Below are positions 1-64,000 of a stretch of 64,000 nucleotides of DNA, piece after piece. The number at the start of each line of letters is the position of its first letter. Position 1 is the first letter of the stretch. Source of the DNA: Octopus sinensis. Its lineage: Eukaryota. The notes beneath the pieces were generated by a model. That model was not told where the DNA came from. It did no database searches and saw only the letters and a list, made by a program, of their open reading frames with translations. The stretch lies in the NCBI RefSeq assembly GCF_006345805.1, contig NC_043002.1, forward strand, positions 78,120,001-78,184,000, given 5' to 3'. Both the position numbers and the translations under genes were made by a program.

Positions 1-1678
1 CATGTAAAAATTGAACCTACATTCCTAAATTCATTACCAGCTGTGTAAGCATGTTCATTTAAATATGATTGCATACTAATTAGATGAGCATTAAGCAGTG
101 TTGAATGAAATATAGTTTATATAGTTATATTTAACATGTTCATGTAAATTTGGACATGGAGTTTATTTCTTCTTTCAAGATAACTTGTGCAGCATATTGT
201 CTTTCCATGACCAGCTGCATAAGAATATGTTAAATATGACTACATAACTAAATGTAATTGCATATATTTAACAATCTCTCCAAGTAAAACCTCCCAAGTT
301 ATTTGTTGAAATGTTCTTTTTCTTTTTCTAAGTTCTATTTTTTGTTGATTCTGTCTCCATGAATGAAAGTAATTAAATCTTAATCAAAATTAAAGGACTT
401 CTGATATAAATACTTTGTTCTATTTATTATTCATATAATTTATGTAGATTAATATTTTTTTGCTAATGTCTTGTTCTTCTATGATATTTTTTTTTTCTTT
501 ATTATTGTTTTCTTGGTTTTAAAGAATGAAATTTATTGGGGAGCACATTATTATTTTTGCATATGTGAGACTTCTTTATTCATCTGTTTCTCATTCTGAA
601 TTAATGATTTCTTTTGATATATTTCTAAATCTATATTTTCAGAGGAATTTTTATCTCTTCATTTCAGTATAATATTTTTAAGAATTGTCCCATGAGTATC
701 TCTATCGTTTTACAACCAGTCTGATTGGATCCATCCTCGAAATGCCAACTGCATCAAATTGCAAGTGGAAGTAATTTAGTAATTTCCTCTTGAATAGATC
801 CTTTTATTAATTAGGTCCTTCAAATGTCCCAGAAGACACTAGTAATTGACCCCCACTATGTTATTTTTGCCTTATATATAGTCTGCGTGTGAAACACTGT
901 CTTTATAAAACTTAGAGTTAAATATTCATTCCACGTGTCTTGCTTTTTCCCATTTTTTTTCTTAACTTAACAACTTTATTTTATTTTATTCTTTAGGGAT
1001 TCATAAATTTTATGTAATATTCTTTATGTACAATGTAACTTTTTATAAAAGTAGAGGAAGTTTTTGCTTCTAAAACATTTATAGGAGGTAGATTTTATTC
1101 TCTAATTATCTGGGCATTTTTTTGCTTTTATCAGGGATAAAAAGGAAATTGATAACAGCTGTAAGTCTGTGATTATAACTAACTCACAGCTAATAGTCTA
1201 GTGAGGAGAGAAAAAAAAAACAATGCTGTTATATACTGAGCTTAATACTGAAGCCAACTACACTTTTTATCCTTTGGAGCAGATAAACCAAATATCAGCC
1301 AAAATACAGGGATCAATAAAATTGACCACACCTGCCCCATAAAAATCTAACCCTACGTCCAAGATAAAAATCATCATTAAAAAGGATTATTATTATTTTT
1401 TTGTTTTGTTTAGTGAGAGCAGACATAGCAGTGTTGGATCACATGCTTTGCATGCAGGATTTACTTACACTACTTAACATTCTAATATGTTAATTTAAGT
1501 ATATGTTTAATGTTTTTAATTTTAATGTATTATCAATTTATTTATTAATTTTCTTTTTATATTAGTTTTGTTTTTGTGATTAATAAATGGCTGATGACCA
1601 ACTTATTTAATATTACATTTATGTATTTGTTTCACATGGTTCTTGATGTGAAATCGTGTGTTGAAACAGATATTGCTA

Positions 1679-2538
1679 TACATGGAGATGGTAATATTTT
1701 GCCAATTAAACACACACACATGCTATATATTTGATCTACAATGGAAGGAAGGTTTTTATGATACTTTGGTGATATCTCCTTCCATTATAATTATTCTGTT
1801 GATTCAAGGAGCTGGAAATACGAGCGGTGTAAATTCAATAACTGTTTATTCAGAGGTGCTTCATACAAGGGGTTTGCTTTCAGTAACCATCTTCACAGCT
1901 GTGTGTAGTTAGCCTTCTCTCCCATACACACGAGATTCAATAACCTCTGGAGACAATGCATATGGTATCACAGTGGGACAAAAGTCCACTGTGAGCTCCT
2001 GGCTTCGAAGTCTTGCTCGGCATCAGTGTGAAAAGAATGAGAGGGAAAATGTTGTCTTTTCCCTAAAAAATAGTTGCAGGCAAGATCTCGTTTTTGTCTC
2101 GTGTATGGTAATGGTTGCAGGCGAAATCTTGCTGTTTGAAAATGGTACTGGCTTCTTTGTGCCTTGTATAAGATCTTTACTGCAGCTTTATTATTTTTGT
2201 TTCTTTGTCAAAGCTCTTTTGTCACACACCCTGCGACTTCTTCAGCAGCAACTCTTTATCCCATATGTCTCCTCTTGTCCTACTCAGTCCATTTTCAATA
2301 AAAAATGAACTAAGCTGGATAAGTAGGATAAAGAATCACTGAAGAGGTCACAGAATGTGTGATGAAAGAGCGGAAAATGGGATAAGCAGAACAAGAGGAC
2401 ACACATGGAATAAAGAGTCACAGGATGTGTGACACAAATTTGACAAAGAAACAAAAATAATAATAAAGCTGAAATAAAGACGAAACATATAATGCTTATT
2501 ATCTTTAATTGGCAAAATATGACCATCTCCTCCAAGTA
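1679..2538. mobile_element. TIR-bounded, TA-flanked Tc1/mariner-like non-autonomous element (~860 bp) with an internal inverted repeat
   Basis: Left TATACATGGAGATGGTAATATTTTGCCAATTAAA matches the reverse complement of the right end (TATACTTGGAGGAGATGGTCATATTTTGCCAATTAAA). About 2165-2280 is inverted relative to about 2390-2490. No intact transposase seen. Confidence 0.5.
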
Positions 2539-3440
2539 TAACAGTAGATGAACAAATAAATCATTATTTAAATTTTTTTTTAAATGTCAGGGGTTGCTAT
2601 TTAATCAGAAGAGATATAATTTGTAAATAAAAACTAGAATCCGAGGTAACAAATGGCAGTCTGATTTAGTTAAAATCAGTTCATAAAATTTTCAAATTTT
2701 ACAAAAATTCTCTACATTTGAACTTATTCAAATTTGCTATGTATTTATTGAATCACAATTCCTCCATTTTAAAATCCATTGATTATTTTAGAGTGGGAAC
2801 AGTGGCAGGAAACTTTCAAGATTTCATTTGTTTACACACTGTTGGAAATACACAATAGTTTCATACATTTGTTTCTAACATTACCATGATTATTCTTTAG
2901 ATTTGAAAGAAAAAGTTATATTTATTTACTTTATCATTTTTATTATGTATTTGCAATTTTGTTGTCTCAAATATCTCTTTTTCTGATTTTAGAGTATAAA
3001 CATTAATACATTTGTCTTCACAGAAAGTCATTTTTGTTTCAATGGAAACATGATATTTGTGTTTTTAGTAATATTTGTGCTTAAAACCTAAATTTTTCGT
3101 GCAGCTGACACAATCAACTCCAGTTTCATCAGGTCCTTGATTCCCACAGTTTAGTTGAGAGCCATAATAGGGAGTAGAATAATCATTTTTTACAGCCCCA
3201 AAATTATTTGCAGTCTGCATCCTTCCTGAGTTTATGCAAATGTTTATACCAAAGTGACATTGTGGTATCATGACCTATTAGAGCTTTAGGAATATATTTA
3301 TTAGCGCCACTACACAATTGTATGTGTGATCTCATGGTATCATTTTCCAGAGTATGATTTAAGATAAACCCAGTCTTAAATCCTACGTTTTCTGAAGGTT
3401 ACATTCACTTGTTTCAGTGTTCTAACATCAATATTTATAA

Positions 3441-3514
3441 TACAGGGTGGCCCAAAACTTGTGCTACCTATTAATATAGATTGAATGATAGCATGACTTT
3501 TGGGCTACTGTGTA
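3441..3514. mobile_element. Tiny Tc1-like MITE
   Basis: TACAGGGTGGCCCAAAA ... TTTTGGGCTACTGTGTA imperfect terminal inverted repeats with TA ends. Confidence 0.5.
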
Positions 3515-3864
3515 TCAGTAATATATGCAAGACATCAACAGTGTTTTGTATGAAATCTACATATGACAACATTTTGTGTGTTAGAAAATGTCAAAGATGG
3601 ATTTAAATAAGAAAAAACAAAATGAACAAATTGTTTAGGGGTTCTGAGGATTGTTCTATCACTTTTGAAGAATTGGTTGGTTCATGAACTCTATTTTCAT
3701 GCACAGTTCACATGCATTTTTACAATAATGTCTAAATTAAGAAAAGTAGGGCTCATGGAGGTTCACTCAATTTAGGAGGTTGTATAAACATTTAAAGTTT
3801 TTAATTCTTCAGTTTTAAGCTAGCTTTCAACCAGTAGATAGCATTAAATAAAAGAACAATGTTC

Positions 3865-4158
3865 AAACATGGTCGTTGCCAGTGCTGCTGGACTGGCTCC
3901 CATGCAGGTAGCATGTAAAAAAAATACCTTTTGAGCGTGGTCGTTGCTAGAACCTCCTGACTGACCCTTGTGCCGGTGGCACATAAAACCACTCACTACA
4001 CTCTTGGAGTGGTTGGTGTTAGAAAGGGCATCTAGCTGTAGAAACTTTGCCAGATCAGATAAGAGCCTGGTGCAGCCTTCTGGCTCACCAGTCCTCAGTC
4101 AAACCATCCTACCCATGCCAGCATGGAAAGCAGATGTTAAACGACGACGATGATGATG
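3865..4158 (+). mobile_element. SINE-like repeat with internal TGCCGGTGGCAC(G/A)TAAAA units and an RTE-type (GAC/GAT)n tail
   Basis: Near-identical family member at 49085-49497. Ends GTTAAACGACGACGATGATGATG. Confidence 0.75.
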
Positions 4159-4739
4159 AATAGCAAATGCTTTTGCTACAACTCAGCTGAAAGCAAATCC
4201 CTATTCATCCTAATAAGTTTTTGCTTTTAAAGTTGGTGATGCATATTTTTGTTTGATAACTGCTACTAGAATTAAGTAACAATTAGCATGATTGAACTGT
4301 GTAAAAAAAAATAAGAAAGAAGCAAACAAAAATAAATTAATTTTACTCATACAAAATTCTAATGCAGTTGTGATGCTTCTGCAAATGCTGAAAAGATTTT
4401 TTTAAGGGAAAGTTTGATATCATTTGCTTTTATAGATTATCAAATATTTAGGTGTCTGCAAAAATTATCTTGATGAGAGATATCCATCTTAGATTACCTA
4501 AAACCTACATTTTTGTGGGTTTTTTTAAAAGATATTTTTACCTCAAAATGTTTGAATCTATAAACAGAGTACTGAAAAGATTTTTGTCATTGAGAATCTT
4601 ATCAATACAAACAGAAAATATATACAGAATTAAAATGGGAGTTGATTCTTTCTTACCTTTTATAAGAAATCTGTTCTATATAGAATGAATGTTTAAAGTA
4701 TATGATGTTAGAATTAACCTTGTAATGAAATAATGTCTA

Positions 4740-4783
<44 letters not shown>

Positions 4784-5987
4784 TAAAAACGGTAAGAGAA
4801 CAAAAGAAAGAAAGAGACCTCAATATTATGTAAATTTCTAGATGTATATATGCATCAAAATAAAACTAAATGGAATAAATATTTTTTTTATTTGGCTACT
4901 GCATATTTTTTGTATTATATAAATGCAACTATTTGAATTCTCAGTGTTATAAAAAGACATAATTCATGGTTTAGTTCCATATGTGACAGCAGAAATCTTA
5001 ACTCTAAGTATGTTCACTGTTTTAATTACTCATTGATGATACTGAACAACTGATTGTGGTAATATTTGTTGAAAGGCATTATTGTATGGTAACTGCAACC
5101 TCCACAAAGTATTGTTGTATCCTTTAGTATTCAGATTACACTGTCAAATATAGTGTTCAATTGTTCATATTGTTTTGAATTAATCATGCTGTATCTTGTA
5201 ACTCAGAGATTTTGATGATGTGATTGTTTTCAGAATGACATTGTAGGTTGGGTGTGAGAGGCCAACACAGTCTTGTGAATACAGATATTATGAATGAATC
5301 TAATAATTCATTCATATGCAATATTCTGTTTTTAACATTGAGTTCTTGTGTACTACTTTAATTACCTGGACATCCCATCTCTTTTGTATGTATGTGTGAT
5401 TTTATGTTATTTATTACATGTGGCTGGTAGGATAGGTACAGTGCTGAAAATATGCCTTTACATTAAGATTCCAAATCCCATTGAGGCTGATTGCACCATT
5501 CTTTTATGCCTTTGTTTTTGAGATGAATTATTACTGAAACAATATAGGTTCATCACATTATTGTCAATTTTCTATTTCTATCTACACCAAGCTTCACTTG
5601 CTCTATTCTTCAATCATTTTTAGGGACCAAACTCTACATATAACCCAAAGTGTGTTTGCTCATAGACTAAAAGATGACTAAAATATACTTTCAGTAGAGA
5701 GGTTTATAATCTATCTGATCAACCTATTAATACTCTAATTTTTTTTAAAAGTGGTACTGTCTTATCATTGATATTTTGGTCGCATATTTTATACAACTTT
5801 GTTATATATGCATGAAAATTAGATCATTAAATCAATCAAATAGTTGAATTGTATTTAAATGAAATCAATACTAATTTTCTCTTTAATGTTTCTAATTTTC
5901 AATGCTCTTTCTGATGAAACTGAAGTCAAAAAAACTTTCTGGCTATAAAGCAAATCAAATAATAATAATAATTCTAATTTTTGTATA

Positions 5988-6180
5988 AGGCCAGCAATTT
6001 CGAGGGAAGTAGAAGTCAGTTACACCAACTGCAGTACTTGACTGGTACTTTATTTTATAGACCCCAAAATGATGAAATGTAAAGTTGACCATAGCAGGAT
6101 TTGAACTCGTAACTTAAGGTGCAGGAAGAGATCCTGCTAAGTATTTTGTCTAACATGTTAACAAATCTGTTAGCTAGCCA
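5988..6180 (-). mobile_element. Degenerate tRNA-derived SINE (family B)
   Basis: Reverse complement aligns to the 19144 copy (B-box GAGTTCAAATCC, central ...ATAAAATAAGTACCAGT). Confidence 0.65.
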
Positions 6181-6182
6181 CT

Positions 6183-6214
<32 letters not shown>

Positions 6215-6218
<4 letters not shown>

Positions 6219-6760
6219 TGTGGTGACATGATGAGGTAGCAAAATGCTATATTGGAAACTGTGCACAAAGTGGGGCTAGAGAGAAGCAAGACATAGTATG
6301 AGCACAAACTACAGAGAGTGACAGTCAAAGACCTGCAAAATCATCTCTGATTTTCCAATCCAAACAGATCAGGTGCTAGAGTATAACAGACTGTGCCATA
6401 TAGTTGATGTTGCATTCCCCTTGGATCCACGAATAGTCAAGCAGGCAGGCGAAAAATAGATATATACAATCCTCTTAAGTACAAAAGAGCAAGGCTATGG
6501 AAAATGAAGAGGGTGAAGATAGTGCCAATTATTGTTCGTTCCTTGGGACAGTATCAGAAGGCATCGAGGAATATAAAGGAAATCAGAATAGAGTGCCCAG
6601 TAGAACTGTTACAAAAGGTTTGTCTACTTGGCACGGCTAGAATAATCAGGAAACTATTAGATAGTTGCAAAGAACAGATAGCATGGTACCCTTGGCTGCA
6701 GGCAGCAAGCCCACTATGCATGCAAGACTCCATGAGTTACAACAAAACCTGAGATAGAAA
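6215..6760 (+). mobile_element. 3' fragment of an R4/Dong-like non-LTR retrotransposon (restriction-like endonuclease end), decayed
   Basis: Frameshifted translation gives F.IQTDQVLEYNR, DVAFPLDPRI, VKIVPIIV.SLG and LQKVCLLGTARIIRKLLD, typical of RLE C-termini. Flanked on both sides by (TAA)n. Confidence 0.75.
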
Positions 6761-6851
6761 GAATAAATAATAATAATAATGATAGTACTAAAAAAAAACC
6801 ATTTCATGTATTTGATATCTGTAATTTAACTAAATCATGTCTTGTAATGTT

Positions 6852-7035
6852 CTTTTATTCCTTTGTCTCAGCCATTTGACTGTGGCCATGCTGGAGCACT
6901 ACCTTTAGTTGAAGAAATTGACCCTAGGATTTATTCTTTGTAAGCCTAGTACTTATTTTATCAGTCTCTTTTGCCGAACTGCTAAGTTACTGGGATGTAA
7001 ACACACCAACATCAGTTGTCAATCAATGATGGACA

Positions 7036-7068
<33 letters not shown>

Positions 7069-7230
7069 CAGGCTTCTTTCGGTTTCCATTTACCAAATCC
7101 ACTCACAGGGTTTTGGTAGGTCTAAGGCTATAGTAGAAGACACTTGCCCAAGGTGTCACACAGTGAGACTGAGTCCAGAACCATGTGGTTGGTAAGCAAG
7201 CTACTTACCACAGAGCCACTCCTGCACCTA
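6852..7230 (-). mobile_element. tRNA-derived SINE (family A) with internal (CA)n
   Basis: Reverse complement of the 8001 copy along its whole length. Confidence 0.85.
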
Positions 7231-7970
7231 TATAAGTAGGTTTCTAAAATGGTCTAGTGACATGTCTACCAGAAAGAAATTAGTGAGGATACAATGTAGA
7301 TAGAACCTATTATGTACATCTAATAACACTTATCTAATTATCTGTATTAGCATGGCATTTTGTTTGCAAAAAGACAGTCTTCCTAGTACAAGGTTATGTC
7401 CTTCAATGTTTGCTGTCTATTATGTTAATGAGTCATTTCAATCGTGATTTTAACCTAACTATTTAACAATTAGATACAATTTCAAGCTGATCGCATATTG
7501 GTCACTATTACTTTTGTTTCATCATTTTACAGTAGTTTCTTGCCTCTTATACAGTGTGAAATAAAATGCATTTTATTTGGGTAGTAGAAGATGCAAAGAA
7601 TAAATTTGTTTTTGCTACAAAATGATGTCATGTATTTGTTTGCTTTTCAATGTGTTTGTTTGTTTAGTGAGCCAAGTGAGTTGGTAAAGACTAAATGCTA
7701 TTAATTTGATTGCATCTAATTGAAGTAAGCTAATATGGTGGACATCATTGGTTTTTTTTTGTGCTCATGCCAAGTCATTAAAGTTGTATTGTTATGCAAT
7801 GTCTGTGTGTGTGTGTGAGAGGGAGACAGGCAAACAAAGACAGACAAAAAGTCAAGATATAGTTTGTTTTTTAAGTTTTGGAAAATAGCTAATGTTCATT
7901 ACTTAAATCCTTCCTTGCATATACTGTAATATTTTATATTTTTAGTCCCTTACATGCAAACAAGATTATG

Positions 7971-8000
<30 letters not shown>

Positions 8001-8002
<2 letters not shown>

Positions 8003-8390
8003 GGCGCAGGAGTGGCTGTGTGGTAAGTAGCTTGCTAACCAACCACATGGCTCTGGGTTCAGTCCCACTGCGTGGCATCTTGGGCAAGTGTCTTCTGCTA
8101 TAGCCCTGGGCCAACCAATGCCTTGTGAGTGGATTTGGTAGACGGAAACTGAAAGAAGCCTGTCGTATATATGTATATATATATATATATGTGTGGGTGT
8201 GTTTGTCCCCCTAGCATTGCTTGACAACCGATGCTGGTGTGTTTACGTCCCCGTCACTTAGCGGTTCGGCAAAAGAGACCGATAGAATAAGTACTGGGCT
8301 TACAAAGAATAAGTCCCGGGGTCGATTTGCTCAACTAAAGGCGGTGCTCCAGCATGGCCGCAGTCAAATGACTGAAACAAGTAAAAGATA
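8001..8390 (+). mobile_element. tRNA-derived SINE (family A), full-length
   Basis: A-box-like TGGCTGTGTGG, B-box-like GGTTCAGTCCC, CTTGGGCAAGT segment, internal microsatellite, A-rich tail. Multiple copies in the window. Confidence 0.85.
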
Positions 8391-8586
8391 AAGAAAGATA
8401 AAGATATAAAATATATAAATTAGAAAAAACCCACTTTTTATCAATTCAACAATGAATTGATAAAAGATGATTTTTTTTCTAATTTATATACATATTATAT
8501 ATTGTGAAATTTGATTTAGTATTACTAGATAGAATTTTTCCCTGTAAGTTTGGAATAATATTCCCTAATATCATTATTATTATGTC

Positions 8587-8630
<44 letters not shown>

Positions 8631-9008
8631 TCAGTTGACTATTTTCTCATAACTTCAAGTTTCATGCTAGGTGACAATCATCTCTGAATAGCATATCAAT
8701 TGACGAATATCTCAAGATACTCCTCAGCTGATACACTATCTGATGATTGCTGTTCAGTGTGAAACTTGAAGTGATGGAGGAAAATAGTCAATTTAAGCAG
8801 TCATTTAATGGTGATATTTACTCTATTTGTTCTATTGAGTACTCTTTAATTTTTGTGTTTGCATTACACATCATTTGTAATATACTGATTGAGATTATAT
8901 ATAAACTAATGATAACATTAATTTTCTGAAACTGTCTGCAGAATTGTTTTTTTAATTTTTATTATTAGATAGTGTTAGAAAAACATTTTAAACCCCTTTC
9001 TCTCTCTG

Positions 9009-9009
<1 letters not shown>

Positions 9010-9066
<57 letters not shown>
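9010..9066. repeat. (TA)n microsatellite
   Basis: Uninterrupted TA run. Similar runs occur at about 4740, 8597 and 34896. Confidence 0.95.
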
Positions 9067-9069
<3 letters not shown>

Positions 9070-10139
9070 ATATGAAGAATGAAAAGCATTTAACATGTTA
9101 TTTCCTCTCAAATTGTTTATATAATTGTTTTTCTCATTATTTGATCAAGATGATAAGCTAAGAATGGTAATGCTGCAGAATTATTGTAAATATAGTTTTT
9201 TCCTTTGCTTTTGAAAGTATTTCAGTTATTGGCGACATCTCACTTAAACGCATAAGCTTCATTATTGTAGATTAGGAAGTCATAGCAGATTTAAGCACTC
9301 TGGAGGAGGACATTTCTGTGACTTTAATTTTAGATTTTACAAAATTTAATATTTTTGCTACTATTATATTTTAAAATTTCTATAAATATTGTATAACTAT
9401 TTTTTATTAAAGTGTTTCAGTTTAGTGTGTGTGTGTGTGTGTGTCTGTGTGTGTGTGTGAAGTTTGTGTTAGCATAGCTTCGCCCAATGTAATGTTTTTT
9501 TTCTCTCTCACTCCCCCTTTTCAAAAAGAGTAACTTTTATTTTCTTAACGGGATTTATTATATTTGCACAAGATTGTTGTTGCACAATCATGAGTTTTTA
9601 AGTTACTGAATTGGAGTTTAAATTCTGTTTTTTTTGTTTTTGCTAACTCCTTATATGGCTACTTTGCTCTACACCTTTATAGAATTTATGCTGTGCAACA
9701 AGTGGATCAAAATGCAGTTCAACTTTTGATTATTTAATATTCTTGCCAATGTTTCATTACCAAATACTATCTAATACATACATTTTTCTTGGTCATTTTG
9801 TTTTTTATTTTTATTATATTGAGAAAATATTTTTGTCTAGAGTATATACACTTTTAATGCCATTTTTTTTTATTGTAAAAACAAATACTTGGAGATTGTC
9901 TTTAAAATATCTTGTGCTAGAAAAGTACTAAATATTTCCAAGACAATCAGCAGGTAGGAGACGTGTTGGCTTCTGGGAAGTTTTCACTTAATATATAAAA
10001 AAAAAAGATATAAAAAAATATATTTGGCAATAATAATGCCCTTTCAGATATACAACACAAATCTGATTATTACTGGTTTAAATTAATAAATTCTATCTTT
10101 GTTTACTTATTAAAGTTTTCAAAGTTTGATTGGTCAGTT

Positions 10140-10550
10140 TGATTTTGTTGACACCTAGCATCTCTTTGAGTGTGTCATCGCACTTTCCCACCACTAACCC
10201 TCCATAGAACTTTCCCACCACATAGAGGACAGTGAGTGCCTGGCAGCATTCCAGATGCCACTCACCCTGTCTGGGTCTCTTCTTGACACAGGACTGCAGC
10301 TCAGTGAAGGAGATGAGCTGGAGAAAGGCCTGTTTGACAAATGCCAACCACACCTCTTCACTGTTTAGACAGAATATCTGGAGATGCCATGGCCTCATTG
10401 CATGTCTATGCATCATTAGCCATGGCATGCCCAACCCTCCATGTAGAGGGTGCTGGCAGCAGATGGACCGCCTCACCAACGGAACTTATCCCTTCCACAA
10501 GAATTTGAAGAGGTGCTCCAACTTGGTGAGGTATGAACAAGGGCCAGGCA
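10140..10550 (-). mobile_element. L1/Tx1-clade LINE ORF2 fragment (post-RT region), decayed
   Basis: Minus-strand translation LEHLFKFLWKG*VPLVRRSICCQHPLHGGLGMP matches the FLWKG...V.R....P...GGLG motif. The segment is GC-rich relative to its flanks. Confidence 0.7.
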
Positions 10551-12148
10551 TGACAGATATATTATTATATATACATTATACTATAGTGTAATATAATGAC
10601 CCATCAGTATATTACGTTATATTGTAAATAATGCTGTTTGATAAGACGAGTAGAATCCACAAAAAAACTATTTTGAATTCTCTTTTCTTTTTTAAAGGTG
10701 GTAGTGAAAGTGTGTGTGTTGGCAGTGGGGGGTTGAATACCTCAGCTTCTGATTTCCTCTCCCTTACAAATTCATTATTTAATATTATTTTTTATGTTTG
10801 TTTATTTATTGACTTTATTTACTTTTCCTGTAGGAGGTGTGCTAAAGATCCACTCTCTTGTATATTGTGTTCATTGTCCAAAAATTTCAATCAACTGATC
10901 TTATTGGAGTTATCTACCTTATTGATTTTAGTTTCCAAATTACTTGGATAATGTCAGTTAATTGAAATTTTCCAACCAGCTATTTTAAAATAGCAGTATG
11001 AAATCCTTCTGCATTCAGTGTGTAAAATGCTCCCCAGAGTTATCTTTCCCTCTTTTGTATTGCTATTGTATTACACTTTATTTCTCATTTGTATAAAGAT
11101 AGTATTTTTTTTCCAGATTTATTTTTATCCTTGGCATTGAGGGAATTTTTTCGATAGCTTAATAATTTATACTTATTTTATTGTAGCTGTATTGTAGCTG
11201 CTTACTGTTCAGCCTTTTTATTTGTTTTATTTTTAATTATATTTATTCTCAGTACACATTGAACCAAAGCAGATAATGGCATTAGACTAAGTTGGCTTCG
11301 ACAAATTAGCTACTAGTGTTACTTCAGTTTGTGACAATAAAACTATTGATTATCCAGCTAACAGAATATCAAATTGACACATGACCTTAGCTAGTAGATT
11401 GTGATCTTGAATTTGTCCCATTGATAAGGTTCATGCTATTTCCTGGCTAACTAGGTTTATGATATTTAATCCAATCTCCTATATTTTGGTATTTAAGTTA
11501 TGCCTTAAAAGAAATCAACATATGATAATGTTTTATATAATTTGATCTTGTTCTTCTTCTAAGCTAAGAACTTATGTTTAACAACAACTTAACACAAACA
11601 TTTTTTTAATGAATTAAACTGTTTATTAACCTAAACCTTAATATTATGATAGCAATATTCTACAAATTATAGCTAATTGCTAATTCAGTAAAATGTTCCC
11701 TATTTATTTTTCTTTCTATATTTGGTTTAAAAATTAAATGATTAGATTAACCTTTTTGTAAACCATATTTCTAACTGAATATACTGTCTACACGTTTTAA
11801 TTAATTTTGAATATAATAAAAAATTTTGGATGGATATAATAAAATAACTAACTTCTCCAGTGTTAAGCTTGTGTTTGAAGCATAACTTAAAATTCTGACA
11901 TAAAACCATAAAGGAATGTTTTAATTTAAAGGCAAAGAAGACTTTAAAATATAAAACAAGTTTTGTATCTTAGACAAGAGATTGTCTGGAGTGGGGTGGT
12001 GCGGTTAAATCTCTCTCTCTCTCTCTCTCTCTCCTCCTTGCTTTAGAATACTTTTTCTGCGTTGAAGTTCTTCATGGCTTGAATACTTCTTAAAATATAC
12101 AAGTACTTTCCTTATTGATGTTTTACGGTCATTACACCTGGCTTCCAG

Positions 12149-12253
12149 GTACAATACCACATGGACTTTGAGAAAAACAAGGACAAGTACACAGTTGTAG
12201 CAGACAACCCTGATATGCAACGGTGTTTGATGGCTACAAAGAATGCAAGTTTG
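12149..12253 (+). CDS. Lasp: Lasp internal exon, single nebulin repeat N1 (VQYHMDFEKNKDKYTVVADNPDMQRCLMATKNASL), 105 nt, phase 0-0
   Basis: ttccAG|GTACAA acceptor, TTG|GTATGA donor, 35 open codons. The YHxDFEK..K...VAD.P pattern matches the core exon at 45455 and nebulin repeats generally. Confidence 0.85.
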
Positions 12254-15200
12254 GTATGAGATGCCTACCTATCTGTTCTTGATGCCCCAAGTTATTGTTT
12301 TGCATGGTTTAGAGATTACTTACCATGGGAACAGACCAGTTCAGTTTTATCAAAGTGTGCATACTGTTTACATGCACAAAATAATGCTCTTTCTCTCTCT
12401 CTGTCTGTCTCTCTCTCATGTTCAGTCTCTCCCTCACACACACACACCATATACTGAAAATACAATTAATGAATGAGAAAACAAATTATCAAATGGACCT
12501 CTTTGAAATGTAAATTGGTTTTCAACAAATGACTCTATCCTAATGTCAGACATTTGTACAGTCTCTACTTAAGAAATTTGACAATGAAGTGGTTGCCTTT
12601 AACATCAACAGACCTTTTTGACAAATTTGCTTACTAATGGAAACAACAGCTATCTTCTTGCTGAAAACTTCCAAAACTAAATTTACTTTTTAAGTTGCTG
12701 ACATTACCATCCACTTCAGTCTCACTTTGTATACATAGGCTTTATTCAGATGTTTTTGATGGACCTTTCATGAACAACCATCTCCAAAGCATCTTACAAC
12801 TGGTGATACAACAATTTAGTTTTATTCAAACCTCCACACACTGTATATCTCATCCTTAATACAGAGGTTACTAGTGCCTCTAATTAGTTACTAGTGCCTC
12901 TTCTTCAAACATTAGATTCTGAGACACCTAGTAACAATCTCTGATTATCTTTATGAGAATATTTCTCCCTGTCTTTCATATTTGAGGTGATGAATCGGCA
13001 TAGGCTATAAAATTGGCAGTCATTTGAATGTTGGATACCTTGTGGTATTTTTTCTGATTCTGTGGGCTCTTAGTTCAAATCCCTCTTAGGTCAACTTTTC
13101 TTTAATCCTTTTGGAGTACCAATTCAAGATGACAAAGTGGTGGAACCATAAGACTGTTGGACAAGTTGCCTTGCCATATTTGTTCTGGCTTTTTGCATTC
13201 TGAGTTCAAAACCTGCCGTGGTCTACTTAGGTTGTAGACTTAACCCATTTCCAGTCTAACACCACCACCTGGAACCTTGGCTTTAGCAGAGTCTATTCTG
13301 TTGCAAAGGTTCAGGCTAGGTCTTTGGTTCGAAGATGCCTTCTATCTCCCCACCAGTCTTGGAGTCTATAAAGGACTGTGGGCATTGCCTTCTCTCCTGA
13401 CTGAAAAAAAACCCCAAAAAACAAAAAAAAAAAACAACTTTCTATGACTTTACAAAGTAAAGTTTTAAAACTATGCCCTTCATTCATGTATTATTCAGAC
13501 ATTGTAATAGGTGGAATGGACACACATGAACACACACACACACAACATCAGATATAAAGAAACAAAGCCAGTAAGCTTAATACTTTTTTTTTGCGGTGGG
13601 GGTGGAATTTAGTCGAGAAAAAGTCAGCACCCATGACTGGTAGGAGGAAGTTATCCTTGATTGGAGACCTGGGCTCAACACTTGCCAAGAATGTATGCTA
13701 AAGGCAGCTGGGAGCCAAGAAGTGATATTAAACTGGATGACAGATTAAGTTTATCACTCAACAGGAATGGTTTCTCCAGCAGGATTTCGCACAGTTTCCA
13801 TGTAGCAAATTTCATTTACAAAGCTTGTCCAAAACTACATAATTGCAAGTGAACTTCTTAACCCCACTGTTATGTCCACACACATTTCACTTCAAGGCTT
13901 TGGTTAGTATGGGGCTATTGTTCCCATTCTGAGTTGTGTTTTTTTGTTGTTTCTTAATATTTCTTTTACTATGGTTTCCATTCTGTTGAACACGTTGATT
14001 GCATATCAAGTTCACCCCAAACATATTCAGTGCACATGCTTCTGTTCTTTCTATGACCTACACTGTTTCTTTTCTCCTAGACCCTGTTACTAAACATTTT
14101 TCAGTTCTTTAGTGTTACTCTCTACCCCTCTGGAACCCCTTTTCCATTCACATATTCTATCCATGTACCCAACCTTGTTATCCTGGTTATGATTACTGCC
14201 ACACCACCTCACACTAATAAATTTAAAAAAAAAAAGAAGTTTTGGTTAATTTCAAAGGTAAAATATTATGATGATAGTTATTTAAAGCATTTCACAGAAG
14301 GTGTGACTGTAATAGAATGTTTTTTGTTAAAATATATCTGGAATGTTGATAACTAACAATATGGAATGCTACAATATAGTGTGGAATTACATCACTTAAA
14401 GGTTTGGTTTTTGTGTGAATTGCTGCACTTGCAAATTTAATATAAACATTCCAACCAATGCCAGCACGAAGAAAAAAATATATAAAAAATATAGTTTTTG
14501 TAAAGAATAGCGTTTTTTAATATACTGATTTTTAACTTCACCTTTGTTAAAGTAAGTTGAGTAGGTCTGTAAAATATATTTTATCAGTTCTTTGAAGCAA
14601 TACAGGAAAACTTTTATGTGGAAAGAAAACATAGAATTAGTTATCAACTGTCATTTAATGCCTAATGTAGTGCTAATGTCTGTTTTTCTTTTTTTCTCCT
14701 TTTTCTTAAGAAAATGTGTGAAATTATGAAAAATACTTTAGCTAAACCAGTAAAAAAAAAATTAAATAATAAAGAATAAGATTATATACTTAACAGTAAT
14801 GTATTTTATTAAATCTCTTGCCCATTTTTACCCAAAACTCTTGATCTTGCCCAAACTTATCTCTGTGACAAAAATATATTCTTATAAGTATGTGAAATCT
14901 TGTAAGAGATTTCTTTGTTTATTGAAGTCAATTCTTCCAATATCTTCAGCAGCCTTATTATGAGCATAACTATCTTTTATTATTGTTTTATCTTTCTTTT
15001 TATTTTATTAATACCGTTGAATTGTAAAAATCATTCAGTTATCTCCTTAACTAATTCTGTTAGAAAAGGGCTCAAATAATCTCTCATTTTAGATTTCTGT
15101 GTCCTACTTTTCTATCTTGCACAAATAGTTAGAAGTATATAATATTGACTTGTCCTATATTCCTTCTAATACTTTGTGAAACTCCATCAATATCAGACAG

Positions 15201-18200
15201 ACATGTGCATATTGCATAGGGGTGATGATATTGATGATGATGATGATAATGAAACATAGCTACCTGAATTGTATCAGGAAGAGAACTGACAAATTTATCC
15301 TCATCAGGAAATACATGGAAAGATTCCAAGGATCTGTAAATGCCGGCAATATCTCGTCAGAAATGTCTTATCAGCAATATTCTATGGAAAGCTTTGCACC
15401 GCATTTGAACTAGATTTAAACAGTCTTGCTTACCAATTAAAGATATCTTCTCTCTCCTTTATTTAGTACTTGTTTACTTTTTGCTTTTATATTGTTTATA
15501 TTTTATAACTTTTTTAGCTTCTGAATTTTATTTTCAAATGCAATTACCCATTGGTGCCTGCATTTTGATGGGAGGAGGAGACTCTCCTACTAATATTTTT
15601 TTTTTAACATTTACTTTGCTCAGTGGGTTGGCAACATTGATGGAATGTTAGATCGTAGGCTTTGTGATATTGAGATACATGCCTCTGTTCTGAATTGAAT
15701 TATCCCTTCATCTCTGAGGATGTTGTTGTTTAGCCCAAGATCAGTGCTGATCAAGCAGGCCTATCATCAAAGGCATTCCAGCTATAACCAGCTTGTCTTT
15801 TTTTTTTTTTCCTTCTTTTCAAGATAATATAGTCTGAGTGTACCTCAGACTATATTATCTAATGTTTCCTTTTTAAGATGATAGGGTGAAGCTTGACAGA
15901 TTTTGGCTGTTGTTTCAAGCAGGTTGAGTGACCATGTAGAGTTAATGCAATTGCTATTGTTTATGGTAACTATCAAGAAAAGAATGAATATTAAGGAGCT
16001 TTGAAATTCGTAACTTTTTTTTGCTTTTGTTTTTTGAATTTCATGGCCTAAAGATGATTACAGAGGAAATGTTTAGTGTTAATTAAAATCATGAATGGAT
16101 TATGCAGAAGTTATCACTTAGTCTTGATGTATGTCTGTAAAAACAGGTTTTACATTTGTAAATTTCTTTATACCTTATCGGCAATAAAAAGAAAGCCCTC
16201 ACATAATTTCATGATATATTTCTCTTTGAAAGGCTAAAATTTGCAATTTAATTTCTAGTTCTTAAACAAGTGTTGCTCTTCATTAACTCTAGGGGTTTCT
16301 TATATTGCTCCATATCTTATATCTTGTTAGCTATGGGCCACATTTGTAGTCAAATATAGCTTGATGCTTTTAAGTTGATCAAAACACATTTATTCACTTA
16401 ATAAGTTACTGCTTTTGTTTTACCCCTGGTCTACCCTAGTGAAGTTGCTCAGCTGTCGTTTTAGGGGCCTATAAGACTCATTTTAATGCAGTGTGTCCCT
16501 TCCTTTCCCAAGACCACTGAGTATGATTTGAAGGAGCTTTGGCTTCCTCATTCATTTCCTCATTGGCTCAAATGAATGAATGAATGAATGATTTCATTTG
16601 GGAAACAGATGTTAGCTTGATGATGACAGTGGTTAAAAATGTAGAACTTTCTAAGTTTCATTTGTTGTAATTGGTACAATATGTACAAACAGTCTATTTT
16701 AGAGTGTTTGTATGTTTTGTTTTCCAATTCCATATTTATATAACTTAGTTCTGAATTACTCTATTTCTGTTCCTTCTGGACCTGCATCAGATTTTCTAAA
16801 ATTTACTTCCTTTACAAAAAAAAAAAAAAAAGAAAAAAAGCAAAAAGAAAAAGAGACACTCACTCACTCACTCATTTAATGTCTGTCTTTCCATTTTAGC
16901 ATAGGTGTGAAAGGGAATATATTTGAATATTTGGGTTGGTTATGGTCAGTTTAAATGCGATAGGGTTAAACAAAAGTCAGTGTTACAATACAGGAATACT
17001 CATATTATGGAAGCATTGTTTCTGAAAATCTTGCCATGATGTAGAATTCCATAATACAAAACCTATTTTCCACTTGACTTGCAAAATGAAATCAGTGGGG
17101 AAATAAGTTATAGAATTCCATATTTTATTAAGATTTTCAACAACACAAATATAGGAGATATCTGAATTCAGATTGCTTGCTGGCTTTTTTATTTTTCTAT
17201 TTAATAACTAGGTCTTTTAGCTTCATAGTTGTCTCCCCCCCACACACACATCAAGTTATGTGTACATAGCCATTTCTGTGTGTTTGTTTGAGAAATCAGT
17301 TCTAAAAAGTTCTATTTCTTATGGGTAAAGAACTCAAAATGTATTATAGTTATGAATAAGTTTAGGGTTCTTTACTTTTCTTGAAATAGCCAGAATTATA
17401 TTCTCCATTCTCTTTTCTCGCACACACAAGCTCACAAATGCTTTTGCCTATTTGAAGGGATGGGTAGGCAGGTGGAGACAATGACAGACTTTCACATTAT
17501 GTCAAGAGGAAATAGCTGCCAGATTTTTGTTGACCTTATTAGATGTCATTGTGAACTCATTAGTAACTTTTGTTCTGCAGGATTTTGTAACTGGTTTCAT
17601 TTACATATGCCTTATGTAAAACTATTTCAACTAGATAACTGGTATTGTTTCAACCCTTCCTGCTAATTAAGCAGTTTCAGTACATGTATGCTGTCTGAAA
17701 CCTTGTGAAACAATGTTTTCTTTCTTTCTAAAATACACAAGCTTTCAATTTGAAACTTCAATTGGGTCATGTTCACGTTTTTGCTATTTCTTGTATAGAA
17801 GTAAAACTAGGTGATCTCTTCATTATTTTGCATTGAGTTAAGTTTACTTGGTGGTTATTTAGTTTTCCTTAACCATTTCACCAACAAACTATCATTTTAA
17901 CAGATTGTTATTCATGGAAGTAATGAGAACCAAGGCAATATAGTAAACCCTGCATAACTTGTAATGTGGTGTTAGGAAACTGAGTCTGTTCTAAAGAAAT
18001 TGGTGATTTATAGCAAATTTTTGCAATCTAACTTGTGGGACAAATATGTTGATATCTTTTAATTGAAAATGCTTTTTCTACAATTATTAAAAAGTATTTT
18101 AATGCTGACAACTTTCTGTCTTAAAACTGTTGTACCTTTATCTAGGAAAATAGAGATTTTTATATATTTTAGTAAAAAAGTATTCTTTGTTTTTGCCTTA

Positions 18201-18632
18201 AATTCATTTAAATAGTAAAAATGTGATGTCATATAACATTCACTATACTTTTAGTATGAGTTTCGACTGCTCTATTAATGACTAAGCATGCATTTCATTA
18301 AAAAAAAATTTTTTTTAGTTAATCTAAGAAATGCATTGTAAAAGTTTATGCATACATATGTGTGTGTCTGTAGAAGTGCAAGATTTCCATGACAAACAAA
18401 AATTAATCCTGAATAAATAATTTGTAAAATCATCGTGTGAAATTACAAGAAACTTAGCTGAAGCCTTCAGTTTGTTTGAAGAATAATTTTATTTACAAAT
18501 AATTGCATGGGGTGAGTAGGTGGGTGGTAGTGACATTAGTTTTACTCAGTTTTGGTTGCTGGTGTTGGGTTGGTTTAAGTGCAACTGATGTAATATAAAA
18601 AAAACTCAGTTAATAATTTGATTTATTCTTCA

Positions 18633-18853
18633 CCCTTTAGCATTTAAACTGGCCATATCTGACCCAAATAGTCTACCTATTTTATGTTCAAACTTGCCAG
18701 ATCAGTCTTCTCACACCTACCCTATAATGTCATTCTAAGAATAAGCACACACATCATCAGAATCTCAAAGCTACAAACATAATGCATGATTAATTCATAG
18801 CAATGTGAATACTTAAATCGTACATTTGACAGAGTAACCTGAAGGCTAAAGTG
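18633..18853. mobile_element. TTAA-associated piggyBac-like MITE (family 1)
   Basis: CCCTTTAGCATT ... GCTAAAGTG|TTAA termini, inverted homolog of 55267-55479. Confidence 0.65.
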
Positions 18854-19143
18854 TTAAATCACAGAACATTTAGCATGGTTTGTATGATTATGAATTCCAT
18901 AAAAGCTAATGTCATTATTAGGTTGGATTCTCAGAACTAAGCTATCAAACAGCTCATGAATTCTATTGTTCAGTTGGTTGATAGGCTCATTAAAATTTTA
19001 GCTGTAATCAGTCTGTTTATGTCAACTATGTAAAGTATAATTCTTTCCATTATAGGCACAATGCCTGAAATTTGTGGGTATGAAACTAGTCGATAACATC
19101 AACATCAGTGCTTAACTGGTATTATTTTATATTATTATTATAT

Positions 19144-19367
19144 AAGGCGGCAAGCTGGCAGAAACGTTAGCACACCGGGCGAAATGCTTAGCAGTATTTC
19201 GTCTGCCGCTACGTTGGGAGTTCAAATTCCGCCGAGGTCGACTTTACCTTTCATCCTTTCGGGGGCCGATTAAATAAGTACCAGTTACGCACTGGGGTCG
19301 ATGTAATCAACTTAATCCGTTTGTTTGTCCTCTCTGTGTTTAGTCCCTTGTGGGCAGTAAAGAAATA
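19144..19367 (+). mobile_element. tRNA-derived SINE (family B) nested in an older minus-strand copy (~19045-19445)
   Basis: B-box GAGTTCAAATTCC, central CCTTTCATCCTTTCGGGG..AAATAAGTACCAG. 13-bp direct repeat GGTATTATTTTAT at 19118-19130 and 19368-19380. Confidence 0.8.
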
Positions 19368-20141
19368 GGTATTATTTTATCGACCCTGAAAGCATGAAAA
19401 GTGAAGTCAACCACGGCAGGCTAATGATTCTGCCAGCTTACCACCATCAACTATGTAAAATATACTGACAAGAGATATTACATCCAGTTTTTGTAATATT
19501 AATATAATTAACAGATTTCACCATTATTAGCAGATTAAACAATTTTTTAAGATCTTTCTTGTGGGCATGATTAGCTTTTTGTTCAGCAATCATGTGACAT
19601 GAAGCTAAGTGAACTGTTGGCAATTACCAATTTTTAACTATTTTTCAAAGAGCATTTCCTGTTATTTTACAACTTAATAACAAAACATTAAGTAAAATTA
19701 AATGTTCAGTATTCATTGTGATTTAGTGTCACTTAAGTGCTAGGTAGTGTAATTGGTAACCTGGTCGTCTAGCAAGCAATAGGCATGGTTTGGATTCTAT
19801 TAGACTGCTGTATTCATGGCTTTGCTCCAGCATGGTCACAGCTGAGTGGCTGAAACCTGTAATAGAGTGTATAATTATGAGCAATATAATATATTCTCAT
19901 GAGTATATATTGTGAGCATTGTGATCCCATGGAGATGCAAATAAACTGGAAAAAAAAATGTGTAGCTTAGAAGAATTAGCATTTTGAATTTAAATTGGTT
20001 TTGGGGGAACTCAGTACTTCCATTAATACAACACACTTGGGATCTGGGTATTTCTGAATTATGAAATATGGTGGTTTATTTATTATAACTCAATCTTGAC
20101 AAACAACAAAATCCTGTTTTTTTAAACCAGATCATAAAATA

Positions 20142-21359
20142 TTGGGTCATCCCATAAGTAATGCTTCTTTCATTTTCTACAATGCTTTTCCATCTATCTG
20201 GTAGACTTGTAAGGACCCTCTTCCAAAATTCACTTGTCTGTGATGAAAAATACTCCTCCAGTACTGTTCTGACCTTGTCTACAGAATAAATATTTTTTTC
20301 CGTTCAAATGATTTTGAAGACTGTGGAATAAATGATAATCAGATGGGGGCAATGTCTGGTGAATATGGTGGGTGGGGCATTGTTTCCCATCCAAACTGCT
20401 CCATCCTTTGGAATGTCATCCTCACTGTATGTGGCTGAGCATTATCCTGATGGAAGAACACCTTTCGTCTTGAAACCAGATATGGTCTCTTTTTTTCTAG
20501 CACTGACTTAAACTGTTCGAGCTGCTCACAGTAGATCTCCTTTGTTATTCCTTGGTTTGAGTTTAAGAGTTCAAAGTGGACTAAACCTTTCATATTCCAT
20601 CAAACAGATAACAACACCTTATGTGGGTGAAGCCCTTCTTTATCCTGGGGTGCTGGTGGTTTTTTCTTTCCCTAACCACTGTCTTTGGCACTTGACTTTT
20701 TTTTTATAGAGAACCCATTTCTCATCACCAGTTGCTATTCAGTTCAAAAAAGGTTCATTCATGAGACATGACAGCAAAGAAGAGCATGCATTCACACTCT
20801 GTGTGCGATTAGACTCAGAAAGTTTGTGAGGAACCCAATGACCCAATTTGCTGACTTTTCCGATGGCACGCAGTTGTTGACGAATGGTTGAATGACCAAA
20901 TCCAAGCTTCTCTGCTAGTTCCTCAACAGTTACGATTGGATTTTGTTATACCAAGGTTTGCAGGACATCCTCATCAAGCTCTATAGATCTTCCAGGATGA
21001 GGCTCATCTTCTAGGCTGTAGTTTCTGGCTCGGAATTTCTGAAGCCACTGTTGATACTGTCTTACACTTATTGTCCAATCTCCATATACTGCATTAATAT
21101 TCCTCACACTTTCTGTTGCATTGTTGCCTCTATTGAACTCATAAAGCAAAATATGCTGAACATGCTCCTTTGCCATTATAGCTTTGAAAAAATAACTGTT
21201 AAAATTGAACTACAGTCTTCAAAACTCGCACTAAAAATAAGTACAAGGTAAAATTACTACCTGTTTTTATAGCAAGTTGATGCAGGTAGTTTATCCCATC
21301 TCCATCTGACTTTTAATTCATGCAAATGAAAAAACTGCATTATTTATGGGATGACCCAA
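20142..21359 (-). mobile_element. Near full-length mariner (DD34D-type) transposon with an inactivated transposase
   Basis: TA TSDs and TIRs TTGGGTCATCCCATAA(G/A)TAATGC. Minus-strand motifs WVPHKL, TGDEKW, HQDNA and YSPDIAP, with stops and frameshifts (ORFs 20946..21176 and 20339..20593). Confidence 0.93.
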
Positions 21360-21549
21360 TATTTAACTGTATTTGTTAGTAACCTCAATATCTGCTGACT
21401 TCTTTTCAGCATTAAAATTTATTTTGTAAATGCCATGCTATATTTCAAAATGTCTAATTGCCACCACCACCACCAACTATAAGCACATTCAAGTCTTAGC
21501 CATATCTTTACAAAAGAAAATACAATGTGAATGTTTAACTTGAAGCATT

Positions 21550-21780
21550 AACACTTTTGTTACCATATTTCTATTAAAATACATTACGTTTGTTTCAATT
21601 AATTTTGAAAATAATGGAGAATTTAATGAAATAACTTCATTATTAAAATGGTGTTTGGAATATAAATTAACATGAAATTTTTATGGGAAGTTTTTTAAGT
21701 TAATTTTAAACAGAAAGTTTGTCTTACAGAACCAGTTGTGGTCTAGGCATGTCGGTATCAGAAAGGTTAAATCTTCAACA
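21550..21780. mobile_element. TTAA-flanked MITE related to family 2
   Basis: TTAACACTTTTGTTACC ... GGTATCAGAAAGGTTAA termini. Confidence 0.5.
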
Positions 21781-21901
21781 CTTAACAAAATAACTGCTGC
21801 AAACTTAGCTCAATCTCCTTAGACAAATAATGCTTTTCACAAAGTTTTAAAATTAACAGCATCAATTCTAAACATAGATATCAAGTTGTTTCCTAATTCT
21901 C

Positions 21902-22037
21902 TTAACCTTTAGCATGCTAAAGGCAAATAATGTTGCCGTATAAGTTTTCTACCCTCTCAATGCAACACATTGTGCCTGCAGATACAGAGAAGACTCATGT
22001 GGCAATATCAAATTGCTTTCAACATGCTAAAGGTTAA
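21902..22037. mobile_element. Short TTAA-flanked MITE
   Basis: Perfect TTAACCTTTAGCATG ... CATGCTAAAGGTTAA inverted termini. Confidence 0.6.
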
Positions 22038-22395
22038 CTCTGCAGTGTCTTGTTACATTTTCCTCAAACTGATCTAAACAAAGGGTCATTATCATTTCTA
22101 GGGATTTTGGAAATAGAGCGCATGGACAAAGTGTAGATGTGTGATAGAGGTAGATGGAGAGTGCATGTGTGATTGAGTAATTAGTTGAAGAAGTCATTAA
22201 ACTAACTCACACATTAACTGGTATGTTCCCCATCCAACCATCCTTTCAATATTGATTTACTGTTCTACCACCAGCATAGCTCTATCTATATCAGTTTATA
22301 GAAACCACTATTATTGGCTCTCTCTTAATCTTTCACATAGTGTTTGCTTAATTCATTCCATACTCAAACACTATCATTTTTGATATGTACTACAT

Positions 22396-22427
<32 letters not shown>

Positions 22428-23767
22428 ATGCGTGCATGTATGTTTGTATGTATGTGTGCATCAGAGGATTTGCCAATAAATTGGTGCATCAAAAAGAGTA
22501 CCTTGTGGCATTTAATCCATCAATTATGTTCTTTGATGCTAAGGTGAACTTAGCCATTTGGTAAATAGGAATTGATAAAATAAGTTCTGGTCTCTTTAAA
22601 AAAGTGCATCAACATCTTTGCAGTTTAAAAACTGAAACAAGTAAATGAATACTTGTATAGAAGATTTTCGGATTCCACAAGAATTTCTGTTTTTCTCCAA
22701 TATCCTTTTTACTTCTTGCACAATTATTTACTGCTGTTCTTTAACTGCACTGTTAAGAATTGTCAGACAATCTGTATTTGCCTATAAAATAGCCTCTCTT
22801 GATGGAATGATTCATAATTGTTGTACTACTATTATTTAAAGTCAACCATGGAAAGTCTGTGTGATCACTCTGAATTCTCTTAACTGAATAGAAATAATAG
22901 TGATATTGGGCAGGAGTTGATCTTCTCAATTGAAATACTATCCTTTTCCAGAAAATTGATATATTTGTCCAGATCAAAGTGTTTCTATTGATTTGTGAAT
23001 GGTTAATTTTGCTAAAATGCTGCTCTCATTGAAAATTATCTATCTACTTCAATAACCAAATATGTAATGTATGAATTCATCCCAGCAGTTATTATTATTA
23101 TTATTCTCTTCTCTGTCATTTCCCCCTATGCCTACCCCTCCCAAATCATCTTTTATTGATTTTTGGCATTAATAAAAATAACAAAATTTCTATAACATCT
23201 CTACAACAATGTTTTGTCAGCTAGTTGCAATTGGTTTTAACCAAACTGCTTGTAATCAATATCTCTCTCTAACACAGTATAACTCCAGCAGTCCAATCAT
23301 TGTCATCAGGGAAATTATGACCACCGTCTCTAAATATCTGTTTGGTATTTAAGTAGATTACAATGCATAGCTTTTTGGGTAACAGTGGCTTTTTTTTTAT
23401 ATTTAAAAAAAAAATTGTTTTTGCCGTGTAAATTTTCATAATGTCCACATTATAAGTCTGGCAGTTTTGACGTCTGTACCAAACCAGTTATGGATAAATA
23501 TTTTGTGAGTTACTGATGGTTATACAGAGTGTTTATATACTTAGATCAGACGCTGTTTTGAATATAAATTCAAAGTTCCTTATGTAATAGATTATAGATT
23601 TTATAGACACAAGTTAACTCAAACCATGTTCATTTTTTAATGTGAAATTGCAGTGTTGAAGCTGAAAGAAGAAATTTTTAAACACTACCCTGCATTTAGT
23701 CACATTTTCTATCTCAGCTTATGTTAAGAAAGAGTAACACATGTATTCCTCAGATTACTTAGATTTT

Positions 23768-23779
<12 letters not shown>

Positions 23780-23832
<53 letters not shown>
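23780..23832. repeat. (CA)n microsatellite
   Basis: Uninterrupted CA run. Many other CA, TG and CT runs occur in the window. Confidence 0.95.
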
Positions 23833-23836
<4 letters not shown>

Positions 23837-23904
23837 TTGTGTTATAGATGCATGTACTGTAATAACTTTATCATCAAAAATTTAAAAGCATATGAGAAAT
23901 ATTT

Positions 23905-24750
23905 TTTGGGTATAATTCTTCAACCTGGGGAAGCAGTTTGCCAATGCTGCATCCTTTCTCCACACCTTTTCAACATCTACCCTGAGATGATAATGAGACT
24001 GATATTAAAATAGAAGAGACAGCAGTAACTTGAGACATGCAGTTGACACAGATCTGCTAGCCACTACACAAAAAATTACAAGCCCTATTTCAAGTTACAG
24101 AAGTCTTGTGCTGAATTTAGTTGGCTGATAAAAGAGTGGGATGATAAAGAAAATTACAATTCAAGCTGACATCTATACTAGAAGCATTGAGATTGTATGT
24201 GTCCTGATGCAGATGAATGCAACAAAGAAATAAGGCAAAGGCTGGCTAGTAATGGCATGTAGAAGCATTACCAATCTCTGAAACATTTGGGAAGATAGAC
24301 TTGTTAGCTTTAAATGCTAATGCACCTTCTTAAGGGTCTTGTCCATCCTGTGTCTTTATATAGCTGTGAAATATGAACCTTTATAGTAGCTGACAAGAAA
24401 TTTAGGGCATTTGAAAGACAGATGGACTCAGAGTATTGTACATTTGAAATAAATTTGACAATTTAGTCCTAGAAAAGATTGGTATGAAATGAATATTTCT
24501 GGAAATCATTATCCAATGGAAATTTTGCTGCCTGTACACCACAAGAACTAATGATGTACTAGAAAATGCTGTGCTTAAAGGCTGAGTAGAAAGAAGCCAC
24601 AGCTAGAGTAAACAAAGGACAACCTGGATTAACAACATTAAGATGTGGATCAGCAACATTGCCAGAGCTACAAGAGGTTTCACTGCCAATAGATTACAAT
24701 GGAAAAAGAGGTTGAGAATACAACAGAATGGTACATGAGGATGATGATGA
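23905..24750 (+). mobile_element. RTE-clade LINE 3' RT fragment, decayed
   Basis: G.AVCQCCILSPHLFNIYPEMIMR (RT motif G..QG..LSP.LFN), later LVHPVSLYSCE and TTWINNIKMW, and a GATGATGATGA tail. Confidence 0.8.
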
Positions 24751-25545
24751 GTGAAACATCTTGTAGTTTGTACTATTACATGTTTAAGCTTCACCATAAA
24801 GAAATAATTGGTTCTGTATTTAGTTAACTATCAAATTTAGATTATCCTATACACTACTAGCATTTTCACTACTGAGTGGTGGGAGGTGGACATGTATTTA
24901 TATAACAGGAAGTGTCAATAATACAGATCAGTTGATGCTAATTTAGGTGAAGTGAAAGAAAAAAAAATAATAGTGAAGATCCTGGACTATAAATTATCCA
25001 TGGAATAATTTGCTATGTTCAGTTTAAGGTTATGTCATTATTTCAGTAATAAGATTTGTTAGACACCCCATAACCTGCTTTATGTTTGCTTTCAAACGTG
25101 TATGTTTTAACTTCTTCGTGGTTCAAAGATCAAAGATCAGTTTGTAATCTTTTGATCTGATTATTTGTAAATTTATATTTTCAATCTTATCTGAACTAAA
25201 TATCTCTTTATAAATGATCTATGAACTTAAGGTAAACATTTATCTTCGCCAAAGCTAATATTTAAATTTAGTGCTACATAATTTAAGTGGTTATGTTTTG
25301 AGTATACAAATCAGAAAGCTATATAAGTATCTGAAGTGTTTGTTTTAGACTGTTTGGTGAAGATATTGTTCATTGTTTGCAACAGGCTTTTTGTTTGTTC
25401 TATTCTGTTAGCTAATCTTGCATTATATTCAGATACTTTTGATTAATAAATTCTTTATTTCTTTATGTGATGAAAATATTTTCTTGGTAATTTCGACTTC
25501 AATTAAAACTGAAGGTGTAAGAATTGACGTTTATCTAACATTGTC

Positions 25546-25681
25546 TTAACCCTTTTGATACCAACCCAGCTGAAACTGCCTCTGGTTCTGTAGTACAAAT
25601 GTCTTGTTTTCAAAAGTTTTGAATTAAAATATTTCCACCAAACCTCAGTCACAATTTATAATCCTAACACTAGCTTAATAA
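25546..25681 (+). mobile_element. TTAA-end MITE fragment (family 2)
   Basis: TTAACCCTTTTGATACC start, nearly identical in reverse complement to 42647-42780. Confidence 0.7.
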
Positions 25682-28659
25682 AAAGGTAACAAAAGGGTTA
25701 TATATTTTTTATGCTTCATACTGTTAGAATTAGCATTTATCTAAAATTTTATTCTTGATACTTTTACTATAGTTCAAGCAAATACTGTTAAATTCCAAAT
25801 GATTATACTGTGTTTATATTTGTTTCATTAAAGTATCCTAAATTTCTTTGACATTCATTTAACCTATCTTTCAAGATCACCTTTACGTCTGATCTAGATT
25901 TTATTTGTCATTTATTGAACAGTATTCTTTAGCCACCAGGATTCACTAACATAATAATAAAACAGATTTTTCAGAGAAGTTTTCCTACAGGGCAACCTCT
26001 CATTGCCTTCAAACTCTTTTATATTGTCACTCATTAATGTCTAAAAGAACAGTTATTTTAAAGAAAAATATCTACTTACCATAAGGGTAATTTAATTTCT
26101 TTGAAGCTCTTTTCTGTGTAAATATTTCTTATACAGATAGGATTATATTGGGTAATTATTGAATGTCCACACGTGTTTATCTCTCCGCCATTCCTTTTCA
26201 TTGTTAATAATACATAGCATATCATTGAACACTTATGATCTGTTTTCTGATATTTTACTCCACTTTACTCCCCACCACCAACTGAAGTACATAAGTTTCT
26301 ACTTTCATCAAATCTCTTAACATGCATATATAAGATTGAATTACTCTCTTTCTCATTCATTCATTCATTCATTCAAATCAGATGAAATGAATACCCATTA
26401 GAGTGTATTGTATAGCTTTGAATCTGAAAACATTGCCGCAGTTACTCAGGTACCAGAGTTTGATACTATACATGGAACTCAAGCACCTAAGTAGTAACCG
26501 ATATGGTTTTAGTTTATAATCACTTTCCCTCATTACCATTATTCTCCCCTTTCATAACCCTGTTTCCTTCTTATCATTTCTTCCCCTATCACATTGCTCA
26601 TGCTGTTTTTTATTCAGTCTCCTTACCAATGATTAACATGTAACTGCCTATCACTGTGTCTTTTCCATTACTCCCTCTCAGTTCTGTCACTCTGTTTCCT
26701 TTATGATGCTCATACTATCTTTTCAGCCATTCTCTTGGTCATATTTGCTTTGAACAGATGAAGGCAATTAGAAGTGAGAAGACTCTAGTGTTAGTGCTAT
26801 TATAAAATGCACTCAGTACATTCTGTAAAGTAGTTGGCATAAGGAAGGGCATCCAATGGACTGTATAAATGAAATGTGGCCCTCTGTTCCATTTAGGTGG
26901 GCAGTAACTCCAAATAGACATGCACTTAGACTGTGATGACTCTAGATGGAGGGTAATAAAATAAATGGTGTGTGTGTGTGTATCAACACACACACACTGT
27001 ATTATATGTATTCCATATTTTAGAAATAGAAACAATGATTGAAAAGACTTTAACGTGGTGGTATTCAATTTTAGAAGAATTGAATTTTATATTTTCATTG
27101 CCTTGTTTCATTTTATGTTCATTTTTCGTTTAATGGTTGTTGAAATCAGATAAATAAATAAGCAATTTAAAGATACCCTTGTTTCAGGGATAAGATTACA
27201 TTATGACTAAATACGATCCATAATATTATACAATGATTTCAACAGAACTTATTCAATCAATATTTACCTCACAATACTGTAACAAAGAGATCCAATGTTT
27301 TTGACTTTTCCTAACCAGAATTCAATCTAAATGATTGATTGATGTTGTTGGCTTCAGTAGAGGCTAATAGTTGTGGCATTTTTGTAGCATTCTTGTCTGT
27401 CTTAGTAGCATCTAAAAATTTGAGTTAACTAAAAGATTTAATGTTGCTACTTTCTGTACCTAATCTAATTTGAAGCAAAATAATGATAGCTTCTCAATGA
27501 TGCTGGTTTTGTGGATAGATTAATGTTATTTTTTTTTCTATTATATAATGTTAACGTGTTTGATGAAGTACAAATGAGCTATGTAAATAAGCTGGTATAA
27601 GAAGACTCAAATGTCATGTGCAAGAGAGAAGTCATTGCTATGCTATGTGATGTATGTAGATGGTGTAAGTTGCATAAAGGAGGGTGGGTCAAATGTTTGA
27701 ATTGGATGAAAGCTGTGTACACCCTTCCCCTTCCACATCAGTACACTAGAAAAGTAACTTTAAGCCTCCATATACTTTTACACTTTTAACCACTTCTTTC
27801 TTTTCACTCACATATACAATCACACATACTGCTGCAAGATATTTCTTACTTCTTGGATTTTAAATTGGCTTACAATAAACAATGTTGTTACTGTAACAGT
27901 TTATCGTCCTTTATTATGTGTTTTACACTGAATTTGTTGAATTCATTCACTTCACTTCAACCTAGAATGAGATAGTGGTTGTTTTTGTTTAAAGCATATG
28001 CTTGACAGTAACTATGGCACAGAGGTATTTGATTGATAAAACGGCTGGTGTAACTTCTGATACTATATTTCATGATGGATTTATTAGGCTAGCGTCATTA
28101 ATAAAAGAAATATATTGGTTATATTAAGTGTACAATTTATAGACAGAAGACCATTTTATGATTCATTAATGTTAGCTTGACTAAAATTTATAGTGAATTG
28201 CCTGGAGAGAAATAAAACACCATACATTATTAGTTAAACAGTTGGAATAGTTGATAAGGCATGTTACTATTTTATTACAGTATGGCATGTTATTGCTCTT
28301 GTCTTCTGGTGTGTTTTCTTGATATATAACATTTCTTATTCTTAGTATGACCAATGTGGAAAATATATTTTCTTAGGAGGTCTTAAGCTGATAATAGTGT
28401 GTTTACTCTAAAGTTTTAGTAGTATTTTAGGTACTGTTCTTTTATTGCCTAATGCCATAAACCCTAAGATTCTTATTTCTCTTGTTGATGACATTTAAAT
28501 ACTTCAAAAAAAAAAAAAAAGAAGATAAATTTAGAGTATATGAAAGCTATTTATCTTCATTTCATACTATTTAGGATGAAACCTACAGATGCTTCCACTC
28601 TTAAACAAAATGGAGCAATTTTGCTAAATTTCAAGACGAGTGAGTCTGTGTGTGTGTGA

Positions 28660-28760
28660 GCGCAGGCATGGCTTTGTGGTAAGAAGTTTGCTTCCCAACC
28701 ACATAGTTCCAGGTTCAGTCCCACTGTATAACACCTTGGGAAAATGTTTTCTACTATAGC
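28660..28760 (+). mobile_element. 5' fragment of a family A SINE
   Basis: GCGCAGGCATGGCTTTGTGGTAAG...GGTTCAGTCCCACTG matches the head of the 8001 copy. Confidence 0.7.
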
Positions 28761-28982
28761 AGGGAATATAATTTGTGTTAATAGTTTTCTTAGCTAATTA
28801 AGCATTCTATGAAACAAAAAATTTAAATAACTGTCTAAAGGACACACAGTTGAACTTAATTTTTGGTTTGCTTATGACATTTAAAATAGTTATAAGATTA
28901 TGCTAATGTTGCCACCCAACACTAGTTTCTTTAGATTCTATTGTTTTATTATTAGTAGAAATAGGTCTTCTGATGAATCAGT

Positions 28983-29956
28983 CTTTGTAGTAAAGATTGT
29001 TTGCCAACATAACATGGCAGTCCAAGTTTAGGATGAATGTTGCTGTAATTTAGCCCCAGGAGACATCATCTCCAGCTGGTTATATGACGCGATCTGTGTC
29101 CTTATATTTTCAAACAAGGGAATCTAGCAGCCACCACTCAACTCAAAACAATATCTGCATATTGCGATTTCCTGGTTATTTCCCTTCATCAGCACAATAA
29201 CTCTTTGGCTAGAGGTGGCGCTGTCAAGTTCCCGTTTGAAATATATAGTTTTCAAAGTGACAACTAGTCACTGATCTATAAATTAGAAAATTACTACTTT
29301 TAAATCACACAACGTGAGAAATTCAGCTACAGTACTTTGTAGTAAAGATTATTTGCCAACATAGCATGGCAGTCCCGGTTTAGGACTAACGTTGCTGTAA
29401 TTTAGCCCCAGGAAACATTGTCTCCAGCTGGCTATATGACACAATCTGTGTCCTTATATTTTTGAACAAGGGAATCTAGCACCCTCACTCAGCTCAAAAC
29501 AATATCTGTGTATCGTTATTTCCCTTCATCAGCTAGAGGTGGCACTGCCAAATTCTCGTTCGAAATATATCTCACATTGTGAGATTTAAAAATAATAATT
29601 TTCTAATTTATAGATCAGTGACTAGTTGTCACTTTGGAAACTATATATTTTGAACGGGAATCTGGTAGCGCCACCTCTAGCCAAACAATTATTCTGTGCT
29701 GATGAAGGGAAATAACCTGGAAATCGCGATACACAGGTATTGTTTTGAGCTGAGTGGGGGTGCTAGATTCCCTTGTTCGAAAATATAAGGACACAGATCG
29801 TGTTGTATAGCCAGCTGGAGACGATGTCTCCTGAGGCTAAATTACAGCAACATCCATCTTAAACCAGGACTGCCATGTTATGTTGGCAAACAATCTTTAC
29901 TACAAAGTACTGTTGCCGAATATCTCACGTTGTGAGATTTAAAAATAGTAATTTTC
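28983..29956. repeat. Fold-back array of a ~352-bp unit (forward unit plus partial unit, then inverted unit plus partial unit)
   Basis: The unit start CTTTGTAGTAAAGATT recurs at 28983 and 29335. About 29568-29907 is the reverse complement of the unit. AATCAGTCTTTGT occurs at 28976-28988 and 29958-29970. Confidence 0.85.
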
Positions 29957-30664
29957 AAATCAGTCTTTGTTTTGATTTTTCTGTTTTCAATAACCATTTA
30001 CTTACTTAACATTGCAATTGTTTATAACTAATCAATTATTCTTTTAGTTTTGTTCCAAAGCATTTCCTTAATTTAAAATTTCTTCACTTGTAAATGTTTG
30101 CACATTTTGCAAAAAATAAGAAAAATGAACAAAACTGTTTGAACCTGTTATGTTTCCATTCTTGTTTCATGAGATTATATGTAAAAAAAAATATAAGCAA
30201 CAATGAAATAACAAAATGTTTGTTTAAATTTACTTAGTAAATTATTTGATAAGTAAATTTTCAAATAATTTACTTATCAAATTATTATGATGTAGTGATG
30301 TATACCTCACATCAAGATAGTGTTTATGTTTTGAGTGAAAAAATTGTTTTATATTAATATTTATAATTAAAATATTTTGAAAATTTTCTTTACTTCTGGG
30401 GACGTTCTAGCGTAATTTTACCTTGTATACATATATTTAACTTCAAAAATATAAAATAGTTTGTTTTTTTAAATATAATTCTTTGGCTTTCTTATTTTAT
30501 TTTATTTTAAATTGCTGTATTAGCAATTAATTATTTTTGGTGAATTTATAAGTTTATATTATTAAAGTTTTACACTTTCATCTTTACTACCAACAGTGTT
30601 ATGGTATGTGGTACTTTTTTCCTTTTTGGTTTTTGTACAGCTGCTTATATTTGTACTTGATTAG

Positions 30665-30769
30665 GTCAACTACCACAGTGACTTTGAAAAACAAAAGGGT
30701 TCTTACACTGCTGTAGCTGAACCTATTGAATTGAAACAACATTTGGAAAACACAAAGAACATGAGTTTG
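30665..30769 (+). CDS. Lasp: Lasp internal exon, nebulin repeat N2 (VNYHSDFEKQKGSYTAVAEPIELKQHLENTKNMSL), 105 nt, phase 0-0
   Basis: gattAG|GTCAAC acceptor, TTG|GTATAA donor, stop-free. Versus N3, 13 differing codons are synonymous and 5 non-synonymous. Confidence 0.85.
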
Positions 30770-31175
30770 GTATAAATTGTGAAAATTGATACCCTTTTTT
30801 TTTTTTTTTTTTAAACTTTATTGTAAGAGAGATAATTTTAACATTTATTTTGTTAATTTTGAAAATAACTTTGTAAAGTATATCTGCAATTGGATTTATG
30901 AATAATTGTGAAGTCATGAAAGCTTTTGAATTATGTGCAGAGATTTTATTAAGATCTAGTTTTTATAATTGACATTTTAATATCGATTACAATTTCTATT
31001 TAACTATTTAAGTTTTTTTCTTCAAATAATCAGTAATCTGTATTTTTAGTCAATAAGCTTCCATATGTTACACACACTCACAAATATACATACACATACA
31101 CACACACAAACACACACACAATAATAGTGGTAGAGAAAAAACAACATTATTAAGTCCTCCTTGATCCATTAACAG

Positions 31176-31280
31176 GTAAACTACCACAGTGATTTTGAGA
31201 AACAGAAGGGTTCCTATACTGCTGTTGCAGAACCTATGGATGTAAAGCGACACTTGGAAAACACAAAAAACATCAGCCTG
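31176..31280 (+). CDS. Lasp: Lasp internal exon, nebulin repeat N3 (VNYHSDFEKQKGSYTAVAEPMDVKRHLENTKNISL), 105 nt, phase 0-0
   Basis: aacAG|GTAAAC acceptor, CTG|GTATAT donor, stop-free, paralogous to N2 and N4. Confidence 0.85.
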
Positions 31281-32230
31281 GTATATTAAATTATGATGCA
31301 TGATTAAGATAATTATCCCACGTGTGTCTACTCTATTTTTCCCCCCTATTATGACATGGGAGTTATTTATCAATATATTTTTTAAGATGAGATTTTCTCT
31401 AAATTTAGGCATTATTGAAGTAATGGCCAGTTTTAAACCTGCATTAAATTTTTTATTTATTTATATTAAGGCCTTAATGTAAATTAGGGAAAATAAGTTA
31501 CATTTATAGATTCATAATTATAGTTGCAAATGATAATGTTATAGTATTGTAATGAATAACTTTCCATATTCAGTAATGAAATTTTTTTTGTATAGACTTA
31601 CAAAAATATTGGAGCATGACATATTCCTGTAAAGCATCTTAGATGTTATTGGCATGGGGTGGGGATGGAACGTTGACTATATTTTAAGCTTTAATTCAAA
31701 AGATTGTGAGCTCACTATCTACTGTTTAAAAATCTTTATTTTTATCAGTTTGTCTAAGGTGGGGGGCAAATGAGATCTCCAGGTATTCTGGAAACCATGA
31801 TGTTTGTGTTAGAGTAATCAGTACTAAGATGTATATGGTGCTTGACTACTCATGTTTTAAGATCTGGAACAGGTTCCACACTAAAATTTTTCTGACATGA
31901 GGAATATAAATTATATTTCTTATACATGTAGATAATTTTAATTGTGGGGGAATGAAATCTGTTTGAGTATAATAAACTAAAAGGGCTCCTCCGATCCATT
32001 AGAACACTCTTCAAGAATTGATCTACCACATCAAGGGCAAGTTATCTAATGGTTCCAACTGAGAATCACAAACTTGACATGGCTCACTAAAAGCTTATGC
32101 TCTAATGCATCTTGTATCTAATGTGGTACATAAACCAAAAGTTCAGCAGAGAAATAATTTGTTTGACAACTCACTATATCGATCATATTTGTAAGTATAA
32201 GAAATAAAAGTTCTTTTGATCCATTGATAG

Positions 32231-32335
32231 GTAAACTACCACAGTGATTTTGAGAAACAGAAAGGTTGCTATACAATGGTAGCAGAACCTATGGATATAA
32301 AACAACATTTGGAAAACACCAAAAATATCAGTCTG
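32231..32335 (+). CDS. Lasp: Lasp internal exon, nebulin repeat N4 (VNYHSDFEKQKGCYTMVAEPMDIKQHLENTKNISL), 105 nt, phase 0-0
   Basis: gatAG|GTAAAC acceptor, CTG|GTATAT donor. 31/35 aa identical to N3, with 8 synonymous and 4 non-synonymous codon differences. Confidence 0.85.
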
Positions 32336-34892
32336 GTATATAAAGTTATGATGCATGGAAGGGTTGTTTGTTGCCATTTGGTGTTGACTAGTTTTCTGAG
32401 ATCCATTGATTCTGCTGCACTTCAAATAATGAAAATATTAATCCTTTTTTTTTTTTTTTCTTTTTTGGTGATATCATTTTTGTATTGTGAAATTAATAAG
32501 AGCATTATATATTTGACATGATTGTAGCATATTTAGTTTCAACTTTTAATATTTGGATAGTTAAATATTCAGATATAAAAAATTTTCAATAATGTTCTTG
32601 AGTTTGGCTCCATTAGTAACAAAGATTTATATTCCTCATGTGATGTTAGGTGATGTAGAGTCAATTTTAAGAATATATAGTTTAATCAAGACACAATGGA
32701 AATTTTAGAAAAAAACATTTTCAATTTTTTTTTTTTTAGGTAACACTTCATTTCAAAAATATTTTACTCTTTAAAATAATGTGTGTTTTCTGACCCCAAT
32801 TTTTTTTTTAAATCATAAGTGTGCCTGTTTCTGTTTTCTTCTCTAAATTAACTAATATTTTTGAAAAATAGCTAGTCATTACTGTTCATTTATTTTTATT
32901 AGTGTAAAATCTGAAAAGTTTTCCACTTAGTGAGAGAAAAAAAGAAATTTCTCAAAATTTAAGGGCTGAAATTTGAGTTGCTAGTTATATTAAAAAACAA
33001 ATGAAAAGAGAATCTAATTATAGATATTTAATACTTCATCTATTTATGATAAACAATAGTGTGATATTTTGTAATTAGGGAGGGATCCATAAACAGGTGC
33101 CTTCAACACCATGTACTACAATGAATTATGATGTTCTCATTTTTTGAAAGATCTTAACATGAAGTTTCCACACCAGAAATTGAAACTGGGAATCAAAATC
33201 ACTTCTGTGGTGCTTACCTTTCATTTTATAGAAATATTTTTATTTTCAGTCACCACTTTTCATAATCTTTGAGCAATTTCTTTTGCACACCAACATTTTA
33301 TAAGAATATTGCTATAAATTAACTCCTAGCTCAACATTTTTAAACATTGCTATTTTACATTATCTGTTGATGATGTTAGATGCTTTTAAAAAATATGACT
33401 CAGTACCAGCTTATTTTTGTTTGTATTATTCATATGACTGAAGAAGTGAATATAATTTTAGGATGATATTGTACTAGTGCTCTAGGCCAGTTTGATTGAG
33501 CAAACCATGTCAATTCTTTCTTTTTTCATTTATAGTATATCTAAAACCACATTATTTAATGTGTTCTTTCTTTGACAGTAAGGCATGATTTGAGTGAGAT
33601 TTAGCTGTTATTTTTAACATGTCAGGCAATCCTGTAAGCTCAATTTGTAGCCAAGTATATCGACTGTTGACTCAATTAGTGCTCCAATATATTGATTATG
33701 TGGATGTAGGACAATGTAGTTATAGGTTGTATTTTGACCAGGAATTACTCTTGTATTTATCCAAAGGACACAGGAACTGATTAATGTCTCAAAATTGGAC
33801 ATAGAAAATGATTAGTGTTCCAAGATTAATGCAATAAATAAAATATTTATTCTCTTAACTGCACAGAACCATAATAAGGAACTTCCACTCTAGTTCAGTG
33901 ACATTAAGACAGCTATGAAATCTATGATTATCTGTTTTTCTGTAAAGTTTTGTCTTACATTAGTTTTACTAATCTCACTAAATGTAGAAATAGGTTTTCT
34001 TTTCCCCTTTTTTTAATAGCTTACTTCTAAAAAAAATTATTCTTACAAATAAATGCACAACCTACTTACATGTGTGTATGTATGAATATATACACACATG
34101 TATATACATATAAACAAATATATATACATGTATATACACAAACATATATTTAACATATACACATGTATGTATATGCATTTATATATAGTAGTAGTTTCAG
34201 CACTTTTTTTTTTTTGTGAAATTATTAATAAAGACTTATTCCTTTCTCCCATGTTTTTAATATTGTATTTTTTTTTATTTGTCATGAACTGAAAAATTAA
34301 TTCAGTACCAATTTGTTTGATTCATTACCATCATGTAAAACATTTTAAAAATGTTAGGCAGCAACTTTGAGAAAACAGAATTTTAGAGTTGCATTTTTTT
34401 GTTGTTTTTTTTCTGTTTCTTAATAAAAAAGAAAAAGAAAGTCATTAAAAAGAATATTTTCTTTTTAATGTAATAGAATAAGTGACAATTTCTACAGATT
34501 AATTATTAATTTTTAAATTAAAATACTAAGTAGGAAGGATTGTGTTTATAGAATTTATATAGAAAGTTGTTTGTATTTCTTCTTAGTAATTTAACTGATA
34601 CACTTCATACATAGAAATTTAAAGGTCATGTTACATATATATTTCTTACATCATAAGCGTTTAGAATTTTTGAGAGATATGAAACCAACTGCTTTAGATG
34701 GTGGAACTTGAAGTAGATAAAGCTATAAATGATATCCTGGCCTGTGGAATATTGGCTTAAAAAAACCTTGGATGGAAAAAGTTGTAGAACATCTGTCATG
34801 TTTACAAAAGATGTTTCCATTCCAAGGTTTTTTTAAACCTAATATTTTACACATTACTATTTATAACTTTATCTATTTCAAATTCTATCAAA

Positions 34893-34895
<3 letters not shown>

Positions 34896-34966
<71 letters not shown>
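34896..34966. repeat. (TA)n microsatellite ~135 nt upstream of exon N5
   Basis: Long TA run with one interruption. Confidence 0.95.
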
Positions 34967-34969
<3 letters not shown>

Positions 34970-35101
34970 ACTTGAAATGATTTTGTTTGATGCTCTCTAC
35001 ATGTAAATTTTAGAAACACTTCTTAATCAGATTGGCTATGTCTCTGTATTCCTTTCTTAATGATGATGATAATTTATTTGCTGTGAAATTACCTATGACA
35101 G

Positions 35102-35206
35102 ATTCAGTACCACAGTGACTTCGAAAAGCAGAAAGGTAACGTCACACCCGTTGCTGACACTTTGGAAATGAAGCGTCACACAGAAAATGCAAGGAACATT
35201 AGTTCG
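35102..35206 (+). CDS. Lasp: Lasp internal exon, nebulin repeat N5 (IQYHSDFEKQKGNVTPVADTLEMKRHTENARNISS), 105 nt, phase 0-0
   Basis: gacAG|ATT acceptor, TCG|GTACAA donor, stop-free nebulin-like module. Confidence 0.82.
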
Positions 35207-37060
35207 GTACAAATTATATATATCTGTATAGCATGAAATTATCAATTGCCTGTTGGCATTACAATTTTGTGCTACTAACCATCTTCTCCATCCAGTTTTA
35301 TCCTTTACCCCTGATCACTTTTCTGTTGTTTAGAATGATTGACTTCCCTTCAATCAATACAGCATGTCTTGTTGAAAAGGCACACACTGAGTATTGTGTT
35401 ATTTATAACTCACTTTGATACTCAACCAGCTTTTGCTCCACCACTTCTATCACTTCCTTTTATTTAGCTAATCTAGTTTTAGTTTGTGAAACTAGATATA
35501 CTATTGATACATATACATACTTAGAGGTAAGTATAATTGTAATAAAACTCCTTCAAATCCTTCAATATCTAGTAACATTTAAGTGTTAAAAAAAAAATTA
35601 TTATTTTGGTGTGTGTTGTTTTTCTTAAAGTATTAAACATGTTCAATTTTTATCACTTTAGCATGTATCAAAGTTTCTACTTCCAGTTTAATATAACCTT
35701 CCATGTTTGTTGTTTCTAATAATATTTAGTATCTACATACAATTTGGTCAGTTTTTCAACAGAAGAATGAAATGCTCATTTTCCATTTTAGCCACTTCTA
35801 TTCATTTACTCTTTTATTCATTCTACAACTGAAGCTAGTCAGTGAAATCAGACTAGGCTTTTATTTTTTCTGGTTTCTGAAACCAGTACAGTTTTATGAT
35901 ACAGTTCTATTGAACCAATTGTATGGGTTTCTAGTGGGTGTGTGTGTATCTCCATTATTCTCTCTTTCATGTCTGTGGACAATATTTGATACCTAGCTTT
36001 TGGCTAGATCTCTTTATACAATGTTTTAGATGAAATGTTTTCTATAGTGCTACATGACAAAACCCAGATTGTAAGAAGTAGATGCAGGTTTGTCTATTGA
36101 TATTTATCCTTCAGTCAGTTTGTTTACTTTAAATTGTTACACTAGTGAATGTACAGAAAATAAAGGGATATTTGAATTGTTCATTGGATTCTTCTTGTCT
36201 GAGCATGTAACTATGTCGTTTGAGCATAGTTTATTGTATACGAGACTATATCTATCTCTGTAGAGATTAGATACAGAGATTTCAGATAACCTCTAATTTG
36301 ATATTGTTAATGAGCTATAATGTCTGAAACATTTACAGCCATTATATATATATGATTTTTATTCTAATAAATATTCTACCTTTTATCTCAGACTAAATAT
36401 CTGCTGTTTGCATATATGTGCGAGTGCACACCTATTTTTGCACATATTATTTATAAAAAATGGTATGAATTGCACTTGACATAAAATTTTTTTTTATACA
36501 GAAAGTTTTTAAAGTAATGTACATTGAATGTATATTTATAAATATATATGCACACTCAAGCACATATATGCTGTTTTTTCCCTTTATAAAGATCATTACT
36601 TATATAACATTTCTTTTTCTGTTTTTTAGGCCAAAACAGTTTTGATATTTGATGACAGAATTTTTAAACATTTCTATTAATTCCTTTATTATTTTTTTAA
36701 TATTCACCTGTGATTTATTATTGATTTTAGGTTTTAGCCAGTATCTATTGTAAAAAATTATTTAAATTTCATTGTCTTTCTGTTTGGTACTTAAAAAAAA
36801 CTTTTGCATTGAACACAGTTTTCTAAATCCAGGAGAGGTAAATAATTTCTCTAAATATACTTCTCCAAATGTCAATACAATGTAAAGTTGAATTGTTTGA
36901 AATGTGGTTCTCTGTATTTGTTGTTGTGCTTCTGACTTATTTAATGAAAATAAATTATTTTAGTCTTCCTTGTCCTAGTATATATATTTTTTTCTGTATT
37001 CTATTTACCAAAGAAACTGATTAGTTTCATGTCTGTGGAAATTACTATTAACATTCACAG

Positions 37061-37168
37061 ATGCATTATCGAAGTGATTTTACTAAACTGAAAGGGACAG
37101 CCACTCAAGTGACTGTGGAGTCTCTTGAAATGAAAAGACATGCTGAAAATGCCAAGAACCTCAGTGCG
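37061..37168 (+). CDS. Lasp: Lasp internal exon, divergent nebulin repeat N6 (MHYRSDFTKLKGTATQVTVESLEMKRHAENAKNLSA), 108 nt, phase 0-0
   Basis: ttcacAG|ATG acceptor, GCG|GTACTA donor, 36 open codons, shares EMKRH.ENA.N.S with N5 and N7. Confidence 0.78.
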
Positions 37169-40011
37169 GTACTAACTCACTTAGTTTGGCTTGGTTGCTC
37201 CAGTTAGTCGCCTTTTTTTTTTTATCCCTACCTTTCTGGTTTATCAAGATGCTAAATATTGATTACTTAAATTAAATTGATTACTTGAATTAAATTATCT
37301 AGAAACTTGACTAATTTTTTAATACATTAGCTTTCCTTAAAAATACACTTGATTTCAAAATGAAAAAAAAAAAAAGAAAACTATTACAAACCTTTTCTTC
37401 AACAATAAATCTATTTTTGGCACAGTACTTTGAAATGTATCAGATAACGGAAACTGTACAGTTCTCTAGGGTTATTAACGAAATTAAGTTATTGGTAGAA
37501 TCTAAAGGTTTTCTGGGTCTCTATAGATTGCTGGTAAGATTGGCTGCACAGTTCATTGTTTACCGACTCTTTACAGATTGCTGGTAAGATTGACTGTATA
37601 ATTCATTGAAGCCCTTTCATTATCAGAATGGGTCAGTTAACTACTGTCATCTTTGATTGTTCACATGGTGAGGCTCTATCAAGAGATTCATAGTTCATTT
37701 CCATTTGAATGCATTTCTTCAATCTAACTATACTCATTTAGTGAAGACATGAATAAGTTTTCAAAGTCATTCATGTCCAGTACTAACTATTTTATCTTTT
37801 GAAGCATCAGTCATTTTTTCTAATTGAAAATGTTCCTCCTACTGAATATTTTTGTAGGATGTTTATGTGTGGATATATAACATTATAAAGGCTTTACAAA
37901 AGCATAGCCTTTACTTACAGTGTGGTGAGTTATAGGCAAGTAGGCCAGTTTGATGTAGGCAAGTTTGGATAAATAGCCATTTACATACATATTGATGAAA
38001 CCATAAACTCTCTTTAAAACAAGGAAAACATTGACGTAAGTGTTAAAAAAAGAAGGAACTGAAGTATCTGAATATTTTTAGTACTGATGTTAAACTTATC
38101 TTCTAACTGGAGTAAAGTAAATGTACCATTACTACAATTTCATTTACTAAGCTGATATCAGTGTAGCTTTGTTGCTATGGTATCAAGGGAGGCTGAACTG
38201 CTATAAAAATTTTGGAATTTCGAGAGAGATTGAGATGCTCTTAGTACAGTTCTTGTAATCATCTGATGAAGTATTTTTTGAGAAATAGCTTATCAGGACA
38301 AATTTTAAATGCTGTAGACTGAAAAAGATCAATTTGAATTTTATCAAGTAAATATCATTTGTAACATTTTTAAAAGGCTTTCACTTTATTACATACTATA
38401 TGGTGTTGTAGTAACTTAGTATCTCCTGAAATCTAGTGTATTTTTTCCCCTTTAAGCTCATTTTTCAAACATACCAAAGTTTTATGTGATAAAACGAATC
38501 TGCAGAAAACACATAGGTTGCCGTGTTAAAAAGATGTTTGAAATCTATTTTAGCATCAATTAGAAACTGCAGCAACTGAGCTGGACATCTATCCACCTAG
38601 AATCATGTTCTATTTGTAGAAATTGGTCTTAAAACAGCAGCTTCACATGTCTCAATGTTTAGTTTAACTTCTGTTTTTTGACTGGTTTAGCTTTTTTTCA
38701 AGCATTTGTTTTCACTTTTTAGTTTTATTTAGAGTACACATCCTTAATTTTAGCATTTGATGATTGGTATCATCTGGGAAAATAGGCAGACCGTAACATA
38801 TTTCATTGTTTCAAAAGTTATTACCCGCTGGTCTCAATTTAATGAGGTACATACAGTTACTAGAATGTTCAAAAATCTATCATCTGTACACAAATTGGCA
38901 GTATTAGAGTACCTTCCTACCATCTTGAATGCAGATACTTGAGTTTTGTTTAATTGCTAAATTAATAGCTGTTTGTTCTTTATTTTGTTGCTGTGTGAGC
39001 TTATACTAGAATTTAAACAAAAATTTTCCATCTCTTTTCTCAATCTCTGCATGACTGTGTTGTGCTGGGAAGCAAATTACATTTAAGTCCACTATCAAAC
39101 AATCAACTTGTTTCATAGAAGAGAACAGAATATAATGTGTAGTAGTAAATGATTTCAATCTGGGATAGAAGTTTGTTAATTTCCAGAGGATATTAGGAAT
39201 ATACATGAACTGTTAAATCAAAGCCTTCAAAAATTAGATCCATTCATCAGTAGTTAGTAATAATTTTTTTTATATTAGGCATTAAAATTCTAGAGGGGAG
39301 CAAGTGAACTATATTTCAAGGGCATTGGCTACATATTTGAAATGATTCCAAATAGAAATCCAATCTAGGATGTGCTCTTGATTCATCAAGTATCCTGTAT
39401 CACATTAAAATGGTCACCCCCACATAGAGAGTAGCTGTTTTCAACAACCACTAGTATTAGCAACAATAAATAACACCTGGAAAATTTTCAGGTAGAAAAA
39501 TTCCCATGGCTAAAGTGTTAAATGGTAAGTTGTTGTTGATTTGTTATCCCAGAGTTGCTTGATTCCTTAAATGTTTTAAAAGCTTTTGCAAACTTTGAAT
39601 GTTTGGTTGAAGTATTACCAGTGCTAGCAGAGATCTGCACTTATTTCCTTGCAGTTGCAAAACTCATGTCATTTGCACAATAACCAAACAAATGCACTAT
39701 TTATATTAAATTTCTTTATATAATTAAAATATTCTTGTATGAAAGTTTTCGTTACAAATATAAATATATTAATATATGTTTTTTAAAAATAAAAACTAAT
39801 TTTCTTTTTAAAAATTCCTCTTAAAGAATGTAATTTTAATGGATCAGAATTTCCTTATACAGAGTTTTACAATTTTTTATAAAATGAAAAATAAATACAA
39901 AAGCAAAAGTGCTCATTTAAAAAAAAAAAACCTTGTAATTTCAAAATTAAAATTGCCTAAATGTTTTGAATCTTGGGATAGGGTTAAAGTTAAATTTATT
40001 GACTTCTGCAG

Positions 40012-40119
40012 ATTCAGTATCACAGTGACTTTGAAAAGCAGAAAGGGTCTGCAGCGAAAATGACAGCAGATTCTATCGAGATGAAGAGACATCTGGAAAA
40101 TGCCAAGAATGCCAGCATG
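40012..40119 (+). CDS. Lasp: Lasp internal exon, nebulin repeat N7 (IQYHSDFEKQKGSAAKMTADSIEMKRHLENAKNASM), 108 nt, phase 0-0
   Basis: ttctgcAG|ATT acceptor, ATG|GTACTG donor, 36 open codons. Confidence 0.82.
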
Positions 40120-40774
40120 GTACTGAGTGTTGTCTTGCTCACTCAGCTTCATTACTGTCCATTCATCATCATTTCCATCTTAATTTAGCATACATACAAC
40201 AGGAGCTAAGTTTAGACTTCTAAATTCCCATCTAATTTTCAAATATAGTAATTTAGCCCTTCTCATTTTGAAGTTTGATGTTTTTTTCCCCCCTTTCAAA
40301 GTGTCTACTTGCATAATTTATTTTTATTTTAGGAATCATTTTCTTCAAAACTAACAGGGATTATCTAATAATTTTATGATCTTATTTAATGCTATTTGGA
40401 TTATTTTAAATCTTTTATAACTTGATTCTTAGGTTTATGATTTCATAAATTTGACCATGTGATTGAGAAGTTGTGACTTTGTAGTTGTGACCCCCTCCTC
40501 TCTCCGTTGTGTGATACTTTGAGCAAAGTATCTTCTACCATAACATTAAGTTGATCAAAACCATATGAAGTAAGTTTGGTAGTGAGAAACTGTGAAGCCT
40601 ACTAGGTTTCTGTGTGTGCATGTGAGATGGTCAAATTTAGTACATCAAATGAAAATACTTCACCATATTAGTTCCACCCTGTCAGGATCCACTTAGCTTA
40701 ATAGTACAGAGCACTCAGCTGTTATCTGAGAGGTGACAGGGTTTGATTCTCTATAGCCACCTGCTGGCAACTTT

Positions 40775-40985
40775 TTAAGGCACTGAGCTGGCAGAATTGT
40801 TAGTTGATCTGGCAAAATGCTTAGAAGTATTTTGGCTATTTTCACATTCTGAGTTTAAATTCTGTTGATGTCAGTTTTGCCTTTCATTCTTTCAGGGTTG
40901 ATAAAATAAGTACCAGTTGAGCACTAGGGTTGAGTAATTGACTATCTCCATCCCCTAAAACTTAAGGCCTTGTGCCTATAGTAAA
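40775..40985 (+). mobile_element. Degenerate family B SINE
   Basis: GAGCTGGCAGAA...GAGTTTAAATTCTG...GCCTTTCATTCTTTCAGGGTTGATAAAATAAGTACCAG. Confidence 0.7.
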
Positions 40986-42646
40986 AAGGAATATTAGTTG
41001 CTCTCAAGTTATGCCCCTTCATGCCAAGGTCAGTTTGTCTTTTGATTCTCTACAAGGTCACTAAAAATAAGCACCAGATAAAATATTAGAAACTAAAACT
41101 CTTGAAAGTGGTACCATAGTACAACTGCAGTTCAGTCACCAAAACTAATAAAAAAAAAATAAACAGCTCCTGTTGTTAGACTACATGTTCATTTTTTTTT
41201 TTTGTTTTAGTCATCATTCTTTTGTAAAAACTCTCTGAAAATTTTTGAAAAATTATAGCAATAAAAATGAAAGAAAAATAAGTTAGTGGGGAAAACAATT
41301 TCTTCTAGATTTCATTCCTTATTATATTATAGGACCAATAATGTATTGGAAAAGCTAAACTCAATGGCTGCAAACAGTGTCTGGTTTCATTTAAGATCAT
41401 TAGATTGTCACTAAGTATGTTTTAAGAGCTGAAACTGACATAACTGGAGTCAGTTATGACCGTAAGGTCAGCATTTCCATGACATAACTGATGAGGTTTT
41501 CTACTTAAGTGAAACCTTTTGATAGGAGAGAGTGGGAGAGAGAGAGAGAATCTTATATTATGCAACTGATAATATCTCTCCAAGTGATAATAATACACAT
41601 CAGACACATATGTATACAGGTATAGTGCTAATATCCAAGTATTTTGTATATTTCTGGAAAAGGAGAGTAGGTGGGAGACGGTTAGGTATCTACCAATAAT
41701 AGCACAGTTGATGAGAAATATTGTTTTTTTTTTTTCTTCTTTGTTCCTTAGTGGCAGTTCATATCTTGTTTATTTTATGTACATATTTACTCTGAGTGGG
41801 CCAATCCATCAATTTGCCATTTTTGTACTGGAAAGAAGATCATACTTCAAGATATATATATAATTTGCAGACACAACCAGTTGAAAGATCTGCATGTTAG
41901 ATATTGGTAGCACTTTGTATATGATATGATATGGTGTCTTGCTTTGTTTTTAAAATTCAGGCTTCCCTTTTTAAATAGTATTTTAAATAATTACCCTCTT
42001 GTTATTTTTGTTCCTTATTAAGATGGTTTTGTTTCCTTTACTGTGAAACAGTATGTGGCTTTGACTCCAAAGAGTTAATCCTATTTTAACTATTTCATTT
42101 GATTAATCTCTGTGAATTAAATAGACAAGTATTTATTTTAATGTTCAGATTTAGAAGCATTATCTTTGTTCAATTTAAAATCGCTTTAGACTATATTTAA
42201 TTTAATTTAATTAATATCTATTTCAAAAGAATTACATTTTCTATTAAGATGAAGTCATTTTAAGAAAACCATCACAGATTTTTGATGAAGAGTATCTTGA
42301 TTGCCATTTATGTATTGTGGTTGGTGGGGGATATTTCCCAGTTCTCATTAAAAATCTGTTGGGTATCGTCTACATGTAAGCCAGTCAGCTATATATCTCC
42401 AGTGTTTATATACTTTTCTTATTTATGTATCTCAAATTATAACCATAGTTTTTAAGAATAACTGGATTATTGTTCTATTCTCTCATTTCAAAAAGCTTAT
42501 TAGTAGTTTTAGGAACTTGGAAGTGTTAAATTAATTACTTGTTTCAGTATGGGATTAAGCCTTTTGATACCATATTTCTGTTGAGATGCTCTGTGTTTCT
42601 TTCAATAAATTTTAAATATAACAAAGAATTTAGTAAAATAACTTAG

Positions 42647-42780
42647 TTATTAAGCTAGTGTTAGGAACATAAATTGGGACTAAAGTTTGGTGGAAGATTT
42701 TAATTCAAAACTTTTGAAAACAAGACATTTGTACTACAGAACCAGAGGCAGTTTCAGGCGGGTTGTTATAGAAGGGTTAA
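42647..42780 (-). mobile_element. TTAA-end MITE fragment (family 2), inverted relative to the 25546 copy
   Basis: Reverse complement shares CTGAAACTGCCTCTGGTTCTGTAGTACAAATGTCTTGTTTTCAAAAGTTTTGAATTAAAAT with the 25546 copy. Confidence 0.7.
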
Positions 42781-44872
42781 TTTCAGAAACCACATTGCTT
42801 CTCCGCCACCAAATAATTAATTGAATGCTGGTGTTGTTTAGATAAGCTCTTGTATGTTGTAAGTCCAAATCCTATCTGGGTTGATTTTTACCCGACACTC
42901 TTCTAAGGGCAGTCAAATAAAAATTCATTTGATTAAATTTAAAGACACCTTCAAATTTGGGGTTTGTGCTAATGTTAGAAGTGAATGTTATTGGTTTAGA
43001 TGGAGGGAAAAGGGTGTCATTCAAGACCATTGCAGAACCTGTCCTGGCCTGCTGGGGTTGACATGGGTAAGTTTTGGTTTGAATTTCTGTTATTTGGAGA
43101 TATCGAGTGAAGGATTTTTAGGTATGAGACAGTAGGGATGATAAGAAGTGAAAAGGCATCTACTTGAGGTAGATTTGAGTAGTGGTAATATCGAGAATGT
43201 TAGCTCAGAGAAGTAGAGGTTATTGTAGTAGTAGATAGTTAGTTATCTCTGTGCCATGAAGTTGCACCAAAATCTCGCTAACCAGCTCTGTTTTCTGCCA
43301 TTGTTCTGGTCTCATTCCAGCTTCTTCACCCTGCTTGTCTCCTTTCTTTGTCAGTGGTCCTTTGCCATGTGGTTTTAGGGCACTCTGTTGCTCTTTTCCC
43401 CACAGGATGTCACTTTGGTGCCACGATGCAATCACTTTCTTTATCTTGTCTGAGGACATGTCTAACCTAGTTCTAGTGTATGTGTGATAGGTAAACAGTT
43501 CTAGTTTATTGCCAGTCAATCAGATTACCTTTAAGGTGGGGTATGACCCTGCATATGTTGTAGCATCATCATCTTGCAGATAGGAGCAATGAGTCTTTGC
43601 TAATCTGCCAACTACTGGATATCAGTATGTGTATGTATGTTTGATAGTAAATTGTATTTTTCCCTCATTATTGAAATATTTCTGTATTTATAGTGGCTCA
43701 ATTCTTGAATCCTACTGATTTTTATTTATAAAGGTGCTTAATTACTTAATGTTTGAGTTTGGAGTCTGTAGCAAGGCTAAGCTTATGACTTTGTGCTCAT
43801 TTGGCACTCAGATTATTCAATCCAACCATTTGTGATGTACAAATAACTCTAGACTCTAAAGCTACCATAAAAACAACAGCATACAAACAAACCATTATTG
43901 GTACAAGACTTTAACAATAAATAAAAATCAAGAACGTTTTCATGGATATCTAATTTGTCCAATATCAAGGTAAAATGGAAAATACACAGCTGGTGGTATT
44001 ATAAACTAAAAACTCGGTAAAGATTCTAAATAATGCAATTTCTAATCTTATCAGAAAAGAATGACATAGCAGTTACTATTTTTATATATCTTAATTTCTT
44101 GAGAGCTGGGATTTTATTTTTGTGGCTGAATTTTTGCAGATGGGAAATCAAAGTGCAAATTCAAGCCGATTCAATTTTCCATTAAAAATGTTAGAAGAAA
44201 GTAAACTTGTGTTTGTGGTTAGTTGAATATGATATATGGTAACAGATTTTATTGAAATAAATTGTGGCATCTTAGATAATTGGTCTTCTGGTTTATATTA
44301 AGTTTAAAACTTGAATTTGTAATGAGTTAATTTTTGTTGGTTGTTTTTTCTTATGGTTATTATTAATATTTATTGACAGTATCTGATTACTAGAGAAGTG
44401 TAAAATGGGGTTTTAGAACCAAATACATGCATTAGCTTTACTTAATTCAGTTCATTTTTTGTAATATATTTATTGGAATTAGATTCAAGTGTTGTTAATT
44501 AGTCTTTGGTCAGCTCTGATTAAGTAGAACTACAATCAAAAATATTCCAACTGTGACTTGTGTATGTGTATAAATATATATATATTTATCTCCAGAACTA
44601 CATTGTTCCATGTGTCCTATTTTTGATATTCTAGGGTGATATTTAAGGGAATTTAGCTGTTATTACTTGCAGATTGAATGACTCGTAGTGCTTACCTCAT
44701 TGGCTCATAGATTCTAGTGTAGAGACATTTTATATTTTGTTTTCATAATGTAATAAACATTTTTGTTACAGGTATTCCTGAAGAACTCTGTAGTTAAAAT
44801 AATTCTTTTAATGACTCTGCCTATCTGTATATCTCATTGCAAATCCTGTCTGTTTTATTTGATACTCCACTT

Positions 44873-45025
44873 AGCCATGGCTTAGACAGAGGCATTGCTG
44901 TGTGGCTAAGAGTGGGTTCTGTCTCACTCTGCAACATCTTGGGGTGGTGCCTTCTTCAATTGCCTTGGGCTGGTCAATGTCTTGTGAGTGAATTTCACTG
45001 ATGAAAACTGTATTGATTCCATTGT
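44873..45025 (+). mobile_element. 5' part of a degenerate family A SINE
   Basis: Homology to the head and CTTGGG segment of the 8001 copy, ending in (TG)n(AG)n. Confidence 0.6.
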
Positions 45026-45454
45026 GTGTGTGTGTGTGTGAGAGAGAGCGAGAGAGAGAGAGAGAGAGAGAATGTTGATATTTGTTAAGCATATGAGCAA
45101 AGCAGTGTTGATATTGACATTTCTTGTTGACACTATTATCGATTACTCTATGCTTTTAAAGACTTGTGGAGTATAAAAATCCCTTACCCAAAAAATAGGT
45201 GAGGGTTGGTAACAGGAAGAGCATCTGGTTGTAAAATCCTGTGTTAAGATCGAGTCGTGTCAAGGTCATGTTAGCATGGAAAAATGGACACTAAAATTGA
45301 ACAAGCCATGTAATCAGTTTAAATCTTTATTACAGGTATTCCTGAACTTTCATAGCTGAAGTAACTCACTCTATCACCAATTCTGCCCATCTACATAGCT
45401 TTATTGTAAACCATATTCTGTATTTTATTGAGTTCTTCCTTATTTACCTTTCAG

Positions 45455-45629
45455 ATTAAATATCATGAAGATTTTGAGAAACAGAAAGGAAAACTCATCA
45501 CCATTGCTGATGATCCAGAATTGCAACGCATCAAGCAGAATACTCAGATTCAGAGTGAGATCAGCTATAAGGGTATCAAACAAACCCGGGATTTTATGGA
45601 ACAACGACGACCAGATCAAGCTGCTCAGG
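45455..45629 (+). CDS. Lasp: Lasp core nebulin-repeat exon (IKYHEDFEKQKGKLITIADDPELQRIKQNTQIQSEISYKGIKQTRDFMEQRRPDQAAQ), 175 nt, phase 0-1
   Basis: Strong polypyrimidine tract, tttcAG|ATT acceptor, CAGG|GTAACA donor. Closely resembles, from recall, the KYHxDFEK..KGK...VADDPE..RIKQNT..SxxxY segment of invertebrate Lasp. Lies within ORF 45428..45679. Confidence 0.92.
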
Positions 45630-46451
45630 GTAACAGATACCATTTCTTCTTGTTTTCAACAATGCACTTTCGTTTTTAATATTTAAATAATCCTGTTTAA
45701 TTTTGAGGGAGTTTTCTTATGGTGAGCAATAATATTGAATGGTTTAACATTGCTGACTTGCAATACACAGGGCTTTGTTCAAGTTCTTATTTCAAACATT
45801 CTATGTTATTACAACTCTATCAAACAAGCAAATAAAACTGAATAGTTTATCAAAACTCACAGTTTACGCCTATCTGCATCTTATGCACTATTCTGTCCAG
45901 TTTTGTTTGTTTGTTTGATAATGGAGAATAATAAAAAAAAAAAAAAAGCATTTTCTCTAAACTAAGAGAGTTAAATAATTTTTCTTTATACTACACCAGC
46001 AAAGATTGTAGCCCACTGGTAACAGCTAGTAAAAGTGTAAGCTTATATGTTGGGATGTGGGCTGTCATGTAACATTTAGCTACAGCACCTCCTCTATATC
46101 ATCTGCAACTCTGCACAGTTGCCATCTGTTTTGGTAGAATAAACCCTTGTCTGAGTAGGTTTGGAAGAAGAAAAAAAATTGACACTAAATGAAATGAAGT
46201 TGGTATCAATTTACAATTATACTGTTCGTATTAATACTAACAGTCTTATATTAGCATAAAGCCTAAGGTTTTTAGAGGAACTAAAAGGGAAGTTGTGATA
46301 TTCATGTTCTTTCCAAAACATTAAGTAGTGAAATAGTTCCAACTGGTTTTGTAAAGCTAAATCATGGACTTGGTATCTGTTTGCTACCAACTGTGGTATA
46401 TAAATGTGTTATTCACCTCTAAAATGGATTGAACTATTGAATCTTCCATAA

Positions 46452-46658
46452 CCCTTTAACATTGAGGTTACTCTCTGAAATGTAATGCTCATTTGTTCAC
46501 ATTGCTTTGAATCATAAGTTATCTTGTAGCTTGAGATTTTGACAGTGTGATTGTTTATTTTTAGAATGACATTATAGGATAGGTGTGAGAGGCCAGATCT
46601 GCGCTTTTTGAACATTAAACATTATGGGCAAGATATGGCCTGTTTAAATGCTAACGGG
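46452..46658. mobile_element. TTAA-type MITE family 1, degenerate
   Basis: CCCTTTAACATT ... AATGCTAACGGG termini, colinear with the 55267 copy. Confidence 0.6.
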
Positions 46659-48456
46659 GTAAGCTGTAGCCTCTACAATACCTGAAACAATAAACCAACT
46701 TTCAGTGACATAATTACAGTTGTAGCTTGCAATAAACCCTTTCATCATATATGAATTATAACAAATCAACTAAATATTTCTCTTTAATAAACCTGTTAAG
46801 AAATTTCCAATACTCAGAAAAATTCAAAATATTTTGAACACTGTTCTGTATTTAACCCTTTCATATCCTAGAATACCTCAATTAAATGAATACTTCAGTT
46901 TAAATAACCTTTTTATATTTTTACTCCACACCATGGCCTGCTTTTTTAACTGCTATCTCTATACAAGATCTGTCTTACAAGAGGTAATTTGGCTATGAAG
47001 GGGTTACTTTAGTTAAATGTTGACCTCTGTTTCCTTTTTGGCACTTGTGTGTTTCAACACTAATTCCTACATAACCTGATATTATTTTACTGTTTATATA
47101 TTGGAGCAAGCTTATTTTGTCTATATTTCGCTTTAAAATACTGTTATTATTTTGCCATACTCAACACCCAAATGGCAATAATTTTGATTTTATTTCAATA
47201 AAAAAAAAAACTGAAACAAATATTATTTTTAGTTTTCCGTCAAAAATAAATTTTCTGATTTTTTTTTTTTTTTTTTTTTTTTGTAAATTAAATTCCTAAA
47301 GAATATTTTCTTTTTTGATATTATAATATAATTTTTTTCATCATTATTTTTATTTTCGAAATTCAGACTAGCAAATTTGGGTGTTGATATTCTTTGCCAA
47401 TAAAGCTCAATTCATTGTCACCGTGATGTTAGTTGCATGTGTTACCTTCACCCCTTCCCCATTGTTTTAAGTACTCTCTGAAGCTTAATGTTATCCCAAA
47501 TCAAAAGATAAATTGCTACATTTCCATTGTTTGATCATAGTACTTTACTCTTCTTTCTGCTTATTAGTAATTACTGGTAGCCTTGAATTAACATGTTTAG
47601 CTTTATAGTTGGACTTAATTAATACTCTTGACTTGTATGTGGCCTGGCCTTGTCTCTCCTTATCTCTCACTTTCTGTAGCTAACATGTCTAGTGACTCGC
47701 AGTGTGGTTTTCTTCTCTTCTATTTCAGAAGCTATTAGATATTGTTTTAGGTAAAGTACAGCTTATAGCTTAGCAATTTGAAAGCGAGTTAGTGTGTGTT
47801 TGTGTCTGTCTCTTATTTTTTTGGACATTTCTTAAGTGTTACAGCCTTCAAACATAGATTTAGAATAGGCTATTATTTGAAGATTAAAATGCAGCTCATT
47901 GTGTGTGTGTGAGATAACTTACAAATTATCTAATGCATTAAATAATTGTAAAGAACATTGCATTCTTTTACTTTTTGCAATCATTGGACTGGTGCTATGT
48001 TGTGGTGCCATTTTCAAGGATCTTAGTCAATCGTATCAACACTAGTACTTCGGCTTGAGACATATTTTATTGATCTTTTTCTATCAAATGCCTGAATTGC
48101 CTTTCTGATATAAAGGGATGGAGCTTAACACACCAGTTTACATGAGTAAGCTTAAAATGGTGGGTAGGAGTTTCTCTCTCACACACACACATGTGTGTGC
48201 ACATGCATGCACACACATTTCCCTCCACACATACACATGACAGGTTTTTGTACAGACTCTATCTACCAAATTTCACTCACATGGCATTCATACAAAGACA
48301 GGATGGTCATAGCTGGAATGTCTCATAAGTCTTCTCTATTTGAACTGAGGAGGAGCTAAATATAATCAACAAGAATATACCATCCTGGGTTTTTTTTTAA
48401 TGTTTTTGCTCCTATACTCTTTTGTTAGTTCTTGAGATTGATTTATCTTGTCCAAG

Positions 48457-48504
48457 AAGAAAGTGACATAGAGCTAGCTGATCAAATAGAATATTTACAA
48501 ATTG
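48457..48504 (+). CDS. Lasp: Candidate Lasp linker cassette exon, 48 nt, phase 1-1 (EESDIELADQIEYLQI)
   Basis: tcttgtccaAG|AA acceptor (NAGNAG), TTG|GTAAAT donor, open in the frame set by the 45629 phase-1 junction, protein-like acidic composition. Confidence 0.55.
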
Positions 48505-49084
48505 GTAAATCCTCTGGAACTTGATATCAGTTTCCAGAAACAGTTCTGTACCATAGCCAAGAAGATTGGTTCATTCTACTTTAAGATTTGGCATTCATTT
48601 TCTGTTGAAAAACAGTGGTTTGAAACAACAGTTCTGTCTGTTAACCAGTCTCTTCGTAATTAAAACGGTTTGTTGGTTCTTCTTTCATCTTGAATAGATG
48701 TATTTAATAATAGTTGAAAGTAACAAGCACTCTTCTACAGAAAAACATTTATTTATATGGAGGCATAGACATTGTATAGAAGAGGTACATGGCTTAGTGA
48801 TTAGGGTGTTTGACTCATGATCATAAGATTACGGTTTCAATTCCGAACTGGGGGATGCATTGTGTTATTTAATAAAATGCTTCATTTCCTGTCCTTTCTA
48901 GGAAGGGGTATATATGCCAGAGAAACCAGGAAACTAGTCATATGCTCCTTACTGAGTAATCTGGACTAACCAATGTATTGAATAATTTTAATAAACAGAA
49001 ACTGGACAGACATCCATTATAATATATATGTGTCCTGCACCAATTTCGCATAGCCCATCCAAAGTACCTTGGATTGCAGAACGA

Positions 49085-49497
49085 CCTTGGATCATAGGGT
49101 GACCTGCTGTGCTTGAGGAGACCTATTGAGTCAAGTACATCAAAATAAATACCAAATCGAAATTGTAGTTATGATACCTGTACCGGTGGCACGTAAAAAG
49201 CACTATCCAAACGTGGCCGATGCCAGCGCCGCCGCCTTGACTGGCTTCTGTGCCGGTGGCATGTAAAAAGCACCAACCGATCGTGGCTGCTGCCAGCCTC
49301 CCCTGGCACCTGTGCCGGTGGCACATAAAAGGCACCCATTACACTCATGGAGTGGTTGGCGTTCGGAAGGGCATCCAGCTGTAGAAACACTGCCAGATCA
49401 GACTGGAGCCTGGTGCAGCCTCCTGACTTCCCAGACCCCAGTCGAACTGTCCAACCCATGCTAGCATGGAAAACGGATGTTAAACGATGATGATGAT
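49085..49497 (+). mobile_element. SINE-like repeat with RTE-type tail (same family as 3865)
   Basis: Three internal (T/A)CCGGTGGCA units and a GTTAAACGATGATGATGATG tail. Confidence 0.78.
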
Positions 49498-49815
49498 GTG
49501 TATGTGTGTATCTCTCTCTCACCATTTGATAGCCAGTGTTGTCTTGTTTACATTTCCTTAACTTAGTGGATTAGTAAAAAAGGGCATGACACAATGTGTA
49601 CCAAATTTTGAGATAAGTGCTAGGCTCAAATTGATTGAGTTACTACATGAAAGTGGTCCTCCAGAATGACCACAGTTCAGTGTCGGAGACCAGTAAAAAG
49701 AACAAAAGAATATTTTGTTCTATTTTTTAGTATTTTATATTCTTTGTAATAATTTTGACTTGTAGTCACTGAAATTTAGTTCTTTAAAACTTCTGAGAAG
49801 AATGTCCATATGTTA

Positions 49816-50197
49816 CTTTTTACTTGTTTCAATTATTGGACTGTGGCCATGCTGGGACACTACTTTGAAGGGTTTAATTGAACAAATGAAATCCAGTGCA
49901 TCTATTGGTTTCTTATACTGAACCACTCTGTTACAGGATGTGGACAAACACCAGTTGTCAAGTGGAGGCAGAGGTGGTAACACACACACAACATAATTAT
50001 TTAATATTCATGTTGCTGTGGGTTGGATGGTTTGATAGGGTCTAATGTGTGCAATGACTGCACCAAACTCCAATATCTGCTTTGGCACGGTGTTTTAAAG
50101 GCTGGGTGCCCTTCCTAATGCCAACCACTTTACATGCTGTAAAGTGGTTGGCATTAGGAAGGGTATTGCACGCACACATGCATGTGCGCACACACAA

Positions 50198-50228
<31 letters not shown>

Positions 50229-50375
50229 TAGTTATCATCTTCCAAATTCACTCATAAGGCATTGGTCAGCCCAGGGCTATAGTAGAAAATACTTGGCCAA
50301 GGTGCTGCACAGTGGGACTGAACTTAAAACCACATGGTTGCAGAGTAAGCTTCTTAGCCACAAAGCTGTGCCTCC
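49816..50375 (-). mobile_element. Family A SINE interrupted by a fragment of the RTE-tailed family (~50020-50170)
   Basis: Both halves align to the reverse complement of the 8001 copy. The middle carries CCTTCCTAATGCCAACCAC. Confidence 0.7.
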
Positions 50376-51054
50376 GTGTATGATAATTATTTCTTTTTAC
50401 TGTAGTATTTAGTTTTAAATATACTGGATATAATGCCCCTCTGTTTTATCTCTGTAGCAAAGTCAGAATATAGACAAGTATACAACACTGAGGAATTTAA
50501 TCTCAGCTAGTTAAGTTTAGATCTGTTTTATTATTATTATTATTTATTATTTTTACTGTTATTTTATCTTATTTTGTGGTACAGTTCTTTTTTTCTTTTC
50601 ACTTTTCTTTTTTAAATAATGCATATCTCTTTCTCATTGGATGATATTCTTAGAAGGAAACACTATCTGCACATCATTTCAGCCATTAAAGGGTGTAGAT
50701 TATTGATTTCAATGTGGTTTCCTGATAGCAAGCTGAACATAATATATACTGTGTCTGCAAAGGAGTTAATGTTTGGTCTTGTAGTAATTTATCTTAACTT
50801 AATAATTTTATAACCAAGCAATAAATCCTTATGTAATCCCCCCACCCCCGGTGCACTCCACTCCAGCATCAGATCATCATGAATTAATATCAACTATACA
50901 TCACTGTGCCACTGATAGAAAGCTTTGTATGCAGTTCTCTTCATTGTTTTTTTTTTTTTTTTTAAATCTTGGGGAGACTTTTCAATTGCATGCAGCCTAA
51001 TTGCCTTACCAATGTTAGCTTGACTTTGTTCTGTTGCATTGACCTCTTTGGTAG

Positions 51055-51255
51055 ATGGTCTTCCTCCTCCTCCTCCTATGTCTTCTACTACTGCTGCAGC
51101 TGGTGGAGGTGGTAGTGGGGTCCCCACAATTGGCAGCATTGGGCGACCTGGTAAGATCAGTGACTACGACCCCTACCAAGAGAATTCATCATTCAGCTCC
51201 CCATACTCTGCTAAGTCCCAGGCCACTACCATTTATGATTCTAGAATTGGACAAG
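51055..51255 (+). CDS. Lasp: Lasp linker exon, 201 nt, phase 1-1 (DGLPPPPPMSSTTAAAGGGGSGVPTIGSIGRPGKISDYDPYQENSSFSSPYSAKSQATTIYDSRIGQ)
   Basis: ctctttggtAG acceptor, AAG|GTGAGT donor, frame continuous with the 45455 exon. GKISDYDP resembles the G(K/S)IADYDP linker motif recalled from invertebrate Lasp. GC-rich island within ORF 51039..51287. Confidence 0.88.
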
Positions 51256-53369
51256 GTGAGTCTGGAAACCAAACATTTATCAGTTAAATATTTTAATAAA
51301 TCTCAATGTTGGTTGTCAGTAAGTTTATTTTGAATTCTGTTATAGAATATTGTCAACAATATTCTATTTGTATGATACACATATTCACACACAACAGCAA
51401 ATTATAAACTCCTCTGTAAACTTTATTGTTCTGAATATAACAACACAGAATTCATTGACAATACACTGTATATAAAAAGCAAGATTTTCTGGAAAAAAAG
51501 GAAAAAAACTTTTATCTTTCCATAAATATATAAAACAGTTTCTATTCTAAGTCAAATGTGTAGAAGAATAAGCTAATATATAAAATTAGTTTTAGAGTGG
51601 CTAACTAAGAATGAAGTCAAAATGTTGCCATTAAAATATATATTTTTTCTTTTTTTTCTTTTCTTCAAGTCAACAGAAATCCATTTATCTGGCATTTTCT
51701 ATTTTTTATCACTGAAATGTTTTAAGGCTGCTTTTGTCTAGATTTAGTGTCAAAGAAACGTAGACGAAGAATATGCTGAACTTGAAGCAGTTCTTAAGAA
51801 TGTTAAATCTCAGTGAGACAATGATGATAATTTGTTGCATTTGTGGGATTTATTCCAAGATGTATTGTAAAATGATTGCCTTAACCCCATTCACCTTCTC
51901 TGGATTTTTACTCAAGGCAGCTGAGAAAGTGTAGTGAGCTGAATATGGTGCATTGCAATGCCTGGTTTCTCTCTATCCTCCATAACAGTCCTGCCATAAT
52001 CAATTTTGTCAATCTCACCAGGGTTGATATCACAGGCATTAAGCAAACTGAAGTCATGTTGACTCACCCCTTCCTCTCATATAAATCAATTGACTATATC
52101 TATAAACATTTTGGTAGCCTTTTATGTGTTACAAATAATGGAGCTGCTGCCATTTTGTTAATGATAAATGGGGTAAGATGAGAAAAGGGCATTTCCATGC
52201 TTTTAGTAAACATTGTCCGCTCAAAGAGTGTCTCTTTTGTACCAGTGTTGTGTTCCTTTACTGCACTGACAGAACCTTGCCTATCACTTAGCACTACCTT
52301 TCTATGCATTTCTTCTGCAATATGCACTTGGTGGTATTTGGGGTCATTGTATTTTCACATTTTCTTCCGAATTACTTTTCATTGGTGAAAATCTTCATTT
52401 CACTGTACTTAAAATTTTCTAATTATTATTAATATGTAACACTATATGTTAGAAATAACTTTTAAAATTTACTGCTCTGTATCTTATAAATCTATTTATA
52501 ATTGGCAAAAAAAAAATTGTGGAGATTTTATAATTCAAATTGCTATAAAAACATGCTATTAAATACTACCCTAGAGTTCTGTAATATAGAATATATGTAC
52601 ATATTAACTGAAAGCCTTTAAGCAGTTGCTTGACTTGCAAGAAATAACAACTAAACATCCCTAAAGCTACAAACCCTGCTGTCTTATGTGGTCCTAAATG
52701 CATTGTCTCTGAAAAAACTCTGAGATGGTCATGGCTGGATTGCCTTTTATCATAATTCTATCTGATCAGGACCAAGCTGGAAGTAAACAGCAACATGTAT
52801 TTCAGAGTTATTTCATTGTTGCATTCTTAATTCACTTCACTTCACTTTATTTTATTTTTTTTATTTATTTGATAACCCAAATTAATAAGTTAAATTAATT
52901 TAGCATATACTAAATTAACCATTTTTGGATTATGAGGAAATATCTAAAAAATGTATTCATTCTACACTAAAATATCTACTCCAGCACTAATGAATTAAAC
53001 TTTATTATATTTACAAATGGAATATTACTTAAAAGATCTTCTATTACAACTATAATGTGTATCATACAATGTTTATATAAATATGTAGCATTTTATGTCT
53101 AATGATTGTGGTTTGAGACAAAAAGCTGTATCTTTGATAAGTTTTTTTTATAGTTTTTATTTAGAAAATATACACTATGTCTGATAAAAATGTATACACA
53201 CTTCTCTCATTTGTTAATTGTTAGATCCTTGGTAGGCTCTTATTTATAAGTTGATTTTGAATCCTTTGTGATTATCATATATAAAGAATATGAAAGAACC
53301 CATCAATCCCTCTGGCCATTATTGGATAGCCCTGGTCAGCTCTAACTGAGCAGTTCATTGACACAGATA

Positions 53370-53640
53370 TTTTATTGGATGCTGAAGGCCAGCCTATAGG
53401 CCTTGTACACTAAGTATTTTGAGCTTCTGTCTATATATTGCCATAAAGAATTGCTTATATTCTGTTTACCTAGCTCAGGTGCAGATTGGCAGTCAGGACA
53501 CTTGCATCTACTCTGTCTGCTTTTGACATGATTGAAGACTCTGTTGACTTCTGAAACAGAGATGGGCAAGGGATGGTCAGACTCAGTACACAAGTTTTTA
53601 ATAATTTTTAATGCAATTAGCTGTCTAACACTCAACTTAA
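53370..53640 (-). mobile_element. Possible Rex1/L2-type LINE RT N-terminal remnant
   Basis: PLPISVSEVNRVFNHVKSRQSRCKCPD loosely resembles (I/V)xxxDVxRxFxxxNxxKAxGPD. Confidence 0.35.
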
Positions 53641-54045
53641 AACTAGTTTAGTATTGTTGCTCAGTTCTTGGATTTTGAAATAGCTCTGTTGGAGTTTTAT
53701 CTATGTAAAGCTGTCGCATAATTTATTCATGATAGATATTCAAAAAATTTTAATAAACTTTCAGTTGTATACATCCTAAAGTTTATCTTTCAACCAAGTG
53801 TGTATACATGTTTATAGACTTTATAGTATTAGAAAGCTTAAATTTCTTGACTTATCTCTGATGCCTGTCTAAATTGCATTATATATTCTTTTGATATGGT
53901 GATGTTTTGTTTGATTCCTAACATAACAAACAATTGTTTCTTTGATTTGATTTTTTTTTGACTTTTAAATTTTCTATTCTGTAAGTAAATCAACTTTTGA
54001 TTAAACATAAATTGTTTATATGTATTGTTCTAAATGTTTTTTAAG

Positions 54046-54054
54046 AGAAGCTGG
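54046..54054 (+). CDS. Lasp: Candidate 9-nt microexon, phase 1-1 (EKL)
   Basis: tgttttttaAG|AGAAGCTGG|GTAAGT: T-rich tract, perfect donor, frame-preserving. Confidence 0.45.
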
Positions 54055-54168
54055 GTAAGTAATAATTTTTTTCCCCTTCCAAACTTTCATTGTTGGATAT
54101 CATAATAGATTTCATCTGTCTTAAAATATCAGCTCATGTTTAATTATTTAGCTTTTTGATTTTTTTAG

Positions 54169-54204
54169 TGGACAAATCCAAAAATACTTCAGCAGCTAAG
54201 ACAG
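54169..54204 (+). CDS. Lasp: Candidate 36-nt small exon, phase 1-1 (VDKSKNTSAAKT)
   Basis: ctttttgatttttttAG acceptor, CAG|GTTGGT donor, open in frame. Donor flank resembles that of the 55797 exon. Confidence 0.6.
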
Positions 54205-55266
54205 GTTGGTTTTAGCACATGCAGTCTGCCCCCTGGCTTCTTTTTTCTCTCCCCACAAATGCTTAGCTAGCTCTTCAAATTGACTTTTGTAATAATGATT
54301 CACTGCATTTAGCAAATTTAATATTATATGTGATTAATTTCACTTGTTCAAGCTGTCACTTTGACAAGAAGTTTTTAATGTTTAGGTGTAATAGTTTGAA
54401 GTACTTGATAAATTTAATCTAGTTCAAACTTCATTTTCACTTAGCACTGAATTTTAAAATTATATAGATTGAAAAAAATGTCTGTTAGGTTCCTAAATAT
54501 GTTAGATTGCTTTCCTTCCTTTGTCATGATTATGTTTAAAATTATCATTAAAGCAAATATTTTTTCCTTGCAATCTGCTGTTTTCACTAGTTGAGTAGTA
54601 ATATTCCATGTATGTTTTCTGTTTATGATTATTGCCCCCACCAAATTAATACTGACACTGAAAAACAAAAAAAAAACTACTAAAGGAAATTCAACAATGA
54701 GGGACAGATATTACTTAGCATAGAACTTTGCACATCCTATTCATTTCTGCTTTGTGATAATGCTGTGAGACATCTTTTGACAAACTATTATAATAATACT
54801 TCATGTAGATATATAATATCTGAATCACTGATAAGGAAAACAAAAGCAAATATTTGTGCAAGTGGCCTTCTTGGCACCTTAAGTAGCCAACAACATCAAA
54901 GAGTTGAGAAATATTTTTGCTGAGAGAATGTTTGCATATGAAAGGTTTGATCCTATCTAAGTACTCGTGTGGTCGATATCTGGCAAATTAATCATAGTTA
55001 TTTCATAATCTGTTGAGAGAACATTACTTTATGGTTTAACATTAGTAACAATCTAAATAAATTGGTTCACCAATGACTTTTTGTGCCAGAAAGTAAACAA
55101 CTTTTTGAAGGAGAGATATTCTAATATTCTAATCTTCGTAGTATAAATAATTTGAATTGAATTTCAAACTAGTTTGGCCATGTCTGAAATTAGAATTATT
55201 TTATTTTTGTCATTCAAATGGCAGAAATGATAACCAGTGCTGGAATGAATTCCTTTTAGTTTTTAA

Positions 55267-55479
55267 CCCTTTAGCATTTAGATTTTATTGTCAAATGTAA
55301 TGCATATTTATTCACATGGTTTTAATTTATCGTGCATTATCTCATAGCTTCAAAATTTCAATGATGTGATCGTTTATTTTTAGAATGGCATTGTAAGGTA
55401 GGTATGAGGCTGGATCTAGCCAGTTTGAACATTAAACAGAATGTCCGGACCTCATATGGCCAGTTTAAATGCTAATGGG
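55267..55479. mobile_element. piggyBac-like MITE (family 1) with intact TTAA target-site duplication
   Basis: TTAA|CCCTTTAGCATT ... AATGCTAATGGG|TTAA, 213 bp. Confidence 0.8.
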
Positions 55480-55796
55480 TTAATGTTTTCTATGTTCAAT
55501 GTTAAAATCTTGCCACACACATTCAGGGTTGTAAATATGTTCAGTTATGTATTGGAATCAATTCAACTGATGATGGACTACACAAATTTATGGCATGGTC
55601 CAATAATAGAAATCAATAATGTTTGAAACCAATAATTAGTAATTAAAATCATAGACCTTAAGCATATGGGTAAATTAGTTAGAATTTTTTTTTTTTTGTT
55701 TTGTTTTTTGTTTTTTTACATTGTAATCATATATAAAATATGGGATCCATGGGATCTTGCTGATTTCATCCTTATTTTGATTTGAACTGTTTCTAG

Positions 55797-55844
55797 TTGA
55801 AAAAGTAGCCAAAGGCAAAGAAAGTTCTAAGTCATCTAAGAAAG
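55797..55844 (+). CDS. Lasp: Candidate 48-nt small exon, phase 1-1 (VEKVAKGKESSKSSKK)
   Basis: About 110 nt AG-free zone upstream, tgtttctAG acceptor, AAG|GTTGGT donor, open and Lys/Ser-rich. Confidence 0.6.
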
Positions 55845-56503
55845 GTTGGTTAGCACTTGCACACTGCTGGGAAAACTGTGTTGTCTTGATTGTTGCTTCA
55901 TGGCATTTTTCTGCTTCTGTTTAGACTTCCCGAACATCTCTCCCAGTAGCATAAAAGGAAACAAACAAACAAAAAAAATTGTATTGAATTAGTTGGTGTG
56001 TTAATATTTCACTAGTGGTATGCCCAATAGACTTTTCTGTAATAAACATGGACACATGTATACATACATACATACATACATTCATTCATTCATACATATA
56101 TATTATTCTGTATGTAAAAAACCTTAGTTGACTCAAGTATCTGCCCCCTCTCCACAACATTTGTTGCTGCTGTTGCTATTGTTCATTCAACTGCTTTCGA
56201 GTGAAATAGAAATAGAGATGTTAGATAATTAGAGAAATTAAATAACCCATTAGTTCTATAGATTTCCCTCCATTCGTTAGCTGTTGTTGCCCTCTAATGT
56301 TTCTGATGTTTGGTAGCAGTTCAAATAATCATGTTTGTTTTTAGCTCTTAATGAATTTCCTTTAATTTTCAGAATGTGCGTGTGTGTATGTGTTTGTGTG
56401 CAATGTATACACACATAATAAATATATATATATTTGATTTTGAATGCTTTTGATTTTTACCATTTACTATGTTTTTTTCATTTTTTTTTCTTGTGCTACC
56501 CAG

Positions 56504-56515
56504 TTCGATCTACAG
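56504..56515 (+). CDS. Lasp: Candidate 12-nt microexon, phase 1-1 (VRST)
   Basis: About 130 nt AG-free zone, very strong polypyrimidine tract with UGC near the acceptor, cccAG|TTCGATCTACAG|GTTCGT. Confidence 0.55.
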
Positions 56516-59500
56516 GTTCGTGACTGTTCTTCCCTATGTATCATTTTTATTTTACTTCTCTTTTATATGAAATCTAATATTAAGTTCATATTACTAGGAA
56601 AAAAAAAAGTAAAATTTTTTTTCTTTTTAGAGAAATACAATAGATTGCTCTCATACACACACACACATACATGCACAAATTGTAGATGTTGATTAAAGAT
56701 TGGTTTCTTTTGATTATTCTTAATTAATGTGATTATCATCTCAATTTCTTCTAATTATACTAACAGTTCATTCTCTATAACAAAATTTACTTCTATTTTT
56801 CATTGTTTTCAATATTGATTATTTTGAAATGTTTTTTTTTTTTATTCTTTCAAATATTGTTTTTACATGTGCAACAGTTTTAATATTATTTATATTAATA
56901 TATTTAATGAGTTCAAGATGTTAACTCTGATATTTCTCCTAGTGTCATTTGAAGGATACTGTTTGACAGTAATATAACAGCCATATTGTTATTTTGTTGA
57001 AGCTGTTTATTAATGAGCGTTATTAAAATGTTATCAATTATATATGCATAGAAATAAAATGCCGAATGCACAGAGTGGGCTGTCATATAGACATAAACTA
57101 GTTCGAAAACTGGTTTTGTTATCCAAATATATTAATGATAAAATATATTGATGATAGTAGTTCTCTCTCTTCCTTTCTCTTTCTGTTTACACACACACAC
57201 ACACACACACAAACAAACACACACACTATTTGTAAAGCTGAACTTGAGTTGTTTCTTTTTAAATTTTATAATGTGTTGTCTTGTATGTGTTCGCATGTTT
57301 GTTTTGTCATAATTTTTCTTTAAGCCTAATTATGAATATTTTTTGTTCACTGAAACCTTTTATAATTACAAGCAGAATCTGCTAATTGGAGAATAACAGT
57401 TTTGATAAATTTTTGTACAAACTAATCCAAATAAATTAACTATTAATCTGCTGTTTGTAAAATATATATTTTGTTTTAGTTGTTGTCATACAAAATTTCT
57501 ATAAAAGTAGTTGTTCATAAGGACACTCTTGAGCCTTTTATTAGTTATTCATTGATCAGTTATTGTAAATGTTATTATCAATAGCATACTTCACAGTAAG
57601 TCTATTTTTATTGTTGTCTATTCAGTATATATATATACGAAATATATATTTATATATGTCCATATACGTGTGTTGTCTATGTTTATGTTGTTTCATTGTG
57701 TCCCTTACTCTGTACTCTCTTGCAAGTGAAGTCAAACCTGAACTGTAGCTATCATTATAGCATATTCTAATTCAATGAAAGATTGAATACCTCTTTTATT
57801 TCTAATCTCTTCAATGTTTTATTGAATATTCTGGTTCAGTTTAGTTGTTATCATTGAGCAGGCTGTTTTCCAGTTTGTTATTGTGCAATTCAGGTGTGCT
57901 GTTCAATATTGTAAGCTAATTTTAGCCTAACCAGACCCCTGTATAGAAATGTTGTATGGCCTGGCTTTATATATTTTATTTTACCATGGCTTAGTATAAT
58001 TTCAGTGAAGTTATTTGATGCTAGCTTCTTGCTAGACATGGCATGAGCAGTTTGTGTTGTGGCCAATTTTTGTTTGTATATTTATATGATGGTGTTTTTT
58101 TCTTTGTCTATTCAATAAGTTTCTTAAACTAGACTTCCAGATCTGTCCACTATCTGGAAGTAGTGGAATAGTCTGCCAATCTTTCTGTTCATTGTTTGTT
58201 ATTCATCAAGATTTTAAGTGAACTATATTTTGTGACATTTTGAAGGAATTGCTTAATTAATTCGCCTTTAAAATGGATAGTATTGAGCTGTTGAATATTG
58301 CTGTGAAGATATTTGACTGTAGTCAGGCCAAAATCATGTCAAGCCAAATTTCAAGATTTTTTTGTTTTTTGCATAAGATGAACATTTAATCAATGTTGAG
58401 CACTTGGTAGTAATTGTTAGTTTTACCCTAAAAGTTGTCCACTGGTAGTTATAGTGTAGTAACCCTATTAAAAATAATTGTCCTGTGAGCATTCTAATAT
58501 TTGACACTCAAACCTCATGTAATTACTGATACAGCACACCAAATGTTTGTTTCTCATTAAATTAGCCCTTGTAAATCACCAATTGCTGTACTTCACTCTT
58601 TTATATTTAGGAAGAATTTGTAGATTGTATTAGAATTTCTGTTTCTTTGCCTTCAAGATTCAGCATAATCAACTGAATTATGTACTTCACTGCTTCACAA
58701 AGCAAATATGATGTTTCAGTTATGTCACTGTTGATTGGTTGTGTTAATTTACTCCTGTTGTTTAATTTCAATTTAAAATAGATTTACGCTAAACGACGAC
58801 GATGATGTTGTTGTATCTATGAAAAATAAAATTTTTGTCAACTTGTATGTCAGAAACACGTTAAAAAAACATTTTAGATTCTGTGCTCCCCCTTAAAGTT
58901 TTGTATAGTGTTGTGTGTGTGTGTGTGTGCGCGCGCGTATGTATGTATGTATGTATGTATGTATATATATATATAATATCTATCTTAATTTAAACATAAC
59001 AGAAATATTTTCTGTATATATTTCTACTTCTTTTAAAAAACTTTAATTATCTGACAGACAAAAGGAACTTTCATTTCTTTCATAACCTAACTAATTAATC
59101 AGTCAGCCTATTTTAGCTTGTTTTGCTTTTCCTCATTCTATTAACAATACCAGTGTGTTTTATTAAATCGTTAACATTTTTTATCAGTTCTCTGATAGCA
59201 AGAAATAAATATCTTTGTTATAACCATCTTATTAAAAAAGGATATTAGAATTGGCAAGATGTATGAACTGGTCTAATTCTTGTTGTCTGTCTGTACAGCT
59301 TTACTATCAAAATGGTATTGCACTATCTCTTGTTCCAATGAATGCATCTTTATCAATTTTATTAAAAAAAGATTCATTTGGAACCAACAGAATGTGTCAA
59401 TTTGAGAAGTTCCGTGAACAGATTTACTTTGAAAACTTAAACTGATGACTAATTTGTTAGATTATTTTATGCAGTTATGTGTACATTTGTTAAATTAGAT

Positions 59501-60233
59501 ATTTTTTGCTGCTTATAATCAGAAACGGAACCACATCATAAGTTTTCTATGTGTATACATCATCTTTCATCAGGGATATGAAATTGGAGTGCAGTTATAA
59601 ACCATAATCTTTGTCGGCAGATTTGGCTAATGTTAAGCCTCAAAGAAAATAATTTGTGCAATAACTGTTAAAATCCACTTAATCAGTTTAATTCATTAAT
59701 AATGGCCTTAGCCTTCTGCACACACCTTTTTAATTCTTTTTGTTTTAACTTGCTTGTTTGAGCGATAATCTGAAAGTGATAGGAAGACTGTTCTCCCTAC
59801 ATGCATTTCTCTTTCATTCTCTCTCTCTCTCTCTCATATACACATATACACTAATATGTACCCACTCTCTCACATACTATATTTTTAGAGATTATCTGCT
59901 GTTAATAAATTTGATGCTGAATGATTTAGTCAATATAGTTGACACTTGCTACATTATTAAAAGCTCAGTGTAGTCTGAGGGAGAGACAATCTCTAATGAA
60001 AATCAACGAGTTATTCGTTACTCACTTTGTAAACAATATTGTAAAAAACAAGCGAACATTGAAAGTAAAAGCTATATTAATATTAATTAACTAGATTTAC
60101 TACATTAAGGTCTTACCATATTACTGTATTAATTTTACATTCCTAGTACTATGCTACATAAAACTATTGTGTGTATGTATGTGTGTGTGTACTTGTGAGT
60201 GTGTGAATAAATGTCAATATTCTATGATTTCTA

Positions 60234-60400
60234 GGTGGCAAACTGGCAGTCACATTAGTACACTGGGCTAAATGCTTAGCAGTATTTTATCTGTCTTTTC
60301 CTTCTTATTTCAAATTCTGCCATGATAAAATAAGTCCCAATAGCACACTGGGGTTCATGTAATTGACTTCTCGCCTCCCTTGAAATTGATATTCTATGAC
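60234..60400 (+). mobile_element. Internally deleted family B SINE
   Basis: GGTGGCAAACTGGCAG...ATTCAAATTCTGCC...GATAAAATAAGT. Confidence 0.6.
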
Positions 60401-60834
60401 TTTGATTGTCACTACCTGAGTAAAACAGTGCTATGATGTTTGTATTGTTTGCTGGCATTATGATCTGATTCTGTGTGTTCAAAAAAAAAAAAAAAAAACC
60501 TTGTGAAATCCTTACTTGAGAAACAGATGAGTTGGCAACCAGAGGAGCATCTGACTGTAAAATGCTATCAATTTTAAATATAAATTACAAGTAGTGTCTT
60601 TATATTTAATTTTGCTAATCCAGCTTATGACACTAAAACCATTGTAACTCATAAATTCCCTAGCAATTTAATCATGCTTGGGATCTGTTGGATTAGTAAT
60701 TTAGAGTCAGGAATGTTTATCAATAAAATAAGTTTGCTGGCATTTTATCCACACAACAATTATAAAGTTTCTAGAAAGTAGGATTAAAAAAAAATTATTT
60801 GTGTTTTTTGACAGATACACAAACTATAGAAGAA

Positions 60835-61608
60835 GAAGAGAGCTCAGTTGAATATTTAACTAATCTAGACTTTGCTGATGATCTTGCCTTGATATCCCAT
60901 TGTATTAAAGATGCAGAATCTTTGTTACAAGCACTGGAGAAAGCAACAAACCAGGTTAGCCATTACTGCAATGAGAGTAAGATAGAGTTTATCATGATCT
61001 CCTCCAAGTTAACTGAATTTAAATTGCTCAGTAATATATCAATCAAAAACGTTGATGACTTCAAATGTCTTGGATCACACATAGTAGACTACCAAAAGGA
61101 CTTTTGCACCTGCAAAGCTCTTGCTTGGGATGCATGTAACAGACTTGATCAGATCTGGTACTCAAATCTTTCATCCATGTTAAAAGTTTAAATATTTAGA
61201 ACACTGACTGAGCTGGTCCTTCTTTATGGATCAAAGACCTGGACCTTATTGGCTCATTAGGAAATCAACTAGATGGAACATATACCAACCTGCTCAGAAA
61301 GATACTGAATATCAGTTGGAGATCACACTCAACACTTAGTAACACCTATGGAAATCTGATACCAATATCCCTCAAGCTAAAGCAGAAGTGGCTACAATTT
61401 GCTGGCCACTGTCATCGAGCAGAGAAAGAGGTTATCTCATCCCTGCTCCTATGGCATCCCTCTGGAAGTGTTTTCTCTAGGAAACTGACATTTCCAGATG
61501 CTATATCTCTGGACTTAGGGCTAGATGTTAGAGATCTGAACACAGCAATGCAGGACCATGTAGTGTGGTAAGGGATTGTCAATGGAGTTCCGAAGGATGA
61601 TGATGAGA
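60835..61608 (+). mobile_element. RTE-like LINE 3' RT fragment, decayed
   Basis: LDFADDLALIS (YADD box), FKCLGSHI, IFRTLTELVLLYGSKTWTL and a GATGATGATGA tail. Contains ORF 60799..61191. Confidence 0.88.
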
Positions 61609-63047
61609 GGAAAGCTATTAAATATTACTGTTTGCTAGATGTTCAGAGCCATTGTGGCTATCACAGATTGAAAAATGTGAACATGCCTGAACACATATCT
61701 TTTTCTGACATAGAAAGTAAAACTGTTTTTCTTTTTGTTGTCTGTTCTAGTCTTTCTTCTTTGCACAAACTACATCTTATTTATGTAGATAACTGATCTA
61801 CAATTGGGTAGATGATGGATTTAATGTAGATAACTACAGAACTTCTGTAGCTTACATAACAGTTAGCTAATCTATTAAGCTCTGGTTGTTCTTTGAAACA
61901 TCTGTTTTTGGCAAGTTAGCTTCAGCATAGTTACTACTACCTTTTAGAAGGAGTATCACCCATTAAAAAACCTAAATGATATTAGGACAACACAGCCATG
62001 ATAATGACAAGGCAACTTTGATTTGACCTTTAATTTAACTAATAGTAAAACTGTTTGTTTAATGTTAACACATTTAATGTTGGAAACATTAAAAAGCTAG
62101 CTAGAAATAATTATGTATAGAATAAACAACAATTATGTATAGAATAAACAACAATTTTAGTCAATGGCTCATATTTTAATTTTGGCAAGTATGAGAAGTA
62201 ACTCCATACATGTTTCAGTTTTATAATCTCATCGGTGACAGATTTTAACTATATATGTTAAAGAATCACTAAGTAAACATACAAGATTGTCCACTGGTTA
62301 GTGTGGAAAAATGGAATTGTTTAGAGAATATACATAGATGATTAAAGAGAAGCTGATAACATTACTTAGTAATAATTTCACAATTGCTAATAATAGATAA
62401 ACCAAACAATTTAATTATGGCTTTTATTGTTGTATTACATAAAACAGTATGTGTAATAGAAAATTATGAAAGAGTTAAGAAATTTTAAAATTATAGGGTT
62501 TTGTTCTTACTAATTGTGAGAATATGGTGTTTATCTCTTTCAAACAATATAACTGATTATGAAATTCTCACTATTAAGACAGGAACATAATATAAAACCT
62601 GATTTGAACAAAAGAAATCTTTAGCTTTATTACAGGTGAGGAAGAAAAGGTATATTATGAAAGGCAATTTCCTTAAATTGTAGTGTGTGTGTGTATGCAC
62701 ACACACACACAACTGCTCCATACAGCCTTGCATTCATACATTTATTATGCATGAGATAAATGGGGTTTAGTCCTAAACCACAGTTTTACTCAGTCAGCGT
62801 CTGGTTAACTGTACATGTTAGTGTATTGAAAGAAATGACCAAAGGACTGATTGAATGAAATTATAGACTGGGAATGTAATTTCTGTTTGCTTCCCATATA
62901 AATAAACGTGTGTGAGTGTGTGTATATAAACTAGCAATTGCACAAGCTACACAATAATGTCAGAATGATGTTGTTTCATCACCTAGAAACTAACAAACTA
63001 TTTTATTAATATTTTAGTCCAGTTATACTTGTATTTATTTTGCGTAG

Positions 63048-63059
63048 ACATCCATCAAA
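63048..63059 (+). CDS. Weak candidate 12-nt microexon, phase 1-1 (DIHQ)
   Basis: tattttgcgtAG|ACATCCATCAAA|GTAACT: frame-preserving with UGC upstream, but weak exonic donor context. Confidence 0.25.
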
Positions 63060-64000
63060 GTAACTCTTGATTGTATGTTGGACCTTGCTAACAGATTTTA
63101 TTATGAAATTTTAACCTCATGACTTGTCATCCTACATCTCTAACTTTTGTTGCTCTTTGTTGAACATTATCACTGTGCATCGAGCAGTAACTTATGCATG
63201 ACATCATACGTAGCACACTGCACAATCAGTAATAATCATTTCATCCTAAGTGTAGGGCAGGAGTGAGGGTAGGCAGGTGGTCAGTGACACACTCGTTTCA
63301 GATTGATCTTGGATCTACTTTAATAGTTTCCCTGAAATGCTGCAACACTACTAATTCTAACCGATAAATCTAGGATAATCAACTTCGCATTTTAAAATAC
63401 AACTAACCTATGAAGTGATGCTACCTCAGCCAATTCTTTCTTTCTTCTTACTTAATTCATAACTTGCCTAGGAGGAGGATAGAAGAGTTCAGTATGTAAC
63501 TCAAGTACATAATATATAGTTATGTCATCAATGAAGTATGATTCTCCTCATTCTTCATTCAAGAACCAACTTTTGATCTATTTGGCAATTATTATTCTGT
63601 ATATTGCAGTATAGATGTTTAGGTTAATGTAACCTCTTTTATACTAATCTAGTTAGCTTCAACAACGTAGTATTAAGTGATATTGCTAAGTGTTTCTAGC
63701 GGTTGTGACAGTTATATTCTGAAAGTGAACATCTGTGTTATTGTTATTGATTAATTTGGACAAGTTACAGATAAGAACTTAGACTGGTTTGGTGACAATA
63801 GAGGAAATACAGCTGCTGTTAGCTGGGAAATGACTTTTTGTTTTAACAACCATAAATCCACATGAAAATAGAAATAAAGGAAATGTTGTCTGCCAGCTTG
63901 GTGTGAAATAGGCCAAGGAAGACTGTCACCCAGAAGATTGATGCTATCACAATAAACTGAGTGGGATGTAATGCTTTGATGACCACTGTCGCTCAAAAAC

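What the first reader, a model, noticed from the sequence alone, without database searches (positions are those of the whole stretch)
12149..45629. Lasp carries a hidden array of seven one-repeat-per-exon nebulin modules, a possible splice-tunable actin-binding ruler
Seen in sequence: seven phase-0 exons of 105/108 nt, each exactly one nebulin module, sit upstream of the conserved Lasp core exon. The ORF track largely misses them. Each exon ends in S-x and the next starts V/I/M-x-Y, so the actin-binding SxxxY motif is rebuilt across any junction and any subset stays in frame. Their donors (GTATGA, GTATAA, GTATAT x2, GTACAA, GTACTA, GTACTG) and mostly A-containing acceptors are weaker than those of the flanking core exons. 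Established knowledge: canonical Lasp has about two nebulin repeats, many-repeat proteins (nebulette, nebulin) are best known from chordates, and nebulin super-repeats have seven modules. Inference: this locus can switch between a short Lasp and a nebulette-like protein with 9 or more repeats, apparently by independent exon duplication in a mollusc. The count of seven may be coincidence, and more exons may lie upstream of the window.
Basis: partly seen in the sequence, partly recalled or inferred. Interest (0 to 1): 0.88.

Follow-up and report, generated by a model that had tools for sequence, protein, structure and literature searches.

The report
Octopus Lasp nebulin-repeat cassette exons
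The seven small exons are real, alternatively used pieces of the octopus Lasp gene that each add one actin-binding nebulin repeat, but they are already in the public gene annotation and molluscs in general have such arrays, so this is a modest, under-studied gene feature and not a hidden or octopus-only one.

Summary
Seven phase-0 exons of 105 or 108 nt each encode one nebulin module. They lie between the last LIM exon, 1.6 kb upstream of the window, and the conserved Lasp core exon at 45455-45629. No further nebulin exon exists anywhere in the 2.72-Gb genome.

- The window is Octopus sinensis chromosome DNA, and RefSeq already models at least 28 Lasp isoforms that together use all seven exons. 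The array is therefore not hidden.
- Models in O. vulgaris, O. bimaculoides and Argonauta, plus spliced transcript contigs from other cephalopods, carry different subsets, from none to six.
- The same design of 105-nt cassettes, the same intron position and weak donors occurs in a mussel and a scallop (three cassettes each). Oyster proteins carry four cassettes and abalone eight.
- A repeat tree shows an ancestral mollusc array. E1 is shared with gastropods and E5-E7 are cephalopod-wide.
- E2-E4 are an old octopus triplication kept under purifying selection.
- The array is independent of chordate nebulette.
- The count of seven is a coincidence, because there is no super-repeat signature.
- Tissue-specific tuning and any ruler function remain untested.

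The parts
12149..12253 (+). Cassette exon E1 (105 nt, phase 0-0): VQYHMDFEKNKDKYTVVADNPDMQRCLMATKNASL
   Evidence: AG|..|GTATGA. Pfam Nebulin 22.2 bits. Present in RefSeq X1 and most other isoforms, skipped in X8. Groups with the first cassette of Haliotis, Gigantopelta and another cephalopod, support 91/88.
30665..30769 (+). Cassette exon E2 (105 nt): VNYHSDFEKQKGSYTAVAEPIELKQHLENTKNMSL
   Evidence: AG|..|GTATAA. Belongs to the E2-E4 paralogue clade, support 99/93. pN/pS against E3 and E4 is 0.08-0.12.
31176..31280 (+). Cassette exon E3 (105 nt): VNYHSDFEKQKGSYTAVAEPMDVKRHLENTKNISL
   Evidence: AG|..|GTATAT. 87% nt identity to E4, and the similarity fades about 15-20 nt into the introns. Skipped in an O. 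vulgaris model.
32231..32335 (+). Cassette exon E4 (105 nt): VNYHSDFEKQKGCYTMVAEPMDIKQHLENTKNISL
   Evidence: AG|..|GTATAT. Skipped in RefSeq X9 and X20.
35102..35206 (+). Cassette exon E5 (105 nt): IQYHSDFEKQKGNVTPVADTLEMKRHTENARNISS
   Evidence: AG|..|GTACAA. Pfam 23.1 bits. An orthologue-like cassette occurs in the spliced contig L012.
37061..37168 (+). Cassette exon E6 (108 nt): MHYRSDFTKLKGTATQVTVESLEMKRHAENAKNLSA
   Evidence: AG|..|GTACTA. Used only in RefSeq X28, together with E7. 34/36 residues identical to the Argonauta cassette, clade support 100/94. Joined to E4-E5 in an O. bimaculoides model.
40012..40119 (+). Cassette exon E7 (108 nt): IQYHSDFEKQKGSAAKMTADSIEMKRHLENAKNASM
   Evidence: AG|..|GTACTG. 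Pfam 23.9 bits. Skipped in X10 and X20; the only cassette in one O. vulgaris model.
45455..45629 (+). Constitutive Lasp core exon (phase 0 to phase 1): end of repeat 1, repeat 2 and start of the linker
   Evidence: Strong acceptor (88% pyrimidine) and GTAACA donor. Pfam Nebulin 38.9 bits. Present in every model. Falls in the 'core' clade with human LASP/NEBL and other phyla.
51055..51255 (+). Linker cassette exon (201 nt, phase 1-1), DGLPPPPP...IGQ
   Evidence: Mapped from RefSeq isoforms. Present or absent among models.
54169..54204 (+). Linker cassette exon (36 nt), VDKSKNTSAAKT
   Evidence: variable among models.
55797..55844 (+). Linker cassette exon (48 nt), VEKVAKGKESSKSSKK
   Evidence: variable among models.
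56504..56515 (+). 12-nt linker micro-exon, VRST
   Evidence: The only AG|TTCGATCTACAG|GT match in the interval. Variable among models.

Best explanation
The seven exons are alternatively spliced cassette exons of the single Lasp gene of Octopus sinensis. The gene's coding exons run from C6:78,028,696 to 78,194,543.

Shown:
- The constitutive frame is three LIM exons, the core exon and an SH3 exon. This frame gives a canonical Lasp with 2 nebulin repeats.
- Every exon boundary falls at the same point of the nebulin module, between S-x and x-x-Y, in phase 0. Each included cassette therefore adds exactly one 35-36-residue module and rebuilds the S-x-x-x-Y motif.
- Models contain from n = 0 to n = 6 cassettes, and Pfam counts n+2 repeats in them.
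- Cassette donors are non-consensus (GTAT.. or GTAC..), while the constitutive LIM exons have GTAAGT.
- The array is ancestral to molluscs and grew by tandem exon duplication in separate lineages. Octopus E2-E4 and abalone c2-c4 are independent triplications. E5-E7 are cephalopod-wide. E1 is shared with gastropods.

Inferred:
- In vertebrate nebulin each module contacts one actin subunit, at about 5.5 nm spacing. By analogy, the isoforms would span about 2 to 8-9 subunits (roughly 11-50 nm) of F-actin between a LIM head and an SH3 tail.
- Splicing would then set the avidity and reach of Lasp on thin filaments, dense bodies or Z-structures in different cell types.
- A second variable region, the phase-1 linker cassettes, separately sets the distance from the repeats to the SH3 domain.
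For: Gene and exon structure:
- Exon anatomy and splice sites.
- Pfam finds 8 repeats in the joined exons, 8 in RefSeq X1, 4 in X28 and 2 in the short O. vulgaris model.
- LIM and SH3 exons were found in the flanking genome, and the LIM-end exon closes in phase 0 with ...QSS.
- Only this locus in the genome has nebulin exons.

Variable inclusion:
- 25 retrieved RefSeq isoforms (of at least 28), 8 O. vulgaris models, 1 O. bimaculoides model and 1 Argonauta model show ten different cassette subsets.
- Intronless transcript contigs from other cephalopod-like samples carry either three cassettes, like E5, E6 and E7, or one cassette, like E1.
- Short cephalopod-like proteins in the database carry no cassette.

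Comparison with other molluscs:
- Mussel and scallop genomic loci each have three 105-nt phase-0 cassettes with non-consensus donors, placed behind a GTAAGT LIM-end exon.
- Abalone has 8 cassettes and oysters have 4.
- Repeat trees.

Selection:
- Among E2-E4, pN/pS is 0.08-0.14 while pS is 0.45-0.78, and similarity is lost about 20 nt into the introns.

Literature:
- Nebulin repeats have 5.5-nm spacing and 1:1 actin binding (PMC7109182, PMC9140763).
- Two-repeat Drosophila Lasp controls thin-filament length and I-band architecture (PMC4137052).
Against: - I could not inspect any read-level or long-read data. RefSeq isoforms are computed models, and their exon combinations may be partly combinatorial.
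- 20 of the 25 O. sinensis models seen share one cassette set (E1-E5 plus E7) and differ only in the linker. The long form may therefore be nearly constitutive in the sampled tissues.
- No model joins all seven cassettes.
- Actin binding by these modules, the number of subunits they span, and any tissue specificity are inferred by analogy with vertebrate nebulin and Drosophila Lasp. None of this is measured.
Confidence: 0.75

Rival explanations
1. The cassette exons are in effect constitutive. The 8-repeat form is the working octopus Lasp, and the shorter forms are splicing noise or annotation artefacts with no regulatory meaning.
For: 20 of 25 O. sinensis RefSeq models carry the same E1-E5 plus E7 set and vary only in the linker. 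The O. bimaculoides X1 model has the same set.
Against: - O. vulgaris models include four forms with no cassette and one with E7 only.
- RefSeq X28 and Argonauta X8 both use E6 plus E7 only.
- Independent spliced contigs from other cephalopods carry 0, 1 or 3 cassettes.
- Weak donors on cassettes, set against GTAAGT on constitutive exons, are conserved from octopus to bivalves.
Confidence: 0.2
2. The array is an orthologue of the chordate nebulette/nebulin repeat array, inherited from a many-repeat bilaterian ancestor and not gained independently.
For: It has the same module length and the same S-x-x-x-Y junction logic. RefSeq names some isoforms 'Nebulette' or 'nebulin-like'.
Against: - Human nebulette-specific repeats score 23.6 bits or less against the mollusc cassette profile, whereas mollusc cassettes score 25-79 bits, most above 45. 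They also form a separate group in the tree.
- Vertebrate nebulette exons lie after lasp-2 exon 4, which is downstream of the core-equivalent exon (bioRxiv 10.64898/2026.10.05.756842). The mollusc cassettes lie upstream of the core exon.
- Arthropod Lasp proteins align only over the LIM domain plus 2 repeats (33-34% query coverage).
- The extra repeats of annelid and nemertean Lasp are mostly core-type.
- A tree of 35 columns is weak evidence.
Confidence: 0.04
3. One or more copies, such as E6 or one of the E2-E4 triplet, are decaying duplicate exons that are no longer used.
For: E6 has the weakest Pfam score (14.7 bits) and appears in only one of the 25 RefSeq models retrieved.
Against: - All seven keep an open frame and AG/GT borders.
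- E6 is 34/36 identical to the Argonauta cassette.
- E2-E4 have pN/pS of 0.08-0.14 with nearly saturated synonymous sites, so each copy has stayed under purifying selection for a long time.
- Each exon occurs in at least one public model.
Confidence: 0.05

Closest known systems
Lasp genes of other molluscs (RefSeq models: Haliotis rufescens 'nebulin-like' 773 aa; Gigantopelta; oysters; Mytilus; Pecten, Argopecten and Ylistrum)
   Same: All have LIM, nebulin cassettes, core and SH3. Cassettes are exactly 105 nt, phase 0, at the same intron position, with weak donors, as verified in mussel and scallop DNA. Many isoforms are modelled. E1 is orthologous to gastropod cassette 1.
   Different: The cassette number differs: 3 in mussels, scallops and Gigantopelta, 4 in oysters, 8 in abalone and 7 here. 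E2-E4 and E5-E7 are expansions specific to cephalopods or octopods.
Vertebrate nebulin, alternatively spliced simple repeats M176-M182 (NEB exons 166-177)
   Same: In both, in-frame cassette exons encoding nebulin simple repeats are spliced in different combinations. In nebulin this has been suggested to tune a structural dimension, Z-disc width (PMC7109182).
   Different: Nebulin is a giant protein of 179-239 repeats without a LIM domain, with seven-module super-repeats. Here there are at most 9 repeats, a LIM head and no super-repeat.
Vertebrate LASP2/NEBL locus (LIM-nebulette and nebulette)
   Same: One locus yields a short LIM-nebulin-SH3 protein and a many-repeat protein by alternative exon use (PMC3305314).
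   Different: Nebulette uses its own 5' exons, lacks the LIM domain and has over 20 repeats. Its exons are inserted downstream of the core-equivalent exon. The octopus long form keeps the LIM domain, and its cassettes lie upstream of the core exon.
Drosophila Lasp
   Same: It is the sole nebulin-family gene of its genome, has LIM, 2 repeats and SH3, and has isoforms that differ in the linker (PMC4137052). Octopus also varies its linker through cassette exons.
   Different: The fly has a fixed number of two repeats. The octopus varies the repeat number from 2 to 8, possibly 9.
NRAP
   Same: An N-terminal LIM domain followed by many nebulin repeats (one search hits).
   Different: NRAP lacks the SH3 domain, has super-repeats and is confined to vertebrates.

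Membership tests
Lasp (LIM and SH3 protein) family | N-terminal LIM domain | tested here: met
   LIM exons lie at C6:78028696, 78097277 and 78118330. Pfam LIM E 3e-12 on RefSeq X1.
Lasp (LIM and SH3 protein) family | C-terminal SH3 domain in the same transcript | tested here: met
   The SH3 exon is at C6:78194364-78194543. Pfam SH3_1 E 4e-13. The joining of SH3 to the rest rests on public models.
Lasp (LIM and SH3 protein) family | Two canonical nebulin repeats formed by the LIM-end exon plus the core exon | tested here: met
   The short O. vulgaris model, whose sequence matches the window exons exactly, has 2 Pfam Nebulin repeats. The core exon groups with human and other phyla cores.
Nebulin repeat (Pfam PF00880) | Match to the 28-position profile above 20.1 bits | tested here: met
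   Joined exons give 8 stretches, 169.7 bits, E 4.9e-51. Alone, E1, E5 and E7 pass, while E2, E3, E4 (18.7-19.9 bits) and E6 (14.7 bits) fall just short, because the model spans the exon junction.
Alternatively spliced cassette exon | Symmetric phase and a length divisible by 3 | tested here: met
   105 or 108 nt, phase 0-0.
Alternatively spliced cassette exon | Transcripts both with and without the exon | tested here: inconclusive
   Ten cassette subsets occur among public gene models of four octopod species. Spliced contigs of other cephalopods have 0, 1 or 3 cassettes. No octopus reads could be examined here.
Nebulette / nebulin proper | Seven-module super-repeats with a conserved once-per-seven motif (WLKGIGW type) | tested here: not met
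   The seven cassettes contain no tryptophan (sequence). They fall into clades E1, E2-4 and E5-7 and show no 7-fold register. Relatives have 3, 4 or 8 cassettes.
Nebulette / nebulin proper | No LIM domain and more than 20 repeats | tested here: not met
   The LIM domain is retained in all full-length long models seen, and the maximum is 8 repeats.
Nebulette / nebulin proper | Repeats orthologous to the chordate nebulette-specific repeats | tested here: not met
   Human nebulette-specific repeats score low on the cassette profile and form a separate group. The insertion site differs. The tree has only 35 columns, so support is limited.
Molecular ruler | Repeat number sets a measurable filament or Z-structure dimension | not testable with these tools
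   This needs imaging and genetics. Only the analogy to nebulin and fly Lasp is available (PMC7109182, PMC4137052).

The most novel reading that the evidence does not exclude
Mollusc Lasp is a convergent, splice-tunable counterpart of nebulette. Different muscle and non-muscle cell types would choose defined cassette sets (for example E6+E7 versus E1-E5+E7), possibly through Rbfox-type sites just downstream of E1, E3 and E4. That choice would set how many actin subunits Lasp clamps and so shape thin-filament anchoring in obliquely striated and smooth mollusc muscle, which has no nebulin. Independent re-expansion in octopus (7 cassettes) and abalone (8) would then mark selection for longer clamps.
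Probability: 0.25. Interest if true: 0.6.

Novelty: new member of a known kind. Interest (0 to 1): 0.35.

Why it matters
Papers on muscle that I could read describe invertebrate Lasp as a fixed LIM, two-repeat, SH3 protein (PMC4137052, PMC3305314, PMC9140763). The mollusc loci show that a lineage without nebulin has built, and repeatedly enlarged, a one-module-per-exon array that can give 2 to 8-9 repeats. I found no paper describing this, although the isoforms sit in RefSeq. If inclusion proves to be tissue-specific, it offers a small natural system for asking how nebulin-repeat number affects actin binding and filament architecture, and a clear case of convergent exon-duplication evolution with chordate nebulette. 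As a genome-scan finding it is modest: the exons are annotated, the protein family is known, and the function is inferred only by analogy.

Tried and rejected
- The Pfam Nebulin model run over the whole genome found only the core exon, because single cassettes split the model. A protein query of joined cassettes was needed. An alignment query is not accepted for this genome.
The only nebulin-like hits in 2.72 Gb are the eight in the window.
- Look-up of the oyster isoform P0010 found no locus, because only the longest product of a gene is indexed. Mussel and scallop loci were used instead.
- A search for octopus transcript-derived fragments spanning E4-E7 returned only gene models and no read-derived contigs. 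Direct octopus RNA evidence therefore could not be obtained.
- Six literature searches found no paper on mollusc Lasp repeat arrays. Fujita et al. 2021/2022 on LASP evolution, cited in the 2026 preprint, is not held and could not be checked.
- The seven-equals-super-repeat idea is rejected (see the membership test).
- TGCATG enrichment downstream of the cassettes is weak: 3 sites, P about 0.03, and two of them sit in duplicated flanks. I keep it only as a lead.
- Structure prediction was not run. Isolated nebulin modules are not expected to give an informative model.
Full report
**What is there**

Stop-to-stop ORFs in the region show seven short nebulin-like frames upstream of a longer one. 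Exact mapping gives seven + strand exons:
- E1 12149-12253
- E2 30665-30769
- E3 31176-31280
- E4 32231-32335
- E5 35102-35206
- E6 37061-37168
- E7 40012-40119

Five are 105 nt and two are 108 nt. Each is preceded by AG and followed by GT, and each begins and ends in phase 0. The conserved core exon is 45455-45629 and ends in phase 1.

Joined together, the exons give eight Pfam Nebulin repeats at E 4.9e-51. Single exons score 14.7-23.9 bits against a cut-off of 20.1, because the Pfam model straddles the exon junction. A profile built from mollusc cassettes finds these seven exons plus the core in the window, at E 1e-23 to 2e-15, and nothing else.

**The gene around it**

The window is C6:78,120,001-78,184,000 of a 2.72-Gb genome. 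The contig length, 120,472,873, is that reported for Octopus sinensis proteins.

Neither the LIM nor the SH3 domain lies in the window. A whole-genome search places them as follows:
- LIM exons at C6:78,028,696-78,028,764, 78,097,277-78,097,371 and 78,118,330-78,118,414
- the SH3 exon at 78,194,364-78,194,543

The third LIM exon ends in phase 0 with ...NTKIQSS and has a GTAAGT donor. It can therefore join either E1-E7 or the core exon directly. Joined to the core it gives the canonical two-repeat Lasp.

Each junction is (S-x | [VIM]-x-Y), which rebuilds the nebulin S-x-x-x-Y motif whatever subset is used. It follows simply from every unit having its intron at the same place.

A whole-genome search with joined cassettes finds only the eight exons of this locus. 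There are no further exons upstream, and Lasp appears to be the sole nebulin-family gene in this genome.

The linker between the core and SH3 is also made of cassette exons, all phase 1-1:
- inside the window: 51055-51255, 54169-54204, 55797-55844 and a 12-nt micro-exon at 56504-56515
- beyond the window: one further cassette of 114 nt

**Not hidden**

A protein search returns O. sinensis RefSeq entries named 'LIM and SH3 domain protein F42H10.3' or 'LIM zinc-binding domain-containing Nebulette', isoforms X1-X28. Their sequences contain the window's exons letter for letter.

Among the 25 isoforms retrieved:
- 20 use E1-E5 plus E7
- X8 skips E1
- X9 skips E4
- X10 skips E7
- X20 uses E1, E2, E3 and E5
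- X28 uses only E6 plus E7

O. vulgaris models include four with no cassette, one with E7 only, one with E5 plus E7, and two with five cassettes. O. bimaculoides X1 has E1-E5 plus E7. An older O. bimaculoides model joins E4-E5-E6. Argonauta X8 has orthologues of E6 plus E7.

Pfam counts 8, 4 and 2 repeats in X1, X28 and the short form, which is n+2 for n cassettes. No model joins all seven, so the largest documented form has 8 repeats and not '9 or more'.

These are computed models, and I could not inspect reads. There is, however, independent transcript evidence from other cephalopod-like samples:
- Contig L012 (1,339 nt, intronless, run SRR9970006) encodes LIM, three cassettes like E5, E6 and E7, core and SH3.
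- Contig L013 (1,103 nt, from a JGI sample) encodes LIM, one E1-like cassette, core and SH3.
- Further short cephalopod-like proteins carry no cassette.

**Splice signals**

The three LIM exons have GTAAGT donors. The seven cassettes have GTAT.. or GTAC.., matching only 3-4 of the 6 intron positions. Their pyrimidine tracts are poorer, 47-71% against 88-94% for the core and the third LIM exon. The linker cassettes also have weak donors (GTTGGT, GTTCGT, GTACCA). The sample is small but consistent, and the pattern recurs in bivalves.

**Not octopus-specific**

- Mussel locus L010 (assembly GCA_011752425.2) has three cassettes of exactly 105 nt between the LIM-end exon and the core.
- Scallop locus L011 (Ylistrum balloti) has the same arrangement.
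- In both, the intron position and phase match octopus. The LIM-end exon has GTAAGT, and the cassettes have non-consensus donors.
- Oyster proteins carry four cassettes, Gigantopelta three and Aplysia one.
- Haliotis rufescens 'nebulin-like' (773 aa) has LIM, eight cassettes, core and SH3.
- Arthropod Lasp proteins align only over the LIM domain plus two repeats.
- A nemertean and an annelid have one or two extra repeats, mostly of the core type.

**Repeat history**

Trees of the 35-residue modules are poorly resolved overall but give some well-supported groups:
- Core repeats of all phyla, including human, group together.
- Mollusc cassettes fall outside that core group.
- E1 groups with another cephalopod's cassette and with cassette 1 of Haliotis and Gigantopelta (91/88).
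- E2-E4 form an octopus clade (99/93).
- Haliotis c2-c4 form their own triplication (100/96).
- E6 and E7 pair with the Argonauta cassettes (100/94 and 99/94).
- E5-E7 sit with the three cassettes of the other cephalopod.

E2-E4 are 79-87% identical in DNA, and the similarity disappears about 15-20 nt into the introns. Between them, pS is 0.45-0.78 and pN is 0.06-0.09, so pN/pS is 0.08-0.14. The duplications are therefore old, and each copy has stayed under purifying selection.

**Relation to chordate nebulette**

Human nebulette-specific repeats score 23.6 bits or less against the mollusc cassette profile. Octopus, mussel and scallop cassettes score 62-79 bits, and abalone cassettes 25-61. 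The nebulette repeats also form a separate group in the tree.

According to the 2026 preprint from the Terasaki group, nebulette exons lie after lasp-2 exon 4, and the first four exons encode the LIM domain, repeat 1 and most of repeat 2. That places them downstream of the core-equivalent exon, whereas the mollusc cassettes lie upstream of it. Independent origin is the better reading.

The number seven has no link to super-repeats. The cassettes contain no tryptophan and so cannot hold a WLKGIGW-type motif. They fall into three age classes. Relatives have 3, 4 or 8 cassettes.

**Mechanism**

Shown: an in-frame array of cassettes that adds one module each, weak donors, and varied subsets in models and transcripts.

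Inferred from established knowledge:
- Each nebulin simple repeat binds one actin subunit at about 5.5 nm spacing (PMC7109182, PMC9140763).
- Two-repeat fly Lasp already affects thin-filament length and I-band architecture (PMC4137052).
- Isoforms with 2 to 8-9 repeats would therefore differ in avidity and in the length of filament covered, roughly 11-50 nm, between the LIM and SH3 ends.

The closest described analogue is the alternative splicing of nebulin simple repeats M176-M182 (NEB exons 166-177), suggested to tune Z-disc width (PMC7109182). Whether octopus tissues really choose different sets, and whether that changes any dimension, is untested.

**Literature**

Six searches found no description of mollusc Lasp arrays. 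The papers I could read give invertebrate Lasp two repeats. One relevant paper, Fujita et al. 2021/2022, is not held.

**Verdict**

However, it is annotated, shared across molluscs and exceeded by abalone, so the claims of 'hidden' and 'octopus innovation' fail. What remains is an under-described, independently evolved, probably splice-regulated nebulin-repeat array in a known gene family. It is of moderate interest.

Noticed in passing
window 20230-21209 (- strand): A degenerate mariner/Mos1-like transposase, broken across frames, lies inside the 18.4-kb E1-E2 intron. HTH_48 scores E 9.9e-18 and Transposase_1 scores E 1.5e-9.
   Followed up: partly
window 28983-29523 and 29567-29960: A large inverted repeat, in several segments 88-92% complementary, would form a long intronic hairpin about 0.7 kb upstream of E2. 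It could matter for RNA editing or splicing in an octopus, but this is untested.
   Followed up: partly
window 51055-51255, 54169-54204, 55797-55844, 56504-56515: The Lasp linker is built from phase-1 cassette exons, including a 12-nt micro-exon (VRST). Most of the 28 RefSeq isoforms differ here rather than in the nebulin array.
   Followed up: yes
window 12301, 31297, 32352 (TGCATG); 35232 (GCATG): Rbfox-type (U)GCAUG motifs lie just downstream of cassette donors, at +48 of E1, +17 of E3 and E4, and +25 of E5. The window density is 0.34 per kb and P is about 0.03. The E3 and E4 sites are in duplicated flanks, so they are not independent.
   Followed up: partly
window 38754-38942 (+): An O. 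bimaculoides 2015 gene model (A0A0L8HPL4) joins E4-E5-E6 to this open frame (tag|CAT...TGA) in the E6-E7 intron. That would give a truncated form without core or SH3. It is only about 82% identical between the two species, against 97-100% for the cassettes, so it is probably not a conserved coding exon.
   Followed up: partly
window 60775-61571 (+): Two adjacent ORFs resemble reverse transcriptase (an FADD motif). This is probably a LINE remnant in the linker intron.
   Followed up: no
P0144 (Haliotis rufescens, 773 aa): Abalone Lasp has eight cassettes, with its own triplication (c2-c4) that parallels octopus E2-E4. The same array has therefore been expanded repeatedly and independently.
   Followed up: yes
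L011 34527-34631 (Ylistrum balloti): The scallop genome holds a first cassette (VQYHSDFERSRGTYTQVPDTVDMKRLLLNTQNLSS) that is missing from its annotated protein P0059. Single-model annotations therefore under-report these arrays.
   Followed up: yes
P0216 (749 aa, unnamed metaclust protein): An N-terminally cut protein of unknown origin has about 12 nebulin-like repeats, a Lasp-type core repeat and an SH3 domain. Many-repeat nebulin-family proteins may exist in further non-vertebrate lineages.
   Followed up: no
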